From Hemiscyllium ocellatum (taxonomy: Eukaryota): a stretch of 64,000 nucleotides of DNA. The stretch lies in assembly GCF_020745735.1 (NCBI RefSeq), contig NC_083415.1:28386964-28450963 (forward strand). Reading direction: 5' to 3'. Below, in pieces: positions 1 through 64,000 of this stretch (position 1 is its first letter; every line of letters begins with the position of its first letter). Position numbers and translations under genes: made by a program. A model generated the notes under the pieces. It worked only from the letters and a program-made list of their open reading frames with translations. It searched no databases and was not told where the DNA came from.

Positions 1-636
1 CGCAAGTAGGCGGCCTGTCTCCCCAATATAGAGGAGACCACATCGGATGCAGCGGATGCAGTAAATGATGTGTGTGGAGGTGCAGGTGAATTTGTGGTGG
101 ATATGGAAGGATCCTTTGGGGTCTTGGAGGGAAGTAAGGGGGGAGGTGTGGGCGCAAGTTTTGCATTTCTTGCGGTTGCAGGGGAAGGTGCTGGGAGTGG
201 AGGTTGGGTTGGTGGGGAGCGTGAACCTGACGAGGGAGTCACAGAGGGAATGGTCTTTTCAGAATGCTGATAGGGGAGGGGAGGGAAATATATCCCTGGT
301 GGTGGGGTCCGTTTGGAGGTGGCGGAAATGACGACGGATGATAAAATGTATATGGAGGTTGGTGGGGTGGTAGGTGAGGACCAGTGGGGTTCTGTCCTGG
401 TGGCAATTGGAGGGGCGGGGCTCAAGGGCGGAGGAACGGGAAGTGGAAGAGATGCGGTGGAGAGCATCGTCGATCACATCTGAGGGGAAATTGTGGTCTT
501 TGAAGAAGGAGGCCATCTGGGTTGTTCGGTATTGGAACTGGTCCTCCTGGGAGCAGGTGCGGCGGAGACAAAGGAATTGGGAATATGGGATGGCGTTTTT
601 ACAGGAGGCAGAGTGGGAGGAGGTGTAGTCTAGGTA
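1..636 (-). mobile_element. Penelope-like retroelement body (RT thumb/linker running into GIY-YIG endonuclease), truncated by the window edge
   Basis: Minus ORF 259..783 contains YLDYTSSH..CKNAIPYSQFLCLRRTCS...PLVLTYHP, typical of the PLE RT C-terminus; bases ~18-72 on minus read HIIYCIRCIRCGLLYIGET (GIY-YIG). Confidence 0.9.
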
Positions 637-1084
637 CACCGCATCTCCTCCCCTGCCCGCTCCTCCGCCCTTGAGCCTCGCCCCCTTCAATCGCCACCGG
701 GACAGAACCACACTGGTCCTCATCTTCCGCCGAGGAACCCTCCAACCACAAGGGATGAACTCAGATTTCTCCAGTTTCCTCATTTCTCCTCCTCCGACCT
801 TGTCTCAGTCCCAACCCTCGAACTCAGCACCGCCCTCCTAACCTGCAATTTTCTTCCTGACCTCTCCACCCCCACCCCACTCCGGCCTATCACCCTCACC
901 TTAACCTCCTTCTACCTATCGTATTTCCAACGCCTCTCCCCCAAGTCCCTCCTCCCTACCTTTTATCTTTGCCTGCTTGGCACACTTTCCTCATTCCTGA
1001 AGAAGGGCTCATGCCCAAAACGTTGATTCTCCTGCTCCTTGAATGCTGCCTGTCCTGCTGCGCTTTTCCAGCAACACATTTTCA
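637..1084 (+). mobile_element. Inverted, internally deleted sense copy of the same PLE ending in its 3' terminal repeat (family A)
   Basis: 637-728 is a diverged reverse complement of 369-459; it is followed by the end of the GIY-YIG frame (GTLQPQGMNSDFSSFLI), a C-rich UTR and the ...gatgctgcctgtcctgctgcgcttttccagcaacacattttc terminus shared with 9748-9815, 31953-32039 and 43978-44060. Confidence 0.85.
994..1029 (+). ncRNA. Degenerate minimal hammerhead ribozyme (PLE family A)
   Basis: ttc-CTGAAGA-A-GGGC-tcat-GCCC-AAAA(GAAA decayed)-CGT-T-gatt. Confidence 0.65.
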
Positions 1085-3661
1085 CCTATGCAATAATCAG
1101 AAGCTTCAGCATCCAAATGACTTGAACCTCACGCCAAGCACCATAAATAATCATCCCATGAAATCATGACTATATTTTGAACCAACAGTGAAATAATCTA
1201 TTCTTGCAGGACTCCAGGTTTTCAAAGTTTAAAAATAGCAAAAGCCTTACACTATGTTAGTTTCAATCAATTCACCTGAAATAATGTTATGACTGTCCAC
1301 ATAAGTGGGTTTTGCTAACATTAAAAATACACTTTGCAACTGAGTGATAAGTATTTTCTCATTTTAATTTGAAATTAACCACACTTAAAAATTTACAGCA
1401 TGGAACAGATAATATGAGAGCAAATTACAATATGTGTTAGAAATAGAATGCAATTTATTTTTCTACCTGAAGGTACATTTTGATTTTCAGAGTCTCCTTT
1501 TTATTCTCACTAACTCATTTATTGGTGATGCAGTCATTCAGGGTTGAATGTTCCCACATTTTGGCTAAATGTCAATTTTAAGGAGTTCCATAGAATTTCA
1601 ATTGCCCTCTGTGACAACTGTACAACTGTTCTTATGCAATTCCCTGCTGTCCAAGTGATTATTTATGTGTCTGACCTCCACAGGTTACTCTCAAGCAACC
1701 TTACACTGAGCAGAAGTGAAAGTTCCTCTGCACTAGGACCTTCTAGCATTCCTGACACTGCATTTAAATGTTAGCTGCACACCATTTCGAATACTGCAAG
1801 CCAGGAACTCTGACTAGTGCATTGTTGTACGATTTCCAAGATCATGAATGAGAAGGGGAGGTTAGCACCCCGTTTTTCTGTCAGTCCCGGTACACCAAGT
1901 GGTGGAGAAGAGAACTGTCCTCTTTCCTCATGGAGACCATAGCATCAGACACTACCAGCCTGGTCCATATTAGCCTCCTGTGTCAGCACAGTCTACAGCA
2001 CATGCAAAAATGCTGCAATAAGTTAATAATTAAATTCTACCATCTTCCCTTTTGATCCCTCATAGTCCCTCTAACTTTGCCATCGCACCCACATGCCCCA
2101 AGGCTCATGATCTACCACTCACTATTGCATGCAGCATCCTCATTTAATGGCTCTCATGTACCCTATCTTCCAAAACTACTAAGTCTGCTGACTCACTTAC
2201 TTGAGACACCTCATGACCTTACATGCACCTGCACCATCACTGACAGCTCTTCCAGCCACTTTTACCTCATTCAATTCCTCTCCTTGTCTCATTTCAGAAG
2301 AAAATACCCCACTATAGCGCTGAAAAGGCAGGGTATGAGAAAATCTGACTAGTAGGTTATAGCTATGAAAAAATATCAGAAAATTTTAACCATGCAGTTA
2401 CTGTACTTTATCCTGCATCTCAGATCTCAGGTTTATATTCAATGATTGTCAAAGTGCATGTTATAATAGCATCCAGTGCATTTTCACATTGCAATAGCTT
2501 CAGATCATATGCAACTTTAAATTTGAGATTCCACATTTATTCACAGGTATTTCATTATCTAAATGATTTTAAGTTTACCTGGTTTCCTTTTGGTCGGAGA
2601 TTGAAAACTGTTCTAATTTCTTTGCAGAGTCTGTCTAAGTCCCCTAACATTGGAACATCCCTCGCTATATTGCTCCCATTGCTACCTTGCAGCTTTCCCA
2701 TGTTATTGTCATTTCTCTTGCAGCCTCACTGTCTTCTCCATCAAACCCATTTATAACTTCCATGTTACCTCCTCGTGCCACCTCTGTCTCCGCTCAGGCC
2801 CCTGCACCTTCCTTGTATTTTTCCATTCATGTTGAAACCTTTCTTCTCTCCTGATTCCTTATGACCTCTTCCCTCTTTTCAAATTCCTTGTAGTCTCCTT
2901 CTGCTCTCACCCCTCTTGCAGCCTCCTTCTCCCATCAGACCAATTTGATAACCATCTTCTCCCACATTCAGCCTCCGTATCTTCATCCCTCCATTGACCT
3001 CCTCTCAGCCTCCTTTATCCAAACCCAGTGAAAGCCAGCCTCACACTAGCCAAACCTTTCCTAGGCTGGTTTCTATTTTCTACACGTTGGCAAAAGGCAC
3101 ACCCATCTTGCTCAATGGCTCCCTCACTGCTGGCACTTCTTTCCTAACTGCTTGTGTTTCATATTATCAGACGCTGCTTCTCTCATGCAGTTACTGCTGA
3201 TGGGCCGTTTAATGAGAGAAACAACAGCAAGCTCAGGAAAGAAACAGCCTGTGATAGGACTCCTCACTGATCCTCACAGGCACAGTTGATCTCAAATTGG
3301 TCACCCCCATGCTTGAATTTTCTAGTACCTTCTTGGAGCCTTGTGGGTATTCTGAGAGTTGGCAACTCCTGTTTTGCTTCACTGGGGCCATACCTCTTCA
3401 GAATAGAACATGATAAAGGGCATACTATGTCACCCAGTTTGCATCCTGACTTGAAACGAATGGCCATAGAAGCTCAAACTGTTGCACTAGGCAAAATGGA
3501 TCTCGAGCATTGGAACTTTTTCCCAGTGCAAAGCACCCACCATGTATCTGTCTGCAAAAACGTTGAAGGCAGTGAAGAGGAGGATGGTGCCAAAATTGAG
3601 GCCTCCTGCAGGGGATCAGGTGATTAGCACTGTATGTATGCACTGCAGTCTTGTGGGTACT

Positions 3662-3836
3662 CTGGGCAGGACACTATAAAAAAACCCTGCCTTTCTTCCA
3701 ATTAGTCACATGACTTATTACTTCCATCTTAGAAAGCAGATATGTTTGACTTCACATCTCCTTGAGAAACAGTGCTGAATTGTCAGCTTGGAATTTTGTG
3801 TTCAGGTCTTTGAAACGGGATTTAAATCCACAACCA
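3662..3836 (-). mobile_element. Old SINE fragment (DeuSINE/SacSINE1-like)
   Basis: Resembles the elements at 54930-55175 and 61665-61990 (caggacac..ccctgc..tgtcagc..ttttgtgttcaggtct..gggatttaaatccacaacc); recognised from memory. Confidence 0.45.
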
Positions 3837-4180
3837 TTTGATTAAGAGGCAAGCACATCGAACAGCATTGTAAATATTAGCTTTCAGGCAATTTATCATT
3901 TCCATCATTAATGCTCTAAAGTGTGCTACATTTGTCTCCCTAAGTTCATTATTTACTAATATTAGTGATTGGACCATCCACTGTTTGAAGTTATATCTGT
4001 ACAACTTGAGCAAAGTATTATATCTCTTTTTGAATATTTCCATGGGTGTGTTACCGAAGCGTTTTTAATGCTTTACAACTTCAGCAAACAGAACGTTTTA
4101 CGATATTTAGTATTCTACTCAATAGTTTATGATATAAGAAAATAGACTGTGAACTAGATTAAGTTCTGTTTAAGATACTT

Positions 4181-4204
4181 TATATATATATATATATATA
4201 TATA
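4181..4204. repeat. (TA)12 microsatellite
   Basis: Directly visible. Confidence 0.95.
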
Positions 4205-4989
4205 AAATACAATTCAAGGACAAACTTTAAATTCATGACTTCAGAGCTTATGGTTAAATTTAATCTTCATATTTACCATAAGGACCTATTATTTTGTTAT
4301 TTGGTATAATGTGTTTGCATATAGCATGCACCACTTAAAATTCCAAGAAGCAACATTCAATTATTTCCTTGTATCATACTATTTCTGCCATACCTATATT
4401 TCATATTTAAATTATACCCATCCACATATTCACATAAGTTTGAGTGAATTTTCATGTTTACAATTAAAAACCAATCATTTTATCAGCCTCTTAATAATTA
4501 GTGATAAATTCTTGGTGTCAGAAATGTACTTTGTTTTCTTATACATTTTAGAAAACATAAACATTTGAATTGGATACAACCTTGTCATGGTAGATGTTGC
4601 AAAACGTGTCAGACTGTCAACACAGATATCACTATTATGTGCAGGGACACCTCCCACCATGTATATAGCAGGTACTCTTGCAACTCAGCCAACGTTGTCT
4701 ATCTCATACGCTGCAGGAGAGGGTGCCCTGAGGCATGGTACATTGGCGAGACCAAGCAGAGGCTATGGTAACGGATGAATGGACACAGCACAAGAATCAA
4801 GAGACAGGAGCGTTCCCTCTCAGTCGGAGAACACTTCAGCAGTCCAAGACATTCGACCTTTGGGACAGGCAACATAAAAAGTGGCTGAGCAGAGGCTGAT
4901 AACCAAGTTCGGTACCCATGGAGATGGCCTCAACCAGGATCTTGGGTTCATATCACACTACAGGTGACCCCATTGCACTATATACATGC

Positions 4990-5243
4990 ACAGACAGACA
5001 GACACACACACACACAGATAAACAGTCACAGACACACACCTACAGACACACACCCACATACACACACACACATTCATGCAGACCCTCTGTCAAACACTCA
5101 CACATACACTCCCACACACACCCTCTCACAGACTTATACCCTTTACACTCACACTCACACACACGCACACACTCTCTCACAGACATTCAACCACGCACCC
5201 ACCACACACACCCACACACATACACACCGCACACATGCATACA
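4990..5243. repeat. Imperfect (CA)n/CAGA microsatellite inside the PLE 3' UTR
   Basis: Directly visible; it explains the His/Thr-rich spurious ORFs 4918..5330. Confidence 0.9.
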
Positions 5244-5631
5244 CTTGTAAGTTTGTGGGGTGAATTTGTACTTGCAGAATTACATTTTATTTTGCTCAAA
5301 AACTGCATTAATCCAGGTAAGATTCTGTAAATCTGTTTTTTAGATTAGAATCAGTCTGCCCATTGCAGTACAGACAGCCTCACACAGGGAAACTCACAAC
5401 TTCAATACATTACCTGGGCCAACATGACACCAATTGTTAAAGCTCACTTGAGAATGTAACTTTTTAAAATGTTTTGCAATTTACGTATGAAAGAACTGAA
5501 ACCAACATGGTCATTCTAAAAGATGAGAGACTTAACAAACAACCCAGTCTTTTTCAATGTATAATTTCAGTTATATCACACTGTAAACTTTTGCTATAAA
5601 TTCTGTGTCTTACAATCTTATTCTCCATAAC

Positions 5632-5666
5632 CACCTGATGAAGGAACAGTGCTCCAAAGGTTAGTG
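5632..5666 (+). ncRNA. Degenerate minimal hammerhead ribozyme (PLE family B)
   Basis: cac-CTGATGA-A-GGAAC-agt-GCTCC-aaag-gtt-a-gtg; stem I CAC/GTG; a better-preserved homologue lies at 37844-37878 (-). Confidence 0.55.
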
Positions 5667-6789
5667 CTTCCAAATAAAGCTGTTGGACTAAAACCTGGCA
5701 TTGTGTAATTTTTAACTTTAAACATTTGAAGTGCGTGCAAATTTTAAGGAGTTTTTTTCTAGTTTAAAATGGGAATCTTGTTCAAAGTACGAGTACAAAA
5801 TCCTTAAAGAGCCTTCTGTTATCATTGACCATACAATAATTCAGCTGGTGGGACCCAGACTCTTTATAACTCATCTGCCTCTGCCCTAACCGGGATCCCA
5901 GACAAGGTGAAACTTTCAGTCGAGTCCGTTCATTAATAAAGTAGAACCCTGTATCTTGAGCATTTTAAATTACTATTCAATCTCCTGTGGCAGTGCTGTT
6001 AGGAAAACAAAACCTCGACACTCTTGGAAGTATTATTTTACTATTCCCAAATGAAATGAAGACAACACACGTGAAAACAGAAAACAGTGAAATCTATGTG
6101 TTAATAGCACGGGGATTAAAAATTAAGGTTTTAACACAGATATTAAATCACAATAAAATATGCTTTATGACACAATGGAAAATTAAACTCCCAAACATCA
6201 ACAAAAACACTATGCTTTACGATTTACCGATGTGAACCACAAGACTTTAGTAAGCATCGCAGAACAGCTAAGTAGTCACCAGTGAATTTAAAAATGAATA
6301 TGACCAGAAAATGAATAAATTACCTTCCGCACTGAGCAGCAATTAATAAATTAATATAAGCAATGGGCAGAAGTACATGAAATAGAAAACTGAACAGCAG
6401 TAAATTGCTATGTTCACTGCTGTATGAACTTAGCAACAAATTAATTAATCAATGAACAGTGGATGCACCAGACAAGTCTACAAGGGGATACTTTTAACTC
6501 TTCCTATCTGCTGGTAATGCGTCAGCTAGATATTTAACATCATTACATCACCTACATTTTCACTGTTCATTTAGCCTTGCTGGCTGCTATTTTGAGTGCA
6601 TAGTTTTCCATATTGGCCAAGGTACATGTAGTGATCTTGTGACTATGTGAGTCAGCATTTTCACATGAAGTCTTTGTCCAGTACTCAATCCACCAGAAAA
6701 TAATTGTAGGAGCAACGGTGAGGCTGGTTCATCCATCCAGGATTCTCACATTTTAAAAAAAAGACAACAGGAAGCAGCTGAAACTTTCC

Positions 6790-7431
6790 CATAAATGGAG
6801 AAAAATGCCTGACTGCCTCACAAGTTTTAATGAAGTCGAAGATAATAGAATTGGCAAAAATTGAAATTTCTTGCAAAAATTACAAAGGCAGAGATAATTG
6901 ATGCACTATCACTGTATTAGGGATCGGTGGAAATACAACAGAGACCAAGTACTCCAAGCAGTGAGTCATCAAAATTAGCTAATAGTTCTGATTAAATTTG
7001 TTGGGGAAAGAAACAATTAAATATAGAATTCTAAAGAGTAAAGAAAAAGGAAGCAAAGAATAATAGAATTGAAAAAACATGGGAAAAGGAATTAAAATTA
7101 AAAGGCTTGAATTTGGGAGAAGGAAATATTTAAGAAGCTGTAACTGCATTAAGAAATGCAAAGGAAAATAGAAGAGAGACTGAAAAAGTGAAAGAAAGGG
7201 AACATCAGCTTACAATGATAAAAAAAAACCCTCAGATGTACAGCAATGTTCTGATGAGATTGAAGCCAGCTATAATGTACAGTCCAATAAGGAAAGCTTT
7301 AAATTATGCAAATCTAACTAAAATTTGAGGAAAGCCTTTGTTAGGGCATTTGAAAAAGTTGTAAAACAAATGAAATGGCCAAAGGAAAGCTGGAAGTTGC
7401 CCATTTAGAGCAGGTTGAAAGGTAGAGCAAA
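6790..7431 (+). pseudogene. Heavily decayed Gypsy (Gmr1-like) gag N-terminal region
   Basis: Frameshifted translation gives ..KIIELAK..KAEIIDALS.., an E/K-rich coil, then AFEKVVKQMKWPKESWKL..SRLKGRA; same motif order as the gag at 29898-30560. Confidence 0.7.
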
Positions 7432-8246
7432 TTAACTCCACAGAGGCTGTCGCCAAGTCACCCTTTATTTAAACATGGAGAGACCTTGACACTGATCCAA
7501 CTTCAGAGTGAACAGGATGTCTGACAGTCCTGTTTCTATCCATCAGCCAGGGCTCCCTGATTGGACCAGATTAACAGCCCAAGTCAGGGAACTCATTATA
7601 TGAGGTCCACCTGACTGGCCTCATTACAATCATCACATCCCTCCCCCTTTGAGTCTGAGAACATAGGCTGGCTCTTTGTTTTTGCAGCTCTTCCTAGGGC
7701 ATTTTAGAACTGAGATTGGTCTCTCCAACTCTGTTTCTGATACAGGTTATGTATAATGCACAGTAGCTCGCCTCTTTGGCCCAAAGCATCTTAGAAAAAC
7801 ATTCATTCTTTTCTGTAGGTGGCAAAGGGTTTATGGCAGTGACATCGGCTGTGTCCATCTCAGATTCTGAGGTATCCCCAATGTTTAATAGAGAGGGAAA
7901 AACCATGGGTTCTGGAACAGTCGGAAAGGCAGTTGAGGAGTGAGGCATGTTTTACTCCCGCACTGTTTGCATGTTGCAGTTTTCATATGGTCCAAGTGCT
8001 TATTCAGGACTGTTGCACCTATCTGAACTTTATGCATCTTTGGTTCTGACCTTGAGTCAGCAATGCCTCTTACCCATGCAGGGCCATTTCCATTGTTCCT
8101 ACATAAAACTTTGTCCCTGAAGTAAACAGTGTCTCTCACTTACCGGAGTCTTGTGTCGGGCACTGATGTTCCTGGTGCTGTTTCACCCTCCCCCCTCCAG
8201 GTCTGGGAAGATTAGGCATAACCTGGTGTGGAGTATTCTCTTCATT
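7432..8246 (-). mobile_element. 3' end of a Gypsy LTR retrotransposon: integrase C-terminus, polypurine tract (7638-7650) and 3' LTR (~7432-7637)
   Basis: Minus-strand peptides MKRILHTRLCLIFPDL and DKVLCRNNGNGPAWVRG..HKVQIGATVLNKHLDHMK; AAAGGGGGAGGGA directly precedes TGTGATG; LTR homologous to 39835-40020. Confidence 0.8.
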
Positions 8247-8249
8247 AAA

Positions 8250-8907
8250 TAAATGTGAGGTGCTGAAATTTGATAAGGCAAATCAGGACAGGACTTATAC
8301 ACTTAATGGTAATGTCTCTACATTCAGCACCATCCCCCAGGAGCTTCATAGAGTGCAGCTTCATAGTTCCTTGAAAGTGGAGTCACAGGTAGGCAGGATA
8401 GTGGTATGGTATGCTTGCCTTTATTGGTTAGTGTGCCGAGTATAGGAGTTGGGAGGCTGTACAGGACAATGGCTGTACTTAGTGCAATTTTGGTCCACCT
8501 GCTATAGGAAGGATGTTGTGAAACTTGAAAGGGCTCAAAAAAGATTTACAAGGGTGGTGCCATGGTTGGAGGGTTTGAGCTAAAGGGTGAGGTTGAATAG
8601 ACTGGTGCTATTTTCCCTGGTGCGTCAGAGGCTGAGGGGTGACCTTTTAGATGTTTATAAAATCATGACGGGCATGGATAGGTTAAATAGATAAGATCAT
8701 TTCTCTAGGGTGGGGGAGTCCAAGCTTAGAGGAAACAGTTTAAGGTGAGATGGGAAAAATTAAAAAGGGAACTATTTAAGGAGCAACTTTTTCACGCAGA
8801 GAATGGAATGGTGCGTGTATGGAATGAGCTGCTACAGGAAGTGGTGGAGGCTGGTACAATTATAAAATTTAAATGGCAGCTGGATGAGTATATGAATAGT
8901 AAAGTTT
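8250..8907 (+). mobile_element. CR1 LINE 3' fragment, split by a 5.2-kb insertion (continues at 14133)
   Basis: Homologous to 22050-22710 and 63000-63645. Confidence 0.9.
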
Positions 8908-9613
8908 AGAACATAGAACATATAGACGAATACAGAGTAGAACAAGCCTTTCAGCCCTCGATGTTGCGCTGACCTGTGAACTATTCTCATCTCGTCCTCC
9001 TACTGTATCCCATCATCATCCATGTGCTTATCTAAGGATTGTTTAAATCTCCCTAATGTGGCTGAGTTAACTACATTGGCAGGCAGGGCATTCCATGCCC
9101 TTAGCATTCTCTGAGTAAAGAACCTGCCTCTGACATCTGTCTTAAATCTATCACCCCTCAATTTGTAGTTATGCCCCTCATACAAGCTGATGTCATCATC
9201 CCAGGAAAAGGACTTTCACTGTCTACCCTAACTAATCCTCTGATCATCTTAGCTTTCTACTTTCCAATGAGAACAGACCCAAGTCTCTCAGCCTTTCCTT
9301 ATAAGACCTTTCCTCCAAACCAGGCAACATCCTGGTAAATCTCCTCTGCACCTTTTCCAATGCTTCCACATCCTCTCTGTAATGGGGCAACCAGAACTGT
9401 ACACAATATTACAAGTATGGCTGCAGTGGTGTTTTGTACAATTGCAGCATGACATTACAGCTCTGGAACTCAGTCCCTTTACCAATAAAACCTAATATAC
9501 TGTATGCCTTCTTAACAGCACTATCAACTTTCAGGGATCTATGTGCATGGACTCCAAGATTCCTCTGCACATCCACACTACCAAAAGCTTTCGACTGACC
9601 CAGTACTCTGCCT

Positions 9614-9814
9614 AGGTAAAAACAATGACTGGAGATACTGGAAACCAGATTCTGGATTAGTAGTGCTGGAAGAGCACAGCAGTTCAGGCAGCATCTGAGG
9701 AGCAGTAAAATCGACGTTTCGGGCAAAAGCTTTATTCCTGATGAAGGGCTTTTGACCGAAATGTCGATTTTACTGCTCCTCGGATGCTGCCTGAATTGCT
9801 GTGCTCTTCCAGCA
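9614..9814. mobile_element. Fold-back PLE-terminus mini-element (family A) with hammerhead motif, inserted into CR1
   Basis: Arms 9663-9730 and 9748-9815 are reverse complements (64/68); direct repeat CCAGTACTCTGCCT at 9600-9613 and 9815-9828; CTGATGA-A-GGGC-tttt-GACC-GAAA-TGT-C at 9738-9765. Confidence 0.9.
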
Positions 9815-11960
9815 CCAGTACTCTGCCTTCCTGTTATTCTTCCCAAAGTGAATCAGCTCGAATCTAGCTGCATTGAACTCCATTTGACACCTCTCAGCTC
9901 AATTCTGCAGTTTATCCAAGTCCTTCTGCAACCTGCAACATTCTTCCACACTGACCACTATTCCACCGACCTTAATGTCATCTGCAAACTTACTAACTCA
10001 TCCACCTATGCCTGCGTCTAAGTCATCTATAAAAATGACAAACAACAGTAGTCCCAAAACAGATCCTTGTGGCACACCACTAGTAACCGGACTCCAGGTT
10101 AACTCGCTGCCTTCTTACAGAAAGCCAGTTTCTAATCCAAACTGCTAAATCACCCTCAATCCCATACCTCTGCATTTTTTCCAAGTCCATGTACACCACG
10201 TCAACTGCCCTACCCTCGTCCATGTGCTTGGTCACCCTCTCAAAAACCCAATGATGTTTGTGAGACATGACCTGTCCTTGACAAAACCATGTTGACTATC
10301 TGCAATTAAATTGTTGCTTGCTAGATAATTAGAAATCCTATCTCTTAGAATCCTTTCCAAATCTTTTCCTACAACAGACGTAAGGTTCACTGGTCTATAA
10401 TTACCTGGGTCATCTCTACTGCCCTTCTTGAACAAGGGCACAACATTTGCAATCCTCCAGTCCTCTAGTACTAAACCTGCAGACAATGATGACTCAAATA
10501 TCAAAGCCAAAGGCTCCACCATCTCATCCCTAACCTCCCAGAGTATCCTTGGATAAATCCCATCCAGCCCAGGGGACTTTTCTACTTTCACTCTTTCTAG
10601 AATTGATAATACCTCTTCCTTACTAACCTCGATCCTTTCTAGTCTAATATCTCATATCTCATTCTTCTCCTCTACTATGTTCTCCTTTCTCCGAGTGAAA
10701 ACCAATGAGAAATAATTGTTTAGCATCTCTTTGATCTCTACAGGGTCCACACACAACTTCCCACTTTCTGTCTTTGGCTGGAACTATTCCTACCCTGGTC
10801 ATCCTTTTATTCCTCACATACTTATAGAAAGCTTTAGGGTTCTCCTTTATTCTACCTGCTAAAGACTGATCATGTCCTCTCTTTGCTCTTCTTAACTTTG
10901 TCTTTAAAATCTTCCTAGCTGATCTGTAACTCTCCATCGCCTCATCTGAACCATCTCGCCTCATTGTCATGTAAGCCTCCTTCTTCCACTTAACAAGAGA
11001 TGCAATTTCTGTAGTAAACCATGGTTCCCTTACCTTATCACTTCCTCCCTGCCTGACAGGGACATAACTATAAAGGACACGCAATATCTGTTCCTTAAAC
11101 CAGCTTCACATTTGAATGTCCCCGTTCCCTGCATTTTGCTATCCCATTCTGTGCCCTCTACGTCTTGCCTAATCGCATTATAATTGCCTTTGCCCCATTG
11201 ACAACTCTAACCCTGTGGCATGTACCTATCTCTAAACTGAACGTAACTGAATTATGGTCACTCTCTCCAAAGTGCTCACCAAAAACTAAATCAAACACCT
11301 GGCCTGGTTCGTTACCAAGCACCAGATCCAGTGTGGCCTCCCTCTTGTCAGCCCTTCGACATACTGTGTCAGGAAACCCTCCTGCACACATTGGACAAAA
11401 ACTGATCCATCCGACATCCTAAAGTTATAGCATTTCCAATCAATGTTGGGGAAGTTAAAGTCCCCCATAATGACCACCCTGTTCCTTTCACTCCTACCCA
11501 GAATCATTTTGCCAATCCTCTTCTCCACCACCCTGGAACTCTGTGGAGACCTATAAAAAACTCCCAGGAGTGTGACCCCTCCTCTCCTATTTCTAACCTC
11601 AGCTCATACTACTTCAGTAGATGAGTCCCCGTCAAAAGTTCTTTCAGCCACCGTTATACTATCCTTGACTAACAAGGCCACACCTCCCCCTTTTTAATGC
11701 CTTGCCTATTCTAAATGAAAGATCTAAACCCTGGAACTTGCAACATCCATTGCTGACCCTGCTCTATCCATGTCTCCGAAATGGCCACAACAACGAAGTC
11801 ACAGCTACCTATCCATGCTGCAACTCATCTACCTTATTTCGGATACTTATGGCATTGAAGTAGACACACTTCAAGTCAACTTGCTGTCTGCCAGAACATT
11901 CCTGTGACTGTGAAATCTTGTCCATGCCCTCCCTACTCTCATCCTCCTGTGCACTGGAAC

Positions 11961-12898
11961 AAAGAACAAAGAAAATTTACAGCCCAGGAACAGGCCCTTC
12001 AGCCCTCCAAGCCTGAGCTGATCCAAATCTACTTTCTAAACCTGTTGATCAATTCCTAAGCATCTGTATCCCTCTGCTCCCCACCTACTCATGCATCTGT
12101 CCACACGTTATTGACACGCACTATCCTCTGTGTAAAGCACTTGCCGCATATATCCTCCTTAAACTTTTCACCTCTCACCTTGAAAGCGTGACCTCTCGTT
12201 ATTGAATCCTTCACCCTGGGAAAAAGCCTATCTCTATCTACCCTGTCTATACCCTCCTCTGTTCATTGCTTGCACCTTCCATACCAGGCAACATCCTTGT
12301 AAACCTTCTGTCCACCCTCTCCAGAGCATCCACATCCTTTTGGTAATGTGGCGACCAGAACTGTACACAGTATTCTAAATGCAGCCGAACCAATGTCTGA
12401 TACAATTTTAACATAACCTGCCAGCTCATATTCTCAATACCCTGTCCGATGAATGCAGGCATACCATATGCCTTCTTGACCACTTTATCCACCTGTGCAG
12501 CTACATTCAGGGTACAATGGACCTCACTCCCAGATCTCTCTACTCATCAACTTTTCCCAAGACTCTTCCTTTCATTGTATAATTCACTCTAGAATTAGCC
12601 TTGCTCAAATTCATCACCACACATTTCTCTGGATTAAACTCCATCTGCCACTTTTCTGCCCAACTCTTCAGTCTATCTAAAATCTCCTGTATTCTTTGAC
12701 AGTCCCTTATGCTTTCTGCTACTCCACCAATCTTCATGTCATCTGCAAACTTGCTGATCATACCAACAGTGCACTTTTCCAGATCATTTATATACATTGC
12801 AAACAACAGTGGCCCCAGCACTGATCCCTGTGGAACACCACTGGTCACCTTTCTCCATTTTGAGAAACTCCCTTCAACTACTGCTCTCCATCTCCTGT
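11961..12898 (-). mobile_element. 5'-truncated CR1 LINE nested in the larger CR1
   Basis: ORF 12540..12953 [25 protein letters not shown]; (TTTGTTC)n tail; 6-bp duplication TGGAAC at 11955-11960 and 12899-12904. Confidence 0.9.
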
Positions 12899-14132
12899 TG
12901 GAACTACACCACAGGTTCCCATCCCCCTGCTGATCTAATTTAAACCCACCCAAATAGCACCAGCAAATTTCCCACCCAGGATATTAGTATCTCTCTGGTC
13001 CAAGTGAAGACCGTCTTGTTTGAAAAGGTCCCACCTTCCCCAGAATGAGCCCCAATTATCCAAATACCTGAAACCCTCCCTTCTGCACCATCCCTGCAGC
13101 CACATGTTCAGCTGCTATCTCTCCCTATTCTTTGCCTTATTATCACATAGTACAGGTAACAAACCAGAGATAACAACTCTGTTTGTTTTAGCTCTCAGCT
13201 TCCATCCTAGCTCCCTGAAATCCTGCCTTACATCCTTATCCCTCTTTCTACCTATGTTTTTGGTACCTACGTGGATCATGACTTAGGGCTGGTCCCCCTT
13301 TCCCTTCAGGACTCCAAAGATATGATCCAAGACATCATGGACCCTACCACCTGGAAAGCAACACACCAACCGTGAGACTCGTTCGTTCTCAACAAACCTT
13401 CTATCTGACCCTCTAATTATTGAGTCCCCAATGATTAACACTCTCCTCCTTTCCCTTGTTCCCTTCTATGTAACAGGTCCAGACTCTGTGCCAGAGACCT
13501 GCACCACACTGCATACCCTTGGTAAGTCAACCCCCCAACAGTATCCAAAACGGCAAACTTGTTTTTCAGGGGAACAACTACAGAGGACTCTTCCACAGAC
13601 TGTTTCTTCCCCCTTCAAACAGTTACCCAGCTTTCTTTGTGTCTAGGAATAACTGCTTCCCTGTAACTCTTATCTATCACAGCCTCTGCCTCCAGAATGA
13701 TCCAAAGCTCATCCAGCTCCCACGATAGTTCCCTAACGCAGTCTTGGAAGAGCGAGAGTTGGGTGCACTTCCTGCAGATTTACTTGGATGGGACACTAAT
13801 AATGTCCCTCATCTCAAACATCATGCAGCAGGAACATTTCTCTCCCTGCACTGCCATCCCTGCTAGTCTCTTTATCTGAATGTAAGAAAGAAGAGAAGCT
13901 TACCTGATGTGTCCCTGGTGTTTAAGGTTCGAGGGTGTGGTTGGGTGGGAGGCCCCACAAGGGTAGGGTCTCAGGTCTAGAAAACACTTTAAAAACCTCC
14001 CTCCTTTCCCAGAAATCTCTGCTCTCCGTTTGTAAATATAAAAGCCCAAATCCGTGACTCACTACTCCCAACAGGCCCCTGGTCCAAGCTCCTGCCCTTC
14101 GAACTGTTGCTGCTGTTGTTGAATAAAGGAAA

Positions 14133-14248
14133 TGAGGGATATGGGCCAAATGTTGGTGGATGAGACTAGATTAATTTGTAATATCTGGTTGGCATGAACA
14201 ACTTAGGCTGAAGGGTTTATTTCTCTGCTGTAGATCTCTATGACTTTA
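14133..14248 (+). mobile_element. CR1 3' UTR, continuation of 8250-8907
   Basis: gagggatatgggccaaatg...ctctatgact resumes the consensus where 8907 stops (compare 63640-63762). Confidence 0.85.
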
Positions 14249-14259
14249 AGATAGCTGAA

Positions 14260-14500
14260 AGTAACTATCTGGAATGTTGGGAATGTGAGCAGGAGGGTGA
14301 GAAAGAATGTATACTCTGCACTCTTTCCTGAAGGGATAGTTGCAAAAGCTTTGGCCTTATATTTCACCGTGACATGCTAGGGACCCCCATCATTGGATGG
14401 GGATGTTTGAGATGATTCTTCTTGTGGTTTGTTGTTTGATTGCCACTGGCATTCATGACTGGATGTAGCAAGATTCCAGGATCTGAGCCATATGTTGTAT
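14260..14500 (-). mobile_element. Old LINE fragment (family of 42930-46052)
   Basis: Diverged reverse-complement similarity to 45340-45480. Confidence 0.5.
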
Positions 14501-15529
14501 GTCTTTCAACAGCTGCTTCAAACCATAATACACATACAGCAGAGAGAACTACATAAGATTACTCCCATTGTGCATTAGACAATTAAAGATACCAGGCTAG
14601 GAAACAATCACAGAATATTGATACTTGTGCTAGCTTGAGCTGCATTCTCACAGTCTATATTAGTCTATCAGATCACTAGTCTGTAACATTGCCAGTTCTC
14701 TGCAGTTTTGTAACAAACTCCATGTAGCGTTTATTCTCAAATTAAATGTAATTATTTTCTTTCCAATCACTGGGGAGTATTAGTTTCATTCATTCTATTC
14801 TGTAATTACGGGGACACATTAATGTATTCCTTACTGTGGTACCTGAGCCGAATATTAAAAGAAGAAAACTATTGTCTTCGATATAGATTTTTAAAATTAT
14901 TCATATGAATCAGTGGAATAATTATGATTAGGAGCAAATACTCGTTATTTATCATTGTAATTCCTGTAAAAGTAATAAAACAAAACACTGGCTCTACTGT
15001 TATTAGTTAATTCCTGTTATAGGCACTCCAAAACGGCTGAACAGTCCATGATGTATGGAATTAACTCCAGGAACAGTGTATAAAAAAATTAGCCATGTTA
15101 AAAAGCATTTTGCGTTTTTATTTTTGATGGAACTGAAACCGACAGGAAATATATGCTGTTTTATTGGCAATTACAAAACATATTTTAACAATGCATATAT
15201 ATTTAATGTATACACAGTTAAGTTTTCATATTCAATTTGACAATAAGTAGGAGCAGACTTTGCAGAAAAGATGAGTTGTACTTAAATCCCAGACTGACAG
15301 ATTGAAAAGAAAAGCTTTTAAAGGTTTCACCTGATTTGCAGCATAATAATTGATAAAATCCTTTGCAAATTCAGGGGGCAAACATAAAATGTCTCATACA
15401 TTGTTAAATCTGTAAAACTGTTGACAGGAACAGTGACAAATCTAAGTTTAATTATTAAGTCTTCATCTCGGCTCCATGGTAGAGTTTTTGGTTTTGGTGC
15501 AGGCAAACAACTTTGCATCAACCATCGAC

Positions 15530-16458
15530 AGGTACAAAGTAGGAGCAGAAATTGGCCATTCGACCCCTCAAACCTGCACCATCATTCAGTGTGATCATCC
15601 AACTCAGTACCCTGTTCCCACTTACCCCCCATTCCCTTTAACTCTAAGAATGTTATCCTTTATCTTTAAGAATTATATTTAACTTCCTCTTGAGAACATG
15701 CAATGTTTTGGTCTCACACATGTTCTGTAGCAGGGAATTACATTGGTTCACCACTCTCTGGATGCAGAAATTTCTCCTTATTTCAGTCCTAACTGACCTA
15801 ATGCAAATCATTAGACTGTGACCCCTGGTTCTGGGATCCCTGGTCATCGGGAACATGTTTCTTGTATTTACCCTGTCTAGTCCTGTTAGAGTTTTAAAGG
15901 TTTCTATGAGATTCTGCATCATTCTCTAAATTCTAATTATAATCCTAACCGATCCAATTTCTCCTCTTACACCTTTCTTGCCAGTCGGGTAAACCTTTAT
16001 TACACTCCTTCGATAGACAAAACATTCTTCTTCAGATAAGAAAAGCAAACTGAACATAATATTCTAGATGTGGTCTCACAGAGGCCCTGTAGAATTGCAG
16101 CAAGACATCTCGGCTCCTACATTTGAATCTTCTCACAATGAAGGCCAACATACCATTTGCCTTCTTCACTGTCTCCTGCACCTGAATATTTACTTTCAAC
16201 AATTGGTGTAACAGGACACCTCTTGTTGCACTCTGCCTATTCAAATCTAACATCATTCCAATAATAATCTGCCCTGCTGCTTTTGTGGCTGAAATGGATA
16301 ACCTCGCAGTTATTCACGTTGCACTTCATCTGCCATACATTTGTCCATTCAATCAACCTGTCCAAATCACAATGACAGCATCTCTGCATCCTCCCACTCA
16401 GCTTTGTGTCATCTATAAATTTGGAGATAGAACAGTTAGTTCCCTCATCCAAATGATT
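15530..16458 (-). mobile_element. CR1 LINE 3' fragment (second subfamily)
   Basis: Minus ORFs ISKFIDDTKLSG, VRPHLEYYVQF, RTRGHSL..RRNFCIQRVVN. Confidence 0.9.
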
Positions 16459-18873
16459 AAAATAATGCTAATATATAAAGCCAATCTTTTAGCTGATAGA
16501 TTTAAATATATTTATGGTGCATGATAGTTGCATTATTAATTCTATTCAGACTGAACCCGACGAATGAGTTCACTTCAGGAGATAACTCAGCAGGTTTTAT
16601 TTTGTATCAGTGGATCTTTAACCCTTTTTAAGCCTTGCTTTATTTGGTGAATTCCAACTGGAAAAGTAAAGATTGGTCAGGGAAAAGTAAAACATTTACC
16701 AGAAATGCAAAACGTGGCATCGAAATTCAATCATACCGTTGGAAGTGCCCCACTATTCATTGTCTTTACAACTGCTTGGAGACCCAAAAAAATGTCATTT
16801 TTGACACCATGAAAAACTGCTAACATCTCTGAAAGGAAAGATATTCTGATAGTAGACAGAGGAAATACTGGGTTGAATCTTCTGGTACCAAGGGTAGTGA
16901 TGCATTGAATCTAAATTGTTGAAGTGTGTGAGACCCTGAGGAAGTCTTGACTTACATGCATGCTCTGAAATCAAATGAAATGCTTGTACTGCCCCTGACA
17001 CTTTATAAATGTCTCTTACATTGATTTTAGGTTGGAGACTTGGGCAATGCACTATTTATCTGGATGCCTGCCTGAGAAATGTTTCACTGTTTGATCTTTG
17101 GTACAAGTCAGTGACTAACAATTTAACTCAGCCCAGCACCCCAAATGATCCTTAATCTTTTCCAACCTGATTTCCAACCCAATTATCCACCATATCCCAA
17201 CCTGATGACTCCAAAATCCACTGATCCGCAGATACAATTCAACTAACTGCTCTTATGACCCTACCTACTCACCCAGTCACTCACCCTCTCACCAACCTAG
17301 TGTGGTGTAGTCCGTATAAGCTAGTTTCTCAAAGTATGGCATGTGTCCAGCCACTCAAAAAGAACACCTCACATTTAAATGAATAAAGCATGCAATTCAA
17401 GTATAAAGTATAGTCAACCTTGCTCTTAATATTGCAACCCTCATTTTTCCACAAACCATATTTTCCATGCTGCAAGCCAATAATTGTATTTTGACAGACA
17501 CATTCTCTGGGCACACCAGACACTCCCTTCTTGCTTGCAGAAGATTGTACACAACTTACAATTGGAGGTTCCAGTCAGAGGATGCTGCAACTTTGTACAT
17601 GCTCGATTATGCATGTAAGATAGTGTACAAACCATTAGGGAAAAGTGAAGTACAAAGTTTTTTTTTACCCCTTAACGTTTTCCCTCTTATTTCTACCTCA
17701 TGCTACATTCTGATTTAAATTTTTAATAAGTTTGTTTTTCATAATTAATTTGCCATTGGTATTTATATTGTAGTGCAGTAGGGCAAGACCCATAAGGCTG
17801 CACAGAAGGAAAGAAATTGAATCTCTCTGTAAGGATAGGACATTTCACACAGTGTTCTTCAGTGACCTTCTCCCAGTGCTCTGTCAGTGAGAGGTACTCC
17901 TGATTGATGCCACTCCTGCACTTGCTCATTTTCATGCTGCTCCTTCTCCTGATGCACTTTATCCTGCCCAAATGATAGCATAGGCTGATCCTGCAACTTG
18001 TCAAAGAGATTATCATGAATCTGGATAGTCACTTAGTGCTGCACTTCACAGCTTCCTGCAAGCATTCTAGGAACTGAGAGTGTTACCTGACTTTGGCAAA
18101 AATCTCCTGAATTGCTTTTCTTGCGGCAGCATGGTTCTGCAGCAGTGCCAGAGTTCTTGACAGGCATAATCATCTGAGCTTGAGGTGCATTGTCCTGGTC
18201 ACTCAGTTGTCAACTGGACAACCTGCTTTGTACAATGGCAGAATAGGGCAGTGGTGAACGGTAAATCTATTATGACTGCTGTGTAAAACTCGGGCATCGA
18301 TCTACACATCATGTTGCTTGTAGTCATCAATAAATGGAGGATTCTGAGTAATCCTTTTTTGAGGTATTATAGGTGCTGGAGGTGATTTCTTCGAATTCCA
18401 GGAGCAGCAATTACTGTTTATATGCTGTTGCATTGTTTTGGAACTTTGGAAAAAAAAAATCAAAACAACAGCAATTTGAAAAGGGAGAAGAACAGACAAA
18501 GGAAGCACATGGTGAGGACAGTGCAGGAGAGAGACAGAGAGAAAGAAATTGATACTGCCTTTGCTGTATGAATTCATAGTATCGCTGGACATTGGAGTGC
18601 ATCTGGGAAAATTAACAAACAGTGAAATTCACAACTGATCTTGGAGGAACTGTTAGGTGAAGTTCACAGCACAGAATCGGAGAAGTTAATTGTTGTTTCA
18701 GGTGTAATCTACAGAAAGTCTGCAGTAGTGAGTAGAGTGGGTTCTTTCTTGATCATATGTTTTTGGAGATATGTCTCTTGGTTAAACTTAAAATATAAGC
18801 CATAACTATTAATTTAACCTGGGGCAGTGTTTGTAGAGGAATAAGACTGTGTTATTTTCTTGGTCTGTAGATT

Positions 18874-19812
18874 GTGAAGACCTTTAGTACAGTGATATGT
18901 ACTTCTTGTCAGATATGGGAGTTCAAAGAAAGTTTAAGGGTTACTGCAGATTATATCTGCCATAAATGCTGTTGGTTGCGAATCTTATCAGATCGAATGG
19001 ATTGGTTGGAGAGACAGTTAGAAGCAATGAGGAATTTGCAACAGCAACAGCATGTGATGGATAGCAGTTATAGGAAGGAGGGATAGTCTCAGATACAGTC
19101 ACATAGATGGGTTAACTCCAGGAAGGGTAAGAGCGGTAGGCAGCTAGTGCAGGAATATTTTGTGGATATGCCCATTTCAAACAGTATGCTGTTTTGGAAA
19201 ATGTAGGGGCTGATGGATTCTCAGGGGAATGTAGCATGAACAGCCAAGTTTCTGCTATTGAGACTGGCTCTAATGCAATGAGGGATACGTCGGATTCCAA
19301 GAGATCAATTGTGTTAGGGGATTCTTTAGTCTGAGGTACAGACAGACATTTCTGTGCTCAGCAGAGAAAAAGCAGAATGGTGTATTGCTTCCCTGGTTCT
19401 AGGATTAAGGATGTCTCAGAGAAGGTGCAGAATATTCCCACGGAGGAGAGGGACCAGGAAGAGGTCATTGTCCACATTGGAACCAACGATGTAGGAAGGG
19501 AAAAGGTTGAGATTCTGAAGGGAGATTACAGAGAGTTAGGCAGAAATTTAAAAAGTTGGTCCTCGAGAGTAGGATACATCTGGATTACTCCCGGTGCTAC
19601 AAGCTAGTGAGAACAGGAATAGGAGGATAGAGCAGATGAATGCATGGCTGAGGAACTGGTATATGGGGGAAGGATTCACACTTTTGGATCATTGGAATCT
19701 CTTTTGGGGTAGAAGTGGCCTGTACAAGAAGGACAGATTGCACCTAAATTGGAAGGAGACAAATATACAGGCAGGGGAATTTGTTAGAGCTGCTCAGGAG
19801 GAATTAAACTAG
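18874..19812 (+). pseudogene. CR1 ORF1 (CxxC zinc finger, coiled coil, SGNH/GDSL esterase), disrupted
   Basis: CTSCQIWEF..YICHKC; IVLGDSLV*G; VIVHIGTNDVG; LYKKDRLHLNWK; stops and frameshifts. Confidence 0.9.
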
Positions 19813-19949
19813 TAAGGTGGGGGTGGGGTGGGGGGGGGGCGGGATGGTAGTGGTGGGAACTAGGGAGATGGGGAGGAAAGAGATCAATCTGAGACTGGTA
19901 CAGTTGAGAACAGAAGTGAGTCAAACAGTCAGGGCACAGGGACAAGGTA

Positions 19950-22722
19950 GGACTAATAAATTAAACTGCATTTATTTCAATGCAAGGGGCCTAACAGGGA
20001 AGGCAGTTGAACTCAGGGCATAGTTAGGAACATGGGACTGGGATAGCATAGCAATTCCAGAAACATGGCTCAGGGATGGGCAGGACTGGCAGCTTAATGT
20101 TCCAGGATACAAATGCTACAGGAAGGATAGAAAGGGAGGCAAGAGAGAAGGGGAGTGGCATTTTTGATAAAGAGTAGCATTACAGCTGTACTTAGGGAGG
20201 ATATTCCCAGAAATACATCCAGGGTAGTTATTTAGGCGGAACTGAGAAATAAGAAAGGGATGATCACCTTATTGGGATTGTATTATTGACCCCCTAATAG
20301 TCAGAGGAAAATTGAGAAACAAACTTGTAAGGAGATCTCAGCTATCTGTAAGGATAATAGGGTGGTTATGGTAGGGGATTTTAACTTTCCAAACATAGAC
20401 TGGGACTGCTATAGTATTAAGGGTTTATATAGAGAAGAATTTGTTAAGTGCGTACAAGACAATTTTCTGATTCAGTATGTGGATGTACCTACTAGAGAAG
20501 ATGCAAAACTTGACCTACGCTTGTGAAATAAGGCAGGGCAGGTGACTGAGGTCTCAGTGGGGGAGCACTTTGGGGCTAGCGACCATAATTCTATTAGATT
20601 TAAAATAATGATGGAGAAGGATAGACCAGATCTAAAAGTTGAAGTTCTAAATTGGAGAAAGATCAATTTTGACAATATTATACAAGAACTTTCAAAAGCT
20701 GATTGGGGGCAGATGTTCACACGTAAAGGGATGGCTGGAAAATGGGAAGGCTTCAGAAATACGACAATGAGAACTCAGAGAAAGTATATTCCTGTCAGGG
20801 TAAAAGGAAAGACTGGTAGGTACAGGGATTGCTGGATGACTGAAGAAATTGAGGGTGTGGTTAAGAAAAAGAAGGAAGTATATGGAAGGTACAGATAGGA
20901 TAGATTGACTGAATCCTTAGAAGAGTATAAAGGAAGTAGAAGTATACTTAAGAGGGAAATCAGGAGGGCACAATGGGGACATGAGATAGCTTTGGCAAAT
21001 AGAATTAAGGAGAATCCAAAGGGCTTTTACAAATACATTAAGGACAAAATGGTAACAAGGGAGAGAATAGGGCCTCTCAAAGATCAGCAAGGAGGCCTTT
21101 GTGAGGAGCCACAGAAAATGAGGGAGATCCTAAACAATATTTTGCATCAGTATTTACTGTGGAAAAGGAAATGGAAGATATAGACTGTAGGGAAATAGAT
21201 GGCGAAACCTTGCAAAACATCCATATTACAGAGGAGGAAGTGCTGGATGTCTTGAAATGGGTAAAGGTGGCTAACTCCCCAGGATTTGATCAGGTGTACC
21301 CTAGAACTCTGCGGGAAGCTAGAGAAATGATCGCTAGGCCTCTTGCTGAGATATTTGCATCATCGATAATCACAGGTGAGGTGCTGGAAGACTGGAGGGT
21401 GGCAAATGTGGTACCACTGTTTAAGAAGGGTGGTAAGGATATGCCAGGGAAGTATAGACCAGTGAGCCTGACCTCAGTGATGGGCAAGTTGTTGGAGGGA
21501 ATCCTGAGAGACAGAATGTACATATATTTGGAAAGGCAAGGACTGATTAGGGATAGTCAACATGGCTTTGTTTGAGGGAAATCATGTCTCACAAACTTGA
21601 TTGAGTTTTTTGAAGAAGTAACAAAGATGATTGATGAGGGCAGAATGGCAGATGTGATCTATATGGATTTCAGTAAGGCATTTGACAAGGTTCCCCATGG
21701 GACACTGATTAGCAAGGTTAGATCTCATGGAATACAGGGAAAACTAGCTATTTGGATACAGAACTGGCTCAAAGATAGAAGACAGAGGGTGGTGGTGGTG
21801 GGTTGTTTTTCAGACTGGAGGCCTGTGACCAGTGGAGTGCCACAAGGATCGGTGCTGGGTCCTCTACTTTTTGTCGTTTACATAAATGATTTGGATGCGA
21901 GTATAAGAGGTACAGTTAATAAGTTTGCAGCTGACACCAAAATTGGAGGCATAATGGACAGCGAAGTGGGTTACCTCAGATTACAACAGGATCTGGACCA
22001 GCTGGGCCAATGGGCTGAGAAGTGGCAGATGTAGTTTAATTCAGACAAATGCGCGGTGCTGCATTTTTGGAAAGCAAATCTTAGCAGGACTTATATACTT
22101 AATGGTAAGGTTCTCGGGAGTGTTGCTGAACAAAGAGACCATGGAGTGCAGGTTCATAGCTCTTTGAAAATAGGTTCGCAGGTAGATAGGAAAGTGAAGA
22201 AGGCGTTTGGTATGCTGTCTTTTATTGGTCAGAGTAATGAGTACAGGAGTTTATTGTGCCTGTACAGGACATTGGTTAGGCCACTGTTGGAATATTATGT
22301 GCAACGCTGGTCTCCTTCCTATCAAAAAGATGTTGTGAAACTTGAAAGGGTTCAGAAAAGATTTACAAGGATGTTGCCAGGGTTGGATGATTTGAACTAC
22401 AGGGAGAGGCTGAACCGGCTGGGCCTGTTTTCCCTGGAGTGTCGGAGGCTGAGAGGTGACCTTATAGTGGTTTACAAAATTATGAGGGGCATGAATAGGT
22501 TAAATAGAGACAGTCTTTTCCCTGGGGTCGGGGTGTCCAGACCTAGAGGGCATAGGTTTAGGGTGAGAGGAGAAAGATATAAAAGAGACCTAAGCGGCTA
22601 CTTTTTCACACAGAGGGTAGTACGAATTTGGAATGAACTGCCAGAGGAAGTGGTGGAGGCTGATACAATTGCAACATTTAAGAGGCATTTGGATGGGTAT
22701 ATGAATAGGAAGGATTTGGAGG
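19950..22722 (+). pseudogene. CR1 ORF2 (APE endonuclease plus reverse transcriptase), disrupted
   Basis: [55 protein letters not shown]; catalytic FADD mutated to FAAD; multiple stops and frameshifts. Confidence 0.93.
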
Positions 22723-24212
22723 GTTGGGTGCTGGCAGGTGGGACTAGATTGGGTTGGGATATCTGGTTGGCATGGACAGGTTGGACCGAAGGCTCTGTTT
22801 CCATGCTGTACATCTCTATGACTCTACAAACTGTGCATTGATGAAACTGAATCCCTTTATTATTGACAAAGATGTGAGGCTGGTAATAGACAGCATCAGG
22901 GCAATTCAGTTGACAGCTCTTTGGACTCAGTGCTTGTGAAGTTGAATGCTCACAGATCCTGCCTCACTCTTGACATGGTTAAAAGTTGGTGAAAACAGCC
23001 CTTGCTGATTTCTTGATAGACCAATGGATAGAAATGTCAGTGAAGTCTCTGCTGCAGCCTGCAAGAAACCTATGGTATAAAATTTAAAAGCTACTGTGAT
23101 CTGGATCATTACAGGCAGTCCCTTTTATGTCCTGGTATGCAGCTGTAGCTACAGCAGATACACAACATTGCTCAGTGCTCGCTCTCTTTGTGAAGTAATG
23201 TACCTGAACATCAGAGAATTTCACGTTGGCAGAATGCCCCCAAAGCTATGAGTATGTGCCCCTCTGGGGTACCAGATTCAATAAGCTGTTTCTGCCTATT
23301 TCTTACTGCTCTTCTCCTATTCCAGATCCAAAGTTATCCCCATAAGACAATCTGTGGCTGTAGTATAACTGGCTTTGACAGTAAGCAAGAAGAGATTGAG
23401 ATTTTTAAAAAATCATCTTCTCAGCAGTCAGAGTTCAGTTTTCACAATCAGAAAACAAGGCAAAAAACACTCATGAGTTGACTATCAATCACAAATGACA
23501 AACCAGCAACTAGTCTGAAGATAATGGAAGAATCGTTTTTCTTAATGTTGTGGCGCTGTTCTTCCTTTCCGTTAGCACCATGAGTTGCTGAACAAGCTTA
23601 TTGTCTGAGTAGTCCATACTGAGTCAGACCAATATCAGATGATCCTTGAACAAATATTGGACCATAATTTGAATATATCATTCATTGATTTAAATAATTC
23701 GGCTATGTGTTTTGGACTACAAAGAAACATCTCAGTGTAATAAGGTGAGTGATGTGTGTAATAAAGTTGACTGAATAGCCCATTATTCTGGATACGTAAA
23801 GATTCAATTTTGGGTATGGAATCATCAAGTTTCTAAATCAGTGTGTCTTTTTCTTCTGACCTAATACAATTTAAAATGAACTCTCATAAAATGTACATTT
23901 TTTATGTGACATTGGGAGAACCACTGCTGAATTTATAAGGCAGCTTTTCAACATCTAAATGTTTTAAACAAGTATAAAGGCTGAGGTGTTTGAAACTTTG
24001 ATACTGAGTTTCCTAAATTTGGCAAGTTTAGCAAAAATTTGGGCAAGTAAGTAGACTTACTCAAGGAACGAATGACAACAGTTAATACTGCTTTAAGTTC
24101 CTAATCTGTTAAAAGTGGAATGAAATATTTTTGCCTTATAGTTCCCAGTAGTTCAAAATATCATATTTCTCATCATAAGGTATTAAAACTTTTCATTAAA
24201 TGTTTTTCACAG

Positions 24213-24227
24213 ATGTTATCGTGGGTG
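24213..24227 (+). other. Candidate 15-nt frame-preserving microexon of an unidentified host gene
   Basis: tgtttttcacAG|ATGTTATCGTGGGTG|GTGAGT; strong acceptor and donor, all three frames open, flanks largely TE-free. Confidence 0.35.
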
Positions 24228-25984
24228 GTGAGTTGATACATCTTTGCTGTTGTTTTATTGAGACTAATTCCTGCTGATTTTGATTTTATGACTGCATTCC
24301 TTTGGTTTTCAATTTTTTCTACATCTGCTGTCCATTGGTCATAAACTTAGCTACATTATATGATACATTATTCATGATTATTTATATTATGGGATAGATT
24401 TTTGTCTTCATCATCTGGACAGTAACCTGAAGAATTGATCTCTTGCTGCCTATAGAATTTGCTCAATTTTCATTCTGTTCATGTCAATGGAACAAAAATC
24501 AGTGGGATACTAAAAAAGGTGGGTAATGTGACCCACTAAGGTGGTAAAGAATATTTTGATGTGTAATTATATAGATTTTTTAAAAAAAACATTGTAAAAT
24601 TATAGGTCAGGTACAAATGACTTATGTGAAGAATAATGGTATTTGAAACCTCTAGTGAAACAGGAATAAGAAGGAGCTTTCACAATTTACTTGATATAAT
24701 TGATATTATCATTAGTAAACATGGCATGGAATTCACAAAATAGTTACAGGACATTTGGACCAACTGCATACTGGTGCTTAGACATCTGTCGTATTGAGCT
24801 TAAAAATGATATCCACCAACCTGATAATTAAGGATTCATCGTTAAGGGTTAAATGCTCATGGAAAGTGGAAAAATATATGACAAGAGTCCTGGCTGGGAG
24901 GTAACTACATACCCTTGATTGTCTGTGAGAGCCATTCTTTTACATGGACCCACCTAGAACTCTTTTCAACTTGATTTCTGCGCAGCAGCAGATCTGGAAA
25001 AGTAGCAAAAGTACGACAAAATGGAGATTCAGCCATAACTTTATATTCAGAATAGTATTAGTAATGGCGACTTTACCCCATTCACTGGACCTTTCACCAT
25101 CAGAGTGGCATTCGCGAGACTAGTGCCATGGAATCTGAGGCAGAGCTCTGTGTACCACTTTTGCCAAAGTCCCTGATGGACAAAAGGCAGTGTGAGACTC
25201 CCTTGTTTGTACATACAGAGGCACCTTGATTTTCCGAAGGACACGGGCGGGCAGTATTTTGTTCGATTAATCGAATTCCGGATAATCAAATGCTGGAAAA
25301 GATAGCTTAGCTGAGCGTCGGGACCTTGCTATCTTGCCAGATTTGGATTTGGGTAATCGAATGCAGGATAATTAAGGTTCCTTGTGTATTCATACAGTAC
25401 GTATATTATATAGTTTAAGATAATAGGTTCACTCATTATTTTGCATCTGTCTGTAATATATATTAAATTGGTTGAAGTGCATGTGCCAACATTGTGATCA
25501 GACCTTAATAAATCTGTTAGGTACTTTCAGCTGAACAATGCAAACACCATATGAGCTTCTTTCCGTCCTGCTTCAACTATTTTAATCTGTAAAACCTTAT
25601 ATTCCTTTCTCCCTCACTTTGTTTTATAGCTTTTCTTTAAAAGCTTCTACTGTCTTTGGTTGTTTCTCATGCTAGTGAGTTGCATATTTTAACCACTCTC
25701 TTAATAAAGACATTTCTCATGAGTCCCCCTTTTTGTCTCTTTTGTCTTTCTCCTTTTTCTAACCTAATTTTAATTTCCTTCTCTTTAGTATACTCTCTCT
25801 ACATAATCTAAACTTGAATTCACTATTCCAAGAATTAATGCTTTATGTTTCAGACACTGTTACACATTATCAATTCTTCAATTTAATTTGTTAAACAGAT
25901 ATAGGGCTAGGTATTCATGCAGTTGGAAGACCCAATGGACATTTGAGAATAGTGACTGATGCCCAATTCCAAGACTCCTGACCT

Positions 25985-26280
25985 ATTCCAACTTGGTACC
26001 ACCCTCTAGACCTGTCCTACCTGTCCACCATCCTTCCCACCTATCTGCTCCACCCTCCGCTCTAACCCATCTCCATCACCCCCCACCTATCTACCTATCA
26101 CCTTCCAAGCTACCTACTCACCCCCAGCGTCACCCCCCTCCCATTGCCTCTCAACCTCCTTGACATCCCTCCTACCAATATTCCTGTTGAAGACATGTGC
26201 CTGAAACATCAATTCTCTTGCTCTTCGGAAGCTGCTTGACCTGCTGTGCTTTCCAGCACCACACGCTTTTTGACTATTCT
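25985..26280 (+). mobile_element. Old PLE 3' end (family A-like) with decayed hammerhead
   Basis: C-rich UTR homologous to 44610-44780, then ttcCTGTTGAagacatgtgcctGAAAcatc..gctgcttgacctgctgtgctttccagcaccacac. Confidence 0.8.
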
Positions 26281-27189
26281 CAATGTTTCCAATTTTCACA
26301 AATGTGGTTGAGGAGTGTGGACTGGTTTAGGTTGTGAGCAAGCTTCCTGCATTTCCAACATTGCCAACACCGAAGCAGAGATAAGCATGTCCTAATCATG
26401 GGCATTTTTTTCTTTGTACTCCAGGGAAAACAGCTGTGGCTTTCTGATATATTCTGTCAAATGTACAATGTCTATTTATCTCTGGTGTAAGCTGCAACGT
26501 AACTGTGTCCTCAGTAGTTATGTATTAGTACACTGCTAAGATGTTGGAACCTATACAGCTCAATGAATGCTGCTGTATAGTCTTATCATCATACATACAC
26601 TTTCAACAAATGTTACCTAAAAATAATCCAGAAGACTGGCCTGACCCTGTACGTACATTCAGAAAACCCAAAGAAGACCATGATGTATATACCAGTCTAA
26701 GGTGGATGTTATTTCTCTTGGAGGAATCCAAAGAACCATGAGACAAAATTAAGCAGCATGATGCAAGATTGAGCAGCCATGAGGAAAACACATCAGTGGA
26801 AGACTTTCCATATACAGTAGCTCAAAGACTCATCTGAGTGAGGACAAGTCATTGAAGGCTCATCTGAAGTGGAGTACACTCCAAAATAGCAGTGTGCCCA
26901 ACCAGTCCCTGCCCTATCTGAACCCCTTTAATACTGCCAAAGGAGTAATATTGGCACTTAGATGGATATCGTAGAAAATGCACTTACACACATACAAAAC
27001 AATCACTGGTCTCCACTTGATGAAGCATTAGTTCTAGATCGATACCTTCATATACACAGTAAGACCCATTGCCCTCGAGATCTTTATTAGACAAGGTACT
27101 GATGAAACCTCAGCAGATTTTCTGTCAGTTATACCAGCCTTTCTTATTTTAGTTTTGAGAACCTCAGTATGTCTGGGGTGCCAGCAGCT

Positions 27190-28115
27190 AGTCATAGAGT
27201 CTTAGAGATGTACAGCATGGAAACAGACCCTTCGGTCCAACCTGTCCATGCCGACCAGATATCCCAACCCAATCTAGTCCCACCTGCCAGCACCCAACCC
27301 ATATCCTTCCAAACCCTTCCTATTCATATACCCATCCAAATGCCTTTTAAATGTTACAATTGCAACATCCTCCATCACATCCTCTGGCAGCTCATTCTAT
27401 ACAGGTACCACTCTCTGTGTGAAAAAGTTGCTCCTTAGGTCTCTTTTATATCGTTCCCCTCTCACCCTAAACCTATGCCTTCTGGTTCTGGACTCCCCAA
27501 CCCCAGGGAAAAGACTTTGTCTATTTACCCTATCCATGCCCCTCATGATTTTGTACACCTCTGTAACGTCACCCCTCAGCCTCCGACACTCCAGGAAAGC
27601 AGCCCCAACCTGTTCAGCCTCTCCCTGTAGCTCAGATCCTCCAACCCTGGCAACATCCTTGTAAATCTTTTCTGAACCCTTTCAAGTTTCACAACATCTT
27701 TCCAATAGGAAGGAGATCAGAATTGCACACAATATTCCAAAAGTGGCCTAACCAATGTCCTGTATAGCCGCAACATGACCTCCCAACTCCTGTACTCAAT
27801 ACTCTGACCAATAAAGAAAAGCATACCAAAAGCCTTCTTCACTATCCTATCTACCTGTGACTCCACTTTCAAGGAGCTATGAACCTGCACTCCAAGGTCT
27901 CTTTATTTAGCAACACTCCCTAGGACCTTACCATTAAGTGTATAAGTCCTGCTAAGATTTGCTTTACCAAAATGCAGCACCTCACATTTATCTGAATTAA
28001 ACTCCATCTGCCACTTCTCAGCCCATTGGCTAGTCCAGATCTTGTTGTAACCAGAGGTAACCCTTCTTCGCTGTCCACTATACCTCCAATTTTGGTGTCA
28101 TCTGCAAACTCACTA
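27190..28115 (-). mobile_element. CR1 LINE 3' fragment
   Basis: Reverse complement of 21920-22826; (CTCTATGA)n tail at 27190-27208. Confidence 0.92.
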
Positions 28116-28647
28116 AGTCATCAAGGAATAGTTATTCAGGATCCACACAATGAAGTTGCGTCATTACTCGTCTGTGCACGCTCAAAATCTCAACAGTATT
28201 CTCCTGGATTTATTGAAGTTCAAACTCGGGTTAATCCTTGAATTGTTGATTCCATATAAAAAGTAGGCTGTACACAAAGCATGATATAAGCCCATGGCTC
28301 AGCATGACCCCCATCAGTAGGCTAGCCCAAAGTTGTCAGCTCCTAACCAAGAAGCTCCTTAATGGAGAAAAACCAGCAACCACCTTGTAGTGCAAGTGAC
28401 AAGTAGTCAGACCCAGCAGGAGTCATTCAACACAGAGAGATTTGCTGACTTTCAGATATATTTTCAGATATAATTTAAGATCATCTCTTAAACGCAAATT
28501 GCACAGATTACCTCGAGAATAAATAAACAATAACAAACTGAACAAGCCAAAAATATGTGAAAATTAAACATTTTCTTAGTCAAACAGATATTGTTGGACT
28601 TACAGCCAAAGACGATGATTCGGCTTGGATTATCGATCATTAACAAT

Positions 28648-29384
28648 TTTTAAGACATGGGGTAAACCCTTCTGCTACTTTGAACCAAACACCCAGAAAG
28701 CTCACCTTGCCTCGTACTCTATTAAAGTATGAGTGACAGAGAACTACCCACATTCTGCTATTTAAAGAAAAAAACTATCAATTTATTCTTTAACTCCAAA
28801 AAAGAACATTAAACAACAACTGTCTACAAGCTTCCTTTGTTTTAATGATTTATCTACCTCCCACTCTATAATAATATACTGATCCAGTAAAGCTCCTATA
28901 AAATTTACAGCAAACCAGTTTTCAAAACCAGTTGTTATCTTTGTGTGTTGAACTTCTTCTGTCTTTAGATATCCCTGGGTCATCTTTGGTCTTCTGCTGC
29001 AAACATGTTTCACATGAAAAAGGTACCTTTCAGAGAGAGAGGGTGTCCTGGCAGCTTATCAATGGCAGGAGTTGCTCTTTGTTTCGAGCTAACTGTTCAA
29101 AATGCCTGCTTTCTTTGCCCCAAACATTAGATCATCTCATTGTTTTGATGTTGTCAAGACAGTAAAATTCAAATTTGATTCAGTTTTAGTGTCTTGGGAC
29201 ATAAATTAAATTGAATTTGAATGATTGTGAAAACAACTCATTATCTGAGTTACAGCTCAAATGTTATACCTTCAAATTATCCAGCACACTCTGTGCCTGC
29301 ACTCAGTCACATGACAGGTGATTGCCAACTTTTCAGCTTGTACTCTCTTTTAAAGGTACAGTACATGCCTTCAACTCCACAACA
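28648..29384 (-). repeat. 3' LTR
   Basis: Homologous to 30755-31502; begins TGTTGTGGAG on minus directly after PPT AGGGGAGGGGGAGG (29385-29398). Confidence 0.88.
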
Positions 29385-29411
29385 CCTCCCCCTCCCCTTA
29401 AGAAAAAATGA

Positions 29412-29897
29412 ACCAACGTCATCTACAAAATTCCATGCAAGGACTGCCACAAACACTACGTAGGGCAAACATGAAGAACGTTAGCCACCACCAGGATACA
29501 TGAACACCAGCTAGCCACAAAAAGACACGACCCTCTCTCCCTTGTAACCCTGTACATGGATGAAAAAAAGCCACCATTTCGACTGGGACAACACATCTGT
29601 CCTGGGACAGGCTAAGCAAAGGCATGCCAGAGAATTCCTAGAGGCCTGGCACTCCAACCACAATGCCATAAACAAACACATAGATCTAGATGCCATTTAT
29701 CAACCCCTCTGAAAACGAACAGGAAATGACATCACAACAAACCCCAGGAATCCCAACCCGGAGAAAGATATAAATAGAAAGCAGGCAACAACAGCTTCGC
29801 TTAACTTGGAGGTTGCCACTGATGGTGTTACCTAGCCAGGTAACAAAACATCTGGATATCAAACCTACAGCTCAGCGAGCAAACCTACACCCTAAAT
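29412..29897 (+). mobile_element. PLE 3' fragment (family D): GIY-YIG plus terminal repeat with hammerhead at 29816-29855
   Basis: NVIYKIPCKDCHKHYVGQT..HEHQLA..REFLEAWHS..INKHIDL; cca-CTGATGG-t-GTTACC-tagcca-GGTAAC-aaaa-cat-c-tgg. Confidence 0.9.
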
Positions 29898-30560
29898 CTT
29901 CATAATCTCTTGATCCCTCATCTGACAGTGCTGCAAATACCTCACTAGCTCTGCCTACCAGGTTAGTCTGAGCTAGCATTATCAACAGTCCTCTGACCAC
30001 TCCTAGCCAATTTTTCAAATGAAATAAAGAAGGCTTCGACATCTGTCTCATCAAAATGTGGCAGAGTTTTAACATATCTGTATGTATCACTACCTTCTCT
30101 TTGAATCTCCATCCTGTTAACTTGACTTTGCTGACTAAGCTGCAATTTCTGAAGTTCAAATTCTCTCTCTCTTTCTCTTTCTCTTCCTTCTCTCTCTCTC
30201 TTTGCTCAGATAAGAACCTTCTCTGTCTTTCTTTTTCCTCTGTCTCTCTCTCTTCTCTCTCCCTTCCTCTTTGTCCCTCTCTCTTTCCTCTCTCCATCTT
30301 TATTTATCTTCCAACTCTATTTTCCTCAATTGTAATTTAAGTTTTTCTAACTCTACTGCACTTGTCTGTTTCTCTGACACACCTAAGTGCTTGAATAATT
30401 CCCTTACCATTTCAGCTTTAATTTTGTCCTTGGTTAAACCCAATTCAAAATTCTTTGCTAATTGCAAAAGTAAGGTCTTTTTTCTTACTTCTAAACTTTC
30501 TTGGCAAATTTGGGAATTATCTTTAAAACCCAGAACCTCTTTAGCAATTTTCAGAGCCAT
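29898..30560 (-). pseudogene. Gypsy gag N-terminal half, disrupted
   Basis: MALKIAKEVLG..LLQLAKNFEL..ELEKLKLQLRKIELE, E/R coil, LPHFDETDVEAFFISFEKLA, LVGRASEVFAALSDEGSRDYE. Confidence 0.85.
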
Positions 30561-30730
30561 TTCTCTCACTTTTAATTTAACCAAACATAAATAACCGAAA
30601 TTAAACAAATTGTTTTGCCCAAGTTTTATTTGAAGATCTTGGACACTAATTGGCAAGTGTTTAAATCTGTTGAGATCTTATCTGTTCAATTATGTCCAAA
30701 TATCTGACTGGATCTGCCTAAACCTGTCCA

Positions 30731-30751
30731 AATCACGGACCTGAGCCCCTG
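30731..30751 (-). promoter_or_regulatory. Degenerate tRNA-Pro primer-binding site
   Basis: Minus strand CAGGGGCTCAGGTCCGTGATT versus canonical TGGGGGCTCGTCCGGGAT, a few nt after the LTR end TGTAACA. Confidence 0.6.
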
Positions 30752-30754
30752 GAC

Positions 30755-31502
30755 TGTTACACCACAGGGTAAACCATACTGCTAATTTAAATCATACACC
30801 CAGAAAAGTTCACCTCACCTCATAATCTGGTAAAGTATGAGTGACAGAGAACTACCTAAACTCCACTATTTAAAGAAAAAATCTAACAAGTTATTCTTTA
30901 ACTCCAGAAGAAAACTTTAAACAACAACTGTCTACAACAAGAAGCCTCCTTTGTCTTAACCATTTATCTGCCTCCCACACTATAACAATATACTGATCTG
31001 ATAAAGTCCCTATAACATATATATCAAATCAATTTTCAAAACCAGTTGCCGTCTTCATGTGTTGAATTTTTTCTGTCTTTAGATTTCCCTGGGTCATCTT
31101 CATTCTTCTGCTACAAAGATGTTTCATATGAAAAAGGTACCTTTAGAGACAGAGTCTGTGGGCAGTCTATCAATAGCAGTAGGTACTCTTTATCTCTGAC
31201 TAACTGTTCAAAGTGCCAGCTTTTTATACCCCAAAACATCAGATCAACTGATTGGTTTAATGTTGTCATAACAGGAAAGTTCAAATTATATTGGGTTTTA
31301 GTATCTTGGGGCATAACTTACACTGATTAGTTGAACTTGAAAGGTTGTGAAAACAACTCATTATCTGAAATGCAACTCAAATGTTACATCATCAAATTGT
31401 CCAGTACACTCTGTGCTTGCACTCAGTCGCATGACAAATGATTGCTCGCTTTTTAACTTTTACTCTTTCATAAAGGTAGTGTACACCTTCAACTCCACAA
31501 CA
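30755..31502 (-). repeat. 5' LTR
   Basis: TG...CA termini; homologous to 28648-29384, 36748-37679 and 47006-48247. Confidence 0.9.
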
Positions 31503-31952
31503 CCGTGAAGGTCAATAATTTTACTACTTACGTTTTTCTGGTTTGAAGATCAACTATTACTGCTCTGCATGATATTTTAGAATGGCTCTATACTGTACAA
31601 ACTCAACCATTGAATATCAGGATCCAGACTATGAGAGGCTGCATTCTTTCAGCCACAGGTTGTTTGCAACACTTATCTACAATGGTTAGGTTATTAAGAA
31701 AACGGTTCTTATAGTATCAGAACATATCCTGTTGACTTGGCAGGCTTGTGTCCAATGTGATCCTCCACAGTGGCTACCAGGTGTCCCAGCCCAGGTAAAA
31801 GACAACTCATGTCAGCACTATAGCTGTGTTCAATTCTATGGTGAATTACTTTATCCTTACCAGGAACATGAGCTATAATCAAATATTTTTTGAATATTTC
31901 CCATAGCTTTTTCATAGCATCATGATCCTCCTTCGGTCAGGTTAGAACAGGA

Positions 31953-32039
31953 AGAAGGGCTTATGCCTAAAATGTCGATTCTCCTGCTCCTTGGATGCTG
32001 CCTGACCTGCTGCGCTTTTCCAGCAACACATTTTTCAGC
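31953..32039 (+). mobile_element. 87-bp single-arm PLE terminus (family A) starting inside the hammerhead core
   Basis: Homologous to 1000-1084; flanked by TTAGAACAGGA (31942-31952) and TTAGAATAGGA (32040-32050). Confidence 0.85.
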
Positions 32040-34823
32040 TTAGAATAGGATGAGCATTTTTGTTCAGAGATTCCTAAACAGGAGTCATACCCAGGGATGA
32101 GCCTGATGATATATTATTGTCTTCATTCCAGGAAGAAAATCCCATATTATTGCTCTTGATGCAATGCATCAATCTCTCTCTGATCCTTTTTTGAGATAAA
32201 ACTGAGCAGAGTCCTTCCACCAATCGGATGGTGATGGCAGTTCATGTGTCTGATAGTATTCATAAAGAAGCACTACATGTGGCTATTGTAGATGTGATGG
32301 AAATTTCAGTACTTTCAGCTTTACAGATTGTCATGGTGATATTTTAACTGAGAGTGTATTGATTGTTCAAGATTAAGGGGAACTGATAGCATTGCTGTTG
32401 CAGCAAAATTCTTCAGCAATTCTGAAACATGAGAATAATGGTCTACTTTTATATTAGACCCAGGAAAATTCTTTATCTTCATTTAGCGTCCCAGACATAG
32501 GATGGAACATTCAGTCCCCGAATTGACAAGAGGAATGGTGGCAGGTGACCTTAATTGGGTAAGAAACAATACATTAGATTCTCATCGTAGAGATTAACAG
32601 TGATTAGGTTCTCCTGGATGGATTGTGCATTTGTTGCTTTCTCCTTAAATTGATAGGACTTTAAATGAAGCATACAGTTATTTGCACTTTCATTTGTACA
32701 AATAGATTTGATGCATTTAAGCAGCTGCAGGCATGGTCTCTCCATGGCATCTCCAAGCCTAATTGGGACCTGTCAGATAGAGAGCAATTTATAGTTTTAG
32801 CATACAATGCAAACAGAGGGCTTCCCACAGCCTGAAAAGTAAACTTCGGTGCATGTCACTGGACTGCATACAATCACAAAAGCTGTCGACACAAAGAGGT
32901 ATTGTCTAAGTGGCAAGAGGTATTGTCTAAGTGGTGTTGAAGTGGAGCAAGAATATATTGTACAAGGATATTCCCCAGTCAGTCTGGGGTGGGAAGGTGT
33001 CTTCTAGGCACTGAGAGGATGAAGAAGTGTGCTGTAGTCAGTTTGGGTGAGGGGATCAGCTCCAAGCAGTCTGGAGTCAAGAAAGGAATGGATTTCTAAT
33101 CAGTCCAGGAGGAATGAATGTGTTCCAGTCAATCTCGAATGTGGATATTCTCCATTCAGTGTGAGGGCTGGATTCCAGTATGCCTGTGTCTTGTTAACCT
33201 GCTATCAGTCTGGGGTTGGACAGGGTCTGTTCAGGGCATCGCCCATACTGAGGGTATCGGATATTTGACATGTATTAGGGTGGATGAGCATGGCTGGTGA
33301 AGCAGAGGGAATCAGCATGGGGAGGTGCAGTTGTATGTTGTGGTCAGTGATCTGGAGGTTCAAGGTGGGGAGCATATTGTCGCACAGAGGAGGGTCATTA
33401 AAGGCTATAGTGCAAGTATCTTGGGTCAAATGCTCAGCAGGGCTAGTGGGACCTAAATGGTGAAGGACTTAGGGAAAGATTGGTGACCTCAATGGTGGCA
33501 ATGATTGCCAGATCAGTCAGGAGAGGAGAATAAAGAGGCTCCTCTTAGTAGTATCTCAGAATGCATTTATTCTTCCTTGTGTTAAAATCTGCACAAAATC
33601 TCAACAGCAATATATTAGATAATTGTGTATTCAAGATGATACTTCAGTGCCGTATTGAGAGAATGATGGTTCCATGCTTTGCATGGAACTTTGAAGTTTC
33701 AGCTGATTTGGTGGAGCTAACATACTTAGCACCATCTTTCAAGGATAGAGAGTTATTCATATTCTATTTCCATTTTCTTCCTTCACTCAACACTGTAAAA
33801 ACTAAAATCATTTATCACGTTTGTATTTGCACTCTTTTTAATTGCATGGCATATTATTCACTGGCACTTTAAATATGCTTAATTATTTGTGAATAATTTG
33901 CTTTGAGAATGTAATAAGATGATATATATTTTTTTTTCTTCCATTACTTGCTTGGCAATGTATTGGATCTCACCAATGTTGGCCACTTACAACAATGCTC
34001 AATCCAGTTGCTTGCTGGTATATGAATATTATATAATTAAACTCTTTAAAATATTATGTTTATCAATCTATAAAGTTGTCAAAGCCTTGAATTGATCCAT
34101 TAGAACTTTTACTGAAGTGTTGCTGAATGAATTACCAAACTAAAGATATTGATTTTCTGAAATAGGTAGTAGATGCTACCTGTATTGATTGATCAGTTCA
34201 GTGCTTGAAATCGACCTACATTTTAAAACTGTCTTTTTATTGTACTCTTAAATTTGTCATAGCATGAATATCCCTCGGAAATATGAGTAATAGGTTGTGA
34301 TCCTGCAAATCCAGGGAAATGGGTGGTTGCTTATATACTGCTAGTGTTTGAGTAGTCAATCTGAATATTTCTCTCAAGAAAAAAACTGGCAAAGGTTAGC
34401 ACAGAAGCTCATGCTATCAGTTTAAAAGATTTCCATCCAATAAAAAATGTAGTTTGAAGTACAGGTGCTTAGATTACGATTTGGTTCTTTTTATTAATTT
34501 TGTAGCAGGGCAGAATACGTTCAAAACATTTCATTCAAGGTGTATAATGGTTATTTATGTTTCAACATAAAATCTGTTATTTGATGGTTTTGATAATCTT
34601 TGATATTCTTCAGACTGAAATCTACCCTTGCACTACCTGAAAATATCTACCTCAACCTTCTGAGAGGATTCAGCATCTTTTTGAAGCTCCTAATCCAAGG
34701 GTCAACAACTTATGCTTAATTGAAGAGACTTTTAAAAAGAATTGTCTAAAATAGAAGTAGTTTAGTTTTGCATGCTGAAAATGCAGCATTTATAAACCAA
34801 ATAGTTAGCAGTTTACCAAGTGT

Positions 34824-34905
34824 CAAGAGTGTAGTGATGGGAAAGCACAGCAGGTCAGGCAGCATCGGAGGAGCAGGCAGCATCCAACGTTTGGGGCATA
34901 AGCCC
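34824..34905 (-). mobile_element. Single-arm PLE terminus (family A)
   Basis: Reverse complement of the family A terminus; flanked by TTTACCAAGTGT (34812-34823) and TTTAACAAGTGT (34906-34917). Confidence 0.82.
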
Positions 34906-35239
34906 TTTAACAAGTGTGTTTGGTAGAATGCATAATTTGCATGTATTTTATTTATGCATCAGTGAAAGAAATGAAAACTAAAGTAGACCCAACTCTGAAT
35001 TATCATGCTTTTGGCTTTTTTGATGTTATTTTGTTGGAAACAGAGTTAGGGATGTTTCAGTCCAAGATAGTGACAGAGTAGGGCTGTTGTGCAGGAGTTT
35101 GTCTTCTACGTTTGCTTTTCTTTATCTTTTTCTTTTTCTCCCTCCTACTCATTTTTCTTTTACTTACTTGCATTGTCCTGAGCTTGGACTACATCGGCAG
35201 TGGCCAGAGTCCAACATGTGGAGCTCCAGCAGACCCAGG

Positions 35240-36553
35240 ACTCGAGCCGGACCCAGGGCTTGTGCCTCAAGCTGGGCCCAGGGTGTGCACCTCGAGAATG
35301 CCCAGAGTGTGTATCTTAGGCCGGGCCCAGAGTGTCTACTTTGAGCAGGGCCTGGTGTATGTAACTCAAGCGGGGCCCAGGGTGTGTACCTCAAGCTGGG
35401 CCCAGGGTGTGTACTTCAAGCTGGGCCCAGGATGTGTATCTTGAGCCGGGCCGAGGGTGTGTAACTAGAGTGGGGCCCAGGGTGTGTTCTTTGAGCTGGG
35501 CCCAGGGTGTGTACCTTGAGCCGGGCCCAGGGTGCATATCTCAAACCAGACCCAGGGTGTGTACCTTGAGCCAGACCCAGGGTGCGTATCTCAAACCAGG
35601 CCCGGGGTGTGTACCTTGAGCAGGGCGAGGATGTGTACCTCGAACTGGACCCAAGGTGTGTACTTCGAGCTGGACCCAGGGTGTGTACTTCGAGCCGGAC
35701 CCAGGGTGTGTACCTCGAGCTAGGCCCAGGGTGTGTACCTCGAGCCAGGACCAAGATGTGTACCTCGAGCCAGGACCAGGATGTGTACCTCAAGCTGGGC
35801 CCAGGGTGTGTACTACGAGCTCGGCCCAGGATGTGTATCTTGATCCGGGCCCAGGGTGTGTAACTAGTGTGGGGCCCAGGGTGTGTTCTTTGAGCTGGGC
35901 CCAGGGTGTGTACCTTGAGCCGGGCTCAGGGTGCATATCTCAAACCAGACCCAGGGTGTATACCTCGAGCTGGACCCTGGGTGCGTATCTCAAACCAGGC
36001 CCGGGGTGTGTACCTCGAGCCAGGACCAGGGTGTGTACCTTGAGCCAGGACCAAGATGTGTACCTCGAGCCAGGACCAGGGTGTGAACCTTGAGTCAGGA
36101 CAAAGATGTGTACCTCGAGCCAGGACCAGGATGTGTACCTCAAGCCGGGACCAGGGTGTGTACTTTGAGCTGGGCCCAGTATGTGTTCCTTGAGCTGGAT
36201 CCAGGGTGCGTACCCTCGAGCTGGGCCCAGTATGTGTTCCTTGAGCTGGACCCAGGGTGCGCAACTCGAGCTGGGGCCCGACGTGTGTACCTTGAGCCAG
36301 GCCCAGGGTGTGTAGCTTCATTAGGGCCCAGGATATGTACCTCGAGCAGGGCCCAGGGTGTGTACCTCGAGCAGGGCCCAGGATGTGTACCTCGAGCAGG
36401 GCTCAGGGTGTGTACCTCGAGTGGGCCTGGGGTGTGTATCTCGAGCCAGGCCCAGGGTGTGTAGCTTGAGCAGGACCCATGGTGTGTACCTCGAGCCGGG
36501 TCAGGGTGTGTGCCTCAAGCTGGCCTGGGGTGTGTATCTCAAGCTGGGCCCAG
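35240..36553. repeat. GC-rich minisatellite, 25-bp unit (some 24 bp), consensus CCAGGGTGTGTACCTCGAGCTGGGC, about 53 copies
   Basis: Period read directly (e.g. GGGTGT at 35380 and 35405). Confidence 0.95.
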
Positions 36554-36747
36554 AATGAAGGAAAATAAGCTCCTACTTGGTTTTGCAGAACATGCACAAG
36601 ACCTGGAGTCAGTGACAGCTACATGGGTAGAGGCAATTTCAGTGAAGTAGGCTCAGTGGCAAAAGATGGCAACTGAGAATCAGCGACTTTGTTGCAGGTT
36701 GGGTCTGGCGCTGTCGGTGGTGAAGGGGTAATGGAACTGTACCTTGG

Positions 36748-37679
36748 TGTTATAAAGTTGAAAGAGTGTAGATTAGATTAGATTAGATTGCCTACAGTGT
36801 GGAAACAGGCTCTTCAGCCCAACCAGCCCATACCGACCCTCCGAAGAGTAACCCACCCAGATCCATTTCCTAATGCACCTAACACTATGGACAATTTAGC
36901 ATGGCCAATTCACCTAACCTGCACATCTTTGGATTGTGGGAGGAAGGAAATTTAAAGTACAACCACAGCTGCTCGAACAGAACAGCCTAAGAGATGATCT
37001 GTTCCAAAATACATGTAACAATTTGCTGTTAAATGGATACCTGAATTTTGGTTGCTGTTTAGACAACAATTCAAGTTGTTAAGTTAAATTATGCCCAGCA
37101 TACTAAAACCCAATTGGGTTTGAATTTTTGCTTTGACAACATCGGACCAATGAGAGGGAATGATATTGGTATATAAAAAATGCGGGCATTTTGAAAATTG
37201 GTAACAGCAACTGACGTAGGATTGGAGAGCTAATTATCCATTTAACATCTTGCTCTCAAAGAAATTTCAGAAGGCACTATCTATCAAAAGGTACTCTTTC
37301 CTGTAAAACAGTAAAAAGAAAGAAAACTCAGGGAGAAAACAGCGGAATTGGAAGTCCAGAAGGAAGACAGCATAAAATACTGTGTGGACTTGAGGTTAAT
37401 ACAATGTTTAATATTTGTCTTACTGGAACAGCATACTAATAGAATTGTTTTCAGTAAGGGACAGTGATTTGTTAGGGGTAAGAGTGCTTGATTTGTTAAT
37501 TGTTTTGTTTAGTATTCACTCTTAGAGTTAGGAAAATAAATTGTTATTTTTCTTTAAATAGTGGAAATTAGGAATTCTTTTTTGCTCACTCACACATTTT
37601 AACAGATTACAAGACGAGGTGAGCATTTCTAGGTGTTTGGTTTTAATTAACAGAGGGGTTTGACCTCCACGTCGTGACA
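36748..37679 (+). mobile_element. Solo LTR (family of 28648-31502), interrupted by a SINE
   Basis: TGTTATAAAGTTGAA...GTCGTGACA; flanks TTGG/ATGG; homology to the other LTRs. Confidence 0.85.
36771..36947 (-). mobile_element. HE1-type shark SINE, 3' part
   Basis: (TCTAA)n tail, gggcctgtttccacactgtagg-type motif; matches 39056-39303. Confidence 0.85.
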
Positions 37680-37740
37680 ATGGCAACACCAGTGAGGTGG
37701 GCCCTATGGTGAGAGATGTGACTTTGACTCTGATGAAGGA

Positions 37741-38011
37741 TGGTCACATGATGTGGAGGAGCCGGTATTGGACTGGGGTGGACAAAGTACAGCACCAAAG
37801 TACACACAGCACCAGTTTATTGTCCAAAAGGTTTATTTGGAAGCAATAGCTTTCGGAGCGCCGCTCCTTCATCAGGTAGCTGTGGAACAGGATTATAAAT
37901 CACAGAATTTGTAGCAAAAGATTGTGTTCCACAGTTACCCGATGAAGGAGCAGCGCTGCAAAAGCCAGTGCTTCCAAGTCAACCTGTTAGACGATAACCT
38001 GGTATTTTTTA
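37741..38011. mobile_element. Fold-back PLE-terminus mini-element (family B) with two hammerhead motifs
   Basis: Antisense arm ~37750-37924 and sense arm 37925-38011, homologous to 5588-5718; flanks ACTCTGATGAAGGA (37727-37740) and ACTCTGGTGGAGGA (38012-38025). Confidence 0.85.
37844..37878 (-). ncRNA. Minimal hammerhead ribozyme motif, core intact (stem I mutated)
   Basis: Minus strand tac-CTGATGA-A-GGAGC-ggc-GCTCC-GAAA-GCT-A-ttg. Confidence 0.7.
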
Positions 38012-39055
38012 ACTCTGGTGGAGGAGGCGGTGAAGTGGTGGTGGAGGAGTATCAGCCCAATGTGTCGACAAATGAATGTTTTTCACTGTATTTTATAGTA
38101 TTGTTACTGTAAAATACACTTGATAATAAAATAACAACCAAAAGATATGTTTCTAACAATACTCAACACTTCAAAAACACAGAATTAAGAAAATTTATTT
38201 GACTATTGATTTTTCTAATTGAAAAGCTTCTCATGACTTACTCTGAATGTGCTATCATCTCAGCTGTATCAGAATCAAGAATGGTTGCAACCATAAAACC
38301 TTTTCTGGAACCACAAGCAACATTTACAATCAAAGAGTACTGTCGCTATCCTAACTCAGAAAGGTTTCTGTGAATCACAATAATGTCTTTCAAGAAAGAT
38401 ATCAATTGAAACTATAAAATGGAACTTTTTTTTCTTAAAGACATGGCTTTCTTCATTTTTCTTAAGGCTTTTTCATGTTTATACAGTGTAATTGGGGAAA
38501 ACAAATTGAGAGTTTAGAATTAGATATTAAGGAGTTGCATACAGCTCTAGAGTTGAAGTTTCAGGTACATGTTTGTGGTCGTTTGCTTTTTGCGTGTATT
38601 ATCTGATCTACAAATATATAGAATGCTTCTTATGTTTCATTAATTTAGGTTAAAACTTATCCTTATTTGGCATTCTTATACAAAGCAAGGTACAGTTACA
38701 CATTAACTATAAATTTTCAGTGAAGTGATTTTAGTTGCTCTGTGATGCTATAATTGGTTTGTAAATAATAATCTTAGTTGAAGTGATAATCTGAGAAATT
38801 AGTGCCTATATCAATGAATAGATTTGGTGCAGAGTTTAAATATGTACAAATCTGAATTGGTTTGTAATATTTTTTGACTTCAAGATTAAAAAAAGGAAAA
38901 AGTTAGATGAGCCACAGTACAGCATGTTCCACCAAAGTCAGACTTCACAGTTCAAGCTATGCTGAACTTAACCATACTTTACTTTTCCTTTCTTACTTCC
39001 AATTTAGAGACATTTTCTTGCACATTCCTCCATTGTTCAGTTGCAGTTTTGTTCA

Positions 39056-39303
39056 GGGTGGCACGGTGGCTCAGTGGTTAGCACAGTAAAATATTACTGT
39101 GTTCAGTTCCCACCTCAGGCAACTGTCTGTGTGGAGTTTGCACATTCTCCCTGTGTCTGCGTGGGTTTTCTCTGGGTGCTCATGCTAAATTGCCCATAAT
39201 GATAGATATATTAGTTAGGGGAGTGGGTTACTCTTTGAAGGGTCAGTGTGGACTTGTTGGGCCAAAGGGCCTGTTTCCACACTGTAAGGAATCTAATCTA
39301 AAC
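39056..39303 (+). mobile_element. HE1-type tRNA-derived SINE, internally deleted
   Basis: gggtggcacggtggctcagtggttagcac (A-box head), gtgtggagtttgcacattctccc body, aatctaatcta tail. Confidence 0.9.
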
Positions 39304-39834
39304 AACTATTTTAACCTTTGGTTTACTTTGAGTCAGCTCGACCTCTTTTGTTGTGATATACCTCTATCATGAGGGACTTCTTAAAGGTAATTTGGAAAAA
39401 AACCTTTACTTTGTAATTATATATTTTTACAAAAACGTAGGTGATTTTCAAATGAAAAATTGGTTTAATATTGTTTCTGCTCCGTTTAGCTGCCCCTTGA
39501 AAGCCATAATCTTTATTTATTTAAAGAAATGAATGTATGTGCCTGGCGTTTGTGACTCCCGTGTAACATTAGGTGGCATTGCATTGTTTTCAATCCATCA
39601 TAATACTACACTTACACAATCTACTGTTGGAAAACCTTTGAAATATTGAGACCAATCAACATTATTAATAAATAAGCAATATGTATTTATGGAGCAGGAC
39701 TTTTTTTCCATAGTGGAAAAGGGGCCCAAGTAGAATGAGCCATTTCTCCATTTTATGGGTATGGAAAATGAATTAGCTGGAGGCAAGTTGGGCAGTCAAT
39801 TGGAGTCTGGATATGAAAATGGAAAAAGAGCAAT

Positions 39835-40020
39835 CCAATTGACGGGGGCACTTAACCTGGTCCAATCAAGGAGCCTTGAAGTACAAATATAAACAGGTGT
39901 GTCAGATGTTCTGTTCACTCAGAGCTGACTCTGACAGAGCTGGATCAGTGTCAAGGACTCTCCATATGTAAATAAAGGGTGACTTGGTGACAGGATACTG
40001 GCCTCTGGAGTTATTTCACA
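39835..40020 (+). mobile_element. Solo/partial LTR of the Gypsy family at 7432-7637
   Basis: Reverse complement of 7432-7585 (ctggtccaatca..tcagtgtcaagga..aaataaagggtgacttgg..ggagtta). Confidence 0.8.
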
Positions 40021-43000
40021 CAACACCTGTGGAAACTAAGGTTAATGCTGCTCTTGAACAAGGAATATGTGCACCCGCAGGATAGTTACTAATGCCTCAG
40101 CAAAGCTCAGAGCCATTGTGCTGCTCAGTATTGAGGCGGCTTCTTCCGAGTATGAGACTGTGGTGAGTAACTCACCGCAGTCATAAATGCCAGGAGTACC
40201 TAAAGCCTTTCTCTGTTCTTCCTGAAGAAATAGGCAACTAATGCCTGCAAATGGACATAGGTGGGAGAATGAACATCACAATTACAGGCAATCTGGAGAT
40301 TGCAATGTTGTTGATGAAGAGGAAGTTTGGGAAGATTAGATCTGTATTCCTAGTGGTGAATGTAAATAGATAATTTTCCACATGCAATCTGTACTGCTAT
40401 TTATTGTGTTCTCTGTGCTCACCATAGTATTTCTCAATGTAAGGTAGATTTACTACCTGCAGGATAGGTAAATCTTCTTTCAGGGTAGATACTGCGGGGA
40501 TGCTTGGCGTAGTGTGTTAGACGAAAACCAATTTGCTAGTCTAATGATGAGATGTTCTCTTTTAGGCCGGATAAGAGGTTGTTGTTGAAAGGTTGTTGTC
40601 TCTGAGTTTGAGTCATTGTTAGGCAGTTGATGGCTTCTTCTAACATTTGACCTGTTGAGTATTTAATCTCCTTTAGTTGCATTTCTCTATTGACAACTTA
40701 CACCATGGTATGGAAATGTTTATACAACTCCATCTGTGATGAGGGGCAAGAGAAGAAGGAACAAGTAGCAACAGGAGCAACACCACGGATTAAAGTTAGT
40801 TGGATTCCATAAAGGGGCCTGTCCCTGTACAGTGCAGGGGGAAGTTTACCAAGAACACCAGCTGGAAGGAGGCAATAATCCCCATCACAGGACCTACAGA
40901 TAAATGATCAGCTTTCCTGACATGCCTGATAACTAATGCCTCAGGAGGCTCAGGTTTAAGGCAGGTCACTGCTGATATCTGTTGAGCCGTGGAACATGGC
41001 CTCCTTTCCAGTAGAGGTCATGGGTATACCTTGTTAATAGCTGATAGAAAGGTTTGTTCTGGACCTCCTTCAAGATATTTGGTCTCAAATATCTGAATAT
41101 TGGTGAGTTATTGTAACCCGTGGCATGGCCCCTGTTATTATCAAACTTTTTTTTTGACAGATTGAATGAAGCATCCTGACTGATTATCCTGATTGGTTAG
41201 GGAGCCTAGGAGTCAGGTGTTAATATTTTGACTCAAAGCTGTTGCTTCTTCAATTGGGTGCCTGGTCAGTAAATTGCTCTGTGATTGGGCATGAGATGCA
41301 TATACAAAATCTTGACTGTGATCTTTAAGGATGCTTTGAATATTCTGGAGTACAACATGAGGAGGAAATGCAATTGTGTGAAATATTGATAAGACAGCAA
41401 TAAAAATAGAGAAGTCTTGGCCCATAAATTAAATTAAATTGCATATATATCCTACTCAGAAGGGAGCAAAGCTGAAAACTGAAAATAAATTAGATCCCTT
41501 TCACTTTTCACAAACTGCAGTGGTCAGTTCAAGTAATGGCAAAACAAAGAAAGGTGGCCACATTGGAGGCACAATAGAATACAAGAGAGAAAGAGATAAA
41601 ACTAAGGTATGAAAACAGAACTCGAAGAAGTGTCACTGTATCTTGTGAAAGAGAGGAAAGCCCCAATGAATTTAAACACATTGCCCTTAAACTTATGAAA
41701 CTAAGTATTGGTAACAAAGGGAAAATATCAGCTATTACTATCAGAAAGCATTCAATCATTTTATAATTCTGGCAATGCAATAATGAGGAAAGGACCACAA
41801 GGACTAATTACCACATCCATACCTTTCATTCCACAGGGAGGATCTAGCCATTTTCTCATGGAACATGAGAAACAGTTCAAATTGTGACTGTAACCATCCA
41901 AGTCATACTATCGCACACGTATTGAACTGTTGCCCTGAGAGATCCATTCCTGGTGTCATCACAACCATTCACACTGTGAATGTCATTAAATAGATTGTTA
42001 ACCTCACCATTGAACTATAACTGCTTCCCCAGCTTTTTAAATAAAAAGAATCCATAGAGTAAAAGTTCAAGATGTAAAAGTCTTTCCATCTATAAATGAA
42101 AATGCAATAAATTTACCACATTGAGAATCACAGTGAAAGGTTGCAGCTAGATGTTTCACTTCATCAAATTTGTTTGAATGTACATTGCAGTCTTATTATT
42201 GTGCTGTGCAGAGACAAAGCACTTACTTGACTGACAGCGGTACTATTAAGAATTCAAGTATGATGGGTTCTCGTGATTGAATTGCTCCTTTTACCTGCAT
42301 GTATTTTCTTCAATTTAAGCGTTTGGAAATTTTGTTGCTAAACAACAACTGTTTCAAGGTGCTGCTTTAATGTCAGTTATTATCTCCAGGTTATTTTGAA
42401 TCAGGCATTTCTATTTATCTTGGCCATTAGAGCCGTTCTTTTATTCATGTATCTTGAAATACTGAAGATAAGTTTGAATTATTGCCAAATCTCACATTCA
42501 GTGCTTGAAAAGCATGGGAGGAGTTCAAGAATGAAAAGGCAACCTGTATGCATATTTATTGAAATCAGCTGTTTTGATGCAATCACCATTTTTTTACCTC
42601 TGCTGGTAACAGCAGAATTCAGCAATATCAGGTTGCCCTGACCTTGCAGATACATTTATAGGGAAAGTGTAGATCTTTAATATATTACAGTTCTTATGGC
42701 TTTGTTCATTTGGCCATTAAGACACTATTGCATTCAAAACTACAAACTCATCACTTGCTGATTTTGCTATTCATTTGTTTGATCATTTTCAACCATATTA
42801 ACTTGCACTGCAGTTCAATTCACTCTCTAACATTTATCTTAGAGGCAAATATTTGTATGTAGGCTTAGATGGGATTTATTGGTGAACTAGAGCAGGGAAA
42901 ATCAACTTAAACTTGTCCTTTCCAAATTACATGTTTCAGGTGCATCTGACCTTGACAATATTGATTAGTGATTATCTCATCACTTTTGAATAGAGGAAAT

Positions 43001-43889
43001 CCCATCTTCACTTTAAAGACATCCTTCATCATGTTGGGCAGCATTATCACTGTGCTAAATGGGACAGACACAAAATTGGGCATCTATGAAGTGTTGTGGG
43101 CAATCAGCAACATCTGAATTCTATTCAACCACAATCTATAACTAATGGTCTGGCATATACCCAACACTACCTTCACCAGCAAGCTGGCAGAATCAGCCCT
43201 GGATCAAAGAAAGGTGCAGGAGCAGCACCAGGTCTAGCTCAAAATGAATTATCAATCCGGTGAGGCTGAACAGGACTAGAGACAGACAGTCATAGAATCA
43301 TACATCATGGAAATAGACCCTTAGGTCCAACTCATCCATGCTGACCATAAACCTAAACTAAACTAGTCTCACTTACCTATGTTTGGCCCATATCCTTCTA
43401 AACCTTTCCTAATGTCTTTTAAATGTTATAACAGTAGCTGTATCTACCACTTCTTCTGGCAGCTTACTCTACATACAAACCATCCCCTGTGTGAAAACAT
43501 TGCCCCTCAGGTACTTTTAAAATCTTTCTCCTCTCACCTAAAGATATGCCCTTAGTTTTGAACTCCCCAGCCCAGGGAAAAGACCTTTGCTATTCACCTG
43601 ACCTATGCCCCACATGATTTTAAAAAGCTCTAAAAGGTCACCGCTCAACCTCCTACGCTCCAGTGGAGAAGGTTCCAGCCTCTCCTTATAACTCAAACCC
43701 TTCATTCCCACAACATCCTGGTAAATCTCTTCTGAACCTTCTCCAGCTTAATAATATCCTTCCTATAACAGGGTGACTGAATTGTACACAGTACTCCAAA
43801 AGTGGCCTTGCCAATGTCTTGTACAACCTCAACATGATATCTCAACTCCTATACAATGTTCTGAGCAATGAAGACAAGTGTACTAAATG

Positions 43890-44067
43890 AATGTGAGGAC
43901 TGCAGATGCTGGAGATCAGAGTCAAGATTGTGATGTTGAAAAAGCACAGCATGTCAGGCAGCACCCAAGGAAGCATCCTAAAGAAGAGCTTATGCCTGAA
44001 ATGTTGATTCTCCTACTCCTCAGATGCTGCCTGATCTGCTGTGCTTTTCCAGCACCACACTGTTGAG
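43890..44067. mobile_element. Fold-back PLE-terminus mini-element (family A)
   Basis: Antisense arm 43890-43971 and sense arm 43976-44062 (cCTAAAGAagagcttatgcctGAAAtgtt); duplication AAGTGTACTAAATG (43876-43889) / AAGTATGCTAAATG (44068-44081). Confidence 0.85.
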
Positions 44068-44097
44068 AAGTATGCTAAATGCCTTCTCAACCCTGTC

Positions 44098-44795
44098 CTT
44101 CCCCACCCCATCCACTTTCTGTAAAGACCGCTCCTTAGTCAGGTCCACGCCCCTCAACAACCCACCCTTCTCTCCCAGCACCTCCCCCTGCCATTGTAGG
44201 GATTGCAAAACCTGCACCCACACTTCGCCCATCATCTATGTCCAAGGCCCCAAAGGAGTCTTTCCACATCCATCAAAGTTTCACCTGCACTTCCACACAT
44301 GTCATTTACTGTATCCGTTGCTCCCAATGCGGTCACCTCTATATTGGGGAGACAGGATGCCTACTCGCAGAGTGCTTCAAAGAACATTTCTGGGACACCT
44401 GCACCAACAAACCCCACCACCCCGTGGCCGAACACTTCAACTCCCCTCCCACTCTGCCAAGGACATGCAGGCCGTGGGCCTCCTTGATCACCACTCTGGA
44501 GGAAGGATGCCTCATCTTCCAACTCAGGACCCTCCAACCCTATGGCATCAATATGGATTTCACCAGTTTCCTAATTTCCCCTTCCCCCACCTTATCCCAG
44601 ATCCAAACATCCAACTCTGCACTGCCATCATGACCTGTCCTACCTGTCCATCTTCCTTCCCACCTCTCCGCTCCACCCTCCCCTCTGACCTATCACTATT
44701 ACCCCCATTTCCATCCATCTATCACACTCTTAGCTACCTTCCCCCCTGCTCAAGCCCCAACCCTCTCCCATTTATCTCACTACCCCCTCGCTTGG
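44098..44795 (+). mobile_element. PLE fragment with GIY-YIG endonuclease remnant and C-rich UTR
   Basis: PCHCRDCKTC; ORF 44238..4633 region FTCTSTHVIYCIRCSQCGHLYIGETG..FKEH..PVAEHFNS..LRTLQPYGINMDF (ORF 44238..44633). Confidence 0.9.
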
Positions 44796-47005
44796 TGTTG
44801 ATGGATTAGTTGAAGGCTGTACCCTTTATCAAAATGTAACACCTCACATTTATCCAAATAAAGCTCCATCTGCCACTTCTCAGTCCATTGATTCAATTGA
44901 TCAAGATCCCTTTGTAATTTTAGATAACCTACTTCATTGTTGACATGACCACCAGTTTTTGATGTCATCTTCAAACTTACGAACCATTCCTCATAAATTC
45001 TCATTCAAATTGTTTGTATAAATGATAAACAACAATGTACCTGGCACTGATCCCTGCAGGACACCAATGGTCACCGGCCTCCAGTCCAAAAAACAAACCT
45101 CCATCATCATCACCCTCTGTCTCTTATTGTCAAGCTAATTTTGTACCAATTGACAATCTCATCTAATCTAACTTTACTAATCAGTCTATCCTGTGGAAAC
45201 TTGTCAAATTTCTTACTTACGTCCATGTAGACAATGTCTACTGCTCTGTCCTGTCTACTTGCCTGCCAAATAGTGGAAGCAATGCCCAATAGACAAAATA
45301 AAGTAATCCCACAACAAACAGAGCAAATTTAAGCTCTGCTACATTCAATTGTGAATGATAGTGGACAATTAACAACTGGAATGAGGTGGTGGGCTCCACA
45401 AACATCACCATCCTCAAAGCTAAGGGAGCCTAGCACAAAGGTGTAATAGACAAAGCTGAATCAATAGCTTATATCTTCAGCCAGAATGGATGAATGCAGA
45501 ATCCATCTTGGCCTTCTCCGAAGTTCCCCAGCATCACAGATGTTAGTCCTCAACCAATTTGAGTCCTCAACCCCATGTGATACCAAAACAAATGATTGAA
45601 GACATTGGATATTGCAAAGGCTATTAATGCTGACAACATTCTGGAAATAATACTGAAGACATAGGCTCTAGAACTTGCTATACCCCTGGCCAAACATTTC
45701 CAGCATATTTACAACTCTGGCATCTATTCAACAATCTGGAAAATTGCCCAGATATGTCCAGCTCACACAAACACAACCAATTACCGTCCTGTCAGTCTAA
45801 TGTCGATCATCAATAAAATAACATAAGGTGTTGTCAACAATGATATTGAGTACCTGCTCAGTGAGGCTCAGTTTAGTTTCCATCCAGGGTCATTCAGTTC
45901 CTGGCCTGTAATCCTCAACAATTTGCGTGTCTCTGCACCCAAAGAACTGCAGTCGGTCAAGAAAGCAGCTCACCACCACCTTATTCAAGGCAATTAGGGA
46001 TGAGCAATGTTGGCCTATCCATTGATACACATATACCCTTGAATGAACTTTAAGAAATATTAGTCTGATTCAGGCCATATATAATACACACATATACACA
46101 AATATATGGTCCAACATAAAGTAGTGGAGTTTGAATTCAGAATATTTCTTAGATGAATCAAAGGTTTTCTAGGGATTTGAATTGTCCTTAATACCATCCA
46201 CCTGGAGATTCTCTAGCTCAGGATACAGATTAGCTCAGACTTGAGATTTTCTATTTGGAATCATTCAGGTTGATGATAGGTGGCATCCTTCCCCTAGTTC
46301 CCAACTCAGGAAAAGCCAATTTCAAAGGTTAAGACACCGGTATAATAGTAGAACAAGAAAGTTTAATGTGAACTCTTAGGCCCCAGGTTTAAACTAATGT
46401 GTAATGATTTCCCATAAGAGAAACCATTAACACTTGGAATAACTGGCACCAATGCTTCTTACAGACTGCACAATCCTTTTAAGATAGTTTTACAACCCAA
46501 GACTTTTCATTGTGGCATTACACCATACCACTGAGGCACATAAGGAGTTATTAGATTGGATGACCAAAAATTTGGTCAAAGAAGTAAATTTTATAGCAAG
46601 GCTTCCCAAAGTGGGTGTCAGGATCCCAAGAGTTTAATTTTTGGATTCTCCAAGTCTTGCTGAACCCACTTGCCCCACTCCCATAGGTATTCTACTCCCC
46701 ACTACTGTCATCACCATTGCTCATCTCAGGTTCATGAAAGTTTTGAGCGTCAAAATTGGTTCAGGTGGGAAAAAGTTTGTGAGGGATTAAGTTATAGTAT
46801 ACCTTACAGGAAAAAAAGCAAGGAAGTCATCATAGTGCAGAGAGGAGTTCTAGTTCCTAGGACATAGGCAACAGAAGGTACAGCCGCTGATGGGAGGGTT
46901 CAAGATGCCAAGATCAAATAAGTGCCAATATCTTGCAGGATAGTAGGCCAGAGAAGATCATAGTGAGTGGATGGTCAGTGAGGAATTGGAAAAACTGGAG
47001 AATTG

Positions 47006-48247
47006 TGTATGAGGTTGAAGGTGTGTACTGTACCTTTTAAGAGAGAGTGACTGCTGTTCTGAACTAAGAGCTTACAGGCACCTGTGTGATATGACTAGAT
47101 GGCAGTCCCAGAGTCATAGAGTCATAGAGATGTACAGCGTGGAAACAGAACCTTCAGTCCAACCTGTCCATGCTGAACAGATATCCCAACCCAATCTAGT
47201 CCCACCTGCCAGCACCTGGCTATTATCACTCCAAACCCTTCCTATTCATATACCCACCCAAATGCCTCTTAAATGTTGCAATTGTATCAGCCTCTACCAC
47301 TTCCTCTGACAGCTCATTCCATACACATACTACCCTCTGTGTGAAAAAAGGTTGCCCTTTAGGTCTCTTTTATATCTTTCCCGTCTCACCCTAAACCCAT
47401 GCCCTCTAGCTCTGGACTCCCTGACCGTAGGGAAAGACTTTGTCTATTTATCCTATCCATGCCCCTCATAATTTTGTAAACCTCTGCAAGGTCACCCTTC
47501 AACCTCCGATGCTCCAGGGAAAACAGCCTCAGCCTGTTCAGCTTCTCCCTATAGCTCAAATCTTCCAACCAAGTGTACTGGAAAATTGAAAATATGTAAC
47601 ATTTGGCTGTGAAATGGGCACCTGAGTTGGTTGCTATTTGACAACAATTAGAATTTAAACAATTGGTTTAACTTATGCCCCAGGCTACTAAAACCCAATC
47701 GAGTTTGAATTTATTGTTTTGCCAACATTGAACCAATGAGATCCAAAATAAAAATGCATGCATTTTGAAAGTTACAGACAGTGCAACTGCCATTGAAAGA
47801 CTGTCCATTAGGAAACACTGTCTTTCAAAGGTACCTTTTCATATGAAACATATTTGCAGTAAAAAGAAAGAAGATAACCCAGGGGGATCTTCAGTCAGAG
47901 GAAGAAAGACACCAAAGATGATGGCAGCTGTGTGGTTTTGAAATTAACTTGATGTAATCTTAATAAGTGTCTTATTGGAACAGCATGTTGTTATAGAGTT
48001 GCAGGCAGGTAATAACCAGTTAGGAGAAATGGGGGGGGGAGGGGGGGGGGGGTGCGGGGATTGGAGTTGTGAATACTTATTGTTTAATGTTCACTTTTAG
48101 AGTTAAAAAATAAATTGATATTATTTTCTTTAAGCAGTGGAATTTGGGAGTTCTCTGTCACTCATATTTTAACAGATTACGAGGTGAGGTGAGCTTTCCT
48201 GGGTGTTTGGTTTAATTTACAGATGAGTTCACCACCGTGTTGTAACA
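47006..48247 (+). mobile_element. Solo LTR with 4-bp TSD (ATTG), interrupted by CR1
   Basis: TG..CA termini; ATTG at 47002-47005 and 48248-48251; homology to 30755-31502. Confidence 0.9.
47110..47570 (-). mobile_element. CR1 3' end nested in the LTR
   Basis: (CTCTATGA)n tail; EDLSYREKLNRLRLFSLE..GDLAEVYKIMRG. Confidence 0.92.
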
Positions 48248-50916
48248 ATTGTAATCGAAGAAAGTGTCGTGAAAGTAGGACAGACATTAAAAAGATAACA
48301 GTAATTATAAATTTTATCTCATAATTTTGCAAATAGTGCTTGTAAGTCATTTTAAAAAAATATTCACAAAATAAATTGATTTTGATACACTGCAACACAA
48401 TATTTTCCTTTTGATAGTCTAAATCTCAAAACTGAAGTAACATTGCACAAATTCCATTATACATTTACTATAACTGAACCAGAATCATTCATAATAATTC
48501 TGAAAGCCCAGACCAACAAGGATGATTTCTCGATCATAACTTCAGAGTCCCAAACGTCACATTGCACAAAGCACAACATAACTGACATAATTGATGTGAC
48601 AATCCCTTTTATGCATAAATGATTTGTATCTTCTGTCAAGAGCTTTCTAATAATAAAGAAAAATAGACTTGCCCTTTCAAAAAGGAAATGTGTTAGAAGT
48701 GTAATTCATGTTTTAAATGTGTATTGTTCTATGCTATGAACTGCTCTGTTCAGTCCACTTATGATCAACCTCTTAAAAAGGCATCACACTCAACACAGAA
48801 TTGTAGATTAAGTTGGTCAGCCTGTTAATGGTTGCATTTGTGATTTCTACCACAAGAAACACCTAGATTATTTCCACTTTCCTGTTTTCTTCCAGTATAC
48901 TTTGCCAATTTCATTTTTTAAAAACGACTAATTTCCTTCACAATTACAGGCTGCTTCAATCACAATATGCGGAAGATAATTCCACATTTTCTGTTGATAT
49001 CTTCTCTATCTTAACCTGTTTTAATCTGTTGTGTTTATAGTTAGTGTTTGAGTAAAACAACTGAAGAAAAATATTGAACATTGCCCCTTGGTTATATTGT
49101 ACCCTGTATTGACCAATAGACATTCTTTGTAAAATAAGCAAAATACTGACTGTTGAAAATATGATGAGAAACCAGAAATTGTTAGAAATTTTCAGTATGT
49201 CAGGGAACAACTTGAGGAATACAGCTGATGAGCTGGATATTTGTTCCCCGCCTGACTGATTTGAAGGTGGAGGGGAACTTGTTAAATCTAGTGAACAACC
49301 TGTCCATTCACAGTCATCCATATTCCAAATAAACCAGGAGAAGGACTTGTATTTGTGTGGCCTGGTTGTGGGCCAATTAAGATAAGTAAAAATGAAATTA
49401 ATGCTCACTCAAGGTCCTCATCCCAGCATTACTGATACCAGATGGCCCACACCAAGTGGCTACCATCTTTGAGTCTTTCAGAAGCCCAGTCCCTCCACAC
49501 CACAAAGATTGTTTTCTCCTCCTCTCATCTCTCAAACCCTAAATCTCTACCTCCTTTGCTAAGACCTGTCAGCTTAGAAACTGGTGAGACCTCTAAACTC
49601 TCACTGAAATTCCAAGGATGTAAGGTGGATCAGACAACCTGCCCAATTCAGATGAGAGTCCTTGTTACTGAGCATAATATCAGCTCAATAATGGTCAGTC
49701 TGCAAACATGAAGGGGTGCTTAGTTTACACAATGCATCAGGAATGGTATAATTAAAACACAGTGGTATAGTGGGAGCCATTCCAGGTTTCACTATTAAAG
49801 TAGGTAGACCCATGAAAGGGTGCAGCCCTGAGAAAAGCACATAGCCATTGGCACACAGGTAACCAGATGAACAGAGTTGGTAAAGCACTAGGTCTGTGAA
49901 TGTCAGTATAGTTGGTCATGATCCTTCAGGTATAAGGCAGCATAAATAGGACTGGTGTGTAGCGGGGTCAAGAGTTTATTGTGTGTGAAGCTGAGTGTGA
50001 GCAAGCATATCAAACCAATATGAGAATAAGGTACCCTGAGAAAGGGACCTAGAGTAATTATCCTGAGGAGCAGGTCAGAGCACTAATCATAATGAGAACA
50101 GGATGGTTTTGAATGAAACCAATTGGGCCAACAAATGTAATAAACTAACTGGTCAATAGTGGTCCGTCTTAGCTGGTCACTGGAAGCTGGTCAGTTGGTT
50201 AGTTGAGGACAACTCAACAGACTAACTAGCTCAAATAGTCAACCAGGAATAAATCAACTGGGTTCATTGTGCAATTTCCACCTTTCCTTTTGCATTCATT
50301 CATAAACTGTGGGACTACCTGTAATGTTGCCTTTATTATACATTGTTAAGTGCCCTTGAGAAGGTGGTGCTAAACCACTTTCTGTAATTACTGTAGTCCA
50401 TAGTATAGGTAAGGACATCCATAGCGCTGTTAGAGTTTCCAGGATTTTAACCCTGCAACAATGAAGAAGTGGTGTTATGATCACAAGTTAAAATAGAGTA
50501 TGATTTGAAGGCAAACTAATGATTGGTGGTGCTTTCATGCAAGTGCACCCTTTTTCTTTTAGATGGTGAAGATTGAAGGTATGTCGAAGGAGCTTTGGTA
50601 CATTTCTGCAGTGTTTCCGATAGATTGCACACAGTGTGCTAATGTGCACCAGTGGTGTTGAGAATGAATGTTGATTTTGAGGATGATGTACAAATTAGAT
50701 GACTCAGCTAATGGAGAAGTTTCCCTGATCTCCATTGAATTTAAGTCTACTGGGACTCCTTGATGGTGTACATGGTTGAATGTGAACTTGATGAATAGGG
50801 CATCCATTCCAGTGTCCCCTCTGAAATTTTGATCTTCTGTCCATGCTTGAAACAAGGCTGTGTTTGGACCAAGTGGTTCTAGCAATGCAAAAAAAAGAAC
50901 ATCAGTGCAAATATGA

Positions 50917-51169
50917 AAACATAAATCGCTGAAAAAGCTCAGTAGATCTGACAGTGTTTGTGGGAAGAAATCAGAGTTAATATGTCAGTCCAGTGACTCT
51001 TCCTCAGAACAAACCTTCCTTGGTTCTAAGGAAGTGTCACTGGACCTGAAACGTTAACTCTGATTTCTCCCCACAGATGCTGCCAGATCTGCAGAACTTT
51101 TGTCGTAATTTCTGTTTTTGTATCTGCTTTTGTATCTGATTTCCAACATCTGCAATTCTTTTGGTTTTA
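50917..51169. mobile_element. Fold-back PLE-terminus mini-element (family C) with back-to-back hammerhead motifs
   Basis: Arms ~50917-51010 and 51023-51118 separated by 12 nt; gtt-CTAAGGA-A-GTGTC-actg-GACCT-GAAA-CGT-T-aac; degenerate flanking repeat 50901-50916 / 51170-51185 (12/16). Confidence 0.8.
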
Positions 51170-51186
51170 ATCTGTGTGAAAATGAC

Positions 51187-51209
51187 TGTGTGTGTGTGTG
51201 TGTGTGTGT
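51187..51209. repeat. (TG)11 microsatellite
   Basis: Directly visible. Confidence 0.95.
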
Positions 51210-52194
51210 TGTTCTGAGAATATGCTGTTTTTACACTGTTAGATAAGTGTTGTAACTAAACTGGAACAGCTTGGCCGGAAACAAAGATAGTTATGGAACA
51301 TAAACCCTCTGACGACAAAATTTGTGACATTGGCTATAAACCATAAGCCTGTGTATATGGTTACATCAGGATGTTGCTTGACTAGTCTGTGGAACAACTT
51401 TTAGAATTTTGGCCAAAGACTTCAAAGGTTAATGAAGAGGACTTTTCAGGGAAGCTGGGCTGAGTTTCTGATGGTCACATCTGTTGTTTTCGCTAATGCA
51501 ATTGGTACTTAGCCACAGTGATAGTATCTGAGTAGTTTGTTAGGCCATTCCAGAAGGTAGTCAAGGGTCAATATATTGTTGCGTATCTGGAGTCATAGAG
51601 ATGTGCAGATTTCATATGCCAAGCAGTATTAGTGAATCAGATGGATTTTGCTGACAAAACATAGTTACATATTTTCCTGGAATACATTGACATCAGCTTT
51701 TTCTAAATTCAAGACTTATTAATTAAAATACAATTTCATGGTGAGACTTAAACATGATTCCAGATTATTAGACTATGCATCTGGATTTCTAGTCCCATAT
51801 CACAATTACTGTACTTATATTCCTGGTATAGTCATTGTTATAATCTCTGAAAATGTACCAGCCATTTTAAGGATCTCATTAAAAACAATGAAGTATTAAA
51901 TGGCCACTTTTTTTGGGTTGAAAAGAGCTGAACAATAGGTTACCTTTAAAAAAGGGATAATAGAATCACAGATCAAGTATATTCCCATGCAATGGAAAGT
52001 CTGAACAAACAAAGCCAGCTTCCCCTGTAAAACAAAAGAGATAGATTTGAATATAAAAAAAGAACTGGTACACTTAAGATAGATGACTGTAGAAACTATA
52101 ATTTTGAAAAATCCTGAATATGGAACTTTCAGAGGAGAGTTGGAAAAGCAAACATGCAATGAAAAGTCTGGTGGCCACACACGTAGGAAGCCCA

Positions 52195-53135
52195 AAGTCT
52201 GCTACATGTATGTTAACAGAAATTGGCCATGGTGAAAGCAAACACCATTGGAATACAAAGATTATTCAAAAATAATAAGGAGAAGGCATGGGTCAGCTAT
52301 CTGAACTTAAAGTTGATGAGGACCAGGAACAAATGAAATATATCCATGAATTCTGAAGCAAGTGAGAGTGGACATTGCAGATCTCATCACAACTTTTCAA
52401 TCTTGTCCCGAATCGGGGTGTGCTTGAGAACTGGAGAAGTGCAAATATTACACGTTTGTTCAGAAAAGGATATCAAGGTAAGCCCAGCAACTATGGGCAA
52501 GTCAGATTAACATCCATGGTGGAGAATCTTCTTGAAACAGTAAATCAGGACAAAATTAATGATCACATTGAGAAATGTGGATTAATTAAAGAAAGCCAGA
52601 ACGCTTTCTTCAGGTAAAACCATGTTTAATTAATGTGCTAGAGACTTTTTAAGAGGTAAGAGAGAGATAATGCTGATGAGGGTAACTTGTTGATGTTTTG
52701 TGTGTGGAATTCCAAAAGACAATCCTATACAACCCTAAAACACAGACTTGCGAGAACTGCTGTAGCTCATGGAATAAAAGGACAGTGACAGTATGGACAC
52801 AACATTGATCGAGCAACAGGAAATAGCTAATTGATATTTGTTGAGTTAGAGAAATTCCCAGGATTCAGTTTTGGGAAACCAGCATTTTTCTCATTTAAAT
52901 TAATGACATGGTCTTTGATGTGTAGGACACAATTTCAAAAAGAGCAGATTGGAAAAAACCTGGAAGCATTGCAATCAGTGAGAAAGATAGTGTCGAATTT
53001 CAAAGGGACATAGGCAGGTTGGTGGAATGGCAAACAGGCAACAGATGAAGTTCAAATAAATGTGAAGTGATGCATTTTATTAGAAGAAAATGGAGAGATG
53101 ATACAAAATAAATGGAACAATTCTAAAGGGGATGT
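52195..53135 (+). mobile_element. Old decayed CR1 ORF2 fragment
   Basis: ORF 52375..52617 VLENWRSANITRLFRKG..PSNYGQVRLTSMV..GLIKESQNAF. Confidence 0.82.
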
Positions 53136-54929
53136 GATGTGAGTTTCCCTCCAGCATTTATTTTAACCAGACGTGGCAGTGCTCATGTTATCTCTCCCAA
53201 TACAAGAAACTCGGAGTGAGTATTGTGACATTGAAAAATCCAATAGCTATTTATTACAGCTAATTATTCTACCCGAATATAACATTTCAACTGCGCACAT
53301 TGAGCAGCATACTTCCAGCAGCATATCACCCTTACTGTGATGATGGAGTAAGGTAGAGCGCAAGACCCTCAGGTCAGGTGCTATGATCAATGATGAATTC
53401 ATGAGCATGTGTCTTAAAGGTACACTGACATATATAATGTGAGACATTATACGACATGTCACTTTTATCCCAAAGGTGGAATACACTCAGATATCCATAT
53501 TTGTATCGAGGCATGTTGTCAATTCACTAAGCATACAAACAGATAAAATAGAATTTACAAGATTAACATTTCAAAACACAATGTAGCATTTTGGAGATTT
53601 GAAAACCAGGCCTGATCTGATGATCATATGTTCATCTGGAGAAATATGCATTGCTTTCAGTTGTATTTGTTTGACAACTTGATTGTGTGATGGCAACCAG
53701 CAGCAAAAACAATGTCACCACACAATCACCATCACCAGTTTTCTTCTTCACTCTATTTGTATATGATTGGTAGGCCAAATGTTATTCAGATTTGACCTTC
53801 TTTCCTGCACATGTTGCTGGCCTGCCAGTATGGCTTCACACTTGCCTCTATTTTCAAGTAACGTGTCCATTGTATTCCCCTTTCCCTTACCCAAAATATC
53901 CTTCCCAAGGCTTTAATTGGTGAAGAGGCAATGATTAATTTGATGATTCTCTCTAATGTCACAAATTAATAATCAAATATTTGCCATCCATTTCTTTTTG
54001 GAGAACTTTGTTTCTTGTAAAGAAATAGAATGCAATGTTGAGTTTATTTATTAAGTTTACTGTGGTTCTCTCTCCTTTTATTTATCCTTTTTTGCTTCAG
54101 TTTCTTTTCTTTATTCGGTTTAACTGCATCTTTAAGAATTGCTTGCTTGTGGATTAAGAATTACAGTTCTGTAGAAGTCAGTTTCTGACCATGGTGAGGT
54201 CTGGATACAGATAAATAACCATAATGTAGAGATTTACTTTTTGTCAGATTTTCAAGTTGTAAAGCCTATTGCTTGATTAGTTTATGGGACAGCTCTCTCA
54301 GTTTTGTCAAAAAATGTCCAGAAAATAATTGAAAGACATTGCATGGTAGACTGAGCTGTGTATGATTCTGTAATTTCCAATGTAGAGTTTGATACTGGAT
54401 GGTCTCTATGGTTTTATTCCTTGTTTTTGTTAAATGGTTTGATATGATAGAATAACATTCAAGGCCGTTGCAAAGACCAGTTAGTTCGGCATCTTTGCTT
54501 TGAGTTATAAGTCATAAATGATAGATAAAGATGGCAGACTTTCTTATGGAGAAGGCATTCGTAAACCAGATGTGTTTTTTAGAACAATTCAGAAGCTTTC
54601 ATGATTACTGTTACCAATACTTGTTTCTTTGTTATTTCAGATTTCTTTATTTAATGGAATGTAAATCTCCAAGTGCCACAGTAGGATTTAATTTCATGTC
54701 TTTGGATTGTTAGCCGAGTGACGTAACCATTTTGCCATCATTCCTGATTATCACTTGTACTGTCTTTTGAATAAGGCCCAAGGTTTTAAATGATCCCTGT
54801 GCATCAGGCACTTATTATTGATGGGATATGATGAGACTTGGGCAGTTTGTAATATTGGCATCTGCTTCACAATGATGGTTTATGCTCCCAGTGGTGAGAT
54901 GAAAATTACACATCCACCTATCTGTCCTC

Positions 54930-55175
54930 ATAACAAATTTCATTGCTCTTTGAAGAAAAGAGGGAAGCTTGTGAAGTATTCTGGACCACATTTATCATTC
55001 AACCAACAGCAGAACATCATATTGCTGTTTATGGGATCTTGCGGTTGGCATATTGGCTGCCACATTTATCTACAAACTGACAGAAGGTTCTCTACAAAAA
55101 TAATTAACTGACTGTAAAGTGCTTTTGGATAACCTAAAGATGAGAAATGCACCATTGTATATATGCAAGTACTTC
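54930..55175 (+). mobile_element. Old SINE (DeuSINE/SacSINE1-like), 3' part
   Basis: attgctgtttatgggatcttgc..attggctgccacattt..ctgtaaagtgcttttgga..tatatatgcaagt; reverse homologue at 61665-61990. Confidence 0.6.
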
Positions 55176-58084
55176 TCACAGACAATGAAAATGTAATCCC
55201 ATACAAGTGATTTCTTCTTTGATTATTTTCTATTCAACGTAGACAAAAAAAAAGTGAGGACTAACATTTACAATAACAGATGAAGTTAAAAGCAGCTCAC
55301 CCTGGCCATACACAGCAGGAAATGTTTAATCGCCATTATGGCTTATTGAGAGCAGGTTATTCATGTCCGCTAATTAGTTCTGCATTGCTGCTATTTGAGG
55401 AAGAGCAGCAATGCCATAAAGTCCACATAATTTGAATGTACGAGGATTGAGGACCATTTAGCAATTTTTAACAAAGAAAGGAAATTGAGGTGAAAGTATA
55501 TGCAATCTACCATAATAACAATTCGACATGGCTGAGTAAATAATGCATTAAAAATCATAGAGAAACAGTCAGCTGGAAAGAGACTTATTCTAAAGAAGAT
55601 ATTCAGACTAAGTCCCCAGAAAGTGTCTTTGCAAATCAAGGTGATGTGAAATGAAAATTTGTACTTAATGAACTGTTCAATGCTTTAGAATTATTTCGCC
55701 ATGCTTCATATGATATAGCAACAGCTCAACGTGGATGGTAATAGTACAAGCAGAAACTATTAGATATAAGTTGCTTTCTTCCCTGCAATGATGATGCTAA
55801 CATGGCCCAACTTTATACGATTCATTGCGGAAATATAAATGGAAAATAGCTGGAGCTGAATTTTTTTGTAAAGTTATTTTTCTATTTTATTGCTTTTTTT
55901 ATGAATCCCATTTTGTGCACTATTCGGTAGACTGGCCAGGGGAGCTCAGGAGCGCAATAAAGTAAAAGATATCATAAAGCATACAAAATCTAACAGCACA
56001 GGAGAATAACAAATCAATGCTTCATATGAAAATATATAAAACTATTGCATATTTTAATTATTTCCTCAGACACTGGAACAATGTACTACCACTATAATAA
56101 TCCTAAACAAGCATTATTAAAAGTAGAAATATTTTCTGAGGTCATTCCAACCAGCAACATATGTCTTAAAATGGCAACAAAGAAAACTTCTATGAAGAAA
56201 TACCACAATTAGGCTCTAAATATTAAATGATTATGAAGACTTGCAATTATCTTTCCCATGTCATTTTGAGTTTATAGCTGCAGACTTTTGAATGCTTCAG
56301 TGCAAGCAATGAACAGTAATGATATCACCAGAGGTTTGGCTTGCCTGATCCTCACAAAGTCTTATTGCTGAACTCAGTAATTTCTTCAACCCGTATTCCC
56401 AATGACCTAATTAGCAGTTATTCAGTGAAAAAAATAATTTTAGTTTTAAAATATTGATTCAAGAAAAGTAAATTATGGCTCTGATCTTCCGATAGTAATT
56501 CCTCAAGCATAAATTGGAGTTGCATATCAGGACCATATAGGAGCTGAATTCAGCTTACTAACTCTGCAACAATTGTCCTGGAAGTTGAAACTTTTGCTGG
56601 ACAATTGCCTAGCATCTGGAACCCTTCAAAATCACCCTTTAACTCTGAATAGTTAGCCAAGAAAGGTAAGAGGAGTCAAAATGAGCCACAAATCTGGGCC
56701 AACTGCAAAAATGACCCCTACCACCCTCCACTCTGTCTAATTCCCCTGAACTGCTCCCACTAAAAACACCTGATCATCCAACCAGATCTGACTAGTACAC
56801 ATAACTCTACCTCTGCCGAATGTACAGGGAAGACACTCCCTCCCATTATAGATCAAGGTGGCACAGAATCACAAGCTAACCCTAAACCTAAGCCTAACTT
56901 CTGAGCCTATTGCACCTTACCAGCAGGGGACAGGCATAGCCTATGAAGATAATGGGATTAACAGGTGTGGACACAAGTGAGCTACAGTGGGTCTGATGCT
57001 ACCAAAGTTGAGGGCATGATCTTTCCAAATCCACTTGTCCACACATCCTCTTGCCCCTCATCCAGGAATGCTTTCTCCTCTATAAGTTGCAAGCAGTGCA
57101 AGCATCTGCCCTCATTTCCCTCTTCTATTGCTGCAACCCTCACTTTGTACCTATGTTCTTTCAAATAAGACCTGCCACTTGGTTGAGTACCAATAAGGAA
57201 TTTGTAAGACAAGCAGGTCACAGATTATGAAGAAGCATCATCACTTGATCAGAAACTCACAGCCATCAGCCCAGATATTAGCACAATTTAAAAAACAGTG
57301 GGGAGTATTGATAGAGGATCTGCATGTGACCAGGCATTAAGCCTATGCAGGAGGATGAGATTATGGACATGTTCTGCTGTAGGCGACTCAGATGAAGACT
57401 TTGATATGGCAGGGTACAGAGAAAGACAGATAGAAATGCACAATAAAATGGTAGGTTGATTGACGAGCCAGCCTGATAATCTGCTGTCACTATAGTGGAC
57501 TAGGGAGGAAACTGGCTTCAGTATAAAGTCAGGCTTTGCTCAGCACTTGAAATCATTCTTTTCAAGATTTAATAGTGTCTAATTCCATGATAGCACTTGG
57601 AGATATGACCATTAGGTTGTTGGCCAATCTGTCAGCTTCCATTATAATGGCAGCAGTAGAAACCACCCAACACTGAAATGTTGCAATGGAACCTCAGAGT
57701 GATATCATTAGCTTCAGCATACCACATCTCTCACCAAGGTTTACACAATTCCAATGATTTGTTTGTAGTTATATTGTAGTTATTATCAATAACGTAGTTA
57801 TCATAGCCACCTTCCCCATCGGCCCTGAAGTCTGAATCTCTCAGAACAAGATAATTTGGAACTCTAACTGGTCACCCCAATTGTGCACACATGATTTTCA
57901 CATGAGAGTTCTCTCCCATTCCTGAAATTGCAGTTCTATGTTGTATGGCAGTTGATATCGTATAATTATCTTTGGCATATATCCTGTAGTAATCATATTT
58001 GGTCTTGCTATTTGGCTCAAGTAAGATGAATCTTTTCTTGTCATTTTCGAGATGTCTTTGATGTAGGGGAGAATGGAAAACAAC

Positions 58085-58938
58085 AACGCATACAGACCAA
58101 ATATTAGACTATAGAAACAATCATCTCAACGAAGCTGCATTAGAACATTAGTTCAATGAGCCACCACACACTGCAGCAGAGCAGAAGAAAATCACCTATA
58201 CAGTGTATTCAAAAAGAATGGGTACTGAATGAACGCAGTCTGCCTATTTCTCAGCAACAAACCCAAACAAGCAGACAAAACACATCCAGAAACTCTAGCC
58301 ACTCTCCCCTACATAAAAGACATCTCGGAAATGACTGCCAGACTACTCAGACCTCTTGGCATTATGGTAGTTCATAAACCCACCAAAACACCAAAACAGT
58401 AGCTAATGAACTTGACAGACCCTATACAGACAACAAGCAAAACTAATGTCATTTACAAAATACCGTGCAAGAACTGTAACAAACACTACATTGGACAAAT
58501 AGGCAGAAAATTAGCCACTGGGATACATGAACATCAACTTGCCTCAAGAAGACATGACCCACATGCACTAGTATCTTTAAATACAGAAAAGGAAGGACAC
58601 CATTTTGACTGTAACATCACATCCATCCTAGGCCAAGTCAAACAGAGAGGTGGAGGAGAATTCTTCAAAGCATGGCATTCCAACCAGAACTCTATCAACA
58701 AACACATTGATTTGGATCCCATTTACCACCCCTGAAAAAGAGAACAGTAAATGATGTCACCATAGGAAATGATTTCACCACAGGAAATAACATTGCCAAC
58801 CCAAGGCAACCCAAACATATAAATAAAAAGCAGACTACACCACCAGTGCTTCATTGAAATGCTCACTGGAGATGTTACCTAGTATGGTGACAAAATGTCT
58901 GAAAATGAAGCTTCCAGCTCAGCAAGCAAACCTGCAAC
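58085..58938 (+). mobile_element. 5'-truncated PLE (family D): thumb remnant, GIY-YIG ORF 58406..58735 and terminal repeat with hammerhead at 58863-58902
   Basis: KTNVIYKIPCKNCNKHYIGQIGRKLATGIHEHQ..AWHS..INKHIDLDPIYHP; tca-CTGGAGA-t-GTTACC-tagtat-GGTGAC-aaaa-tgt-c-tga. Confidence 0.9.
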
Positions 58939-58941
58939 AAG

Positions 58942-59308
58942 TGTTTGAGCTTTAGGGAGAGACAGAATAAGCTGGGGCTATTTTTCCTGAAGTGTTGGAA
59001 GATGAGATTCCCCAGGGTGAGGGAGTCCAAAACTAGTGGGCATAGGTTTAAGACCAAAAAGGAAACATATAAAAGGGACCAAAGGGGAAACTTTTTCACG
59101 CAGAGGGTGGTGTGTGTATGGAATGAGTTGCCAGAGGAAGTAGTGGAGGCTGGTACATGTACAATATTTAAAAGGTATCTGAATAGATATGTGAATAGGA
59201 GGATCTGGGCTAATTGCTGGCAAATAGAAATGGATGTATTTAAGATATTTGGTTGGCATGGATGAGCTGGACCGAAGGGTCTGGTTCCATGCTCTCCCTC
59301 TATGACTA
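58942..59308 (+). mobile_element. CR1 3' end
   Basis: GHRFK..GNFFTQRVVCVWNELPEEVVEAG; ctctatgacta tail. Confidence 0.9.
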
Positions 59309-59774
59309 TAAACCAGCCATTCTCAACCAGCCTTAGGGGCCCTGGTATATTTGAAGGGGGCCACAGACTGAAAATTGAGAAGGGGAATGCCAAGTGTTTA
59401 TGGGGACCCTGGTAACTGAACTGATGAAATATCCAAACCTAACCTAACCTGGAGCCTGAGATCATGAAACTTGCAGAAAAGCACCAAGTTCAAGGATCAC
59501 ATTCAATAAGATAGATGTTTAATTTCATAGAGTCTTTTTTTAAAGTTTTGTCCAGTGTGTCAGAATGTTTAAGTTTTCTTGTTGTTCAATAATAAATGAT
59601 TTTCTATCTGTTGGTTTTGTATCCCTGTTTGAAAGGCAGGGGTTGGGGGGGTGGGGGGGTGGAGCTGGAACCTGAGAAGAGCTCCAAAGGGGGCCATGGC
59701 CAAAGGACTATTGAGAATCACTGCTGTAAACAAATCTGAGCAGGTATGTGGGTTGTGAGTTGTAAAATGTCTTC

Positions 59775-60812
59775 AGGAGGCACATGGAATATAATATGAG
59801 AAAGCGTGAGGTTATCCACCCTGGTAGGAAGAACATATGTGCAGCATATTTCTTAAATGGTAACAGGTTAGAGAAGGTAAATATGGAAAGGGACAGGGCT
59901 ATTTTTGTCAATAAGTCACCTGAAAGCAAACAGGACGCAGCAGCCAGCTATTGGGGACGCTATTGGAATTTTAGCTTTTATCACAAGAGGATTTGTGTAC
60001 AGGACTAAAGTTGTCTTGTTTCAGAAAAATAGGTGCTTCAGATATACAGATTAGACCCAACTTGTATGCTGTGTATGGAGTACTGTGTGCAGTTTTGGTC
60101 TCCTTACCTCAGGAAATATACTTTTGACAGAAAGGGACTAGATTTGTTCCCTTCCTATGAAGAGAGATTGAGGAAACCGGATGCATAGTTACTGGAGTTT
60201 TGAAGAATGATGGTGATCTCACTGAAACTGACAAAGGTACAGAGAGTGTAGAACAGAAATTGTTGGAGAAGCTCAGCAGATCTGGCAGCATCTATAGAGA
60301 GAAATCAGAGTTAACGTTTCATGTCGAGTAACCCTTCCTCAGAACAGGAAGAGTCACTTGACACAAAATGTTAACTGATTTCTCTGCAAAGATGCTGCCA
60401 GACATGCTGAGTTTCTCCAACAATTTCTGTTTCTGATTTACAGCATCCACAGTTTTTTCAGTCTTTCGACAGGGTAGATGCAGGTATGATGTTTCTCCAG
60501 TGGAGGAACCTACATCTAGGAGACCAAGTTTAAAACATTGGGAATACTATTCAGGACTGAGATGGCAAGTTTTTTTTTAAATTCAGAGAATGGTAAATCT
60601 TTGGAATTCACTGCGCCAGAGAATTATGGAAGTTCAGTTTTTGAGTATATTTAAATTAACAGTTGATACATTTTTGACTGTTGAGTACATAAAGGATTGT
60701 GGGGATAGTTGGGTAAAGTGTATTGAAGTGTTCAATCTACCATGATCATGTTAAATGGTGGAGCAGGTTTGATGGGCTCAATGGTCTATTCCTATTCTGA
60801 TATTCATATGTT
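59775..60812 (+). mobile_element. Old CR1 3' fragment interrupted by a PLE hairpin
   Basis: tggagtactgtgtgcagttttggtctccttacct; tcagagaatggtaaatctttggaattc; homology to 15530-16458. Confidence 0.8.
60250..60466. mobile_element. Fold-back PLE-terminus mini-element (family C)
   Basis: Arms ~60252-60345 and 60346-60432; minus strand 60345-60310 gtt-CTGAGGA-A-GGGTT-actc-GACAT-GAAA-CGT-T-aac; homologous to 50917-51169. Confidence 0.82.
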
Positions 60813-60867
60813 CTGAAGGAGCAATATTGAATATAGGCATTCCAGAAAGAAACAGGAATTAGAATAA

Positions 60868-61169
60868 GTTTGTGAGAAGATTTGTAGCTCAGGTGCTCAT
60901 TGTTGTGGTTCTGTTCACCGAGCTGGGAGTTTTTCTTGCAAACGTTTCGTCCCCTTTCTAGGTGACATCTTTAGTGCTTGGGAGCCTCCTGTGAAGTGCT
61001 TTTGTGCTGATTCCTCCGGCATTTATACCAGATTCAAACCCGTATAAATGCCGGAGGAATCAGCACAGAAGCGCTTCACAGGAGGCTCCCAAGCACTGAA
61101 GATATCACCTAGAAAGGGGACGAAACGTTTGCAAGAAAAACTCCCAGCTCGGCGAACAGAACCACAACA
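60868..61169. mobile_element. Young fold-back PLE-terminus mini-element (family D-related) with exact 14-bp TSD
   Basis: Arms 60900-61028 and 61042-61170 match at 124/129, 13-nt loop; AGGAATTAGAATAA at 60854-60867 and 61170-61183. Confidence 0.93.
61093..61132 (+). ncRNA. Minimal hammerhead ribozyme motif with intact catalytic core
   Basis: gca-CTGAAGA-t-ATCACC-tagaaa-GGGGAC-GAAA-CGT-T-tgc; stem I GCA/TGC; mirror copy at 60938-60977 (-). Confidence 0.75.
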
Positions 61170-61664
61170 AGGAATTAGAATAATATTTATTTTATTTTTA
61201 AAGTGAATTCCAAGGCACCAGAGATGTGGTAAAATCCTGTGAAAGGAGTGTCCACATGTTGGCTTCTGTTCAACACAAAACAGGAGAATAAAATATATAC
61301 AATAACAACTTAAGAAGGATTTGGGCAAGGAACTTAAAATCAAGAATATAGGTAAAGAGCAGGTAACAGGATGACAGCTGAGGTGGTACTTGATGTAGTT
61401 ACATTGAGCTTTGTTGTCACGTATAGCAATTTGTACAAACTTTATTTTAGTTTTATATCGAAATGAGTTAATTTCATTGTCATGTGAATATCATCACTCT
61501 CCAACCCCCTTTTCACCATCATAGTATCTCACATTTTCTGAATTTCATCCAAAGAGCATTGCCAGAACAATGTTTACATATGTTTTTTACTAATTCTACA
61601 TTAATACTCTTTGCAAACTACAGTCCATGGTAATCCATGAAAACTGAATAATGGAAAATAAGAA

Positions 61665-61990
61665 AAGACTTGCATTTATATAGTGATTTTAATGTGAAAG
61701 AGCATATTTCTGTCAATAAATTACTTTTTAAGCATGATCACAGTTATAATTTTGACAATTTGCAGTCAGTCAGGTCCTATGATAGCAATAGAATAAAAAA
61801 GGATACGAAATGGCGCTAATGAATAATTGTTGGCGAGGACAGCTCCCTCACGGATACTAATGTGGCTCTTTTTTACATCTCTTAAAGTATTAGGTAAGGC
61901 ATTGGTGTAATGTTTCATCTAAAGGACTGCATCTCTACCAATATAGAACACCTCAGTACAGTCTAAATTGTGAGCTCAAATCCCTGCATT
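61665..61990 (-). mobile_element. Old SINE (DeuSINE/SacSINE1-like)
   Basis: gacttgcatttatatagtg..caatttgca..ttggcgaggaca..ttttacatc..tgtttcatctaaaggactgcatctc. Confidence 0.6.
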
Positions 61991-62789
61991 CAAAGCATGC
62001 TTTTTAATGATACACTCACATTTTAGGCAAAAATGTACCAGTGTTCTGATAATGTGAAAATTGGCATATATTATGTCAGAGGAGGAACGTCAAATCAATG
62101 GTTGGATAATTGAGCTGTAATATAATTATTTTAGGTAAGTGTAAAATTACATAGAGCAGAAGATCATCAGAATTCTTTCCAGATAATGTATTCTTTGTAA
62201 AGATTTTTTAATCGCAAACCACATTTTAAATATAACACATAATAAATTGATTAAATTTTGAACTGAAGAAAGGAGAATCGTAATATAGTTCAAATTAATT
62301 TCTTTGTTCTCTTAATGATGAGAGGTTGGAACTGTAAAGAACCATGCAGCTAAATCATTGAATACCAATAGATAGGTACAAAGCCACATCAATTAGGAGA
62401 ATGAGGAAACACAGCTCTGAGGTATTAGGCAGAGAGAAATGGCTGCATGTAGAAAACAGGTGACTTGCGTATGATTGAGGGTTGTGTGACTTGCAACTTC
62501 CTGCCTCAGAAGGGGATTATTGAATATTTTGGATTTGGAATTAGGTATTTTCTTTCTGAGGCAAAGGAATCAAACTTTGTCGGACAAAGATGGGAATTGG
62601 AAATTGGAGTTGAAAATGTGTTGCTGGTTAAAGCACAGCTCAAACAGGTCAACCTTGATACTGATGAAAGGTGGAGCAGTCTTGAAGTACCAAATGGCCT
62701 AATTCTACTGCTGATTTGTATGTTCATATCCAATTTGCTATCTGATTGGCCATGTTATACGATGTTCTTGCCACTTCGGCTTACTGACT

Positions 62790-62885
62790 AGAAGAATACT
62801 GCAGAAAATCAGCAGGTCTGAGTGCATCTGTGGAAAGAGAAACTGAGTTAACATTTTCAATCTGATGTGATTCCCATTCAGAATA
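62790..62885 (-). mobile_element. Decayed PLE terminus (family C)
   Basis: tcagcaggtctgagtgcatctgtggaaagagaaactgagttaacatttt..ttcagaat matches 60274-60345. Confidence 0.65.
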
Positions 62886-62997
62886 GTTCGGCCACAGAGA
62901 ATCAAGCTATTTCTCCTTGACATTTAACAGTGCTATAATCACTGAATCATCCAGCAACAACAAGCTGGGAGGTCACAATTGATGCGAAACACCTGGA

Positions 62998-63762
62998 CTA
63001 GCAACAGGACTTATACACTTAATGGTAAGGTCTTAGGGACTGTTGCTGAACAAAGAGACCTTGGAGTGCAGTTTCACAGCTCCTTGAAAGTAGCATCACA
63101 GGTAGATAGGATAGTGAAGAATGCATTTGGTATGCTTTCTTTTATTGGTCAAAGTATTGAGTACAGGAGTTGGGATGTCATGTTGCGGCTGTACAGGATA
63201 TTGGTTAGGCCACTGTTGGAATATTGCGTGCAATTCTGGTCTTCTTCCTATAGGAAAGATGTTGTGAAATTTGAAAGGGTTCAAAAAAGATTTACAAGGA
63301 TGTTGCCAGGGTTGGAGGATTTGAGCTATAGGGAGAGGCTGAATAGGCTGGGGCTGCTTTCCCTGGACTGTTGGAGGCTGAGGGGTGATCTTTATAGAGG
63401 TTTACAAAATTGAGGGGCATGGACAGGATAAATAGACAAAGTCTTTTTGCTGAGGTGGGGGAGTCCAGAACTAGAGAGCATAGGTTAGGGGTAAGAGGGG
63501 AAAGATATAAAAGAGACTTAAAGGGCAACTTATTCATGCAGAGGCTGGGTATGTATATGGAATGAGCTGCCAGAGGAAGTGGTGGAGGCTGGTACAATTG
63601 CAACACTTAAAAGGCATTTGGATGGGTATGTGAATAGGAAGGGTTTGAAGGGGTATGGGCTGAGTGCTGGCAGGTAGGACTAGATTGGGTTGGGATACCT
63701 GGTTGGCATGGACAGATTGGACTGAAGGGTTTGTTTCCAATCTGCAAATCTCTATGACTCTA
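62998..63762 (+). mobile_element. CR1 3' fragment
   Basis: ORF 62979..63413 EQRDLGVQ..LVRPLLEYCVQFWS..RLRGDL; ctctatgactcta tail. Confidence 0.93.
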
Positions 63763-64000
63763 TTTCTACTTTCTCTGGTCTGTTGGAATTACTCTGGATA
63801 TTAATAACACAAGGCAATTCTAACAACAGAATATACCCAATGTACTAAAACAAAATATATAACAATAAGTACAACAAAAATCTTGCTGATACAATGCATA
63901 CAATCACAAGTGAACCTCTTTATTGGCACTTGTCTGAAGATCAATGAAGCAAGCAGTCCTGTCCATCTTAACTTCTTGTCATTGATCAGATCATCTCATC

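Follow-up and report, generated by a model that had tools for sequence, protein, structure and literature searches.

The window, by which we mean the whole 64-kb stretch of shark DNA analysed here, contains six small hairpin insertions (E1–E6), all of them at the coordinates originally given. A whole-window scan for close inverted repeats (arms of at least 30 nt, gap of at most 150) returned these six as the complete set. In every case the arms lie head to head with the element 3′ ends outward, and one arm is longer than the other at its outer end, as had been proposed. This excess is a tail found on a single arm in 6/6 elements, which would be expected in at most (1/2)^6 = 1.6% of cases were the two arms to take up their start sites independently of each other.

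9614..9814 (−): fold-back E1; long arm 9614–9730 (antisense on the + strand) with a 36-nt tail at 9614–9649; short arm 9731–9814 (sense on the + strand); inverted-repeat arms of 76 nt, 91% identity
37741..38017 (−): fold-back E2; long arm to 37920, short arm from 37921; outer limits 37741–38011 as first given or, preferably, 37767–38017, with a tail of ~29 nt; inverted-repeat arms of 79 nt, 84%
43890..44067 (−): fold-back E3; long arm 43890–~43973 with a 31-nt tail at 43890–43920; short arm ~43974–44067, its hammerhead decayed; inverted-repeat arms of 50 nt, 80%
50917..51169 (+): fold-back E4; short arm 50917–51013 (antisense), 6-nt spacer, long arm 51020–51169 with a 35-nt tail at 51135–51169; inverted-repeat arms of 82 nt, 76%
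60250..60466 (+): fold-back E5; short arm 60250–60345 (antisense); long arm 60346–60466 with a 35-nt tail at 60432–60466; inverted-repeat arms of 57 nt, 89%
60868..61169 (−): fold-back E6, the youngest of the six; long arm 60868–61028 (antisense) with a 33-nt tail at 60868–60900; short arm 61029–61169; inverted-repeat arms of 132 nt, 95%

The elements had been assigned to four mutually unrelated families, which we designate A to D. Two of these are in fact related: family A (E1 and E3) and family B (E4 and E5) have a 19-nt tail motif and a 22-nt extension module in common. Every family is also represented in the window by solo, 5′-truncated copies of variable 5′ extent, seven in total. Fold-backs account for about half of the Penelope-like element (PLE)-tail insertions in the window.

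31948..32040 (+): family A, solo, non-inverted and 5′-truncated; short-form 3′ end without tail; target-site duplication (TSD) of ~11–13 nt (TTAGAAYAGGA)
960..1085 (+): family A, longer solo copy; short-form 3′ end without tail; the 5′ limit given is provisional
26179..26270 (+): family A, solo, with more pseudo-LTR (pLTR) sequence upstream; short-form 3′ end without tail
34819..34907 (−): family A, solo, 5′-truncated; short-form 3′ end without tail
5585..5711 (+): E2 family, solo; 3′ end as in the E2 short arm
58864..58939 (+): E6 family, old solo copy; same end as the E6 short arm; a compensatory pair in helix II relative to E6
62800..62856 (−): E4/E5 family, decayed solo fragment

The short arms of families A, C and D share their end point with the 3′ ends of the solo 5′-truncated copies. 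The exception is E1, in which the short arm falls 13 nt short of the usual proximal end and its stop coincides with a 7/8 microhomology to the target; the start sites of reverse transcription (RT) are thus not strictly two fixed points.

Hammerhead remnants and the inversion point

The elements were originally described as hammerhead-bearing. This holds in that remnants of the CUGANGA...GAAA motif occur in every element, and decayed yet alignable cores are found in all families; a strict scan for minimal hammerheads, however, recovered a single intact core, on the long arm of E2 (37851–37875). Rfam gave no hammerhead match, either in the whole window at gathering thresholds or at 60190–61240 in E-value mode, perhaps because the motif lacks a helix III; the only matches it gave in the hairpins were to miRNA and snoRNA models, and these were spurious.

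The inversion point had been placed at or just upstream of the hammerhead. We found this to be accurate for E1, E4 and E5, where it lies inside the hammerhead box or at most ~10 nt upstream, but not for E2 (~20 and 58 nt upstream) or E6 (~97–110 nt upstream). In E3, one arm begins inside or just upstream of the box, and the second starts immediately downstream of the cleavage site. We also considered whether hammerhead cleavage sets the arm ends and rejected this: none of the arms begins at the predicted site (after GUC/GUU), and the arms instead start upstream of the box, within helix II or at points still farther downstream. As a side observation, an ORF begins at the hammerhead box in E2; in E6 the ORF from the equivalent ATG ends early when followed by hand, and we make no evidential use of it.

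Target sites and age of the insertions

Flanking 14-bp direct repeats had been reported at four elements, exact at E1 and E6 and 12/14 at E2 and E3, and our analysis confirmed them. For E2, the repeat first reported (12/14 at 37727/38012) has a better rival, 13/14 at 37753–37766 / 38018–38031. At E4, a 10/14 match (50901–50914 / 51170–51183) is a candidate for a TSD that has decayed, which fits the arm identity of 76%. No TSD was recovered at E5, where the best match, 9/14, did not exceed the null. In that null, for which 3000 placements were drawn at random and the boundaries could shift by ±8 nt, matches of at least 12/14 occurred in 1.3% and of 14/14 in 0.13%.

9600–9613 and 9815–9828: exact TSD of E1, CCAGTACTCTGCCT
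60854–60867 and 61170–61183: exact TSD of E6, AGGAATTAGAATAA
43876–43889 and 44068–44081: TSD of E3, 12/14

The claim that the repeats at E1 and E3 are true TSDs is borne out by paralogous empty sites, which hold the duplicated bases once. For E3, three LINE paralogs align unbroken through the junction of the reconstructed empty site; for E1, one paralog does so (12314–12839, 64% identity).

The insertions can also be placed relative to related organisms. E5 is common to the related organism B. At E6, contigs of two organism B samples cease to align exactly at 61170, with 90 letters beyond, which fits an empty site. In organism C, the alignment at E6 breaks at 61195 and continues into unrelated sequence. 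The arms of E6 differ at 5/128 positions and the organism B flank differs by 2.6%; the E6 insertion appears to postdate the divergence of organism B.

Formation of the fold-backs

Two readings were offered originally: a by-product of integration by the PLE RT/GIY-YIG machinery, or independent ribozyme-MITE or retrozyme-like families. Our results support the first, through a match to published PLE anatomy and through junctions that are specific to each locus. They weigh against the second, as junctions differ between relatives and no tandem hammerhead unit was found. We consider that each fold-back is one minimal, ORF-less PLE insertion made at integration, with a probability of roughly 75%. 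The novelty implied at the outset was overstated, since PLEs with this architecture are already on record from rotifers, flies, fish and lizards (PMC3846280, PMC8557442, PMC8969392, PMC11167929). Published insertions consist of a direct pLTR-ORF-pLTR copy beside an inverted pLTR; one inverted pLTR bears a tail of 31 bp, and the TSDs measure 8–10 bp (PMC3846280); the inverted copy is 5′-truncated, and the 30–40-bp tail is frequently single-ended (PMC8557442). The pLTRs contain minimal hammerheads (PMC4209133). In the only reconstituted PLE integration system, the PLE protein was shown in vitro to cut both strands of the target and to extend them, and RT begins at two adjacent sites, which bound the tail (PMC11167929). 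We found no paper on these shark families, nor one that treats minimal insertions without an ORF as a class. A Pfam search of the ten longest ORFs found no PLE RT or GIY-YIG ORF in the window, so an autonomous partner, which would encode a telomerase-like RT together with a GIY-YIG endonuclease and share the 3′ end of these elements, has to be assumed; the sole RT in the window is an RVT_1 LINE fragment (21597–22034).

For the origin of these six loci we infer the following route. The PLE GIY-YIG endonuclease would nick both target strands ~14 bp apart, and the two exposed 3′ ends would prime RT of the 3′ (pLTR) part of a PLE RNA, giving two antisense cDNAs that face each other with the element 3′ ends outward. 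One cDNA would start at the distal site and yield the arm with the 29–36-nt tail; the other would start at the proximal site, where the solo copies end. Both would halt early, in the hammerhead or up to ~110 nt upstream of it, and be joined head to head by a template jump or by end joining. Fill-in of the stagger would then produce the TSD.

An unlikely alternative is snap-back, in which a single cDNA from one nick primes itself, copies itself and joins the other target end. The nearly symmetric centres of E4 and E5, with 6-nt loops, are what such self-priming would also leave, and a propensity for it has been inferred from palindromes at inverted PLE junctions (PMC3846280). A copied arm cannot outrun its template, however, and in E1, E3, E5 and E6 the arm that reaches further inward lacks the tail while the other carries it. 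The differences between the arms of E6, in an insertion apparently younger than the organism B split, also count weakly against snap-back, the numbers being small.

We regard it as rather improbable that the fold-backs are non-autonomous SINE-, retrozyme- or MITE-like families, transcribed and re-inserted as whole hairpins by the PLE machinery. The class does recur, with six members in 64 kb; E6 has a TATAAA box at the inner end of both arms; and copies of family B frequently break off immediately upstream of the hammerhead box, which could mark a short unit. Replication as hairpin units, as had been suggested, predicts identical junctions elsewhere, yet E1 and E3 have their inner junctions at different positions, as do E4 and E5. 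The contig test, made at E5 and E6, points the same way: thousands of paralogous contigs match the arms yet break at these junctions. At the E5 junction (60345) hundreds of them break, with heterogeneous continuations (agreement 0.37), and at the E6 junction (61029) the contigs that break are of high depth. Summed contig depth is 1e5–3.5e6 over the arms against ~36 in the unique flank, and 6–30 fold lower in the centre bins, with the qualification that assembled contigs drop variants. One contig spans 60316–60428 in E5, with 4 differences and at single-copy depth; the contig across the E5 centre has a depth of 37.6, against ~36 for unique flank. Opposite-strand joints were left out of this test as artefacts of placing long-tail copies on a palindrome. 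As far as contigs can reveal, such locus-specific junctions favour formation at each integration over hairpin replication. Solo, non-inverted copies in every family, hammerhead units that are not in tandem, and unequal arms with a 14-bp TSD, unlike those of MITEs, also speak against whole-hairpin families.

An origin after insertion, from two PLE tails inserted side by side or from local inversion or recombination between neighbours, is highly improbable: PLE tails are extremely abundant in the genome, which makes adjacent insertions possible, but a single TSD encloses the whole pair in E1, E3 and E6 with no internal TSD, arm–arm identity tracks TSD identity, and the head-to-head orientation and one-sided tail occur in 6/6.

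Returning to two-strand priming by the PLE machinery, the strict restriction of the tail to one arm calls for comment. The in vitro study observed the two strands to be alike in their start sites (PMC11167929), which alone does not predict a one-arm-only tail. It is conceivable, though we would bet against it, that the 6/6 pattern reflects two PLE priming events that differ in mechanism, one strand always using the distal and the other the proximal start site, and that some young hairpins which, like E6, have a promoter on both arms give rise to hairpin RNA that is re-mobilised or enters small-RNA pathways. If so, intermediates of PLE integration would be preserved in the shark genome as a very large natural record, and a hairpin-type non-autonomous PLE parasite might be present as well.

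Comparison with known systems

PLE integration is, to our knowledge, the least understood mechanism of retrotransposition. The minimal hairpins are compact in vivo products that hold both priming sites, the cDNA stops and the nick stagger within 200–300 bp, and their numbers appear to be very high both in this genome and in two related ones. Tabulated across the genome, they could put the in vitro model to the test and yield the stagger of shark PLEs (~14 bp).

Ostertag and Kazazian are said to have described, in 2001, the 5′ inversions produced by LINE-1 twin priming. As in that process, both target strands prime cDNA and the inverted segment lies within one TSD-flanked insertion. In LINE-1 twin priming, though, the inverted segment comes from another part of that RNA, further upstream, whereas in the shark elements a single 3′ region is copied into both arms, with a defined start site for each.

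With MITEs, the fold-backs share small size, lack of coding sequence, inverted repeats and a TSD. They differ in their unequal arms with a one-sided tail, in their 14-bp TSD, in an inverted repeat that covers the entire element around a variable centre, and in having 5′-truncated single-arm copies, which imply a retro origin. The combination that would mark a MITE (equal terminal inverted repeats, a short TSD typical of the superfamily and no 5′-truncated single-arm relatives) was not found at these elements.

The metazoan non-LTR retrozymes (PMC7229834; bioRxiv 10.64898/2026.07.22.740005) are likewise short, non-coding elements with a type I hammerhead; they too have a relationship to the pLTRs of PLEs and rely on the PLE machinery. 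Retrozymes, however, are direct tandem repeats that give circular RNAs, whereas the shark elements are inverted pairs; Tandem Repeats Finder detected no array at any element, and thus no set of at least two direct-tandem hammerhead units.

The closest resemblance is to EN+ PLE insertions such as Pen2a_Av of Adineta vaga (PMC3846280), with the general scheme in Fig. 2 of PMC8557442 and Poseidon PAc of Anolis (PMC11167929) as further comparators. The shark elements have the minimal hammerhead motif (defined by CUGANGA, helix II, GAAA and a palindromic 15.2–16.2) in the terminal repeat, a pLTR with a TATA box (E6), solo 5′-truncated copies with an identical 3′ end, an adjacent inverted 5′-truncated copy placed head to head, a 29–36-nt extension at a single end as the counterpart of the 30–40-bp tail, and a short TSD (14 bp in E1, E2, E3 and E6, a candidate in E4, not in E5). 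Unlike canonical PLE insertions, both copies are truncated within the pLTR with no ORF between them, for an overall length of 180–300 bp; the TSD is ~14 bp rather than the 8–10 bp of A. vaga, and the families are shark-specific and very abundant. The appropriate annotation is PLE fragments, not MITEs, miRNA-like hairpins or new ribozyme elements: the fold-backs are the known PLE insertion signature in its shortest, ORF-less form, and are ordinary for this class of element.

Fold-back insertions and their solo relatives

Direct reading and a repeat scan bore out the six short inverted-repeat insertions (E1-E6) of the original prediction. They are real and well explained as insertions of Penelope-like elements (PLEs). 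When the whole window was scanned for inverted repeats with arms of at least 30 nt lying no more than 150 nt apart, E1-E6 alone were returned; the class was therefore not selected from a background of hairpins.

Fold-back insertions in the window: arm length and complementarity from the repeat scan, and inner arm ends relative to the hammerhead box (CUGANGA motif)
E1, 9614-9814: arm 76 nt, 91%; one arm ends inside helix II, the other ~7 nt upstream of the box
E2, 37741-38011: arm 79 nt, 84%; ~58 and 20 nt upstream of the box
E3, 43890-44067: arm 50 nt, 80%; one arm ends downstream of the cleavage site, the other ~6 nt upstream of the box
E4, 50917-51169: arm 82 nt, 76%; ~7 nt upstream of the box on both arms, with a 6-nt spacer
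E5, 60250-60466: arm 57 nt, 89%; one arm ends 3 nt upstream of the box, the other inside it
E6, 60868-61169: arm 132 nt, 95%; ~97 and 110 nt upstream of the box

In Rfam's E-value mode the centre of E6 (60990-61078) matches mir-975 at 43 bits, short of the gathering threshold of 90; the match is an artefact of the hairpin, which automatic annotation could mislabel.

BLAST of each element against the window, together with inspection, recovered seven non-inverted relatives (solo copies).

Solo copies by family
Family A (E1, E3): about 960-1085
Family A: about 26179-26270
Family A: about 31948-32040
Family A: about 34819-34907
Family B (E4, E5): about 62800-62856
Family C (E2): about 5585-5711
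Family D (E6): about 58864-58939

The six insertions had been assigned to four unrelated families. We find three groups instead: judging by a common 19-nt tail motif and cross-matches in BLAST, families A and B are related. Per-family alignment showed that the outer end of the short arm coincides with the end of the solo copies in families A, C, and D, except in E1, where it lies 13 nt earlier. As predicted, one arm carries a longer 3' tail; arm alignment placed 29-36 extra nt on one arm only in 6/6 elements (36, ~29, 31, 35, 35, and 33 nt in E1 to E6). The tail piece of E1, E3, E4, and E5 is one conserved module, TCTGATTTCCAGCATCTGCAGT, which occurs four times in the window, each time on a long arm.

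Placement of the inversion at the hammerhead or immediately upstream held for E1, E3, E4, and E5, and failed for E2 and E6, whose arms end 20-110 nt upstream. None of the E1-E6 arms starts at the predicted ribozyme cleavage site. A strict hammerhead scan (CUGANGA, helix II of at least 4 bp, GAAA) returned the E2 long arm alone (0.08 expected in shuffles); the remaining cores are mutated yet recognisable in the arm alignment, and an Rfam search gave no hammerhead match at any element. The cores match the published features of minimal PLE hammerheads (PMC4209133) in the extra nucleotide after the box and in a palindrome (ACGU or AGCU) where helix III would be; the G-C closing pair of helix II, also on that list, is present in families A and C.

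Within the E2 hammerhead box lies an ATG from which 42 codons can be read on the - strand, through the tail (37741-37872); hammerhead stem II is also where the ORF of the Anolis PLE begins (PMC11167929). In E6 the frame from the corresponding ATG, followed by hand, soon meets a stop codon. Pfam recognised no PLE ORF among the ten longest ORFs of the window, so an autonomous partner is assumed. Long ORFs on both strands across a minisatellite at 35241-36553 (25-bp period, ~52 copies, unit CTCGAGCCGGGCCCAGGGTGTGTAC, 75% matches) are probably repeat artefacts.

Target sites and their state in related organisms

The predicted 14-bp flanking repeats are present as exact 14-mers around E1 and E6 and at 12/14 around E2 and E3. 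When placements were randomised with ±8 nt of boundary freedom, 1.3% of them reached at least 12/14 and 0.13% reached 14/14. E4 has a candidate target-site duplication (TSD) of 10/14 at 50901/51170, roughly the decay expected of a TSD as old as the E4 arms, which are 76% alike; E5 has none above the random-placement null. At E2 the predicted 12/14 repeat faces a better competitor, GTGGAGGAGSCGGT (13/14 at 37753/38018). We provisionally prefer the latter boundary because the arms remain alike to 38017 and the tail then measures ~29 nt rather than ~55 nt. The E2 left flank (37730-37740, within the originally predicted TSD) holds an 11-mer, CTGATGAAGGA, identical to the hammerhead box of the element's own long arm (37865-37875); the identity may be accidental, reflect a preferred target, or mark the remnant of an earlier PLE.

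Joined with a single TSD copy, the flanks of E3 align uninterrupted to three paralogous LINE copies (~27.7, 63.1, and 22.2 kb), and the reconstructed E1 empty site aligns through to one paralog at 12.3-12.8 kb (64% identity). The duplicated bases at E1 and E3 were therefore host sequence formerly present once, as had been proposed. The host sequences entered are paralogs of the 3' region of a LINE reverse-transcriptase fragment at 21597-22034 (+), with 22056-22841 (Pfam RVT_1, E 1.5e-16).

Contigs from four public sequencing runs, drawn from the window's own species (organism A) and two related organisms (B and C), were aligned to 60000-61400 at 85% likeness. E5 is also present in organism B, where a single-copy contig covers 60316-60428 with 4 differences. 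Single-copy contigs of two organism B samples begin to align only immediately right of E6, at 61170, and carry 90 further letters. Were the E6 site empty, these letters would start at 60764, abutting a neighbouring organism B contig that ends at 60767. From these alignment ends, organism B probably has an empty E6 site. Organism C contigs (runs X16 and X17) depart from the window at 61195, continuing ...CCAACCATTCCCAACCAGCC, suggesting that one lineage has gained or lost sequence 12 nt beyond the right end of the E6 TSD. The E6 arms (60897-61169) differ at five positions, all transitions (four A/G on the sense strand, two at CpG sites), and may record decay, two templates, or RNA editing, the count being too small to separate these. 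Two further high-copy repeats adjoining E5 and E6 (60047-60140 and 60705-60798; contig depth 1e4-3e5 in organisms A, B, and C) are unrelated to the PLE tails.

Junctions and integration

Summed contig depth on the arms reached 1e5 to 3.5e6, compared with ~36 on the unique flank; these families are thus highly abundant in organisms A, B, and C. Across the E5 and E6 centres, binned depth was 6-30 fold lower. More than 400 contigs per run follow the E5 short arm and diverge at 60345 into unrelated continuations (agreement 0.37). The depth of the contig spanning the E5 centre is that of a single copy (37.6). At E6, paralog contigs of high depth align from 61029 onward, with the letters before it unaligned. 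With the caveat that assembled contigs drop variants, these patterns at the two elements covered, E5 and E6, favour junctions made at each insertion. Within the window, junctions also differ between E1 and E3 and between E4 and E5. Of the two outcomes named beforehand, identical or locus-specific junctions, both comparisons favour the latter, and the alternative of hairpins replicating as units is not supported.

Double target-primed synthesis best fits E1-E6. Nicks ~14 bp apart would leave two 3' overhangs, each priming cDNA on PLE RNA, one from a distal start site (giving the tail) and the other from a proximal one; both cDNAs would stop early and be joined head to head, with fill-in producing the TSD. 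Such geometry would place the antisense arm left and the sense arm right with 3' ends outward, matching what is observed. A single cDNA snapping back on itself to produce the second arm is less likely: E4 and E5 have symmetric centres with 6-nt loops that would permit it, but in E1, E3, E5, and E6 the tail is missing from the arm that has extra inner sequence and present on its supposed copy. The short arm of E1 stops where element CCAGCACT matches target CCAGTACT at 7/8 positions, so annealing may be able to displace the point at which reverse transcription starts. Were each arm to pick its site independently, tails on one arm only in 6/6 elements would be expected no more than 1.6% of the time, and the reported lack of a strand difference in vitro does not explain the pattern.

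Comparison with known elements

Retrozymes are rejected by the lack of tandem hammerhead units, MITEs by the unequal arms and solo truncated relatives, and L1-type twin priming by the copying of the same region in both arms. We found no paper on these shark families, nor on an ORF-less hairpin as an abundant class; a 2026 preprint (bioRxiv 10.64898/2026.07.22.740005) describes retrozymes in one chondrichthyan and leaves inverted forms unmentioned.

Every sequence-level test of membership among PLE insertions was positive for E1-E6, whose chief value is as a natural record of how PLEs integrate. A typical Penelope insertion is a direct pLTR-ORF-pLTR copy (pLTR, pseudo-LTR) with an inverted pLTR next to it, a 31-bp tail on one inverted pLTR, and TSDs of 8-10 bp; the pLTR TATA box is readable in both directions (PMC3846280). 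Insertions include an inverted copy truncated at its 5' end, and a 30-40-bp tail often occurs at one end alone (PMC8557442), and inverted pLTRs and short 3' extensions are known peculiarities of PLE curation (PMC8969392). In vitro, the purified green-anole PLE protein (PAc) cuts and extends both target strands and begins reverse transcription at two neighbouring internal sites, the stretch between which makes up the tail; insertion is independent of hammerhead cleavage (PMC11167929). Published PLE insertions thus cover every regular feature of E1-E6, which stand out only by how far they are truncated: each copy ends within the pLTR, leaving nothing between the two.
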